53,532 nucleotides of DNA from Guillardia theta CCMP2712 (GCF_000315625.1 NW_005434507.1:1-53532), one strand, 5' to 3'; shown: positions 1-53,532, numbered from the stretch's first letter. A program made the numbers and translations. The notes: generated from the letters alone by a model not told the origin.

Positions 1-21
1 TCGTCCTCGTCCCCCTCTCCC

Positions 22-26
22 CTTGC

Positions 27-80
<54 letters not shown>

Positions 81-87
81 GCTCCTG

Positions 88-130
<43 letters not shown>
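22..130. repeat. (CCTGCT)n microsatellite; the complementary (AGCAGG)n tract lies at ~590-711
   Basis: Directly visible hexanucleotide repeats. Confidence 0.95.
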
Positions 131-131
<1 letters not shown>

Positions 132-147
132 TCTTCTCACCAATCAG

Positions 148-634
148 AGAAAAACTTCCAGAAGAAATGTCCGGCCAAGTTCAGCAACAACTCCTGCACA
201 TCTTCCTCAGCACAGGGAGCGAGAGCAGAACTTTCTCATCACCGCAAGGAACAAAAGCGTGAACATGATGTCAAGGTTTTCAAACATTGTCGCTGATCTG
301 GTAGTGCCAACAACAGGGCAAGCAGGCAAGTCAGTGCAAAGGAAGGCTGTTACAAGGAAGGAGAGTACTTAGATCCTTGTTCTGGCAAGAGCTGAAGCTC
401 AGCAGCTGTAACGGCGAAGTTTCCGGCGATCAGGGCAGCGATCAGGGACTGGAAGAGGAAGTGAGCGGAAGGAAAAAAAGGGAAGGGAGGAAAAGAGAAC
501 GAGGAGGAGGAGGAGGAGTAAGATCATAAAGAATAGGAGGAGCAAGACGAACAGCAGAGATAGGAGCGAAAGGGGAAGAGGAGGAGCATGAGCAGGAGCA
601 GGGAGCAGGAGCAGGAGCAGGGGCAGGGGCAGGG

Positions 635-712
<78 letters not shown>

Positions 713-1414
713 TTTATCTCAAGATTTATCGCACGCGCTATCATGATACCTGGAATGGACGGTAGTTGTAAAATTTAGAAAGCTGCTCTTGAGATCTGGT
801 GACTGAAGATGGAGAAGGAAGCAAAGAAGACCATTGTGATAATGATTGAGGAGGAGGATGAGGAGGAGGAGGAGAAAAGGAGGAGGAGAAGGAGGAGGAG
901 AAATGGAGGAGGAGGAGAAGTTACCAAGCAGAACAAGAACGATCGAACATGAATATAAATCAAGAAATGATTCAGCTGACATCATTCAAAATCATCAGGT
1001 AGACAAAAAGTGACTAGAAAAGAACTGAAAGGCGACAGGTATGGAAATCGATCATCAACACTGTCATCAACACTGTCAGCACAACAAAACACTCAAATCA
1101 ATATTGTTCTTGTTCTTTGACATACTGAAATTTTCTCGTTTCCATCTTTTAGTCGCCGTTGCCTTCGTCTCCTTGATCTTCACATCAAGTAGTTCACTCT
1201 CACATCTTCATGAATGTTCACTTGTCATGCCTTAGTCAGCCAATTCGCGGTTTCTCTTGACGACCCTGTCATGCTCCGAAAGTGATACGTACGACCTGTG
1301 TGTCGTCATCGCACAACCGACATTACAATTCTCATCAACATCGTCATCATCATCATCATCATCTCCATCTCCATCTCCATCTCCATCATCATCATCGTAT
1401 CTCCATCATCATCA

Positions 1415-1449
<35 letters not shown>

Positions 1450-3000
1450 TCCTTCTTCAATATCAATTTGAGGAGATACACGTATTGGCAAAGGTTGCAG
1501 GAAAGGGAGAGGGAACATACCAATGCAATCGAAACATCATCGAATATAGTTGAAGCAGCACCTGAGTTGTATCCATCCAGAGATGTCAAGATGTAGAATT
1601 CAGAGTTTGCATCGATGGCTCTGCCTCATCGTATCAAACAAACATGAACAAGAACAATCCTCGCCTCCCTCCTCTCCTCTCCTCTCCTCTCCTTCTCCTT
1701 CGTCCTCGTCCCTCTCCTCTCCTCGTCCTCTCCTCTCCTCTCCTCTCCTCTCCTCTCCTCTCCTCTCCTCTCCTCTCCTCTCCTCTCCTCTCCTCTCCTC
1801 TCCTCTCCTCTCCTCTCCTCTCCTCTCCTCTCCTCTCCTCTCCTCTCCTCTCCTCTCCTCTCCTCTCCTCTCCTCTCTTCTCCTCCCCTCTCCTCACTTC
1901 CAACATTTTTGTCATTCCCTATTCCATAATCATCACCATCTTCATCTCCATCATCATCGTCTCGATGGTCATCCTCCTCCCCCTCCTCCCCCTCCTCCCC
2001 TCCCCTCCCCTCATCAGCATCATCATCATCATCATCATCATTATCATTTCATGATAATTTCATCATCACCACCACAACATATCTATCAGCAAACAGCTTC
2101 TTCTTCCTCGGCATCAATCTCACGTCGACTCATGCTTGATCGCAGTTGGAGGAGATCCAATCTCAACAGAGACTATCTGTTAACACAAGATGAGCAATTT
2201 GCATCACAGCTCCTTACACGTCGACCTCGTGCAACGGTATGGAATCAAGAACCTTCCGAAGCGTTATCAACACGCGCAAACCAAGACTTTATCAACAATG
2301 ATACTCCGGACGAGAATAAGAAACACAATGAGGAAGAGGACGAGGACGAGGATAACGACGACGATGATGACGATGAAGAGGACGAGGAAGGCAGGGGGAG
2401 TGGGAGACGGAGGAGCAGAAGGATGAGGAGGAGAGCACAACAACACAAACATGGTGGCCAAACCTTGTTCCCACCATCCCAGGAGAGAGCAAGCTCTCTC
2501 GGTGAAAGCACAACCCTTCTCTGCAGCAGCGTCTCAGCTCGACGAGCTCACCAGCTGGCCAAGAGCTGGAGCACTCCTCCCTTACCAGCTGCCACTCCCC
2601 TCCCCACACGCTGTAGTAGAAACTGCAGACGAGAAACCGTGAGCAGCAGGATCAAGACAGCGAAGGGTGCTCTACGTTGACTCTGAGATCTTCTGCGCAT
2701 TGCTCGGCATGTCCCGTTGCTCGTTGCCGTCATCGAGGTCGTTGGCATGGAACAGCCTCTTGGAGATCGATCGTGTGAAGTTGGCAGTGGAGGCTACGAA
2801 CGCCATGGCAGCTGGCAAGCTCCCGTTAGTCTTGGTGGCTGGTCAGCTGGGAAGTGGAGGTACCTCAGATGTATCAGAGGGAGTGAAGTTTTCTTCTTCC
2901 TACCCACACCTTCCTCGTCTTTGAGTTTGCTGCTGCAGGTGTGCTATGCCAGGGTCGACCTGAGTTCATCTCTTAGAGTTGCTACACTCAGAGCCCTCTA
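148..3000 (+). CDS. Probable multi-exon gene of unknown function, 5' end likely outside the window; exon structure unresolved
   Basis: Complex-sequence blocks bounded by AG/GT between microsatellite tracts, e.g. ~148-259, ~407-460 joined to ~711-761 (AVTAKFPAIRAAIRDWKRK|IYLKIYRTRYHDTWNG), ~2484-2638, ~2738-2860. No family motif recognised. Confidence 0.35.
1660..1895. repeat. (CTCTC)n pentanucleotide microsatellite
   Basis: Directly visible; produces the spurious PLLSS/ERRGE ORFs. Confidence 0.95.
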
Positions 3001-3886
3001 CCCTCCCTAACTCAATCCTTCACCATCCTCCTCTCCTCTCCTCTCCTCTCCTCCCCTCTCCTCTCCTCCCCTCCCCTCCCCTCCCCTCCCCTCCCCTCCC
3101 CTCCCCTCCCCTCTCCTCTCCTNNNNNNNNNNNNNNNNNNNNNNNNNNNNNNNNNNNNNNNNNNNNNNNNNNNNNNNNNNNNNNNNNNNNNNNNNNNNNN
3201 NNNNNNNNNNNNNNNNNNNNNNCCCCTCCCCTCCTCCTCTCTTCTCCTCTCCTCTCCTCTCCTCTCCTCTCCTCTCCGCGCTCTTCCTCCCTTCAGCGGC
3301 TTGCATGAAAATCTCCAACAAGCAGTCAAACGCGCTGACTGTTTTCAAGGCTAGTCAATCAACGACCGGCCCCGCAGCAGTCGGTGGCACCCCCGCGGCA
3401 GCCCCCACGGCCCGACTCTGCCCGGCAGTCACGTACGCCGCGGCCCGGCGGCCGGGCCGGGCAGCAGTGCGGCCCGGCGACTCAGCCTGCCCGGCAGTGA
3501 CGCCGCCGACGGTCGCGGGGCGGCGGCAAGACGGACTCTGTACTCTAAGTGCCATCCGGCCGAAGGACCGTGAGGCGGAAGTGCAAGAAACTTGCCTTGA
3601 ACTGACCATCATGCCGCAGTGAGCGCGGCCGTGCGGCCGCGATCAGCGGCCGGGCGCCGGAGGCTGGCAGCGGGCCCCCTCCGCAGTGCAAAGCATACCG
3701 TCGATCCGGGCAAAGTTTGCCACTTCCGAAGTTCAGTGAGTCACTCTTTCGGCGCCGAAGGCCCGGGCCTCAGTCACTGGCTGTCACGTGACTCACCGGG
3801 CTGGGACGGTCCGACGTCACTGCCACGAGTCACGCGCCGGCGCTCGGCGTGAATGCTTCGGCGTGAGTCGATATCGCGCCATATCC

Positions 3887-4412
3887 ATGCGACTCGGAGG
3901 AGGCTTCCTCCTCCTCTCCTCCTGCCCCCTCCCTCCTGACTTCTTCTCCCTCCCCCTCTCCTCCTGCCCCTGCGGTGCCCCTCGCCTACACGACGACGGC
4001 CCGGGCCCTGCCTCTTCTGCTCCTCGACTCAAGCTGACCCCCTCCCTGAGCAAGCGGACGCTGAGGAGGAGCAGCTGTCCTCGCCTTCCCCCGACGACTC
4101 TGCCGGGCTGAGCTCTTGCTCGGACCTCCTCCTCGCATCCCAAGACCGATCCCGCTGGGACGCCGACGCCCGCAGGACCCACAGCCAGGCCTGCACGGGC
4201 AAGAGCCGGCTGAGCGCGCAGGAGAGGCTCGACATCGTGTGCATGTACTACACGGCACCGGCAAAGACGAGCTGCCGGAGGACGGTGCACCAGTGGGACA
4301 TCGCCAAGGCGTACGGGAAGAGCCGAAGAGGAAGAAGCGGGCTATGCAGCATCATTTGGAGGGAAAGAACCAAGGGCAGAAGCATTGTGCTGAGCTCAAG
4401 CATCAGCGTTAG
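3887..4412 (+). pseudogene. HTH family copy 1, subfamily I, disrupted
   Basis: Encodes SRWDADARRTHSQACTGKSRLSAQERLDIVCMYYTAPAKTSCRRTVHQWDIAKAYGKSR. A ~100-bp deletion relative to copy 3 then removes AAISKVLK onward, and there is an upstream frameshift near 4000. Confidence 0.75.
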
Positions 4413-4870
4413 CGGATGAACAAGAAGAAGGAGGAGAAGAAGAAGAAGAAGAAGGAGAACAAGAAGAAGAAGAAGAAGAAGAAAGGAGGAGGGAGAGGAG
4501 GAGGAGGAGGGGGAGGAGTCCTGCTCTGTCAAGTTTTGTCTGGTGCTGTCCTCTCCTGTCCTCTTCTGTCCTGTCCTGTCCTCTCCTGTCCTGTCCCGGC
4601 CTCCTGTCCTCTGCTCTGCTCTGCTCTCCTCTCCTCTCGTCTCCTCTCCGCTCTGCTCCGCGCTCTTCTCCCCTTGCTTGCATGAAACCTCTCAGTCTCG
4701 AAAAAGCAACAAGGCTAGTCAATCAAAGACGGCCAAGTTTCCGAATCAGTACTGAGTGCCCGGCCTCTTCCGCCGGGCCCGGGCCCGGCCGGCCGGGGCT
4801 TGCCCTGTCACAGAAGTTCTAGGCTAACGGAGTTATATAGTAGTAAACCGAAGGAACTCACTTGCGACCT

Positions 4871-5195
4871 CTTTACTCAAAGTTAAGTTAAAAATCAGTA
4901 CGAGGACAATCAGGAGAGTCGAGGAGGCTTGACCCTGACACTGTCGCACAGGCCAAACGGACCCAATCGGGCCTGCCAACTGCTGTCCCCCAAACTTAAC
5001 TGATACCTTTACTTAACAGCGCGCAGGCGACCAGCGCCATGCCAGGGATGTCGCTGTGGCCGCCGCCGAAGGAATGAGACGCATACCGGCCCGGGAATGC
5101 ACCCGCGATGATGGTAGCGAAGGACAGGGAGGCCTTGAGCTGACGAAAGATCCTGGACCGGATGCATTTGCAAGTCGGATCACCTGAGACGTCTA
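4871..5195 (-). mobile_element. Dispersed repeat, longest copy in the window; probable 3' end of a non-LTR retroelement or SINE-like element
   Basis: Minus strand ends ...CTCTCCTGATTGTCCTCGTACTGATTTTTAACTTAACTTTGAGTAAA. Homologous pieces at ~14545-14640, ~17614-17659, ~32940-33155, ~35845-35993, 43696-43743, 48698-48747 and 48901-48957. Confidence 0.6.
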
Positions 5196-5879
5196 GATAC
5201 CGTTCTCGATTTTTGCGTGTCATATTAAGAATGGAATGTGAAGAAGAAGAGGAAGATGTAAGGGGACAGATAGAATCAGTGAGTGGAATCTGTAAGAGAT
5301 TGGATGGGAAAGAGATTGGATCTGTAAGAGATTGGTCAACCCGAAGACCTCCTCTTGGAGTTCTGTAAGCCAACTGATTACTTTGCTGTGTGAGAAGAGA
5401 GCTTGTTGCTTGTCAGCAGCTTCGGAGTTGAGCACGAAATCGCAGTCCAACCCCTGAGAAGATCAAGAGTTGCTGGAAAGACGGGGGTCGGTTTCTTTGT
5501 ACATGAGGAAATGCTCGCACCAGCAAATGTCTTCGTTGCGCTAGTGATAATGACGAAAAAACCACTTGAAGTTTAAGTTTCAGTCAAACATGTCTCTAAG
5601 GTCTGGCGTCAGGCATGTTTCCAGAAGGAACAACCGCTCAAAGACTTTCGGTGGAAGATTGATACAACCATATATTGGAGTCCTACAAAGGTCTTCATAG
5701 ATGAGGCGGCAGTGGGTGTCACGAAATTGACCTTAGCTCGGGAAAGGATGCAAATCCGTTGACGGAAGAGAATTACATGGGCGTAAGAAGATAGGATCGT
5801 GGGCAGCCTGACATATGTCACATTTAGTTGGGATGTCATCTGTAGATCCGTGAATACGGTTCAGATCCTGCTGCATGCA

Positions 5880-6529
5880 ACACATCTGATGGCAAGATGA
5901 TCATATGTGCGTTGGTGTTCCGAGCCTGGAGGATTTGAAACGCAAGGTTGCAGAAAACAACGATTCAGTCGCAGGCATGCTGAAGGAGATTCCGGAGATA
6001 GGGCAACATGCGACAGAACACCAGGAACAGGAAGAGGAACCTGACCTCGGAGACGTAAAAGCTGGCGCACTGCTGAATCGGAGCACTGTACAGTGTGTCA
6101 ATGGATCGAGCTGGCGTTATTCACACTGTGACTCAGACTGATCAAGCTGATCTGAAAACGATTCGAATTTCTGGAGAAACGAAATGTTTCAACAGTGCAT
6201 GGAATCTTTATCACTCTGGCAAACATGCCAAAGGGATACCTCCTTCGGAGAAAATGCAACGAGCAAATTTTGACAGAGCATGCAGCAAACGGTTTGCAGG
6301 CATAGCTTATCTCATGAAGTGCTTTGACCAATTCATCCGGAGAAGTGTAATGGAACTGAATTCCTTCTTTGATAGTCGGTGAGAATCTTTGATGTTTCAA
6401 GGCCGAGATGAAACATTCAAGAAATATCTAAAAGATTTCATCTCGTGGCTCAATCAGAGAGAAGGGGCAGAGAGCTCAAGTGATAGGAGTGGGCAGTTTG
6501 CACAGACAAGGTACTTCAAGAACATGTGA
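5880..6529 (+). mobile_element. Degenerate ORF remnant resembling the C-terminal GCR1_C-like region of Crypton-type elements
   Basis: Broken reading frames give ...MCVGVPSLEDL... followed by SAWNLYHSGKHAKGIPP, similar to the W-x-L-W/Y-x-x-G-x4-GIPP pattern. Recognised by eye only. Confidence 0.25.
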
Positions 6530-6853
6530 AAGAAAGAAGCAAAAACATATAATTCATTGTCAAGTGACAGTGAATGATATCCTAAGTTGTAATAAACACA
6601 AGTTGCTCTGGTAAATCTTGTGAAACCTCGTTAGACGTTGCTCAGTTCTGGGTCAAGCAGCGAGATGGAGCTCAGAAATTTGGCCGCAGTTAGTGTTTTG
6701 AGTCTTGGACCTCTGAGGCGGGTGCCGTGTGTAAGTGTTTCAGGGTAGGGTGGGTGGATGGGTGAGGTCCTAAAAAGGTCTCTTGGTGGGGTAGGGGTCA
6801 TATTCGAAAGAAGGTTATGTGAATGTCGGCACACAGCAAACACAACTAGTTTG

Positions 6854-7130
6854 AAGCAAATAATGTGATATAACGTTAAACTTGAAACAAACACTAAGCA
6901 AATAATGTGATATAACGTTAAACTTGAAACAAACACTAAGCAAATAATGTGATATAACGTTAAACTTGAAACAAACACTAAGCAAATAATGTGATATAAC
7001 GTTAAACTTGAAACAAACACTAAGCAAATAATGTGATATAACGTTAAACTTGAAACAAACACTAAGCAAATAATGTGATATAACGTTAAACTTGAAACAA
7101 ACACTAAGCAAATAATGTGATACAACGTTA
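6854..7130. repeat. 42-bp AT-rich minisatellite, about 6.6 near-perfect copies
   Basis: Unit AAGCAAATAATGTGATATAACGTTAAACTTGAAACAAACACT with no spacers. Confidence 0.95.
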
Positions 7131-7520
7131 ATCATTAGAGAGCTCTAACAATGAAAATGAACCAGCTCAGACAGACTACCTTCACTGTACCTCCACCCCC
7201 TCCACAGAAGGGTTGAGAGGGGGTTCAGCAGGAACTTCAAGATCTCGAAAAAAAGAAGTATACTTCTTATACTTCTTATAATAGACCAGGGGGGCATGGG
7301 CCGAAGTACTCACCGGTCCTGGTTGTTTTGCTCGAGGGGGTGGGGGTCCCACGGATCCGGGAAAAAGGGGCACAAGCTGGGACCGTTGCAAGACCGTTGA
7401 CGACCCTCCGCGGGACCCCCTTTTACCGGCGCTTCACCGATGGGGGGACGGGGGTACGGGGGTACGGGTACCCGATAAAGATCCAGCCCCTCCTCCTCTC
7501 CTCCCTCCGCAGCTCCTGCC

Positions 7521-8029
7521 ATGTCCCCGTCTCTACCTTTCCTCCTCCCTCAAGACCCCTCCTTCCACCCCTCCTCCCTCCTCCCCATCGACCCCGTCGA
7601 CGTCCCAGACCCCTCCGCTTCTACCAGTGATGACCGCTGCCTGTCGCCTTGCAGTGTGCTTCACCTCCCCCTCCTCCCTGAGGACCCTTCCTGGCCCGTC
7701 GATGCCCCCGACTGTCTGTTCTGGCCCGACGACCCCTCCCTCGACTCCCTCGCGGCTCCCGTGGACGCGAGCTGGGGGTCGGAGACCGGCCGCTGGGACG
7801 CGGCGGCGCGGAGCAAGCACAGCTCGGCGTGCATGGGCAGGAGCCGGCTGACCGATCAGGAGAAGCTCGACATCGTCTGCCTCTACTACTCCGCGCCGAC
7901 CACGACCTCAGCAAGGTGCTGAGGCCGGAGAACGCGAGGGGGGTCATGACGACGGCGCAAGGGCTCATGGTCAGGAGCCGCAACGAGATCCTCGAGAGCA
8001 TCGCGAAGTTGTCAACCCCCGAGGGTTAA
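7521..8029 (+). pseudogene. HTH family copy 2, subfamily II, internal deletion with frameshift
   Basis: MSPSLP...SRLTDQEKLDIVCLYYSAPTTT is joined out of frame to SKVLRPENARGVMTTAQGLMVRSRNEIL; the helix-2/turn segment is missing. Confidence 0.8.
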
Positions 8030-8177
8030 TATCATGAACCTTCAGCCTAGCTCAACATAAACGTCCATCTATCTCTCTCTATTCTCGCACAACAAACAAG
8101 TCAAGCCAACACTCACTGATAGCTCGCGTCCACGGGAGCCAACACTCACGGGATGCTCAACACCTGAGGAGGAAAGC

Positions 8178-8571
8178 TTGTCAACATCCAAGGACAGAAC
8201 ACCCCTACTGTCCTCGCCCTCCCCCTACGACTCTGCGGGGCCGAGCCCTTGCTCGGATCTCCTCCTCGCCTCCCAAGACCGACCAGAGGCTCAACAACGT
8301 GTGCATGTACTACTCGGCGCCAGCATCGACGAGCTTCCGGAGGACGGTGCACCAGTGGGACATCGCCAAGGCGTACGGGAAGAGCCGAGCGGCGATCAGC
8401 AAGGTGCTGAAGCCGGAGTACGCGATAGGGGTGATGAAGACGAAGAAGCGAGCGGGGGTGATGAAGAGGATCAAGGAGGAGGCGAAGAGGAAGAAGCGGG
8501 CTATGCAGCATCATTTGGAGGGAAAGAACCAAGGGCAGGAGCATTGTGCTGAGCTCAAGCATCAGCGTTAG
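8178..8571 (+). pseudogene. HTH family copy 3, subfamily I, 5'-truncated or deleted
   Basis: CMYYSAPASTSFRRTVHQWDIAKAYGKSRAAISKVLKPEYAIGVMKT... is intact, but the SRLSAQEKLDIV helix is mostly deleted. Confidence 0.7.
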
Positions 8572-9016
8572 CGGATGAACAAGAAGGAGAAGAAGGAGAA
8601 GAAGGAGAACAAGAAGAAGAAAAGAAGAAGAAGAAGAAGAAGAAGTCTCGCCTCGTCTCTCCTCTCGTCTCCTCTCGTCTCCTCTCGCCTCCTCTCGTCT
8701 CCTCTCGTCTCCTCTCGTCTTCTGTCCTGTCCTGTCCTCTGCTCTGCTCTGCTCTGCTCAGTCCAAATACTCGATTCTTTCGCTGTTGATCCTTATTCGG
8801 CCTGTATTCTGTGCGCCTTCTCGTTAAGAGTGGTTTGCCAACGTTGGTTCAGGACGATGATAAGGGAGAAGAACAAGTCAAGGCTGTTGTATCCATGACA
8901 TTCGGAGGATGCGTCATCTGCTTTCGATCTCCTTCCTCCTCGCACACGCGCGGATAGCGTGGTGCTTGTGCATAGAGTTCTTCAAGTGAACTTAGAGACT
9001 TTGTCTTTTGAAAATC

Positions 9017-9108
9017 TATCTTCTCTCGTCCTTACACTATCTTCTCTCGTCCTTACACTGCTGTATCTTCTCTCGTCCTTACACTGCTGTATCTTCTCTC
9101 GTCCTTAG
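9017..9108. repeat. ~22-26-bp tandem repeat, about 4 copies
   Basis: Unit TATCTTCTCTCGTCCTTACAC(TGCTG). Confidence 0.85.
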
Positions 9109-9367
9109 ACCACTCCTCGTCTACCTCCTCGTCCTCGTCTCTTCACCATGCCGCCTTCTGCGGCCGATTTTTCGTGCTTGTGTTGTGCTCGTGCTCTATA
9201 ATCGACGCAGCAGCGATCGCTCTGGTAACCTCTCTCTCTGATCTCAAGGACGTGTGTACAGCACCACCCCTCCCCCCCTCCCCTCCATGCCCATCCCCGT
9301 ATCTGCCCTTTCCCTGTATACGCCAGGACCAGATCCTGAGCAGCATCACAGTGTCTCCTCCTGCCTC

Positions 9368-9991
9368 TCAGCCAGGGAGCTTGAGAGCTGTGCTGGTCGG
9401 CGGGGGCTCCTCCTTGAGACGCTCCTCCTTGGCGATGTTGTCGAGGATCTCGTTGCGGCTCCTGACCACGAGCCCTCGAGCCGTCGCCATGACCCCCCTC
9501 GCGTACTCCGGCCTCAGCACCTTGCAGATCGCCGCACGGCTCTTGCCGTACATCCTTGACAGGTCCTGCTGTCGTATCGCCCGTCGGTGCTTGGTCGTGG
9601 TCGGGGCGGAGTANNNNNNNNNNNNNNNNNNNNNNNNNNNNNNNNNNNNNNNNNNNNNNNNNNNNNNNNNNNNNNNNNNNNNNNNNNNNNNNNNNNNNNN
9701 NNNNNNNNNNNNNNNNNNNNNNNNNNNNNNNNNNNNNNNNNNNNNNNNNNNNNNNNNNNNNNNNNNNNNNNNNNNNNNNNNNNNNNNNNNNNNNNNNNNN
9801 NNNNNNNNNNNNNNNNNNNNNNNNNNNNNNNNNNNNNNNNNNNNNNNNNNNNNNNNNNNNNNNNNNNNNNNNNNNNNNNNNNNNNNNNNNNNNNNNNNNN
9901 NNNNNNNNNNNNNNNNNNNNNNNNNNNNNNNNNNNNNNNNNNNNNCTTGAGGGAGGAAGGAAGGGAGGAGGGAGGGTAGAGATGGGAGCAT
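9368..9991 (-). CDS. HTH family copy 4, subfamily II, interrupted by an assembly gap
   Basis: Both ends match copy 5 (MLPSLPSLLPSFLPQ ... YSAPTTTKHRRAIRQQDLSRMYGKSRAAICKVLRPEYARGVMATARG); same 624-nt span. Confidence 0.7.
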   Translation of the reverse strand: MLPSLPSLLPSFLPQXXXXXXXXXXXXXXXXXXXXXXXXXXXXXXXXXXXXXXXXXXXXXXXXXXXXXXXXXXXXXXXXXXXXXXXXXXXXXXXXXXXXXXXXXXXXXXXXXXXXXXXXXXXXXXXYSAPTTTKHRRAIRQQDLSRMYGKSRAAICKVLRPEYARGVMATARGLVVRSRNEILDNIAKEERLKEEPPPTSTALKLPG

Positions 9992-11336
9992 GGCAGGAGC
10001 TGCGGAGGGAGGGGAAGGAGGTTTTGAAAGGAGGTAGCAGGGGGGAGGTACACTCCCCAACTCCGACGACCCGCGGACCCCCACCTCCTCAGAGGCCATC
10101 AAGCAGCACCGGTGAGTACTTTCAACATGTTCTTCATCCCTCGACTCGATCGGTCCCCGTACCCCCGTACCCCCGTACCCCCTTTTCCTCATGATAGTGC
10201 CCGGGTAAAAGGGGGGTGCGGAGGGTCGTCAACGGTCCCTCTCCGGAAGTAACTTATTATCTTTCTCTTGTTCCCCGATCCGTGGACCCCCACCCCCTCG
10301 AACCCATGAACAAGGACCGGTGAGTACTTCGGCTCAGGAGCGCCATGCGACTTTTATCCCCTGGTGGATTATAAGAAGTACACTTCTTTTTTTCGAGATC
10401 TTCCTGCCGCACCCCCTTTGATCCACCTTGTAGAGGGGGTGGAGGTACCGGGACAAGGCCGGGGCAACAAGACGACTGCCTGGCTCCCTCCTCGTCTTCT
10501 CCCTCGTCCCCGTCGCTTGTGCCTTGCTCGTGCTCGACTCAAGACACGCCGTGGACCACCAACACGCGAGCTGAGAACGACTCGATCATCGTACGGCCAT
10601 AAGCCATGGCTACAGGCCGTAGGTAGATACAAGCGTGCAGAATAAGGCTCAGGCAGCACAAAGTACTTGGTTGTAGTCCAGCTTTCATCGCCGAAGCTCT
10701 TTTATGTATGACATGAATGTCAGTCAGGTATGCCAAGCGCGATCAGCGACGGCCCTACCTTCTCCCATGCCAGGAGGGAGTGAGAAGCGAGCAGATTTTC
10801 CTCTTGTCTATCGATGAGCACAGCCCCAGTCGTCACTCACATGCCCAGTAGAAGGTAATCCATCGCCACTTTCTCTCTCTCTCTTTGCCTCCCTCGTCCT
10901 GATCTCCTCCTCTGCGGCCGATGGCTTCATCATCACTCCTGTCTCATGACTGACGGCACAACGACTCCAAGTCCAGGGCTGCGAGGCCCTCGGGGGGTCC
11001 CGGGCAGCGTCGTGGGGGACTCAATAGCATCAAGCAGGAGCCCGTCAAGCGCTTGTCCTGATGACTCATGATACGGCACACCGTGCCCCGCGCGTGTAGT
11101 GAGTAGTTTAGTCAGCGTCCTAGCCGACGGCGGTAGCCTTTCGTGCTCGTGTTGTGCTCGTGCTCTATAATCGACGCAGCAGCGATCGCTCTGGTAACCT
11201 CTCTCTCTGATCTCAAGGACGTGTGTACAGCACCACCCCTCCCCCCCTCCCCTCCATGCCCATCCCCGTATCTGCCCTTTCCCTGTATACGCCAGGACCA
11301 GATCCTGAGCAGCATCACAGTGTCTCCTCCTGCCTC

Positions 11337-11960
11337 TCAGCCAGGGAGCTTGAGAGCTGTGCTGGTCGGCGGGGGCTCCTCCTTGAGACGCTCCTCCTTG
11401 GCGATGTTGTCGAGGATCTCGTTGCGGCTCCTGACCACGAGCCCTCGAGCCGTCGCCATGACCCCCCTCGCGTACTCCGGCCTCAGCACCTTGCAGATCG
11501 CTGGCCGGCTCTTCCCGTACATCCTTGACAGGTCCTGCTGTCGTATCGCCCGTCGGTGCTTGGTCGTGGTCGGGGCGGAGTAGTAGAGGCAGACGATGTC
11601 GAGCTTCTCCTGCGCGGTCAGCCGGCTCCTGCCCCTGCACGCCGAGCTGTGCTTGCTCCGCGCCGCCGCGTCCCAGCGGCCGGTCTCCGACCCCCAGCTC
11701 GCGTCTACGGGAGCCGCGAGGGAGTCGAGGGAGGGGTCGTCGGGCCAGAACAGACAGTCGGGGGCATCGACGGGCCAGGAAGCGTCCTCAGGGAGGAGGG
11801 GGAGGTGAAGCACACTGCAAGGCGACAGGCAGCGGTCATCACTGGTAGAAGCGGAGGGGTCTGGGACGTCGACGGGGTCGATGGGGAGGAGGAAGAAGGG
11901 GTGGAAGGAGGGGTCTTGAGGGAGGAAGGAAGGGAGGAGGGAGGGTAGAGATGGGAGCAT
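11337..11960 (-). CDS. HTH family copy 5, subfamily II, intact 207-aa protein with a CENP-B-N/psq-like HTH
   Basis: Open ATG-TGA frame: Pro/Ser/Asp-rich N-terminus, then SRLTAQEKLDIVCLYY...QQDLSRMYGKSRPAICKVLR. Confidence 0.8.
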   Translation of the reverse strand: MLPSLPSLLPSFLPQDPSFHPFFLLPIDPVDVPDPSASTSDDRCLSPCSVLHLPLLPEDASWPVDAPDCLFWPDDPSLDSLAAPVDASWGSETGRWDAAARSKHSSACRGRSRLTAQEKLDIVCLYYSAPTTTKHRRAIRQQDLSRMYGKSRPAICKVLRPEYARGVMATARGLVVRSRNEILDNIAKEERLKEEPPPTSTALKLPG

Positions 11961-12676
11961 GGCAGGAGCTGCGGAGGGAGGGGGAGGAGGTTTTGAAGGA
12001 GGTAGCAGGGGGGAGGTACACTCCCCAACTCCGACGACCCGCGGACCCCCACCTCCTCAGAGGCCATCAAGCAGCACCGGTGAGTACTTTCAACATGTTC
12101 TTCATCCCTCGACTCGATCGGTCCCCGTACCCCCGTACCCCCGTACCCCCTTCCCCCTCCTTGGTAGAGCCCGGGTAAAAAGGGGGTGGGGGTCTGCCAT
12201 GGCCCCGGCCGTTATTTTATTTTCCCCTTGTCCCCCGATCCGTGGACCCCCACCTCCTCGAGCCCATCACCAAGGACCGGTGAGTACTTTTGCGACTTTT
12301 ATCCCCTGGTGGATTATAAGAAGTACACTTCTTGTTTTCGAGATCTTCCTGCCGCACCCCCTTTGATCCACCTTGTAGAGGGGGTGGAGGTACCGGGACA
12401 AGGCCGGGGCAACAAGACGACTGCCTGGCTCCCTCCTCGTCTTCTCCCTCGTTCCCGTCGCTTGTGCCTTGCTCGTGCTCGACTCAAGACACGCCGTGGA
12501 GCCCTAACAAGCGAGCTGAGAACCAATCTGCTTGCTCTCACTCCCTCCAGGCATGGGAGCAGGTAGGGCCGTCAGAGCCGGCTGAGCAGGAGCGTCCCTT
12601 TATTTGTGTTGGAACCTTTCCGTTATATCATACCTACCACATGGCAGAATTTATGCGTTCATTCTGTCTGAGTTTC

Positions 12677-13116
12677 TGAAAGATGTTTTAAGTGGTGAAA
12701 GATGTTTTAAGTGGTGAAAGATGTTTTAAGTTGTGAAAGATGTTTTAAGTTGTGAAAGATGTTTTAAGTTAGTTGTGAAAGATGTTTTAAGTTGTGAAAG
12801 ATGTTTTAAGTTAGTTGTGTAAGATGTTTTAAGTTAGTTGTGAAAGATGTTTTAAGTGGTGAAAGATGTTTTAAGTTGTGAAAGATGTTTTAAGTTGTGA
12901 AAGATGTTTTAAGTTGTGAAAGATAGTTGTGAAAGATGTTTTAAGTTGTGAAAGATGTTTTAAGTTGTGTAAGATGTTTTAAGTTAGTTGTGAAAGATGT
13001 TTTAAGTTAGTTGTGAAAGATGTTTTAAGTTAGTTGTGAAAGATGTTTTAAGTTGTGAAAGATGTTTTAAGTTAGTTGTGAAAGATGTTTTAAGTTGTGA
13101 AAGATGTTTTAAGTTG
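12677..13116. repeat. 19/23-bp AT-rich minisatellite, about 22 units
   Basis: Unit TGAAAGATGTTTTAAGTTG with variants ending ...AAGTTAGTTG and ...AAGTGG. Confidence 0.95.
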
Positions 13117-13456
13117 CGTCGCCCTCTGAATAACGATGGACTCCTGGACCGCATCACGGGAGAGGTGGGCCCCAGCTGCCGGGAGTTGACGCTCTAGATT
13201 CTTCTATGTAGAGCAGACAATACGGACTCTGAGTGATATCCATGGTCCGTACTCCAGGAATACAAGAGAGAGGATCGGGACTTTTCCAGGGTCAGAGATG
13301 CGACTCATCCTCCCAGTACTTGTATTGTGCAGCTTCACAGTCTCGTGTGCTGGTAGTTCGACCACTCCCTTGCCTCACTCGTACACGCGCATCCGATATC
13401 GATTGACTTGACGGTAGTTCCTGCCGTGTCCCGGGCGAAAAGAGAAGCTTCACCCG

Positions 13457-14137
13457 ATGACTCATGTTATCTCAACCCGGCAGTTACGATCACTATGGAG
13501 CGATAAACTGACTCGTAAGGCCTCAATGGCATCATCTAAACACCTCGACCCCTTCCTCCTGACTTCTTCTCCCTCCCCCTCCCCTGCTCCTGCGGTGCCC
13601 CTCGCCCACACGACGACGGCCCCTGCCTCTTCTGCTCCTCGACTCAAGCTGACCCCCTCCCTGAGCAAGCGGACGCTGAGGAGGAGCGGCTGTCCTCGCC
13701 TTCCCCCGACGACTCTGCGGGGCAGAGCCGTTGCTCGGACCTCCTCCTCGCCTCCCAAACGGCTCGGACCTCCTCCTCGCCTCCCAAGGACCCACAGCCA
13801 GGCCTGCACGGGCAAGAGCCGGCTGAGCGCGCAGGAGAGGCTCGACATCGTGTGCATGTTCTACTCGGCGCAAGCGACGACAAGCTGCCGGAGGACGGTG
13901 CACCAGTGGGACATCGCCAAGGCGTACGGGAAGAGCCGGGCGGCGATCAGCAAGGTGCTGAAGCCGGAGTACGCGCTAGGGGTGATGAAGACGGCGGAGG
14001 GGCTACAAATGAAGGGGCGGACTATGGTGCTGAGAGCCATCAGGGAAGAGTCGAAGAAGAAGAAAATGCAGCGGCAGCATCAGCAGCAGAAACAGAAGGG
14101 AGACACTCATGAAAAAGCTCGCCAGAAAAGAACATGA
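13457..14137 (+). CDS. HTH family copy 6, subfamily I; intact HTH, N-terminus read in an alternative frame
   Basis: 226-aa ORF with KSRLSAQERLDIVCMFY...HQWDIAKAYGKSRAAISKVLKPEY; C-terminus identical to copy 8. Confidence 0.7.
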   Translation: MTHVISTRQLRSLWSDKLTRKASMASSKHLDPFLLTSSPSPSPAPAVPLAHTTTAPASSAPRLKLTPSLSKRTLRRSGCPRLPPTTLRGRAVARTSSSPPKRLGPPPRLPRTHSQACTGKSRLSAQERLDIVCMFYSAQATTSCRRTVHQWDIAKAYGKSRAAISKVLKPEYALGVMKTAEGLQMKGRTMVLRAIREESKKKKMQRQHQQQKQKGDTHEKARQKRT

Positions 14138-15118
14138 AGATTATCTTTGCCTTGAACGATAGAATCTGGAGTAACAGAATCTGGAGATGTTGACTTGCCT
14201 GATCATATCACTTGCCAGATCCGATAGATATGTTTGAGCATCTGTATTAAATACTCGATTGTAGCAATCAGTATCAGTCCAATGCAAACAGCTGTTACCA
14301 CTTCTGCCTGATTGCACCATTGAACCATATGCATTCATGAAGGTTCCAGTTTCAGGCAAAGTTATTGAGCAATTTTTTTCCGCATCGGCGGATGTTACTC
14401 GATAAACGTCTCAGTTTGGCTCAGATGGAGGGACTTGTGTTGATGTCAAATCTCGAACATCTGTTGCGATGGACTCTCAGGCAAGGTGCATCACACAATC
14501 GCCGAGTGTGAAAAGGCAGCGTTGGATGGTATCTCGGCCTCGCAAGACGTCTCAGGTGATCCGACCTGTAAACGCACGCTGCCCAGGATCTCTTTCGTCA
14601 GGTCAAGGCCTCCCTGTCCTTGGCTGCTATCATCGCGGTTTCGTTCCGGGTGATCACATGGGGAACACAGCAGTATCGGCAGGATGAGGGTAAACCCTAG
14701 GTCAGACAGAGTGGAAAAGACGTGATTTCGCACGAAGTTTACTCGTCCAGTGTATAACATTATAAAGCCTACTTTTTCTTTTCCTTTGCTCGGCTCTACC
14801 CCCCTCCTCCGCATATCGTGACAGTGGGGTGGAGGATAAGATATCTGACAGACAGAGAGGACCAGCAAGCCTACGAAAGCAAACATTCCACACACGCTCT
14901 TGTGATTTTACTGGTCATTGCTCCTGGGGGTGGAGAGGGATGGGGTTGTGTGTCGGGGTGGGGTGGGGTGGGGTGGGGTGGGGTGGGGTGGGTTGGGGGG
15001 AGGTAGGGTGTATACTTTCGGTAGTCAGGATCGCGGGTGAAAAGACTCGATCTCGAATGTTCAGGAGAGGGTCACCCAGGAAGGTGGGGTAGGGGGTGGA
15101 GTGACCAGAAAGCCCTCC

Positions 15119-15542
15119 ATGGCACCTCCCGCATACGCCCCTTCCTCCTACGATGACTCCTTGTATCTCCTCTCCTCCTTTCCCCTCCCTCCTGACTTCT
15201 TCTCCCTCCCCATCGAACCTTGCTGCTGCGGTGTCGAGCCTCGATGCCCGCAGACAGACCCACAGCCAGGCCTGCACGGGCAAGAGCCGGCTGAGCGTGC
15301 AGGAGAAGCTCGACATCGTGTGCATGTTCTACTCGGCGCCAGCGACGACGAGCTGCCGGAGGACGGTGCACCAGTGGGACATCGCCAAGGCGTACGGGAA
15401 GAGCCGGGCGGCGATCAGCAAGGTGCTGAAGCCCGAGGATCGCGAGGAGGGTGATGATGACGAAGGAGGGGGTGGAAGTGCCAGAGCGGGATCTTGTGCT
15501 GCCTGGAGGATCAGAAAGGAGGGAGCAAGGAGAGAGACATGA
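15119..15542 (+). pseudogene. HTH family copy 7, subfamily I, frameshifted 5' part and diverged 3' part
   Basis: MAPPAY...FPLPPDFFSLP in one frame and the HTH (SRLSVQEKLDIVCMFY...AAISKVLKPE) in another; similarity is lost after KPE. Confidence 0.65.
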
Positions 15543-15748
15543 GAGCTGCTGCATTCTTAGTCGCAGTAAGTACATAGAGAGACGATGTCTTGATATCTCA
15601 GAACGTACAAGATAAAAATAGAAGTGATAAGTCGTGCGTACCAGAAGACCTTCACCCCTGGATGCGCCTTATCACGCAGCAGGCTTGTAGCTCCACTGAT
15701 ATCTGTGATGAATTCAGCATCTCAGAGGAATGATTAGACAGATCTTTC

Positions 15749-15889
15749 AGCTCTTCCTGCTCTTCCTGCTCTTCCTGCTCTTCCTGCTCTTCCTGCTCTT
15801 CCTGCTCTTCCTGCTCTTCCAGATCTTCCAGATCTTCCTGCTCTTCCAGATCTTCCTGATCTTCCTGATCTTCCTGCTCTTCCTGCTCT
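15749..15889. repeat. 9-bp tandem repeat (GCTCTTCCT / GATCTTCCA variants)
   Basis: Directly visible. Confidence 0.9.
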
Positions 15890-16501
15890 TGACCTCCTCT
15901 TCTCCTTCCAGATTTTGGTAAGTCAGTATTGGTGACAAGGTCTCCAAACAAACTTCTTCAAATCTTTCCATGTCATTGGGAGAATCAGTTCGCCGTTCTC
16001 ATCGACAGCCCTGGGATTCACTTTGAGTAACAGACGCACGATCCTATTGGTCGTCGTTGTCGCTCCTGCAACATGGCGTCATTGTTTACTCTCAAATGTC
16101 ACCATGAGTCAGCATTATAGCGTGGTGCAACCTTATTAGAGTGCGCTTTGCACAACTATTTTGACGATTCTTTTCTTTCAGTGCACCATACATAAATAAT
16201 TAGCTTTTATTCCTCGAGTTGAACATTCTTCAGGGGTTCTCCGACACTTTTCAGCAACCACTGGTTTAAAGCCGCAACCCCCTTGTAAAGTAACCACCCT
16301 ACCCCATACTACAACAGCGACGGACATCGCACACTTTGAAAAATTTACCCACCCCCCACCCAGGGGCATACAGCTTACATGTATGTTTAGAGCCAAGAGC
16401 ACGAAACAACACCTCGTGCCGCGCCTCCGAGACCAAGGAAGAGGAGCAGCATCGGAAGAGGCAGAACAACTTTGTCTTTCTTCGTTCTCTGTCTTCTCAA
16501 C

Positions 16502-17203
16502 ATGGAGTTCCTCTGCCTGCCTCCCGCTACCGACGAGTCTTCGCACGCGCCTTCCTCTCTTTCCATCCCTTCCCCTCTCGATCTCGACCTCCCCTGCTCC
16601 TTCTTCCCCGACCCCTGCTCCTTTTTCCTCCCTCCCCTCAGCTTCCCATGCCCTTGCGGTGCCCCATTCCTCGACGACTCTGGCCCGTGCCTCTTCTGCG
16701 GACTGTTCTCCACTCGAACTGACAATTCTCTTCATGCGGACCCTCAAGAAGACATGGTGTGCTTGGCTTCCTCGATAAAACCTCAGGCCAGCCCTTGCTC
16801 GGACCTCCTCCTCGCCCCCCAAGACAGACCCCGCTGGGACGCCGACGCCCGCAGGACCCACAGCCAGGCCTGCACGGGCAAGAGCCGGCTGAGCGCGCAG
16901 GAGAAGCTCGACATCGTGTGCATGTTCTACTCGGCGCCAGCGTCGACGAGGTGCCGGAGGACGGTGCACCAGTGGGACATCGCCAAGGCGTACGGGAAGA
17001 GCCGGGCGGCGATCAGCAAGGTGCTGAAGCCGGAGTACGCGCTAGGGGTGATGAAGACGGCGGAGGGGCTACAAATGAAGGGGCGGACTATGGTGCTGAG
17101 AGCCATCAGGGAAGAGTCGAAGAAGAAGAAAATGCAGCGGCAGCATCAGCAGCAGAAACAGAAGGGAGACACTCATGAAAAAGCTCGCCAGAAAAGAACA
17201 TGA
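16502..17203 (+). CDS. HTH family copy 8, subfamily I, intact (~233 aa)
   Basis: Open frame from ATG 16502: RWDADARRTHSQACTGKSRLSAQEKLDIVCMFY...HQWDIAKAYGKSRAAISKVLK, then a basic/Gln-rich tail. Confidence 0.8.
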   Translation: MEFLCLPPATDESSHAPSSLSIPSPLDLDLPCSFFPDPCSFFLPPLSFPCPCGAPFLDDSGPCLFCGLFSTRTDNSLHADPQEDMVCLASSIKPQASPCSDLLLAPQDRPRWDADARRTHSQACTGKSRLSAQEKLDIVCMFYSAPASTRCRRTVHQWDIAKAYGKSRAAISKVLKPEYALGVMKTAEGLQMKGRTMVLRAIREESKKKKMQRQHQQQKQKGDTHEKARQKRT

Positions 17204-17739
17204 AGATTATCTTTGCCTTGAACGATAGAATCTGGTCTGCAACAATCCATCCTGACCTTGCAAGATTGACTTGCCCGATCATGTCACTTGCCAGATCCGA
17301 TAGATATGTTTCAGCATTTTTACAGCATTTGTATTAAATACTCGATTGTAGCAATCAGTATCAGTCCAATGCAAACAGCTGTTACCACTTCTGCCTGATT
17401 GCACCATTGAACCATATGCATTCATGAAGTTTCCTGTAGTTTGGTGCACAGGGATTGAGCAATTTTTTCCGCATCGGCGGATGTAACTCGATAATCTTCC
17501 AAGTTTGGCTCAGATGGAGGGACTCGTGTTGATGTCAAATCTCGAACATCTGTTGCGATGGACTCTCAGGCAAGGTGCATCACACAATCGCCGAGTGTGA
17601 AAAGGCCCTCGCAAGACGTCTCAGGTGATCCGACTTGCAAACGCATCCGGTCCAGGATCGCGAGGAGGGTGATGAAGTTTTGATCGTTTATCGACCGATT
17701 GAAGTTTCGATTTGAACTTTTACTCAAGTTGATAATTCT

Positions 17740-18234
17740 TGAAAGTATCCACCCCACCCCCTTTATTGTGATAGAAGTAAATAGATAGGGGTTCTCAGTC
17801 AAAGTACTGACCCCTACCCGGGGGTCCTCGGATTGTAGATGCAATCTGGCATAAGAAGGGGTACGGGGCTCCACCCATCCAGCCTCGGCGACAACACAAT
17901 GAGGTACCGTCCATCCCCACCCCACCGGGCCCACCACACCACACCCCTCCTTCATCAGACTGAAAAACACTCTTGAAGGCAAAGATAAATCACGTGTTCT
18001 TTTTTAGTTGGAAACATTCTTTTTAAATCTGATAAAAAAAGGCGGAATCCTGGGGAGGTAGGGTCTTAAGTGATCCGGTCTTATCCGGTGAAAGTATCCA
18101 CCCCACCCCCTTTATTGTGATAGAAGTAAATAGATAGGGGTTCTCAGTCAAAGTACTGACCCCTACCCGGGGGCCCTCGGATTGTAGATGCAACCTGGCA
18201 TAAGAAGGGGTACGGGGCTCCACCCATCCAGCCT
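17740..18234. repeat. Pair of ~145-bp direct repeats (17740-17885 and 18089-18234) separated by ~200 bp
   Basis: TGAAAGTATCCACCCCACCCCC...CTCCACCCATCCAGCCT occurs twice, with about 2 mismatches seen. Confidence 0.9.
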
Positions 18235-18819
18235 GGGACAACAACCTCAACTGGCAAAAAAAAACTTGCCGGCAGGGCCGGCACTCCGGCATATCCCGAG
18301 TCCGACCCGCCGCGGGCGATGTGAGGGGCCTGGGTGCCTCCTCGACTCTCGGCATGAGGGTTAAAGGCCAACTTGTTGGCGGCCCCCGGGCCTCAGGGCC
18401 TCGGGCGCGGGCGGCACTGCGGCATATCCGAGGAGTCCGCCGGAGCGGCCGGGAGCGACACCGGGGCCTGCCAGTCCCCGGGCATGGATCATCACCGTGC
18501 CTGTGTGTCATGGGGCCCAGCGTGCGGGCTGCCGGGCCGCGGCCAGCTCCAACTGGCAAGCGGATGTCCGACGGCCTGGAGTGAGACTCGGTGAGCATGA
18601 TCTGCCCGGTAGTCAGAGCTGCCACACGGCCTGTGACAGTCGACTGGGCGCCCGTTGAAACTTGTAACGCCGGGCCGGGCGGCCAACTTACGGTCCGCGG
18701 GCTAGGAAAGACTGAGTACAATGATGATCGGTGACATGCCATGACGGAGAGGGCAGGGCCTCGGAAAGTTTACCCTGAAAGTTTACAAGCAGAAAGGTTG
18801 CAGTTTTATCAGGAGGAAA

Positions 18820-20357
18820 CACTACTTGAAGCCCAGCACTTCAGGGTAGATCGTCACTGTGAGGAGAGAATCTTGCTGTAACATTTAACCATGCATCCAC
18901 GATGAATACCAATAGGATCACAAACTCTAGGATCACAAACTTTGTTCTTCGAGAAGAGCAACAACCTTTGAAAGCACTCAGGTTGAAGAAGAATGAAACG
19001 CCGTTTGCAAACTTAGACTTGCTCTTTCCAATCTGGCTTGATGGAGGACACAGGCCCCTCATGATCTCAGTGAAGTAATTCCGGTCCTACAAGCATACAA
19101 CCGTCAATGCTAGCCAGCAGTCTGATAAGAAATCCTTTCAGCCTCGTCACTCTGTACCTGAAAGATTGCCCTTCTCCTTCTACCATCTTCAAACTGTCCT
19201 GCTCGTCGTCGCTCCTCGGAAAGACTGCAAAAACAGCCTTGAAACTGTGTGCTTGCTTCCGCCATATAGGTGATGGCCAAAAGCAGAGTGACTGCTCCTG
19301 AGCCTCTGTATCGTGCGTTAGCGTGATGGTTTCTGCGTTCCAGGTCCTGTTGCGATCCTCGTTGAAAAAATGAAGAGCGTTGAAAACTTCAGATGTGAGT
19401 CTTTCGCGTCACATTTGTGTGTGCAAGGCAGTATAAAGACGGTAGAAAGACGGTAGAAAGACGGTAGAAAGACGGTAGAAAGACGGTAGAAAGACGGTAG
19501 AAAGACGGTAGAAAGACGGTAGAAAGACGGTAGAAAGACGGTAGAAAGACGGTAGAAAGACGGTAGAAAGACGGTAGAAAGACGGTAGAAAGACGGTAGA
19601 AAGACGGTAGAAAGACGGTAGAAAGACTCTTGCAGGGCTGTTGAAAGATGATGCGAAGAAAGCAAAGAATAGAGAGTGAGTGTAGGGAGACAGTGAGCAG
19701 AGCGTATGAAGAGGAGATCGTACATTCATACAGTAAATACTGTTGGAGTGTTTAGACTGTTGGAGATTCAAGGGAGTCTCTATGGAGATAGAATAGGGAT
19801 TGCAATAGGAATGTGATGCAGTACACGAAGAAGGCAAGGGTAAGAGTGTGTCATAGTACGCGCACAAGACTAGGATGGGCTTGAGAAGGTCGTTGGCAGC
19901 CGGGGAGCGGAGGAGAGGGGCGATGAGCAGGGCGTGGGAGGGAGATGGAGCGGACATACAAAACATGTCCAGGGGTGGTCACACGAGCATGCAAATCCTT
20001 AACTCAAGATTCTTCTGAGCGAAGTCAACGACAGGAGGACCTTCTTGTCGTCACGCAGTGGGAGCGATGTTGTATTCTGGACTCATACCGGACGCCCCTT
20101 GGACGTAGCGTAGGGAAATAGGATGACGATGCAGATTCCTGCAGTGGTGCTGCTGATCTGATGAGTGTGTGTGCTTAATAAACAGTGATCCTAAGATCAT
20201 CTGAGCTCAAGGTCTTACGCAAGGTTGTGTATACAACAAAACCGAACCTTGACGAAGCAGTGTGCGATTTTTTCAGGGGTAGGTATTTTGAGTGGTAGGT
20301 ATCAGCACTGCTGGACTTGACAAGGCAATCGGATATCTCAGAGTACATTATCATCAC
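18820..20357 (-). CDS. Probable spliced gene of unknown function
   Basis: Exon-like open blocks with GT-AG borders: EQSLCFWPSPIWRKQAHSFKAVFAVFP...GQSFR | DRNYFTEIMRGLCPPSSQIGKSKSKFANGVSFFFNLSAFK; further candidate exons near 20090-20350. Confidence 0.35.
19435..19627. repeat. 11-bp perfect tandem repeat (AAAGACGGTAG), about 17 copies
   Basis: Directly visible. Confidence 0.95.
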
Positions 20358-20453
20358 TTGAAAGAATAAGAGTAAGAAACCCCTCCCCTTCCCAGCCCGC
20401 GCCGAGCTGCTTCAGCCTGTCTTTTCCAAGCTCTTGGCCTCAGTCTTGTCGAG

Positions 20454-23400
20454 TCATTCCTTGCCCTCCCCGGGCTCATAGTGGGTCAAGTGGGAGAGTT
20501 CTGCGGTGAGGTTCTCCGCTGACACCAAGTCACTTGTAGCTGGAGACGGGAAGGTGGAGGAGAGGAAGGAGGAAGAGGAACAGAAAGAGCAGAGCTACAC
20601 GGGGCAGAGAGAGGGAGAGCAGAGAGAGGGAGAGCAGTGAGAGGGAGAGCAGAGAGAGGGAGAGCAGTGAGAAGCACAGAGGAAGTGGAGGAAGAAGGAA
20701 AGGAGGATGGGATGCGACGTCCTTCGTCGCATCCCCCCATGGGATGCGACGTCGCAAGGAGGAGGACGAAGGAGGAGAGGTGGGGGGGGGGGAGGAACGA
20801 AGAACAAGAGAGGAGGGTTCATTACCGGCAGCCAGCGACGCAGCCTTTCCTTCATGATCTCCAACCTGAAACAAAGTCCGGCTTCATTCAACCAGCCAGT
20901 GAGGCATCAACGTCCGGAGGTCAGGGGGCGTACCATACGGATGAAGGAGTGCTGAAGTACGGCAGCTAGGAACAAGAAAACGGAGCACATGGCAAAAACG
21001 ACGTTGTCGGAGATGCTGCAAGGACGATAAGAGGTGTATTGGAGCGCGCGCGACTACACATAGCAGGAAGAGAGAAAGGATGCAGGGGGAGGGGGAGGGA
21101 GGGAAGAGAAGGAGGGAGAAGGGAAGTGGGAGATGGGGAATGGGAGAATAAGGAGAATGTAACGAAGAGAGTGGACGAGGGAGAAGGGAGAACAGAGGGA
21201 GAAACAGGAGGAGCGAGAGGCAACAAGAGGAGGTAGGAGATCCTTTGGTGGGTGGGTGAGAAAGTGTGAGCAATGTGAGGGAGGGGAGGAGAGAGGGAGG
21301 GGGGAGAGGAGAAGGAAGGGGAAGAGAGAGAGGAGGAGGAAGGGGAGGAGTTCAAACCTGCCAAGGTTGGCGAGGACAGCGACTACGATGACGTTGAGGG
21401 GGATGCGAAAGATGTTGTAGATGGTCGCCCGGACCTGATCCAAACGTCAATATCGCCAACCAAGTCTCATCCACTGTCATAGCAAGAGGCCATCCCTTGC
21501 TCAGTCCTCTTCCTCCCTCTCCCTCCCCCTCTCCCCCCCCTCGCTGCTGTCCTCCCTGCACTCCTTGACTTCTATACTCCTTCCCCTCTCTTCGTCTTCC
21601 AATGTTTCCCTCCCTCCTCCTCCTCCTTCACGCTGCTCCTCTAGGAAACTGACCTCCTCAGGAACATACTTCGACTTGACAATGCCGATACTGGGGAAGT
21701 AGAGCCCGCAGCACCACTCTGACCACCCTCTAGTCAAACTCGATTGACACCCAACCGTTGACAGTCGGAACGCACCGAACACGAAGAAGCAGGAGACGGT
21801 GGAGTACCCCTCTTGCAGCCCGAGGGCAGGGATCTGTCAAAGTGCGTACGAGTCAAACGGCAGGCGGATTTTGACAAGCGGCGGTAACTACCGCCATCAT
21901 GATCCCAGAGATTATGTAGAGCTCCCTCAGGTACCTAACAGGTGGTTGCCAGCTGGACAGGTACTTCAAAGAGCTGATGGAGAAATGCGTCAGGGGGGAT
22001 CAAGATCATGCAGCTGCTGTGCACAGCTTTGAATTCTCGTCCTGCACCAGCACCAGCACCAGCACCAGCACCACCTCCTCCTACTACTCTTACTACTCTC
22101 CTTTCCCTTCGCTCCGGCCTTATCCTCCCCCTCTCCCTGCGTCTGTCTCTGCCTCTGCCTCTCTCTCTCTCTCTCTCTATCACTTCATATGATCCTCCCT
22201 CCTCCATATCTCATCACCTTGACCCCAACATCATGCAGGCCATGAAGCATCCGAAGACCCGGCCGTGAGGGAGGGGCTTGAAGAACGCTTCTGCAGGTCT
22301 GGAGTTAGACCACAGGGGGGAGACAAGGTTGTCTGGTTACCTAACTTTGGCGTCCACATGAAGACAAAGATGTACATGGCTCCTTCGAAGAGGCTCTGTT
22401 GAATTCGTCATCGTTGTCGACGACGTTACGATCATTATCATCGTTTTCTTCTTCTGAATCACTATCATCATCTTCTTCTGAATCATCATCATCTCAATCT
22501 CCATCATAATCATCATCATTATCTCCATCATCATACTACTGATCCAGCATTTTGCAACCCGCTCATTTCACCTGTATCATCCCCAGAACTGCTATCTTGG
22601 GATCTCGGCGCATTCTTTCAAGCGCCACCTTCAACTTATTCCGATCGTCATTCTAGTCAAACGAGTCAAAAATTCCTCACTGCCAGCAACGTTTCTGCTG
22701 TGTCATCACCTTGCCAGAGGGAAGGACCATGCCTCCCATGCCAGCATCTCCTTTGTTCTCCTGTTGCAACACTCATCCCCCTCCCCTCCCCTCCCTTCCC
22801 TTCCTCTCCTTCTCTGCCCTTCTCCTCCCCTCCCCCTCTTCCCTTCCCTTCCCTTCCCTTCCTTTACCCTTCCCTCCCTTCTGCTCCCCTCTGCTCTCCA
22901 CTATCTCCCGTTCGCTCTCCTCTCCACCATGTCTGCTCTAATATGCTCTCCTCCCTGCCCCCTCCCTGCCCCTTCCGTGGCTCTGCTCCCTCCTCTCCCT
23001 TCTGCTCCTCCCCCTCCCGCTGCTCCTCTCCCTCCTTGCATCTCCTCGTTCCTCTCTGACCTGCCATTTCCAAGCGATTGTGATTGAGGATGCGATGAGG
23101 AAGACGATGGCAAGGTCGAAAGGAGCCACCTGCAGAGAAAATTTCACATATAATCGAGTTGGGTTTGAAGATTGGTCTTGAGATTTGAAATGTTGCTTAC
23201 CAGGCTGTCGAATGTATCACGGACGAAGCCCCCGAGCCACCCAGACGCGATGGCCGTGATAGCATTGCCAACCGTCGCGATGGAAAAAGTCTGCGACAAT
23301 TTTCAAATCTCCTCCTCCTCCTCCTCCTCCTCCTCCACTCTCATTTTCACAAATGCCTACCTCTTACCCNNNNNNNNNNNNNNNNNNNNNNNNNNNNNNN

Positions 23401-23896
23401 NNNNNNNNNNNNNNNNNNNNNNNNNNNNNNNNNNNNNNNNNNNNNNNNNNNNNNNNNNNNNNNNNNNNNNNNNNNNNNNNNNNNNNNNNNNNNNNNNNNN
23501 NNNNNNNNNNNNNNNGGGGGAGGGGAGGGGAGGGGAGGGGAGGGGAGGGGAGGGGAGGGGAGGGGAGGGGAGGGGAGGGGAGGGGAGGGAGGGGAGGAAG
23601 GAGGGAGGGAAAGCTCGAAACTTAGCTCAGAACTTACCGAAGCCTGCTATGAACAAGATCCCGATCTCCTGCTTGGAGAACTTATAGTGTTCATAGAGCG
23701 CGTACACGTAGGGCCCTTGCAGCCAGTCCGCCGTCACGGCACAGCAGTAGGCGACCATATACGCCGCCTGCTGCCTCTTGAACTCTCCTGACACGTTCCC
23801 GCCCGGCATGCCTGCCTGGCCCTGATCCTTGCGCTGACTCCATTGTATCAGCGCACAGAGGATGCAGAGGACTACAAGGACGACTGTGAACCCCAT
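20454..23896 (-). CDS. MFSD5: MFS transporter of the MFSD5/MOT2 (molybdate-anion transporter) family, multi-exon, some exons in the N gap
   Basis: Family motifs in order across exons: ADWLQGPYVYALYEHY...IGILFIAGFG (23896-23638); VAPFDLAI; SLFEGAMYIFVFMWTP; LPHGRVFGCFMACMMLG; EWCCGLYFPSIGIVKSKYVPEE; VRATIYNIFRIPLNVIVV. Inferred stop after ...YEPGEGKE at 20454. Confidence 0.9.
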
Positions 23897-24944
23897 GGTA
23901 GCTGGAGGGCAGGTGGGCAGGAGCTGGGTAGCTCGCAAGGTACTCCAGAGCTCTGCCCGTCCACGGAGTTAACAGGCGAAGGAACTCCCACACCAACGGT
24001 GTAGCAAAGGGGCTCGAACTGGGAAGGAAATGTCAGGAGGGAAGGGAGAGGGATGGTAGGCTTTCGAAAGGTTCCAGCATGATCAAACGCATCATGCCGA
24101 TCATAATCTCATCAACAACATCTCCTCAATCTCCATTATCGCGATCGTCTGCGTTGTCTCCCCTGACAGCTTTTCATCCCCATCATCCGAACTGTCATCA
24201 TCCACATCATCTTCACAGCCATGACGTTCCAGACGATCTTTTCTATCTTTGCATTTAACGACATGAGTCCATCACTACTTCCGTTGTCCTGTGCTTCTTG
24301 ACTATGGGGGGTGTAAATACTGAAGACACTATCTCGACCGTTCATCCTTTACATAGTCATCCGCCTCCTCATCCTTGTCTTTTCCTGCTCCTGCTCCTGC
24401 TGTCCATCCTCCAAACCTTGCTCCCCTCCCTGCTCCTCCTCCTGCTGCTGCTGCTGCTGCTCCCCTCCCTGCTCCTCCTCCTGCTGCTGCTGCTGCTGCT
24501 CCTCCTCCTCCTCCTGCTCCTCCTCCTGCTCCTCCTCCTGCTCCTCCTCCTCCATCTCCTCCTCCTGCTCCTCCTCCTCCTCCGCTGCTCCTCCCCTCCC
24601 TCCCATGCCACGCAGCCCTCGATATTTTTAAAAGTCAACAATGGGTGAGGATTTACTCTGGTACAAAAATTCAAAATAAAAACGATTTGGTACCAAATTA
24701 CTGTGTACCTGTTCCGATCATTGCGTATAAGTAAATAGATAATATGGAAGATAATAATCAAATTTGCAGGTATTGTGGTAGTATTTTGAACTTTCAAATA
24801 CTTTATAAACTCAAGTTATCTTTTACACTGGTACCGCGGCAGTTCTCCTGTACTGTACCTCACTGATTCCAAAAACAAAGAAAAGAAGAAAAAAAAGAAG
24901 AAAAAAGAAGAAAAAAGAAATCAAGCGGGTGAAGGGCGGCGAAA

Positions 24945-28644
<3,700 letters not shown>

Positions 28645-28830
28645 TGGAGAAGATGGGAGAGGGGAGGAGAGGAGGGAGGGAGGAGAGGAGGAGGAGAGAG
28701 GAAAAGGGGAGGCCGCAACAAGGGGGACGGNNNNNNNNNNNNNNNNNNNNNNNNNNNNNNNNNNNNNNNNNNNNNNNNNNNNNNNNNNNNNNNNNNNNNN
28801 NNNNNNNNNNNNNNNNNNNNNNNNNNNNNN

Positions 28831-28906
28831 ACCCTGTCATATCTATTCAGCTCCCTCCTCCTCCTCCACCACCACCACCACCACCACCTCCTCCTCCTCC
28901 TCCTCC

Positions 28907-28944
<38 letters not shown>

Positions 28945-30285
28945 TTCAACCATTCTCCCTGCCCCCCCTGCCCCAACTTCCTCCTTCGCTCACATCTCCC
29001 CCTCTTCCTCTCCCACTTCCGCTTTCTCCTTTCCACCCTCCTCCTCCTCCTCCTCTCTCCTCCCATTATCCTCTAGAAAGCTCACCCAGGAAGGCCTCGA
29101 AGACGGCCCAGCTCAGTACCTGGGGATGATGTAAGGGCACAGGACGGAGGGAGCACAGAGGGGACGAGGACGAGGACGAAGTAGAAGTTGGTTGAGGAGG
29201 AGGAGGAAGGGGGAGTGGGGGGGGGAGGTTGGGGGGTAGGGGTACAGGTTTGTCAAGCTTCTTGTCCAGCAGCATCTTGTTCTTGCGCAAGAACTGTAAT
29301 GAATGCGAATTCAGCAAGTGGAAAGCATTGCATAGCTCAGCATGTTTTGAAAAGCAGGAGTGGTGTTGAAGCGGAAAGGGGGAAAGCGGCAGGGGAGGAG
29401 GAGGATGTGAGGAGAAGGGAGAAGGGGAAGGGAGGAGAGGAGGAGAGAAGGGAAGCCGAAGAAACAGGACAGCGAAGGAAGAGAAGCTGACGAAAGAGCT
29501 TGTCTCACCTCGGTCTTGAAGCTTCCATCAGCATCCCAGGTGAATCGAACTTCCAATCCTTTCGACAGCTTCTGCTTGTATCCTCCCTGCTGTGAATTCA
29601 GTGCTGCTGGAGGGAGTCTTTTCCTGTCCTCCTCCTCCTCCTCATCATCATCATCATCATCATCATCATCAACAACAACAACAACAAAATTCCTTCCTCT
29701 CCTCCTCATCATCATCATCCTCAACAACATCAACATTCCTTCCTCTTCTGCTCCTCTTCGCTGCTCCTCCTCCTCTTTGCTTTTCTTCACTTCTCTCCTC
29801 CTCCTCACCTTCTCCTTCCTCATACTACAACTCAACAGCACCAACAGATTCAATTCGCTCTCAGCACAGCATCTATTCATAACAACAATTGTGAACATGT
29901 CAGCCAGGCTTTCCACTGACCTGTTTCACCATCCAGTTGCGCCACAGCTCAAGGAAAGCAAGGTCGACGAAGCTTTTTCTTGCCATCTTCTCCTCAATCC
30001 TGAGTGAAGTCAAGGTGAGTGAGAGACAAGTATGTAATATCTCGTTGATATGTGGAGACGGATGTTAAGAATGAGAATGAGAATGAGAATTGAGTTTGGG
30101 ATTGAAGGAAATTAGCCCAGTTGAAATGTGTTGTGTTGTTGATATTACGGGAGAAATCGTCATCATCGTGTCCACATCATCTCTCTCCCCAACTTTATCA
30201 CCAACTCCATCTCCAAAATCATGATCATGATCATTTATATCATGATCATTTACTCCAGCATCATCATCATCATCATCATCATCAT

Positions 30286-30328
<43 letters not shown>

Positions 30329-32038
30329 TCCATCATCATCATCATCATTCAACACGTCCTTCCACATCAGACTCAAGAGGACACATCAACCTGTCGTTGA
30401 TCAACTCGGTGAAGCGATGAGAGTCGTTCTCAGTGGCAAGCACTATCCTCTATCACCAGAGACATCAGCGTCTTCCACTCTTCAACTTTCATCCTCACAA
30501 TCACTCTCTTCATCTTCACTTCCTCGTCCATGAGAACCTTCGCACACAAGGCTCAACGAAACGTTCGTGACAACTCAAACCCAACAAACCTCGTAGGCTG
30601 CTTGCTTCTCGTTCCGCTTTCCCTTCCCTCCTCCCTTTGCCTTCACTGCCGCTGCCATGGAATCAGCTTCTCCCATTCAACACAGCAGCCGTTGCGAGCT
30701 CTCACCCTTTGCAGCAGTTGCGTCCACATACAACCCGACCGCGTACTCGTTTATCTTCTTCCATGGCTGCAAAATTCCTTCAGCGGAAAACTCCACCTCC
30801 TCCTCCTCGTCCTCGTCCTCGTCCGCCTCCTCCTCCGCGTCCTCGCCCTCGCCCTCCTCCCCATGCTGTACACTACTATCCTCTTCTCCGTCTCGACCCT
30901 CCTCCTCCTCTCACACCTTCCACCACGGCCGTCTTGACACGCAACCAGCTTGAGAAACATCATCGTCACTGCAGTACTGGAACAAGACTCAGCGGCATAC
31001 CTGAGATCAGCCTCATGTTTGTTTCTTTGTCATTCTTGCCGCTGTCAAGTATGACAGGGAACTTGATCCCTGTCTCCTTCTCCACAGCATTCCTGCAAAC
31101 TTGGGCTCAACTTCAACATTCACATCTGAATCATCTTCTTTCACCGCTCTGAACTCTTCTTCTTGGCATCGGCAACGAACATCACATTTGTTTCTTCACT
31201 CTGTGAAAAAAACAGCGCAAAGAAACCTCAATCAGACAACATAACAGCAACCAGAACAAATTTGCATCATGTACAACCACATAGCATGTCTGTCTCCAAA
31301 CTAGAGATTTACAACCAAAAACAGAAACAATTGCACATCTGCACAACAGCAGAGCAAAACAAAACATCTCTGCTCAGAGAATACCACTCACCGGACTGTG
31401 ACCTCCCCCTCCGTTCCAACTCCCAAACCATCCCCTTCCTCCTGCTCGACGCTCTCATCTCCGAGCCTCTACACGCCTTCATCCACTCACCTCCCATTCC
31501 ACCTCCTCCCCCAGGGCCCCAGACGTCCACAGCTACGGAGGTCCTGAAATCGGGTCAGGTGCAGCATAGCGAGCAATAGCCAGAGTGACCGGAGGATGGG
31601 GAGGAGGAAAGGGAGGAGGTCAGTGAAGAGGAGGGGAAAGGGACGTTTAAGAGGAGGGGGGGTTCTGAAGGTAGGAGGAGCAAGGTGCTGCGGTGAAGCA
31701 ACGGGCATGGCGGGAACTTTGGGCATGCGAAAGGCTCACTTGCTCTGGGATGGTTTGGATATCATTGCAGCGCTCAAGCCTTGAAAGGAGAGGTTAGCAA
31801 CAGGCGATGCCAGTGGATGCTTGCCCTTCAGCCATCATGCCAAGAACAAGAGTTTTCTCCCTCACCTCGTAGACCCATCATGGGGGAGGGCGTGAAAGCG
31901 GCACATCCTACATGTTCTGAGTCAGATCACTGGGTCCTCGAGCTGTACAGGGAGAAAGAGGAGAGCACCTGAACAGTGAAGGATGGCAATGAGCGCGGCG
32001 GAGAGGATCGGCGTTGAGCCCATGTTGGTTTTCAACAT
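28831..32038 (-). CDS. Chalcone-isomerase-fold (FAP-like fatty-acid-binding) protein with a bipartite plastid-targeting presequence; about 15 or more short exons, 3' end runs into the N gap
   Basis: Spliced by eye: MLKTNMGSTPILSAALIAILHCS|EHVGCAAFTPSPMMGLR|...|NAVEKETGIKFPVILD...RLIS|AGCVSRRPWWK|PWKKINEYAVGLYVD...|KRVI|RIVLAT...|KLSKGLEVRFTWDADGSFKTE|...|VLSWAVFEAFLG. The motifs ExxTGIxFP, YAVGLYVD, KGxExxFTW and WAxFExFLG are typical of the CHI fold. Confidence 0.8.
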
Positions 32039-32939
32039 GGATGAGCTGATCTCCTACCAAAGTTCCGTCAGTTCATGATTGCCTTCATGTTCCATGTGAG
32101 ATAAGACCATGCACGATCTCTACATTATCTTCTGTACGATAAGATAAGAACCTATCTGATCGATATGGAATCTTTGTAAGGTGCAAGCCTGCATGGATTC
32201 CTTCTTCAGCAACGTAAATGCTCTCTCTCTATTCTTTTCTTCCTGTACTTCAAGCATCATGTGTATGCGATCCTTCTGCTTGTTGTCATCCTGCACCTCG
32301 TTTTCATCCTAATCTTCCTCCATCTTCTTCTGCTTCTCCCCGTCCACCTCGCCTTCCCCTCTCCCCTCCTCCTCGTCCGTTCTAGCCCATGGCGCGGCCG
32401 CATGCAGATCCTAAAAACAATCTGGCCAGGGGGCGATATTGTTGGAAACTCTCAAATATTCTCAACTACATTTCAAAACTTTCTACGAAAATTAATATCT
32501 ACTTTCATATTTTGTAACTATCAGCCCAATTGTGGATAAATCTGAATGGCCCCTATGAATCTGACCCAACACCCCTACCCCTCCTGTTTCAAAATATGAC
32601 TCTACCCTACCCGTACTGATTACATGAATTGTCAGGTCCAAATACCGGTATCTGAACACCCCCACACCTGACCTACCTACTACCTACAAGTCTAGTCACA
32701 ACTCAGCCTTCAGTAGAACTTGTCCGGGCCCGGCCGCGAGTCAACGGTCCCGAGTCCGACGGTCCGCGCCGTCGCGCGCCGGCCACGCACCGTGGCCCAC
32801 CGGTGCCGCTGTGTGCGGGCCGGGGCCGGGCAGCAGCCGGGAATCCCGGGGGGGTGAGGCGGTGGACTCAGTAAACTTCGGCGAAGTCTGGCCGGGCACG
32901 GTGCCCGGAGGCTGAGTCAACTTGCAGGCCCGGGCTTTC

Positions 32940-33155
32940 TTTACTCAAAATTAAGTTAAAAATCAGAACGAGGACAATCAGGAGAGGCGAGGAGGCTTGA
33001 CCCTGACACTGTCGCACAGGCCAAACGGCGAGAAGAGAAAAGACAGCGAGAACCAAACCCAATCCTGCCGACTGCTGTCCCCCAAACTTAACGGATACCT
33101 TCACTTAACTGCGCGCAGGACAAGTCCCCCGCGCGGCAATGCCAGCGATGTCGCG
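32940..33155 (-). mobile_element. Second long copy of the dispersed fixed-end repeat
   Basis: Colinear with 4872-5055 and stops at the same ...TTTGAGTAAA terminus. Confidence 0.65.
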
Positions 33156-33476
33156 GCCTCAGAGACAGTCACTGTCTCTGAGGCGGTGCCGGGTGATACT
33201 AACATCATCAGCCTCCGTCTCATGAAATGCCCGGGGCCGCAGCGGGCCATCACTGACTCCTTTTGAACCGTTCCGACAATACTATGATAGTGAAGCGATG
33301 ATGGCCCTCCTCAAGGCGTGCAGAGCAAGACTGAGGAGATGACTGTCTCACACAGCATCATCGCCGCCGGCGTTGTTGAAAGTTGAAGCCGCTCACTTGA
33401 CAAGAAAGCAAGCGGGGCCCGTCCCAGCTCGGTTATGATGGTAAAGAAGCTGCTGCCCGACATCAGATCACCCAGG

Positions 33477-34848
33477 CTTGCTGTGTGTGCGTGCGAACAT
33501 ACAAACTCTCCAAGCTCCTCTGCTTCTCTTTATTTACAGGCTATCGCTACAATCAGCTGAGGTACAGCAGCTATGTCTCATTCCGAGCACAACAAGATTT
33601 CAACAGCCTTGGGCTTGCAGTGGCTCTAGTGTACACGCTTGCTCGTGGCCTGCTGCTACTTGATGCCGACTCTTGCCACCTTGAAGGTCTGCCCGAAGTA
33701 TGGCCGCAGCATCTTCATCTTGTCGAAGCCGCAGAGCTTTGCCGACGATCGCTGACGCCTTGGCTGTCTCGGCATCTGGCTCGGAGCCTCCTCGTCGAGC
33801 TCATCCTCCTCCTCAAGAAACCAGCATGCAACGTCCCCGACGAGGCGGGCAAACGCCGCTATCACGGCCATGGCCACTAGCAGCCGCCGGCATGATCGCT
33901 CGCGGGCTTGGAGAGCAAGGTCCCTGGGGGCAGGCTGAAGGTCTGAGAGAGGAAGGTGCCAGTCGTGGGAGGACGTGTTCATGGTAGCAGATACTCGCTT
34001 TCCTTGTCGCGGCAGGGAGCAGGGCAGGTTATATGCTGACAGCAGGCAAAGATGACGGTCGCGTGAGATACACTTGTCACGCTCCCAGCTGACAGTGAAG
34101 CATGTGGTAAGTATGACAGTGAAGCAGGTGGCAAGTATTTACCTCATGACCACAATACAAATGTTACATGTCACGTGATCTTTTCGGTGGGGCTCGCCGC
34201 AGCTGCCCGCTCAACTGGAGTATGTTCAATAAATGCTGACAGGCAGTCACGAGGTAATGCACACTAGGAGCGTGACAAGTGTATCTCACGCGACCGTCAT
34301 CTTTGCCTGCTGTCAGCATATAACCTGCCCTGCTCCCTGCCGCGACAAGGAAAGCGAGTATCTGCTACCATGAACACGTCCTCCCACGACTGGCAACGTC
34401 CTCTCTCAGACCCTCAGCCTGCCCCCAGGGACCTTGCTCTCCAAGCCCGCGAGCGATCATGGCGGCGGCTGCTAGTGGCCATGGCCGTGATAGCGGCGTT
34501 TGCCCGCCTCGTCGGGGACGTTGCATGCTGGTTTCTTGAGGAGGAGGATGAGCTCGACGAGGAGGCTCCGAGCCAGATGCCGAGACAGCCAAGGCGTCAG
34601 CGATCGTCGGCAAAGCTCTGCGGCTTCGACAAGATGAAGATGCTGCGGCCATACTTCGGGCAGACCTTCAAGGTGTCAAGAGTCGGCATCAAGTAGACAG
34701 CAGGCCACGAGCAAGCGTGTACACTAGAGCCACTGCAAGCCCAAGGCTGTTGAAATCTTGTTGTGCTCGGAATGAGACATAGCTGCTGTACCTCAGCTGA
34801 TTGTAGCGATAGCCCTAGAGCCTGTAAATAAAGAGAAGACACAGCAAG
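33477..34848. repeat. Large inverted repeat: arms 33477-34085 and 34267-34848, spacer 181 bp
   Basis: The arms are near-identical reverse complements; the mirrored 108-aa ORFs 33656-33982(-) and 34370-34696(+) differ at only a few residues. Confidence 0.95.
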
Positions 34849-37511
34849 TGTAGCACCAGTCGGCTCACTGATGTTTGTCTGTCACTGTGACCCAACCCAA
34901 GTCAAGGGTGCGCATGGGAGGTACCTGGTACAGGAAGCGAAAGGGAGCATGTCTCATCGTAGAGCTCCGCGGGGCCGAGGGATATCAGAGCTCTGGCAGT
35001 TTGCTCAAAACTTCTAAAACTAAAAGCTCAAAACTTCTAGAACTTCATCTTCAGCCCAACCTTGGCGGAGCGCAGATATCCATAGGACGGCCTCTGATCA
35101 AGAGGCTTCGATCGAACTACTCATCATCGATCAAAGTTCTTATCATTCACCGAAGTTCTCATCATCAATCGCCGAACATTCTTCGTCTCAATCACATCAA
35201 TTTCAACTCTCCAAAAAGTCTCCCATCCCCACATCAATTACTTCTGAGCATGAATCCCCGCCAACTTGTCTGACTCGTTGGAAGACTTCACGAAAATCGG
35301 CTCTGCCCTTTATCATGGCGTTGTGTTTTTTCATGATTTCATGATGGAAGAGCAAGAGAGCAAAGACAGCATGCTTTGCAGGAAATTGTAAAGCATCATA
35401 ACGTCCTCAAGAAAAGAATAAAATCTACTCTTTTCACATGCGTGTCTGCAGGCACGACAAGCAGAGCAAGAAGGATCGGGACAAAAGGAGGACGGCAAAA
35501 TTCCTTTCCCCACTTCTCCTGTTCCCGACTCTGAAAGACCGAAGGCTACCGGTCCGATAACCAGGCATCAGATGCTAACAGTAGGGGAATGTTACTAGAG
35601 TCCTTTCTCCCCCTCAGTTTAAGGTTGAGTCGCTCAGCCTGTGACAATCGAGCTGCCAGCCGCGTCACCCTAACAACTTCCTCGACACCCTCCGGTGGTA
35701 AATATGCTGATTCAAGCGGCGAAGCTCTTCAAGAGCCTGTGATCAAAGCTTCCGAAAGCCTGAGCTCGCAAGCCGCTGAGCTATCATCGGTCTTGTTGAG
35801 TAGTCATTCGGGCTCTTCTGGGGTGGGTGTAGCAGACATGTGACCGCATCTGGCCCAGGATCTCTCTCGTCAGGTCAAGGCCTCCCTGTCCTTGGCTGCC
35901 ATCATTGCAACTGCGTTCCGATATGCGTCTCACTCCTTCGGCGGCGGCCACAGCATCGTCGCAGGCATGACGCGGGGATCTTGTCCTGCGCGCACTTAGT
36001 GATCAATAAGTTTGCCGACCCTCATCGCTGCCCAGACTCCTCAACTCTCTACTTCTCAGCCTTCTGCTCCAACCGCAATCACATGCAACCAGGTCGTGGA
36101 TGCTTGACCTCGACGAGAGTACTCAGTGTTTCCATCATGTCATTAGTATGGAGAGGATTCGAAAACCGACCTAGACCCTAAAATCCACATGCTGGCTTAT
36201 TGTTCTACATCTTGATTTGCAAAGCAGCTTAATCATGGTCCCGGTAGATGGTAATGCCTCCCCACTTTTGAAGTAAGCAATGAAGGTCCAATGGAGGACT
36301 GTCGGGGTTGGGTTCCAGGTCAGATATACTCTCCTGTAGCGATTGCTGCGGCCACTGTAACATCTTCGCAAGAAGACGGAGATACGCAACGTCAAAGCGC
36401 TTGCACTGGGCAGCTGGTAGTCAGTCGCTGCCGAGCCTGCTCTGTGACTCCAGCTCGGGGAACTACTCGAGCGTGAGTATGAATCCGAAAATGATGACTG
36501 CTCCCCCAGTAGCTGAGCTCGCATGCAACCACCGGTCCTAAGCCTAGCTATTCCATCCGATTGGAGGGTGGGGTGTCGCGGACTGCCCTTTCGAGTGGGA
36601 CGTGACTCACACTTGTCAGTTTGAAAAACCGTTGAGCTTGACTCCGCAGATGACAGTAAAAGGAGTGATTTCGGATTCAAAATGTCATATTCGAATCACG
36701 TACCTTTTCCCAAGTTCCGAAGAAAAAAATCATGAAATGGGGGGTACCGAATAGCCTCCGAGGTTTCCTTCCGCAGTTCGGCCACCCGGTGACCGGTCCG
36801 ATAATCCAACTTGATAACAAGTAGCCCCGGCCACCGGTCCTATAACAAGTAGCCCACCGGTCTGACAACTAGTAGCCCACCGGTCCTTGGACGGTACTCT
36901 CGAGTCGAGTCCCGGACTCGACAAGGGCCAGGAAGCCTGAGGAGACGGTTGAGCCCTTCCACGTGGTCAGGGCTCTTGCCGGCCCTTCCGCCGGTCAGTC
37001 CTGCCAGTAGTCACGGTCCGAGCCTACGTACCCTACTTGACTAAGTCCACTGTAAAATCAAACAATAACAGTAGTAATAATGGTACAGATTACTACACAA
37101 CCCTGCCGATCATTCCCCCAAAAACTTGGGGAATGTCGCCGCCAACTCAGCGAGATGCCACTAGCCGCGGCCGGGCCTACAACCCCTCGCCTTCCACCCC
37201 ACCCGCCCCCCCCAGGTCGTAGTCAATACTACCAGTCAATGTCTTTGGACCCTACCCCCGCCTCCGCTCAAAAGTTGGCAGGACCTGATCCTCCATGTGG
37301 TCAGGGCTCTTGCGCGGGGGTGGGGTGTCGCGGCCGGTCGAGGGGTGGCGGGGGGTTGACAGCGAGTCGACCTCGTAAAGAAAGAAATCAGGCACTGCGG
37401 CACTTGGAAAAAAAATATGCTATTTGTAAAACAAGACAGGTTCACTACCGTCCCTCTCCGCTGACCAGCTGCCAGCCCCTGCTTCCTCTCCCTCCCTCCG
37501 CAGCTCCTGCT

Positions 37512-38135
37512 ATGTCCCCGTCTCTACCCCTCCTCCTCCCTCCCTTCCTCCTTGACGACCTCTCCTTCCACCCCTCCTTCCTCCTCCCCATCGACCCCGT
37601 CGACGTCCCAGACCCCTCCGCTACTACCTGTGATGACCGCTGCCTGTCGCCTTGCAGTGTGCTGCCCCTGCCCCTCCTCTTCCCTGACCCTCCCTGCCCC
37701 GTCGCCTCTGCCCTTGACCTCTCCTCGTCCGACGACCCCTCCCTCGACGCCCTGCCGGATCCCGGACCTCCCGGCAGCTGGGGCTCGGAGACCAGCCGCT
37801 GGGACGCGGCGGCGCGGAGCAAGCACAGCTCGGCGTGTAGGGGCAGGAGCCGGCTGACCGCGCAGGAGAAGCTCGACATCGTCTGCCTCTACTACTCCGC
37901 CCCGGCCACGACCAATAATCGACGGACGATCCAGCAGCAGGACCTGTCGAGGATGTACTGCAAGAGCCGGGCGGCGATCAGCAAGGTGCTGAGGCCGGAG
38001 TACGCGAGGGGGGTCATGGCAACGGCTCAAGGGCTCATGGTCAAGAACCACAACGAGATCCTCGACAACATCGCACAGGAAGAGCGTCGCAAGCACAAGG
38101 CCTTGCGCCGAGGGCCAAGCGAGGTGACTGGCTGA
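37512..38135 (+). CDS. HTH family, array gene A1 (207 aa)
   Basis: Intact frame; ...NNRRTIQQQDLSRMYCKSRAAISKVLR...KHKALRRGPSEVTG. Confidence 0.8.
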   Translation: MSPSLPLLLPPFLLDDLSFHPSFLLPIDPVDVPDPSATTCDDRCLSPCSVLPLPLLFPDPPCPVASALDLSSSDDPSLDALPDPGPPGSWGSETSRWDAAARSKHSSACRGRSRLTAQEKLDIVCLYYSAPATTNNRRTIQQQDLSRMYCKSRAAISKVLRPEYARGVMATAQGLMVKNHNEILDNIAQEERRKHKALRRGPSEVTG

Positions 38136-39494
38136 GAGGTGCGAGGAGGTATTGCGATGCTGCTCAGGATCCGGACGTAGCGGATTCTGAGCCTGCACTG
38201 GCTGGGCAGTTGCCCGACCTCCGAGACAGCAGCGTGTCTGACGGGCTAGACCTGATGCACCTTGCTGGCAACTTCTTGTTATCATGCCGACAAGTGACTT
38301 GGAGGACGACTTGCCCGCCGATTGGTGGTGGGTCAGAGTGAAGAACTTGGAAGCACTGGCAAAATGGTATGCTTGAGGCGGCCGATTGACGCTAGCCTCC
38401 AAATGTCTAGATCCTAGTTCATTTGACATCAATCTGAGATTTACATACGTTTAGATCCAAAATATCACAAACAAACATGGCTCCATGACTCTTTCATGGG
38501 CGAAGTGGGTGGATGAGGCTCTTGCTGGTGTTCAACTTGGAATCAGTCAAGATCCCTGAATTGAACGACATTGAATCACAATCATGACATGAAAGGAATT
38601 TGCGGCAGGCAGCATTATGCAGATCTTACTGTTATTGGTAAGATGATGGTGAAGAGCCAGCACAACTATCCATGTCGACCCCCCTACATAACATCTCGAA
38701 CAACACGCATGTTGTTCAAAACCTGTGTTTTGACCTTCTCCCTTGAATGAGAAGTCTTGATGAGACCATGATGCCTATGCAACGGTTTCTGAGTATCAAG
38801 TTGAGTACATTGAAAGAGTTTGGAAAGACTGAAGTCTTGCAAGTTGTATACATCTTGCAATTTCGGTCACAGCGGGCCTGCTCTAGAGTCAGAATGGAAA
38901 TAAATAATAATAAACCATGAAAGGATAATTTTACTACTCTCCAGCAAGTATGTGACCAGCGACTCAAACAAGCAAGCGATCACCGGTCCTGATAAGACTG
39001 TGATCAGGGCTCGAGGGGGGGTGGGTGTCGCGGACTGGGGAAGCCCGTGACTCTCCGGAGCAGTACCAGGGGTACACGTCGAGTCGAGTCGGACTGGTGA
39101 CTCAAAAAAGAAAAGTTTAATACCGTACACTACCCCTCCTGTTCTCCACTAGTGAACTATCACAGCTCCGCAACTCTCCGCCTGACAAGATGGAATGAAG
39201 ACACCCCTGAAGGGGGGGTAGTGCGCGAGGTAGGCTGGTGCCGGGGGTACACAGCGAGTCGGACTCGTAATGAAAGTAAGCAGACGCTTATAACAAAAAG
39301 GTAGTCATCGGTCCTCCTTTAAAAATTAGAAGTTTACTACAGGTCGTAGTCATCCCGTGGGACCACTGCCGATTCCCAAGAGTGGGGGAATGTCGCTACC
39401 TCCTGCTGTCCCCTTGGCTTACAAGCTGCCAGCCCCTGCTCCCTCCCTCACCCGCTGAGCCCCTCCTCCTCTCCCTCCCTCCGCAGCTCCTGCT

Positions 39495-40142
39495 ATGTCC
39501 CCGTCTCTACCCCTCCTCCTCCCTCCCTTCCTCCTTGACGACCTCTCCTTCCACCCCTCCTTCCTCCTCCCCATCGACCCCGTCGACATCCCAGACCCCT
39601 CCGCTACTACCTGTGATGACCGCTGCCTGTCGCCTTGCAGTGTGCTGCCCCTGCCCCTCCTCTTCCCTGACCCTCCCTGCCCCGTCGCCTCTGCCCTCGA
39701 CCTCTCCTGGCCCGACGACCCCTCCCTCGACGCCCTGCCGGATCCCGGACCTCCCGGCAGCTGGGGCTCGGAGACCAGCCGTTGGGACGCGGCGGCGCGG
39801 AGCAAGCACAGCTCGGCGTGTAGGGGCAGGAGCCGGCTGACCGCGCAGGAGAAGCTCGACATCGTCTGCCTCTACTACTCCGCGCCGGCCACGACCAAGC
39901 ACCGACGGACGATACGACAGCAGGACCTGTCGAGGATGTACGGGAAGAGCGGGCCAGCGATCAGCAAGGTGCTGAGGCCGGAGTACGCGAGGGGGGTCAT
40001 GGCGACGGCTCAAGGGCTCATGGTCAAGAACCGCAACGAGATCCTTCACAACATCGCGGAGGAGCGTCTCAAGGAGGAGACCCAGCAGACAATCACAACA
40101 CTCAAGGTCATGCGCCGAGGGCCAGGGAGAGCGACTGGCTGA
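39495..40142 (+). CDS. HTH family, array gene B1 (215 aa)
   Basis: Intact frame; ...KHRRTIRQQDLSRMYGKSGPAISKVLR...TLKVMRRGPGRATG. Confidence 0.8.
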   Translation: MSPSLPLLLPPFLLDDLSFHPSFLLPIDPVDIPDPSATTCDDRCLSPCSVLPLPLLFPDPPCPVASALDLSWPDDPSLDALPDPGPPGSWGSETSRWDAAARSKHSSACRGRSRLTAQEKLDIVCLYYSAPATTKHRRTIRQQDLSRMYGKSGPAISKVLRPEYARGVMATAQGLMVKNRNEILHNIAEERLKEETQQTITTLKVMRRGPGRATG

Positions 40143-42285
40143 GCGATGGAGCTCTGGGTGGCCGCCTGCATCGAAGACGACGGCGCTTACAAGCAGCCAG
40201 CCACTGCTCCCTCCCTCAACCGCTGAGCCCCTCTTTCTCTCTCCCTCCGCAGTCTCTACGCTTTTGCCTCCCTCCGTTCCTCCCTGAAGACCACTCCTTT
40301 GTTACGAAGCAGTTAAGACGAGTGTGCTGTTGTCGTTGTGAGAGCTTTGAAACTCTCAAGGTGGAGAGTTTTTTTCCCGCGTCTATCAATGGCCTTCTGA
40401 GACGAGGACGGTCTGTGCTGTGTGAGTATGCTACTCGAACTCTTTCTTTACTTCCCTTCTTGTGAGTCGAGAGATCAGACAGCAATAGCAGATTCACATC
40501 CTATCATTGGTAGCCTAAGGTTGGTTGTGTTGGAACTCAACACACGAAGAGACACACGATGAGTAGAATCCTGGACTTGACACCTAGGACAACAACCAGG
40601 CGCCGCTTGAAGCACGGGTGGGACGCCCGGCCGCCTTTCCCACACGAGGGATGCTTTTGAGAGATCGTTGATATCGAGGTTGAGTGTCGTAAGCAATGCG
40701 ATCACGATGAGGAAGAAGAAAGAGCATCCACAAAATGTAGAAAGCAGCCACCATGTGGATTTCAGAGTCTAGATCATTTCAGATCTCAGACTGTAGGGTT
40801 TGTATCAACGTTGTTGATTGTAGGGGTCTTTTATGATGATGAAACGTTGAGAGGAGCATCCATCCCCGGCATATGCAAACCAGCTGGCACATACATGCTT
40901 GAAGGCTCTCGTTGGCATGCCAGCAGACGAGTCAGGGTGGCACCTTTGCGGAAGGTTCTGTAAGGAACATCTCCAGCAACATAGATGATCTAACATACAA
41001 AGAAAGCCACACAGACAAACCATGCTTCGATCTATGAAACCCATGCCGAGAAAGATCCGTCATTTCCTTGACGAGATGACGGAGATACGCAACGTCAAAG
41101 CGCTTGCACTGGGCAGCTGGTAGTCAGTCGCTGCCGAGCCTGCTCTGTGACTCCAGCTCGGGGAACTACTCGAGCGTGAGTATGAATCCGAAAATGATGA
41201 CTGCTCCCCCAGTGGCTGAGCTCGCATGCAACCACCGGTCCTAAGCCTAGCTATTCCATCCGATTGGAGGGTGGGGTGTCGCGGACTGCCCTTTCGAGTG
41301 GGACGTGACTCACACTTGTCAGTTTGAAAAACCGTTGAGCTTGACTCCGCAGATGACGGTAAAAGGAGTGATTTCGGATTCAAAATGTCATATTCAAATC
41401 ACGTACCTTTTCCCAAGTTCCGAAGAAAAAAATCATGAAATGGGGGGTACCGAATAGCCTTCAAGCCTTCGAGGTTTGCCCACCGGTCCTATACCAAGAA
41501 GCCCACCGGTCCTATAACCAGCCTCTGCAGCCCCCGGACTTGATGATCGACTTCTCGGGACGGACCTGGCCGGGGCCCCTTCTGCCTCAATGCTCGCCGA
41601 GTCCGGTGGCCCCGAGGCCGGGGAGATTGAGGGCGTACTACTTGTAGCTCTTCAAGAGCTGAGACCGATTGATGACTCGTAGCTCTTCAAGGGCCAGGAA
41701 GCCTGAGGAGACGGTTGAGCCCTTCCATGTGGTCAGGGCTCTTGCCGGCCCTTCCGCCGGTCAGTCCTGCCAGTAGTCACGGTCCGAGCCTACGTACCCT
41801 ACTTGACTAAGTCCACTGTAAAATCAAACAATAACAGTAGTAATAATGGTACAGATTACTACACAACCCTGCCGATCATTCCCCCAAAAACTTGGGGAAT
41901 GTCGCCGCCAACTCAGCGAGATGCCGCCAGCCGCGGCCGGGCCTACAACCCCTTGCCTTCCACCCCACCCCCCAGGTCGTAGTCAATACTACCAGTCAAT
42001 GTCTCTGGACCCCACCCCCGCCTCCGGCGCTCAAAAGTTGGCAGGACCTGATCCTCCATGTGGTCAGGGCTCTTGCGCGGGGGTGGGGTGTCGCGGCCGG
42101 TCGAGGGGTGGCGGGGGGTTGACAGCGAGTCGACCTCGTAAAGAAAGAAATCAGGCACTGCGGCACTTGGAAAAAAATTATTGTTTTCTCGATACTTTGA
42201 GTAAAACAAGACAGGTTCACTACCGTCCCTCTCCGCTGACCAGCTGCCAGCCCCTGCTCCTCTCCCTCCCTCCGCAGCTCCTGCT

Positions 42286-42909
42286 ATGTCCCCGTCTCTA
42301 CCCCTCCTCCTCCCTCCCTTCCTCCTTGACGACCTCTCCTTCCACCCCTCCTTCCTCCTCCCCATCGACCCCGTCGACATCCCAGACCCCTCCGCTACTA
42401 CCTGTGATGACCGCTGCCTGTCGCCTTGCAGTGTGCTGCCCCTGCCCCTCCTCTTCCCTGACCCTTCCTGCCCCGTCGCCTCTGCCCTCGACCTCTCCTG
42501 GTCCGACGACCCCTCCCTCGACGCCCTGCCGGATCCCGGACCTCCCGGCAGCTGGGGCTCGGAGACCAGCCGCTGGGACGCGGCGGCGCGGAGCAAGCAC
42601 AGCTCGGCGTGTAGGGGCAGGAGCCGGCTGACCGCGCAGGAGAAGCTCGACATCGTCTGCCTCTACTACTCCGCCCCGGCCGCGACCAATAATCGACGGA
42701 CAATCCAGCAGCAGGACTTGTCGAGGAAGTACTGCAAGAGCCGGGCGGCGATCTGCAAGGTGCTGAGGCCGGAGTACGCGAGGGGGGTCATGGCGACGGC
42801 TCAAGGGCTCATGGTCAAGAACCACAACGAGATCCTCGACAACATCGCACAGGAAGAGCGTCGCAAGCACAAGGCCTTGCGCCGAGGGCCATGCGAGGCG
42901 ACTGGCTGA
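42286..42909 (+). CDS. HTH family, array gene A2 (207 aa)
   Basis: Intact frame; QQDLSRKYCKSRAAICKVLR. Confidence 0.8.
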   Translation: MSPSLPLLLPPFLLDDLSFHPSFLLPIDPVDIPDPSATTCDDRCLSPCSVLPLPLLFPDPSCPVASALDLSWSDDPSLDALPDPGPPGSWGSETSRWDAAARSKHSSACRGRSRLTAQEKLDIVCLYYSAPAATNNRRTIQQQDLSRKYCKSRAAICKVLRPEYARGVMATAQGLMVKNHNEILDNIAQEERRKHKALRRGPCEATG

Positions 42910-43695
42910 GAGGTGCGAGGAGGTATTGTGATGCTGCTCAGGGTCCGGACGTAGCGGATACTGCACTGGCTGGGCAGTTGCCCGACCTCCGAGACAGCAG
43001 CGTGTCTGATGGGCTAGACCTGATGCACCTTGCTGGCAACTTCTTGTCATCATGCCTGATCAATGCCGACAGGCATCAGAGCGGGATGAAGGGGCTCGAC
43101 TTGCTAGGTGCTCGCGCGGGGCGATTTGGAGGACGACTTGCCCGCCGATTGGTGGTGGGCCCGAGTGAAGAACTTGGAAGCACTGGCAAAATAGTATGCG
43201 TGAGGCGGCCGATTGACGCTAGCCTCCAAATGTCTAGATCCTAGTTCATTTGACATCAATCCGAGATTTACATACGTTTAGATCCAAAATATCACAAACA
43301 AACATGGCTCCATGACTCTTTCATGGGCGAAGTGGGTGGATGAGGGTCTTGCTGGTGTTCAACTTGGAATCAGTCAAGATCCCTGAATAGTCTTCATCAA
43401 GAGATGTGAACGACATTGATTCACAATCATGACATGAAAGGTATTTGCGGCAGGCCGGGCAGCATATGTAGATCTTACTGTTATTGGTAAGATGATGTTG
43501 AAGAGCCAGCACAACTATCCATGTCGACCCCCCTACATAACCGTGATCCGATCTCGAATCACACGCCGCATGTTGTTCAAAACCTGTGTTTTGACCTTCA
43601 GGCTCCCTTGAATGAGAAGTCTTGATGAGACCATGATGCCTATGCAACGGTTTCTGAGTATCATGTTGAGTACATTGAAAGTGTTTGGAAAGACT

Positions 43696-43743
43696 ACTCT
43701 CCTGATTGTCCTTGTACTAATTTTTAACTTAATTTTGAGTGAA
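43696..43743 (+). mobile_element. Terminal ~48-bp fragment of the dispersed repeat, inserted in array unit 2
   Basis: ACTCTCCTGATTGTCCTTGTACTAATTTTTAACTTAATTTTGAGTGAA; also in unit 3 (48698-48747), absent from unit 1 (~38830). Confidence 0.7.
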
Positions 43744-44535
43744 AAGTTGTATACATCTTGCAATTTCGGTCACAGCGGGCCTGCTCTAGAGTCAGCCCGA
43801 TTCCTTGTCACTGAGACTCCCGGGAGGCACCATCGGAGTCGATCCCCGGCCCGCCGCCCCGACCCGCCGGCCCCACGAAAGTGAAATAAATAATAATAAA
43901 CCATGAAAGGATAATTTTACTACTCTCCAGCAAGTATGTGACCAGCGACTCAAACAAGCAAGCGATCACCGGTCCTGATAACAGTGATCAGGGCTCGAGG
44001 GGGGGTGGGTGTCGCGGACTGGGGAAGCCCGTGACTCTCCGGAGCAGTACCAGGGGTACACGTCGAGTCGAGTCGGACTGGTGACTCAAAAAAGAAAAGT
44101 TTAATACCGTCCACTACCCCTCCTGTTCTCCACTAGTGAACTATCACAGCCCACCGGTCCAGTCTCCCTCAGTGGGGGAATGTCGCTACCATGTTGTCTT
44201 TTCGGTCCGCGACTCTCCGCCTGACAAGATGGAATGAAGACACCCCTGAAGAGGGGGGTAGTGCGCGAGGTAGGCTGGTGGCGGGGGGTACACAGCGAGT
44301 CGGACTCGTAAAGAAAGTAAGCAGACGCTTATAACAAAAAGGTAGTCATCGGTCCTCCTTTAAAAATTAGAAGTTTACTACAGGTCGTAGTCATCCCGTG
44401 GAACCACTGCCGATTCCCAAGAGTGGGGGAATGTCGCTAACTCCTGCTGTCCCCTTGGCTTACAAGCTGCCAGCCCCTGCTCCCTCCCTCACCCGCTGAG
44501 CCCCTCCTCCTATCCCTCCCTCCGCAGCTCCTGCT

Positions 44536-45183
44536 ATGTCCCCGTCTCTACCCCTCCTCCTCCCTCCCTTCCTCCTTGACGACCTCTCCTTCCACCCCTC
44601 CTTCCTCCTCCCCATCGACCCCGTCGACATCCCAGACCCCTCCGCTACTACCTGTGATGACCGCTGCCTGTCGCCTTGCAGTGTGCTGCCCCTGCCCCTC
44701 CTCTTCCCTGACCCTCCCTGCCCCGTCGCCTCTGCCCTCGACCTCTCCTGGCCCGACGACCCCTCCCTCGACGCCCTGCCGGATCCCGGACCTCCCGGCA
44801 GCTGGGGCCCGGAGACCAGCCGCTGGGACGCGGCGGCGCGGAGCAAGCACAGCTCGGCGTGCAGGGGCAGGAGCCGGCTGACCGCGCAGGAGAAGCTCGA
44901 CATCGTCTGCCTCTACTACTCCGCGCCGGCCACGACCAAGCACCGACGGACGATACGACAGCAGGACCTGTCGAGGATGTACGGGAAGAGCGGGCCAGCG
45001 ATCAGCAAGGTGCTGAGGCCGGAGTACGCGAGGGGGGTCATGGCAACGGCTCAAGGGCTCATGGTCAAGAACCGCAACGAGATCCTTCACAACATCGCGG
45101 AGGAGCGTCTCAAGGAGGAGACCCAGCAGACAATCACAACACTCAAGGTCATGCGCCGAGGGCCAGGGAGAGCGACTGGCTGA
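44536..45183 (+). CDS. HTH family, array gene B2 (215 aa)
   Basis: Intact frame, nearly identical to B1. Confidence 0.8.
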   Translation: MSPSLPLLLPPFLLDDLSFHPSFLLPIDPVDIPDPSATTCDDRCLSPCSVLPLPLLFPDPPCPVASALDLSWPDDPSLDALPDPGPPGSWGPETSRWDAAARSKHSSACRGRSRLTAQEKLDIVCLYYSAPATTKHRRTIRQQDLSRMYGKSGPAISKVLRPEYARGVMATAQGLMVKNRNEILHNIAEERLKEETQQTITTLKVMRRGPGRATG

Positions 45184-47326
45184 GCGATGGAGCTCTGGGT
45201 GGCCGCCTGCATCGAAGACGACGGCGCTTACATGCAGCCAGCCACTGCTCCCTCCCTCAACCGCTGAGCCCCTCTTTCTCTCTCCCTCCGCAGTCTCTAC
45301 GCTTTTGCCTCCCTCCGTTCCTCCCTGAAGACCACTCCTTTGTTACGAAGCAGTTAAGACGAGTGTGCTGTTGTCGTTGTAAGAGCTTTGAAACTCTCAA
45401 GGTGGAGAGTTTTTTTCCCGCGTCTATCAATGGCCTTCTGAGACGAGGACGGTCTGTGCTGTGTGAGTATGCTACTCGAACTCTTTCTCTACTTCCCTTC
45501 TTGTGAGTCGAGAGATCAGACAGCAATAGCAGATTCACATCCTATCATTGGTAGCCTAAGGTTGGTTGTGTTGGAACTCAACACACGAAGAGACACACGA
45601 TGAGTAGAATCCTGGACTTGACACCTAGGACAACAACCAGGCGCCGCTTGAAGCACGGGTGGGACGCCCGGCCGCCTTTCCCACACGAGGGATGCTTTTG
45701 AGAGATCGTTGATATCGAGGTTGTGTCTCGTAAGCAATGCGATCACGATGAGGAAGAAGAAAGAGCATCCACAAAATGTAGAAAGCAGCCACCATGTGGA
45801 TTTCAGAGTCTAGATCATTTCAGATCTCAGACCGTAGGGTTTGTATCAACGTTGTTGATTGTAGGGGTCTTTTATGATGATGAAACGTTGAGAGGAGCAT
45901 CCATCCCCGGCATATGCAAACCAGCTGGCACATACATGCTTGAAGGCTCTCGTTGGCATGCCAGCAGACGAGTCAGGGTGGCACCTTTGCGGAAGGTTCT
46001 GTAAGGAACATCTCCAGCAACATAGATGATCTAACATACAAAGAAAGCCACACAGACAAACCATGCTTCGATCTATGAAACCCATGCCGAGAAAGATCCG
46101 TCACTTCCTTGACGAGATGACGGAGATACGCAACGTCAAAGCGCTTGCACTGGGCAGCTAGTAGTCAGTCGCTGCCGAGCCTGCTCTGTGACTCCAGCTC
46201 AGGGAACTACTCGAGCGTGAGTATGAATCCGAAAATGATGACTGCTCCCCCAGTGGCTGAGCTCGCATGCAACCACCGGTCCTATGCCTAGCTATTCCAT
46301 CCGATTGGAGGGTGGGGTGTCGCGGACTGCCCTTCCGAGTGGGACGTGACTCACACTTGTCAGTTTGAAAAACCGTTGAGCTTGACTCCGAAGATGACGG
46401 TAAAAGGAGTGATTTCGGGTTCAATGTCATATTCAAATCACGTACCTTTTCCCAAGTTCCGAAGAAAAAAATCATGAAATGGGGGGTACCGAATAGCCTT
46501 CAAGCCTTCGAGGTTTGCCCACCGGTCCTATACCAAGAAGCCCACCGGTCCTATAACCAGCCTCTGCAGCCCCCGGACTTGATGATCGACTTCTCGGGAC
46601 GGACCTGGCCGGGGCCCCTTCTGCCTCAATGCTCGCCGAGTCCGGTGGCCCCGAGGCCGGGGAGATTGAGGGTGTACTACTTGTAGCTCTTCAAGAGCTG
46701 AGACCGATTGATGACTCGTAGCTCTTCAAGGGCCAGGAAGCCTGAGGAGACGGTTGAGCCCTTCCATGTGGTCAGGGCTCTTGCCGGCCCTTCCGCCGGT
46801 CAGTCCTGCCAGTAGTCACGGTCCGAGCCTACGTACCCTACTTGACTAAGTCCACTGTAAAATCAAACAATAACAGTAGTAATAATGGTACAGATTACTA
46901 CACAACCCTGCCGATCATTCCCCCAAAAACTTGGGGAATGTCGCCGCCAACTCAGCGAGATGCCGCCAGCCGCGGCCGGGCCTACAACCCCTCGCCTTCC
47001 ACCCCACCCCCCAGGTCGTAGTCAATACTACCAGTCAATGTCTCTGGACCCTACCCCCGCCTCCGGCGCTCAAAAGTTGGCAGGACCTGATCCTCCATGT
47101 GGTCAGGGCTCTTGCGCGGGGGTGGGGTGTCGCGGACCGGTCGAGGGGTGGCGGGGGGTTGACAGCGAGTCGACCTCGTAAAGAAAGAAATCAGGCACTG
47201 CGGCACTTGGAAAAAAATTATTGTTTTCTCGATACTTTGAGTAAAACAAGACAGGTTCACTACCGTCCCTCTCCGCTGACCAGCTGCCAGCCCCTGCTTC
47301 CTCTCCCTCCCTCCGCAGCTCCTGCT

Positions 47327-47950
47327 ATGTCCCCGTCTCTACCCCTCCTCCTCCCTCCCTTCCTCCTTGACGACCTCTCCTTCCACCCCTCCTTCCTCCT
47401 CCCCATCGACCCCGTCGACATCCCAGACCCCTCCGCTACTACCTGTGATGACCGCTGCCTGTCGCCTTGCAGTGTGCTGCCCCTGCCCCTCCTCTTCCCT
47501 GACCCTCCCTGCCCCGTCGCCTCTGCCCTCGACCTCTCCTGGTCCGACGACCCCTCCCTCGACGCCCTGCCGGATCCCGGACCTCCCGGCAGCTGGGGCC
47601 CGGAGACCAGCCGCTGGGACGCGGCGGCGCGGAGCAAGCACAGCTCGGCGTGCAGGGGCAGGAGCCGGCTGACCGCGCAGGAGAAGCTCGACATCGTCTG
47701 CCTCTACTACTCCGCCCCGGCCGCGACCAATAATCGACGGACAATCCAGCAGCAGGACCTGTCGAGGAAGTACTGCAAGAGCCGGGCGGCGATCTGCAAG
47801 GTGCTGAGGCCGGAGTACGCGAGGGGGGTCATGGCGACGGCTCAAGGGCTCATGGTCAAGAACCACAACGAGATCCTCGACAACATCGCACAGGAAGAGC
47901 GTCGCAAGCACAAGGCCTTGCGCCGAGGGCCAAGCGAGGCGACTGGCTGA
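47327..47950 (+). CDS. HTH family, array gene A3 (207 aa)
   Basis: Intact frame from the conserved ATG (MSPSLPLLL). Confidence 0.8.
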   Translation: MSPSLPLLLPPFLLDDLSFHPSFLLPIDPVDIPDPSATTCDDRCLSPCSVLPLPLLFPDPPCPVASALDLSWSDDPSLDALPDPGPPGSWGPETSRWDAAARSKHSSACRGRSRLTAQEKLDIVCLYYSAPAATNNRRTIQQQDLSRKYCKSRAAICKVLRPEYARGVMATAQGLMVKNHNEILDNIAQEERRKHKALRRGPSEATG

Positions 47951-49555
47951 GAGGTGCGAGGAGGTATTGTGATGCTGCTCAGGGTCCGGACGTAGCGGAT
48001 ACTGCACTGGCTGGGCAGTTGCCCGACCTCCGAGACAGCAGCGTGTCTGACGGGCTAGACCTGATGCACCTTGCTGGCAACTTCTTGTCATCATGCCTGA
48101 TCAATGCCGACAGGCATCAGAGCGGGATGAAGGGGCTCGACTTGCTAAGTGCTCGCGCGGGGCGATTTGGAGGACGACTTGCCCGCCGATTGGTGGTGGG
48201 CCAGAGTGAAGAACTTGGAAGCACTGGCAAAATAGTATGCGTGAGGCGGCCGATTGACGCTAGCCTCCAAATGTCTAGATCCTAGTTCATTTGACATCAA
48301 TCCGAGATTTACATACGTTTAGATCCAAAATATCACAAACAAACATGGCTCCATGACTCTTTCATGGGCGAAGTGGGTGGATGAGGCTCTTGCTGGTGTT
48401 CAACTTGGAATCAGTCAAGATCCCTGAATTGAACGACATTGATTTACAATCATGACATAAAAGGTATTTGCGGCAGGCAGCATTATGCAGATCTTACTGT
48501 TATTGGTAAGGTGATGTTGAAGAGCCAGCACAACTATCCATGTCGACCCCCCTACATAACATCTCGAACAACACGCATGTTGTTCAAAACCTGTGTTCTG
48601 ACCTTCTCCCTTGAATGAGAAGTCTTGATGAGACCATGATGCCTATGCAACGGTTTCTGAGTATCAAGTTGAGTACATTGAAAGAGTTTGGAGAGACTAC
48701 TCTCCTGATTGTCCTCGTACTGATTTGTAACTTAACTTTGAGTAAAAAGTTGTATACATCGGCAGTCACTTTCGGTCACAGCGGGCCTGCTCTAGACGGT
48801 CAGCCCGATTCCTTGGCACTGAGACTTTCGGGAGGCACCATCGGAGTCGATCCCCGGCCCGCCGGCCCCACGAAAGTGAAATAAATAACTAAGGCACTTA
48901 CTTTAGTCAAAGTTAAGTTAAAAATCAGTACGGCTTGACCCTGACACTGTCGCACAGAAATAAAATAATAATTAACCATGAAAGGATAATTTTACTCCTC
49001 TCCAGCAAGTATGTGACCAGCACCTCAAACAAGCAAGCGATCACCGGTCCTGATAAGACTGTGATCAGGGCTCTAGGGGGGTGGGGTGTCGCGGACTGGG
49101 GAAGCCCGTGACTCTCCGGAGCAGTACCAGGGGTACACGTCGAGTCCGCAACTCTCCACCCCCCAAGACCCCTTGAGTACTGACTGTACAACTTATGGAA
49201 TGAGGACACCCCTGAACTTATGGAATGAGGACACCACTGAAGGGGGGGTAGTGGGGGAGGTAGGGTGGTGGCGGGGGGTACACAGCGAGTCGGACTCGTA
49301 AAGAAAGTAAGCAGACGCTTATAACAAAAAGGTAGTCATCGGTCCTCCTTTAAAAATCAGAAGTTTACTACCGTCCCCCACCCCACCCCACCCCTCCGGC
49401 CCGATGACATGTCATCCCGTGGGACCACTGCCGATTCCCAAGAGTGGGGGAATGTCGCTACCTCCTGCTGTCCCCTTGGCTTACAAGCTGCCAGCCCCTG
49501 CTCCCTCCCTCACCCGCTGAGCCCCTCCTCCTCTCCCTCCCTCCGCAGCTCTGCT

Positions 49556-50200
49556 ATGTCCCGTCTCTGCCCTTCCTCCTCCCTCCCTTCTCCTTGACGA
49601 CCTCTCTTTCCACCCTCTTTCCTCCTCCCCATCGACCCCGTCGACATCCCAGACCCCTCCGCTACTACCTGTGATGACCGCTGCCTGTCGCCTTGCAGTG
49701 TGCTGCCCCTGCCCCTCCTCTTCCCTGACCCTCCCTGCCCCGTCGCCTCTGCCCTCGACCTCTCCTGGCCCGACGACCCCTCCCTCGACGCCCTGCCGGA
49801 TCCCGGACCTCCCGGCAGCTGGGGCTTGGAGACCAGCCGCTGGGACGCGGCGGCGCGGAGCAAGCACAGCTCGGCGTGCAGGGGCAGGAGCCGGCTGACC
49901 GCGCAGGAGAAGCTCGACATCGTCTGCCTCTACTACTCCGCCCCGGCCACGACCAAGCACCGACGGACGATACGACAGCAGGACCTGTCCAGGATGTACG
50001 GGAAGAGCGGGCCAGCGATCAGCAAGGTGCTGAGGCCGGAGTACGCGAGGGGGGTCATGGCGACGGCTCAAGGGCTCATGGTCAAGAACCGCAACGAGAT
50101 CCTCCACAACATCGCGGAGGAGCGTCTCAAGGAGGAGACCCAGCAGACCATCACAACACTCAAGGTCATGCGCCGAGGGCCAGGGAGAGCGACTGGCTGA
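49556..50200 (+). pseudogene. HTH family, array gene B3, with three single-base deletions near the 5' end (pseudogene or sequencing error)
   Basis: ATG 49556 reads MSRLCPSSSLPSP* because of 1-nt losses in C/T-rich tracts; the downstream frame, including the HTH, is intact. Confidence 0.6.
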
Positions 50201-52322
50201 GCGATGGAGCTCTGGGTGGCCGCCTGCATCGAAGACGACGGCGCGTACAAGCAGCCAGCCACTGCTCCCTCCCTCACCCGCTGAGCCCCTCTTCCTCTCT
50301 CCCTCCGCAGTCTCTACGCTTTCTCCTCCCTCCCTTCCTCCCTGAAGACCACTCCTTTGTTCCGAAGCAGTTAAGACGAGTGTGCTGTTGTCGTTGTAAG
50401 AGCATTCAAACTCTCAAGGTGGAGAGTTTTTTTCCCGCGTCTATCAATGGCCTTCTGAGACGAGGACGGTCTGTGCTGTGTGAGTATGCTACTCGAACTC
50501 TTTCTCTACTTCCCTTCTTGTGAGTCGAGAGATCAGACAGCAACAGCAGATTCATATCCTATCATTGGTAGCCTAAGGTTGGTTGTGTTGGAACTCAACA
50601 CGCAAAGAGACACACGATGAGTAGAATCCTGGACTTGACACCTAGGACAACAACCAGGCGCCGCTTGAAGCACGGGTGGGACGCCCGGCCGCCTTTCCCA
50701 CACGAGGGATGCTTTTGAGAGATCGTTGATATCGAGGTTGTGTCTCGTAAGCAATGCGATCACGATGAGGAAAAAGAAAGAGCATCCACAAAATGTAGAA
50801 AGCAGCCACCATGTGGATTTCAGAGCCTAGATCATTTCAGATCTCAGACTGTAGGGTTTGTATCAACGTTGTTGATTGTAGGGGTCTTTTATGATGATGA
50901 AACGTTGAGAGGAGCATCCATCCCCGGCATATGCAAACCAGCTGGCACATACATGCTTGGAGGCTCTCGTTGGCATGCCAGCAGACGAGTCAGGGTGGCA
51001 CCTTTGCGAGAGGTTCTGTAAGGAACATGTCCAGCAACATAGCTGATGTAACATACAAAGAAAGCCACACAAACCATGCTTCGATCATTGAAACCCATGC
51101 CGAGAAAGATCCGTCACTTCCTTGACGAGATGACGGAGATTCGCAACGTCAATGCGCTTGCACTGGGCAGCTAGTAGTCAGTCGCTGCCGAGCCTGCTCT
51201 GTGACTCCAGCTCAGGGAACTACTCGAGCGTGAGTATGAATCCGAAAATGATGACTGCTCCCCCAGTGGCCGAGCTCGCATGCAACCACCGGTCCTATGC
51301 CTAGCTATTCCATCCGATTGGAGGGTGGGGTGTCGCGGACTGCCCTTCCGAGTGGGACGTGACTCACACTTGTCAGTTTGAAAAACCGTTGAGCTTGACT
51401 CCGAAGATGACGGTAAAAGGAGTGATTTCGGGTTCAATGTCATATTCGAATCACGTACCTTTTCCCAAGTTCCGAAGAAAAAAATCATGAAATGGGGGGT
51501 ACCGAATAGCCTTCAAGCCTTCGAGGTTTGCCCACCGGTCCTATACCAAGAAGCCCACCGGTCCTATAACCAGCCTCTGCAGCCCCCGGACTTGATGATC
51601 GACTTCTCGGGACGGACCTGGCCGGGGCCCCTTCTGCCTCAACGCTCTCCGAGTCCAGTGGCCCCGGGGCCAGGAAGATCAAGGGCGTACTACTTGTAGC
51701 TCTTCAAGAGCTGAGACCGATTGATGACTCGTAGCTCTTCAAGGGCCAGGAAGCCGGAGGAGACGGTTGAGCCCTCCCACGTGGCCAAGGTCTCTTGCCG
51801 GCCCTTCCGCCGGTCAGTCCTGCCAGTAGTCACGGTCCGAGCCTACGTACCCTACTTGACTAAGTCCAGTAAAATCAAACAATAACAGTAGTAATAATGG
51901 TACAGATTACTACACAACCCTGCCGATCATTCCCCCAAAAACTGGGGGAATGTCGCCGCCAACTCAGCGAGATGCCGCCAGCCGCGGCCGGGCCTACAAC
52001 CCCTTGCCTTCCACCCCACCCCCCAGGTCGTAGTCAATACTACCAGTCAATGTCTCTGGACCCTACCCCCGCCCCCGCTCAAAAGTTGGCAGGACCTGAT
52101 CCTCCATGTGGTCAGGGCTCTTGCGCGGGGGTGGGGTGTCGCGGACCGGTCGAGGGGTGGCGGGGGGTTGACAGCGAGTCGACCTCGTAAAGAAAGAAAT
52201 CAGGCACTGCGGCACTTGGAAAAAAATATGCTATGTGTAAAACAAGACAGGTTCACTACCGTCCCTCTCCGCTGACCAGCTGCCAGCCCCTGCTTCCTCT
52301 CCCTCCCTCCGCAGCTCCTGCT

Positions 52323-52946
52323 ATGTCCCCGTCTCTACCCCTCCTCCTCCCTCCCTTCCTCCTTGACGACCTCTCCTTCCACCCCTCCTTCCTCCTCCCC
52401 ATCGACCCCGTCGACATCCCAGACCCCTCCGCTACTACCTGTGATGACCGCTGCCTGTCGCCTTGCAGTGTGCTGCCCCTGCCCCTCCTCTTCCCTGACC
52501 CTCCCTGCCCCGTCGCCTCTGCCCTTGACCTCTCCTCGTCCGACGACCCCTCCCTCGACGCCCTGCCGGATCCCGGACCTCCCGGCAGCTGGGGCCCGGA
52601 GACCAGCCGCTGGGACGCGGCGGCGCGGAGCAAGCACAGCTCGGCGTGCAGGGGCATGAGCCGGCTGACCGCGCAGGAGAAGCTCGACATCGTCTGCCTC
52701 TACTACTCCGCCCCGGCCGCGACCAAGCACCGACGGACAATCCAGCAGCAGGACCTGTCGAGGAAGTACTGCAAGAGCCGGGCGGCGATCTGCAAGGTGC
52801 TGAGGCCGGAGTACGCGAGGGGGGTCATGGCGACGGCTCAAGGGCTCATGGTCAAGAACCACAACGAGATCCTCGACAACATCGCACAGGAAGAGCGTCG
52901 CAAGCACAAGGCCTTGCGCCGAGGGCCAAGCGAGGCGACTGGCTGA
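52323..52946 (+). CDS. HTH family, array gene A4 (207 aa)
   Basis: Intact frame; MSRLTAQEKLD...KHRRTIQQQDLSRKYCKSRAAICKVLR. Confidence 0.8.
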   Translation: MSPSLPLLLPPFLLDDLSFHPSFLLPIDPVDIPDPSATTCDDRCLSPCSVLPLPLLFPDPPCPVASALDLSSSDDPSLDALPDPGPPGSWGPETSRWDAAARSKHSSACRGMSRLTAQEKLDIVCLYYSAPAATKHRRTIQQQDLSRKYCKSRAAICKVLRPEYARGVMATAQGLMVKNHNEILDNIAQEERRKHKALRRGPSEATG

Positions 52947-53532
52947 GAGGTGCGAGGAGGTATTGTGATGCTGCTCAGAATCCGGACGTAGCGGATTCTG
53001 CACTGGCTGGGCAGGCGCCCGACCTCCGAGACAGCAGCGTGTCGGACGGGCTAGACCTGATGCACCTTGCTGGCAACTTCTTGTCATCATGCCGACAAGT
53101 GACTTGGAGGACGACTTGCCCGCCGATTGGTGGTGGGCCCGAGTGAAGAACTTGGAAGCACTGGCAAAATAGTATGCGTGAGGCGGCCGATTGACGCTAG
53201 CCTCCAAATGTCTAGATCCTAGTTCATTTGACATCAATCCGAGATTTACATACGTTTAGATCCAAAATATCACAAACAAACATGGCTCCATGACTCTTTC
53301 ATGGGCGAAGTGGGTGGATGAGGCTCTTGCTGGTGTTCAACTTGGAATCAGTCAAGATCCCTGAATAGTCTTCATCAAGAGATGTGAACGACATTGATTT
53401 ACAATCATGACATGAAAGGTATTTGCGGCAGGCAGCATATGTAGATCTTACTGTTATTGGTAAGATGATGTTGAAGAGCCAGCACAACTATCCATGTCGA
53501 CCCCCCTACATAACATCCGATCAACACGCATG

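What the first reader, a model, noticed from the sequence alone, without database searches (positions are those of the whole stretch)
3887..52946. Fifteen copies of an intronless, stand-alone CENP-B-N/psq-like HTH gene in 50 kb
Seen: 15 copies of a core SRL(S/T)AQE(K/R)LDIVC(M/L)(F/Y)Y-x12-13-Q(W/Q)D(I/L)(A/S)(K/R)xY(G/C)KSxxAI(S/C)KVL(K/R). Subfamily I (HQWDIAKAYG) has 5 copies and subfamily II (QQDLSRxY) has 10; about 9-10 have open frames. The coding regions lack introns while neighbouring genes have many. Known: the pattern R-L-T-x-x-E-K-L-x-I-I ... A-x-x-Y-G-x-S-x-x-x-I-S-x-I-L-K is the N-terminal psq-type HTH of CENP-B and pogo/Tigger transposases, normally followed by a second HTH and a DDE domain. 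None follows here; instead there is a Pro/Ser/acidic N-terminus. Inference: a lineage-specific, transposase-derived DNA-binding family under rapid birth-and-death amplification. It could be a transposon-repressor or satellite-binding system, a transcription-factor expansion, or the cargo of a non-autonomous element.
Basis: partly seen in the sequence, partly recalled or inferred. Interest (0 to 1): 0.8.

Follow-up and report, generated by a model that had tools for sequence, protein, structure and literature searches.

The report
Amplified CENP-B-type HTH gene array
A cryptophyte alga (Guillardia theta) carries more than 30 tandemly amplified, single-exon genes for small DNA-binding proteins that keep only the first helix-turn-helix of the CENP-B / pogo-transposase DNA-binding domain. 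The family is real and under selection, but no RNA from the two copies tested was found in one culture RNA-seq run, and its role is unknown.

Summary
The window is Guillardia theta scaffold JH993131.1, bases 1-53532. It holds 15 copies of the motif: 5 of subfamily I and 10 of subfamily II. Eight are intact, one has an open frame but a damaged arm, and one is cut by an assembly gap.

Seven copies come from 3.4 units of a ~5-kb tandem amplicon carrying an A/B pair. The same first-reader note exists for this stretch (s1-437406). The array continues beyond the window, with at least 27 copies on this scaffold and 4 on another.

The CENP-B_N/psq reading is supported, but only indirectly:
- Pfam does not see the window copies.
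- A profile of the 102-aa core finds 85 proteins in 1.84 billion. The long ones carry Pfam CENP-B_N plus HTH_Tnp_Tc5, sometimes PB1, and never DDE.
- A wider profile hits human CENP-B best in the PDB (E 0.0017).
- The AlphaFold core's best structural match is CENP-B bound to DNA (Z 5.4).

The core is under purifying selection (pN/pS 0.39, p 2e-10) and is homogenised by gene conversion. The acidic Pro-rich N-terminus is nearly neutral.

No RNA-seq read fell on the tested A/B pair.

Most likely these are condition-specific DNA-binding regulators truncated from a two-HTH protist family. The transposon-repressor and satellite-binding ideas have no support.

The parts
3940..4419 (+). Copy 1, subfamily I, broken. 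No in-frame ATG. Homology ends inside helix 3, after GKSR, where unrelated sequence is joined.
7521..7922 (+). Copy 2, subfamily II fragment of 133 aa: N-terminus, arm and helix 1, then a stop.
   Evidence: 94% identical to 11990-11562. Fused to copy 3 in gene model GUITHDRAFT_120053.
8038..8571 (+). Copy 3, subfamily I C-terminal fragment. Helix 1 is degenerate; helices 2-3 and the tail are intact.
9368..10192 (-). Copy 4, subfamily II, interrupted by assembly gap 9614-9945. The arm and helix 1 are unread.
   Evidence: The flanks match copy 5 at 98.9% and 91%, and the gap length equals the paralog spacing (332 nt).
11337..11960 (-). Copy 5, subfamily II, intact, 207 aa.
13457..14137 (+). Copy 6, subfamily I, 226-aa open frame. 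The HTH is intact, but the RWD arm is replaced by a local duplication.
15153..15542 (+). Copy 7, subfamily I, 129 aa. The cassette is intact up to KVLKPE, then unrelated sequence follows. The N-terminus is also unrelated.
16502..17203 (+). Copy 8, subfamily I, intact, 233 aa, with a C-x-C-G...C-x2-C motif in the N-terminal region.
36371..53532 (+). About 5.03-kb tandem amplicon, 3.4 units at 96-98% identity. Each unit carries paralog A (215 aa) and paralog B (207 aa). The array runs off the window end and another B copy follows at 54.8 kb.
37512..38135 (+). Copy 9, paralog B, intact, 207 aa. The frame also stays open upstream to 37080.
39495..40142 (+). Copy 10, paralog A, intact, 215 aa. This protein was modelled. 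Residues 1-95 are disordered and acidic. The remaining elements are the arm (96-116), helices 117-129, 142-149 and 153-160 (the HTH), and further helices 162-175 and 180-207.
42286..42909 (+). Copy 11, paralog B, intact, 207 aa.
44536..45183 (+). Copy 12, paralog A, intact, 215 aa.
47327..47950 (+). Copy 13, paralog B, intact, 207 aa.
49554..50200 (+). Copy 14, paralog A. The ATG is kept, but three 1-nt deletions in C/T runs in the first ~60 nt break the start of the frame. These could be sequencing errors.
52323..52946 (+). Copy 15, paralog B, intact, 207 aa, with Arg to Met just before SRL in the arm.

Best explanation
These are real protein-coding genes of a Guillardia-lineage multigene family.

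Protein layout (about 210 aa):
- An acidic, disordered N-terminal half rich in Pro, Leu, Ser and Asp.
- A basic C-terminal DNA-binding module. It has a conserved N-terminal arm (W-x7-H-x3-C, then a basic stretch ending in R-L-T/S), a three-helix CENP-B_N/psq-type helix-turn-helix, and one or two further helices.

Origin: the module is the first half of the bipartite DNA-binding domain (CENP-B_N + HTH_Tnp_Tc5) shared by pogo/Tc5 transposases, CENP-B and their derivatives. The cluster genes are truncated, single-HTH offshoots of a wider protist family. That family keeps both HTHs, often adds a C-terminal PB1 domain, and has no DDE catalytic domain.

Evolution: the family grew by local tandem duplication, the latest event being a 5-kb unit with an A/B pair. 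It evolves as a mosaic through gene conversion. The arm+HTH cassette is kept nearly identical among paralogs and is under purifying selection. The N-terminus and C-tail drift almost neutrally.

Inferred mechanism (not shown): the conserved cassette binds one shared class of DNA sites through helix 3 and the basic arm, and the variable acidic tails act as activation or partner-recruiting regions. The proteins would then be transcription-factor-like regulators. Because no RNA was seen in a vegetative culture, I infer they are used only under particular conditions or life-cycle stages.
For: Family and amplification.

Remote homology:
- A profile built from the cluster copies plus one near-identical metagenome ortholog (A2) finds 85 proteins at E<=1e-3 in 1.84e9 sequences. 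Long relatives score E 7e-10 to 1e-8.
- 24 of 69 relatives match Pfam CENP-B_N and 26 match HTH_Tnp_Tc5.
- 8 match PB1 at E<=0.01, and the five checked individually at or above the PB1 cut-off are P0053, P0060 and P0093 (P0085 just below it).
- No DDE_1 appears in the family summary or in the 20 relatives scanned individually.
- The CENP-B_N match lies exactly on the A2-matched stretch and passes the curated cut-off in P0046 and P0042.
- The wider profile A4 has CENP-B as its two best PDB hits: 1hlv E 0.0017 and 1bw6 E 0.004. The alignment runs through the linker into the second repeat.

Fold:
- AlphaFold core model, pLDDT 80.6, with the HTH region above 90.
- The best of 48,161 chains is CENP-B bound to DNA (1hlv): Z 5.4 over 61 residues. 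1bw6, Tc3 and Brinker follow.
- The highest query TM in the atlas search is a Tigger-derived protein.
- Language-model neighbours are HTH_ABP1_N, CENP-B_N and Tc5 clusters.

Selection:
- Core pN/pS 0.39 (p 1.7e-10) against N-terminus 0.76, summed over six non-overlapping pairs.
- Cassette pN/pS 0.14-0.18 against a syntenic metagenome ortholog that is 84% identical including flanks.

Gene conversion: cassette pS is 0.02-0.04 where the N-terminus and tail are saturated.

Transcribed relatives: related short forms exist as Hanusia phi proteins in EukProt, which I take to be transcriptome-derived. Their place in the family is shown in the tree.
Against: - No Pfam hit for any window copy, even at E<=10.
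- Profiles of the cluster alone do not reach CENP-B in the PDB.
- Foldseek gives only generic HTH matches with E>0.1.
- The VIA Z of 5.4 is within 1 of unrelated HTH rows.
- Zero RNA-seq reads on both ORFs of one amplicon unit in 19.8 M reads, and no contig in three other presumed RNA runs.
- About a third of the window copies are broken.
- Gene conversion can mimic conservation and inflates apparent constraint within the array.
- DNA binding, nuclear location and any target are untested.
Confidence: 0.6

Rival explanations
1. The array is a dead or dying amplified repeat. The ORFs are relics kept similar only by recent duplication and gene conversion, and no protein is made.
For: - No RNA-seq reads on the A and B ORFs.
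- 5-6 of 15 window copies are truncated, rearranged or frameshifted.
- The cassette is nearly identical even in broken copies, which points to conversion regardless of function.
- Units are only 2-3% diverged, so their intact frames prove little.
- N-terminal pN/pS is 0.76.
Against: - Cassette pN/pS is 0.14-0.18 against a syntenic ortholog in another organism or strain, at pS 0.20-0.27.
- Core pN/pS is 0.39 with p 1.7e-10.
- Frames of about 200 codons stay open in copies diverged to pS 0.4-0.7.
- The N-terminal short motifs are conserved within subfamily II.
- Related short forms occur as Hanusia phi proteins in EukProt.
Confidence: 0.2
2. The genes form a KRAB-ZFP-like defence or satellite-binding system. 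In this view a transposase-derived DNA-binding family diversifies in an arms race with transposons or centromeric repeats.
For: - The binding domain shares ancestry with pogo transposase and CENP-B DNA-binding domains.
- There is rapid tandem birth and death.
- 19-42-bp satellites lie beside some copies.
- Silence in standard culture does not exclude such a role.
Against: - The DNA-reading cassette is homogenised, not diversified. Helix 3 is almost invariant across the array, and variation sits in the H1-H2 loop and the disordered tails.
- No target repeat or matching transposon was identified.
- No expression was seen.
Confidence: 0.1
3. The ORF is the cargo or remnant of a mobile element, either a non-autonomous pogo-type element or a retro-copied gene, which spread the copies.
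For: - Between older paralogs, homology starts about 30-110 nt before the ATG and ends within about 50 nt after the stop.
- All family genes examined are single-exon.
- The domain type is typical of transposases.
Against: - No terminal inverted repeats around the copies.
- No poly(A) tails after the 3' ends.
- No DDE-bearing relative among 85 hits.
- All copies found lie in local clusters on a few scaffolds.
- Recent growth is clearly segmental tandem duplication that includes spacers.
Confidence: 0.07

Closest known systems
CENP-B N-terminal DNA-binding repeat RP1 (Pfam CENP-B_N PF04218; PDB 1hlv, 1bw6) and psq-type HTH domains
   Same: - Three-helix HTH preceded by a basic arm ending in R/K-x-L-T.
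- Helix 1 reads E-K-x-x-I-I, and helix 3 resembles S-x-I-S-x-I-L-K/R.
- Best PDB profile hit and best structural hit.
- Pfam CENP-B_N matches the same stretch in distant relatives.
   Different: - The window copies fall below Pfam detection.
- The H1-H2 loop is about 8 residues longer and hypervariable.
- There is an extra conserved N-terminal arm (W-x7-H-x3-C) that CENP-B lacks.
- There is no second repeat, no DDE-derived domain and no dimerisation domain.
DBD-only pogo-derived proteins such as Drosophila CAG (CG12346), described in PMC4231638
   Same: - Short proteins of about 110-225 aa that keep the pogo/CENP-B DNA-binding domain and lack DDE_1.
- They are under purifying selection. One ortholog (D. 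simulans GD15259) keeps only CENP-B_N.
   Different: - CAG is a single-copy insect gene with both HTHs.
- Here only the first HTH remains, the phylum is Cryptophyta, there are more than 30 clustered copies evolving by gene conversion, and no expression has been seen yet.
pogo / Tigger / Tc5 transposases
   Same: They share the N-terminal HTH type. The long protist relatives also share the second (Tc5) HTH.
   Different: - No DDE_1 was seen in the relatives scanned.
- No TIRs were found.
- Copies are clustered.
- The direction of descent (transposase to host gene, or the reverse) is not established here.
Unnamed protist family found here: W/H/C arm + CENP-B_N + HTH_Tnp_Tc5 +/- PB1 (for example P0046, P0053, P0060, P0077 and P0085; Hanusia phi P0055 has the arm and CENP-B_N only)
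   Same: The arm and first HTH are the same, with E down to 7e-10 from the cluster profile. The linker up to the first helix of the second HTH aligns.
   Different: - The cluster proteins stop after that helix (no Tc5 HTH, no PB1).
- They carry a long acidic N-terminus.
- I found no paper describing this family.

Membership tests
Pfam CENP-B_N (PF04218) / psq-type HTH | Match to the family HMM at or above the curated cut-off (21.2 bits) | tested here: not met
   Five window copies give no CENP-B_N hit even at E<=10. The cut-off is met only in distant relatives reached by the cluster profile: P0046 at 22.0 bits and P0042 at 21.5 bits. G. theta P0019 reaches 19.4 bits.
Pfam CENP-B_N (PF04218) / psq-type HTH | Profile-level sequence similarity to a bona fide member (human CENP-B) | tested here: met
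   Profile A4 (cluster plus relatives) against the PDB gives 1hlv_A at E 0.0017 and 1bw6_A at E 0.004 as the two best of 177,635 sequences. Cluster-only profiles A1 and A2 do not reach it.
Pfam CENP-B_N (PF04218) / psq-type HTH | Three-helix HTH fold superposable on CENP-B RP1 | tested here: inconclusive
   The confident model has three helices in HTH geometry. 1hlv_A is rank 1 of 48,161 chains, but Z is only 5.4, tied within 1 with other HTH folds. Foldseek returns generic HTH matches with E>0.1.
pogo/Tigger transposase or a simple deletion derivative of one | Second HTH (HTH_Tnp_Tc5) after the first | tested here: not met
   No Pfam hit. An HMM of the relatives' second HTH finds nothing better than E 0.79 in six-frame pieces of the window and about 60 kb more of the scaffold.
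pogo/Tigger transposase or a simple deletion derivative of one | DDE_1 catalytic domain in the gene or in close relatives | tested here: not met
   None in the window copies. DDE_1 is not among the 25 most common families listed for the 69 relatives, nor in the 20 relatives scanned individually. Unannotated elements in the G. theta genome could not be searched.
pogo/Tigger transposase or a simple deletion derivative of one | Terminal inverted repeats and TA target-site duplication around the copy | tested here: not met
   One amplicon unit has no inverted repeat flanking either ORF; the only pair found is 19 nt at 84% inside a spacer. Only one unit was scanned.
CENP-B proper (centromere protein) | Binding to a centromeric satellite box; C-terminal dimerisation domain | not testable with these tools
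   No dimerisation domain is present in the sequence. DNA targets are unknown.
Domesticated, DBD-only pogo-related host genes (CAG-like) | DNA-binding domain retained, DDE lost, purifying selection, expression as a host gene | tested here: inconclusive
   The first HTH is retained and DDE is absent. Purifying selection acts on the core. No expression was seen for the amplicon copies.

The most novel reading that the evidence does not exclude
The array is a silent-in-culture bank of regulators in which one conserved, gene-converted DNA-binding cassette is combined with many rapidly diverging acidic tails. Alternating A/B pairs are kept distinct in the cassette but identical in the tail. Such a layout would fit a life-cycle, mating-type or self-recognition switch in cryptophytes. 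It would also reveal an undescribed protist transcription-factor family (W/H/C arm + CENP-B_N + Tc5 HTH + PB1) related to pogo transposase DNA-binding domains.
Probability: 0.15. Interest if true: 0.65.

Novelty: new variant of a known kind. Interest (0 to 1): 0.4.

Why it matters
The work gives a domain assignment and relatives to about 40 G. theta 'hypothetical proteins'. It also shows that several public gene models here are probably wrong: some fuse fragments and some add spurious introns.

It points to an unnamed protist family in which the CENP-B/pogo-type bipartite DNA-binding domain occurs without a transposase core, sometimes with PB1. This bears on how often such domains serve as host regulators outside animals and fungi.

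The mosaic pattern is a neat case of region-specific concerted evolution. The cassette is homogenised, the tails are saturated, and the A/B pair shows the reverse.

The practical value is limited until expression or DNA binding is shown.

Tried and rejected
- Pfam on five copies at E<=10 gave nothing relevant.
- PDB sequence search with the cluster-only profiles A1 and A2 gave nothing, or a chance Nesprin hit.
- Foldseek against the PDB, with the full-length and the core models, gave only generic bacterial HTH regulators at E>0.1.
- The word-index protein search found only G. theta copies and one metagenome contig. The exhaustive HMM search was needed to reach relatives.
- The metagenome DNA scan with the core alignment gave 311 pattern matches, none confirmed.
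- A search for conserved upstream blocks of the c84k/metagenome pair in the window gave no match.
- There are no tRNA or Rfam features in the window, so a SINE or tRNA-related origin of the repeats is not indicated.
- There are no poly(A) tails after the copies, so recent retroposition is rejected.
- There are no TIRs.
- Literature searches for Guillardia with CENP-B or pogo, and for Tc5 with PB1, found nothing specific.
- Pfam on three neighbouring ORFs gave nothing informative.
- Considered and rejected: RWP-RK kinship of the 'RWD' arm. The motif order relative to the HTH is opposite and no Pfam hit supports it; this rests on my own knowledge and was not tested further.

Full report
**Identity of the window**

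Exact-sequence look-ups place the window on Guillardia theta CCMP2712 nuclear scaffold JH993131.1 (112,452 nt), bases 1-53532, with the same coordinates. Earlier notes of this scan also name the organism. One first-reader note (s1-437406) covers the 36.4-53.5 kb amplicon on the same DNA.

**Checking the observation**

A six-frame scan for the two halves of the motif finds 15 loci, and tblastn with four family proteins finds the same 15 and no more.
- Five copies are subfamily I (WDIAKAYG) and ten are subfamily II (QDLSR.Y).
- Eight have complete ATG-to-stop frames of 207-233 aa.
- One (13457-14137) is open, but the arm is replaced by a local duplication.
- One (49.5 kb) keeps its ATG but has three single-base deletions in C/T runs, which could be sequencing errors.
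- Four are truncated or joined to unrelated sequence.
- One is cut by the gap 9614-9945.

That gap is the only one touching a copy. Its written length, 332 N, equals the distance between the homologous points in the neighbouring paralog (11583-11914), and the frame is continuous as written. Because the letters are unread, I do not score that copy. The other three gaps are more than 6 kb from any copy.

The N-terminal half is Pro/Leu/Asp/Ser-rich with pI 4.1. The rest is basic, pI 10.2-10.7.

**How the copies arose**

Self-comparison shows that 36.4-53.5 kb is 3.4 units of a 5.03-kb tandem repeat at 96-98% identity. Each unit holds paralog A (215 aa) and paralog B (207 aa). Copies 4 and 5 are a 1,969-nt direct duplication.

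The array continues beyond the window. Twelve more copies or fragments lie between 54.8 and 90.3 kb of the same scaffold, and four lie on scaffold JH993281.1.

More distant G. theta members sit in small groups of single-exon genes on other scaffolds:
- GUITHDRAFT_107687/107688/107689
- GUITHDRAFT_114294/114295/154379
- GUITHDRAFT_119890
- GUITHDRAFT_121301

The family therefore has about 40 members, all in local clusters and all with an uninterrupted CDS.

**What the protein is**

Pfam sees nothing in five window copies even at E<=10. Cluster-only profiles find nothing meaningful among PDB sequences.

The exhaustive HMM search with a 102-aa core profile, built from the cluster copies plus one near-identical metagenome ortholog, found 85 proteins at E<=1e-3 among 1.84 billion. 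Twenty-two were at E<=1e-10.

The nearest hits are G. theta paralogs, Hanusia phi proteins from EukProt, and environmental contigs.

The further hits are 350-580-aa proteins at E 7e-10 to 1e-8. They share a striking pattern: W-x7-H-x3-C, a basic stretch, R/K-L-T/S-L-x-E/Q-K-L-E/D-I-I/V, a short loop, L-A-x-M-F/Y-G-K-S-R-x-A/T-I-S-K-I/V-L-R-P-E/D.

Scanning 69 of the hits against Pfam gave 24 CENP-B_N matches, 26 HTH_Tnp_Tc5 matches and 8 PB1 matches. DDE_1 was not among the families listed, and none of the 20 relatives scanned individually has it.

Where CENP-B_N matches, it lies on exactly the stretch matched by the cluster profile. It passes the curated cut-off in two proteins. The Tc5 domain passes in many.

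A wider profile (cluster plus relatives, A4) then has human CENP-B as its two best hits in the whole PDB sequence set: 1hlv at E 0.0017 and 1bw6 at E 0.004. The alignment runs from the R-x-L-T arm through helix 3 and the linker into the start of the second repeat.

**Fold**

- The AlphaFold model of the full protein is disordered for residues 1-95 and confident for 110-195.
- The core-only model has pLDDT 80.6, with helices at core positions 24-36, 49-56 and 60-67, followed by two short helices and a long one.
- Foldseek against the PDB gives only generic HTH regulators at E>0.1.
- The Foldseek-independent search of 48,161 representative chains ranks CENP-B(1-129) bound to DNA first: Z 5.4, 61 residues, rmsd 3.4.
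- CENP-B RP1, Tc3 transposase and Brinker follow within the next rows. The Z values are modest and tied with other HTH folds.
- The atlas search gives its highest query TM-score to a Tigger-derived protein.
- Language-model neighbours are HTH_ABP1_N, CENP-B_N and Tc5 clusters, below the tool's reliability line.

Taken together, three partly independent lines agree on a CENP-B_N/psq-type HTH. No single line is strong on the window copies alone.

**What is missing**

An HMM of the relatives' region after the first HTH finds nothing (best E 0.79, low complexity) in six-frame pieces of the window and the other fetched parts of the scaffold.

The cluster proteins align with the long relatives up to the G-V/L...K-R...L segment. 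In CENP-B this segment is the linker and the first helix of the second repeat. The cluster proteins then end. I read them as truncated derivatives of the two-HTH form.

A precedent for DBD-only pogo-related host proteins exists: Drosophila CAG, 225 aa, with one ortholog keeping only CENP-B_N (PMC4231638).

**Selection and mode of evolution**

Nei-Gojobori counts over six non-overlapping pairs give pN/pS 0.39 for the core (p 1.7e-10) and 0.76 for the N-terminus (p 0.005).

The most informative comparison is with a 1.5-kb metagenome contig (L001). It is syntenic with the copy at 84 kb at 84% identity including both flanks. There the cassette pN/pS is 0.17 at pS 0.27.

Splitting the gene into three parts shows strong mosaicism.
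- Between the JH993281 paralogs, the arm+HTH cassette has pS 0.02-0.04, while the N-terminus and tail are saturated (pS 0.7-0.8).
- In the A/B pair of the amplicon the reverse holds: N-terminus pS 0.00, cassette pS 0.16.
- The hypervariable H1-H2 loop of the metagenome ortholog matches a different paralog (90 kb) rather than its syntenic partner.
- Even broken subfamily I copies keep a near-identical cassette.

This is gene conversion acting in tracts, on top of purifying selection on the cassette. It means constraint measured inside the array is partly inflated.

The tree places all subfamily II copies and L001 in one clade (support 93/95). Hanusia sequences group only with subfamily I-like and dispersed members. 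The large expansion is therefore specific to the Guillardia lineage as far as present data go.

**Mobile-element tests**

- No inverted repeats flank the ORFs in one amplicon unit.
- No poly(A) tracts follow them.
- There are no tRNA or Rfam features in the window.
- Between older paralogs, homology is confined to about -30/-110 through about +50 around the CDS. Conversion tracts explain this as well as mobility does.

**Expression**

One raw RNA-seq run with the same species label was sampled to 19.8 M reads. It put no read on either ORF of the unit 39100-44300 and only 20 reads on spacers. Contigs of three other presumed RNA runs held nothing.

This is one condition and one unit, and no positive control gene could be laid in the same call. 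Related short forms occur as Hanusia phi proteins in EukProt. From memory, that EukProt set is transcriptome-based; I did not check this.

**Interpretation**

Shown:
- a real, amplified, single-exon family;
- a confident helical DNA-binding-type core;
- remote but consistent homology to the first HTH of the CENP-B/pogo DNA-binding domain;
- relatives with the full bipartite domain and no transposase core;
- purifying selection plus conversion on the cassette;
- near-neutral tails;
- no RNA in one culture data set.

Inferred: the proteins bind a common class of DNA sites through helix 3 and the basic arm. They use the acidic tails for activation or partner recruitment under conditions not sampled.

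The repressor-of-transposons and satellite-binding ideas are not excluded. They are disfavoured because the DNA-reading part is the least variable part of the protein. A dead repeat remains a serious rival at about 0.2.

Noticed in passing
window 33539-34088 and 34264-34814: A 551-nt inverted repeat at 98.7% identity with a spacer of about 175 nt. It could be a foldback element or an assembly artefact.
   Followed up: no
window 6854-7131 and 12677-13116: A 42-bp tandem repeat (6.6 units, 99%) lies directly upstream of copy 2. A 19/42-bp satellite (11-22 units) lies between copies 5 and 6. The two consensus units do not look alike.
   Followed up: no
window 16502-17200; L002 5788-6471, 9842-10477, 13067-13684; P0011, P0016, P0023, P0024: Subfamily I and the dispersed G. 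theta and Hanusia members carry a C-x2-C-G ... C-x2-C motif (spacing 8-17 residues) in the otherwise unalignable N-terminal region. It may be a small zinc knuckle. It is degenerate in subfamily II.
   Followed up: partly
window 39470-39494, 42261-42285, 37487-37511, 11961-11985(-): An identical pyrimidine tract ending in CAG sits 11 nt before the ATG in subfamily II copies. It looks like a 3' splice site, so a 5'UTR intron or an upstream exon is possible. This could not be tested without RNA.
   Followed up: partly
window 7833-8571: Public gene model GUITHDRAFT_120053 (P0010) joins a subfamily II N-terminal fragment to a subfamily I C-terminal fragment through a predicted intron. Models for the copies at 77 and 81 kb (306 and 343 aa) add downstream exons. 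These are probably annotation artefacts.
   Followed up: partly
window 40185-40290: Just after the stop of paralog A lies a 91%-identical copy of that gene's own upstream leader and first codons. It is a 5' fragment of a further copy inside each amplicon unit (families D2 and D3).
   Followed up: no
window 17566-17982 and 18023-18742 (- strand): Two adjacent ORFs end in the same ~45-residue translated stretch, which points to a repeated DNA element of about 150 nt. There is no Pfam hit.
   Followed up: no
window 27628-28644: A long open frame between two 100-N gaps has a membrane-helix-like start and an acidic or coiled tail. It is probably an exon of a neighbouring gene. There is no Pfam hit.
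   Followed up: partly
proteins P0046, P0053, P0060, P0077, P0085, P0093 (environmental and MMETSP): These are long relatives with the W/H/C arm, CENP-B_N, HTH_Tnp_Tc5 and a C-terminal PB1 domain, and no DDE. I found no description of this architecture.
   Followed up: partly
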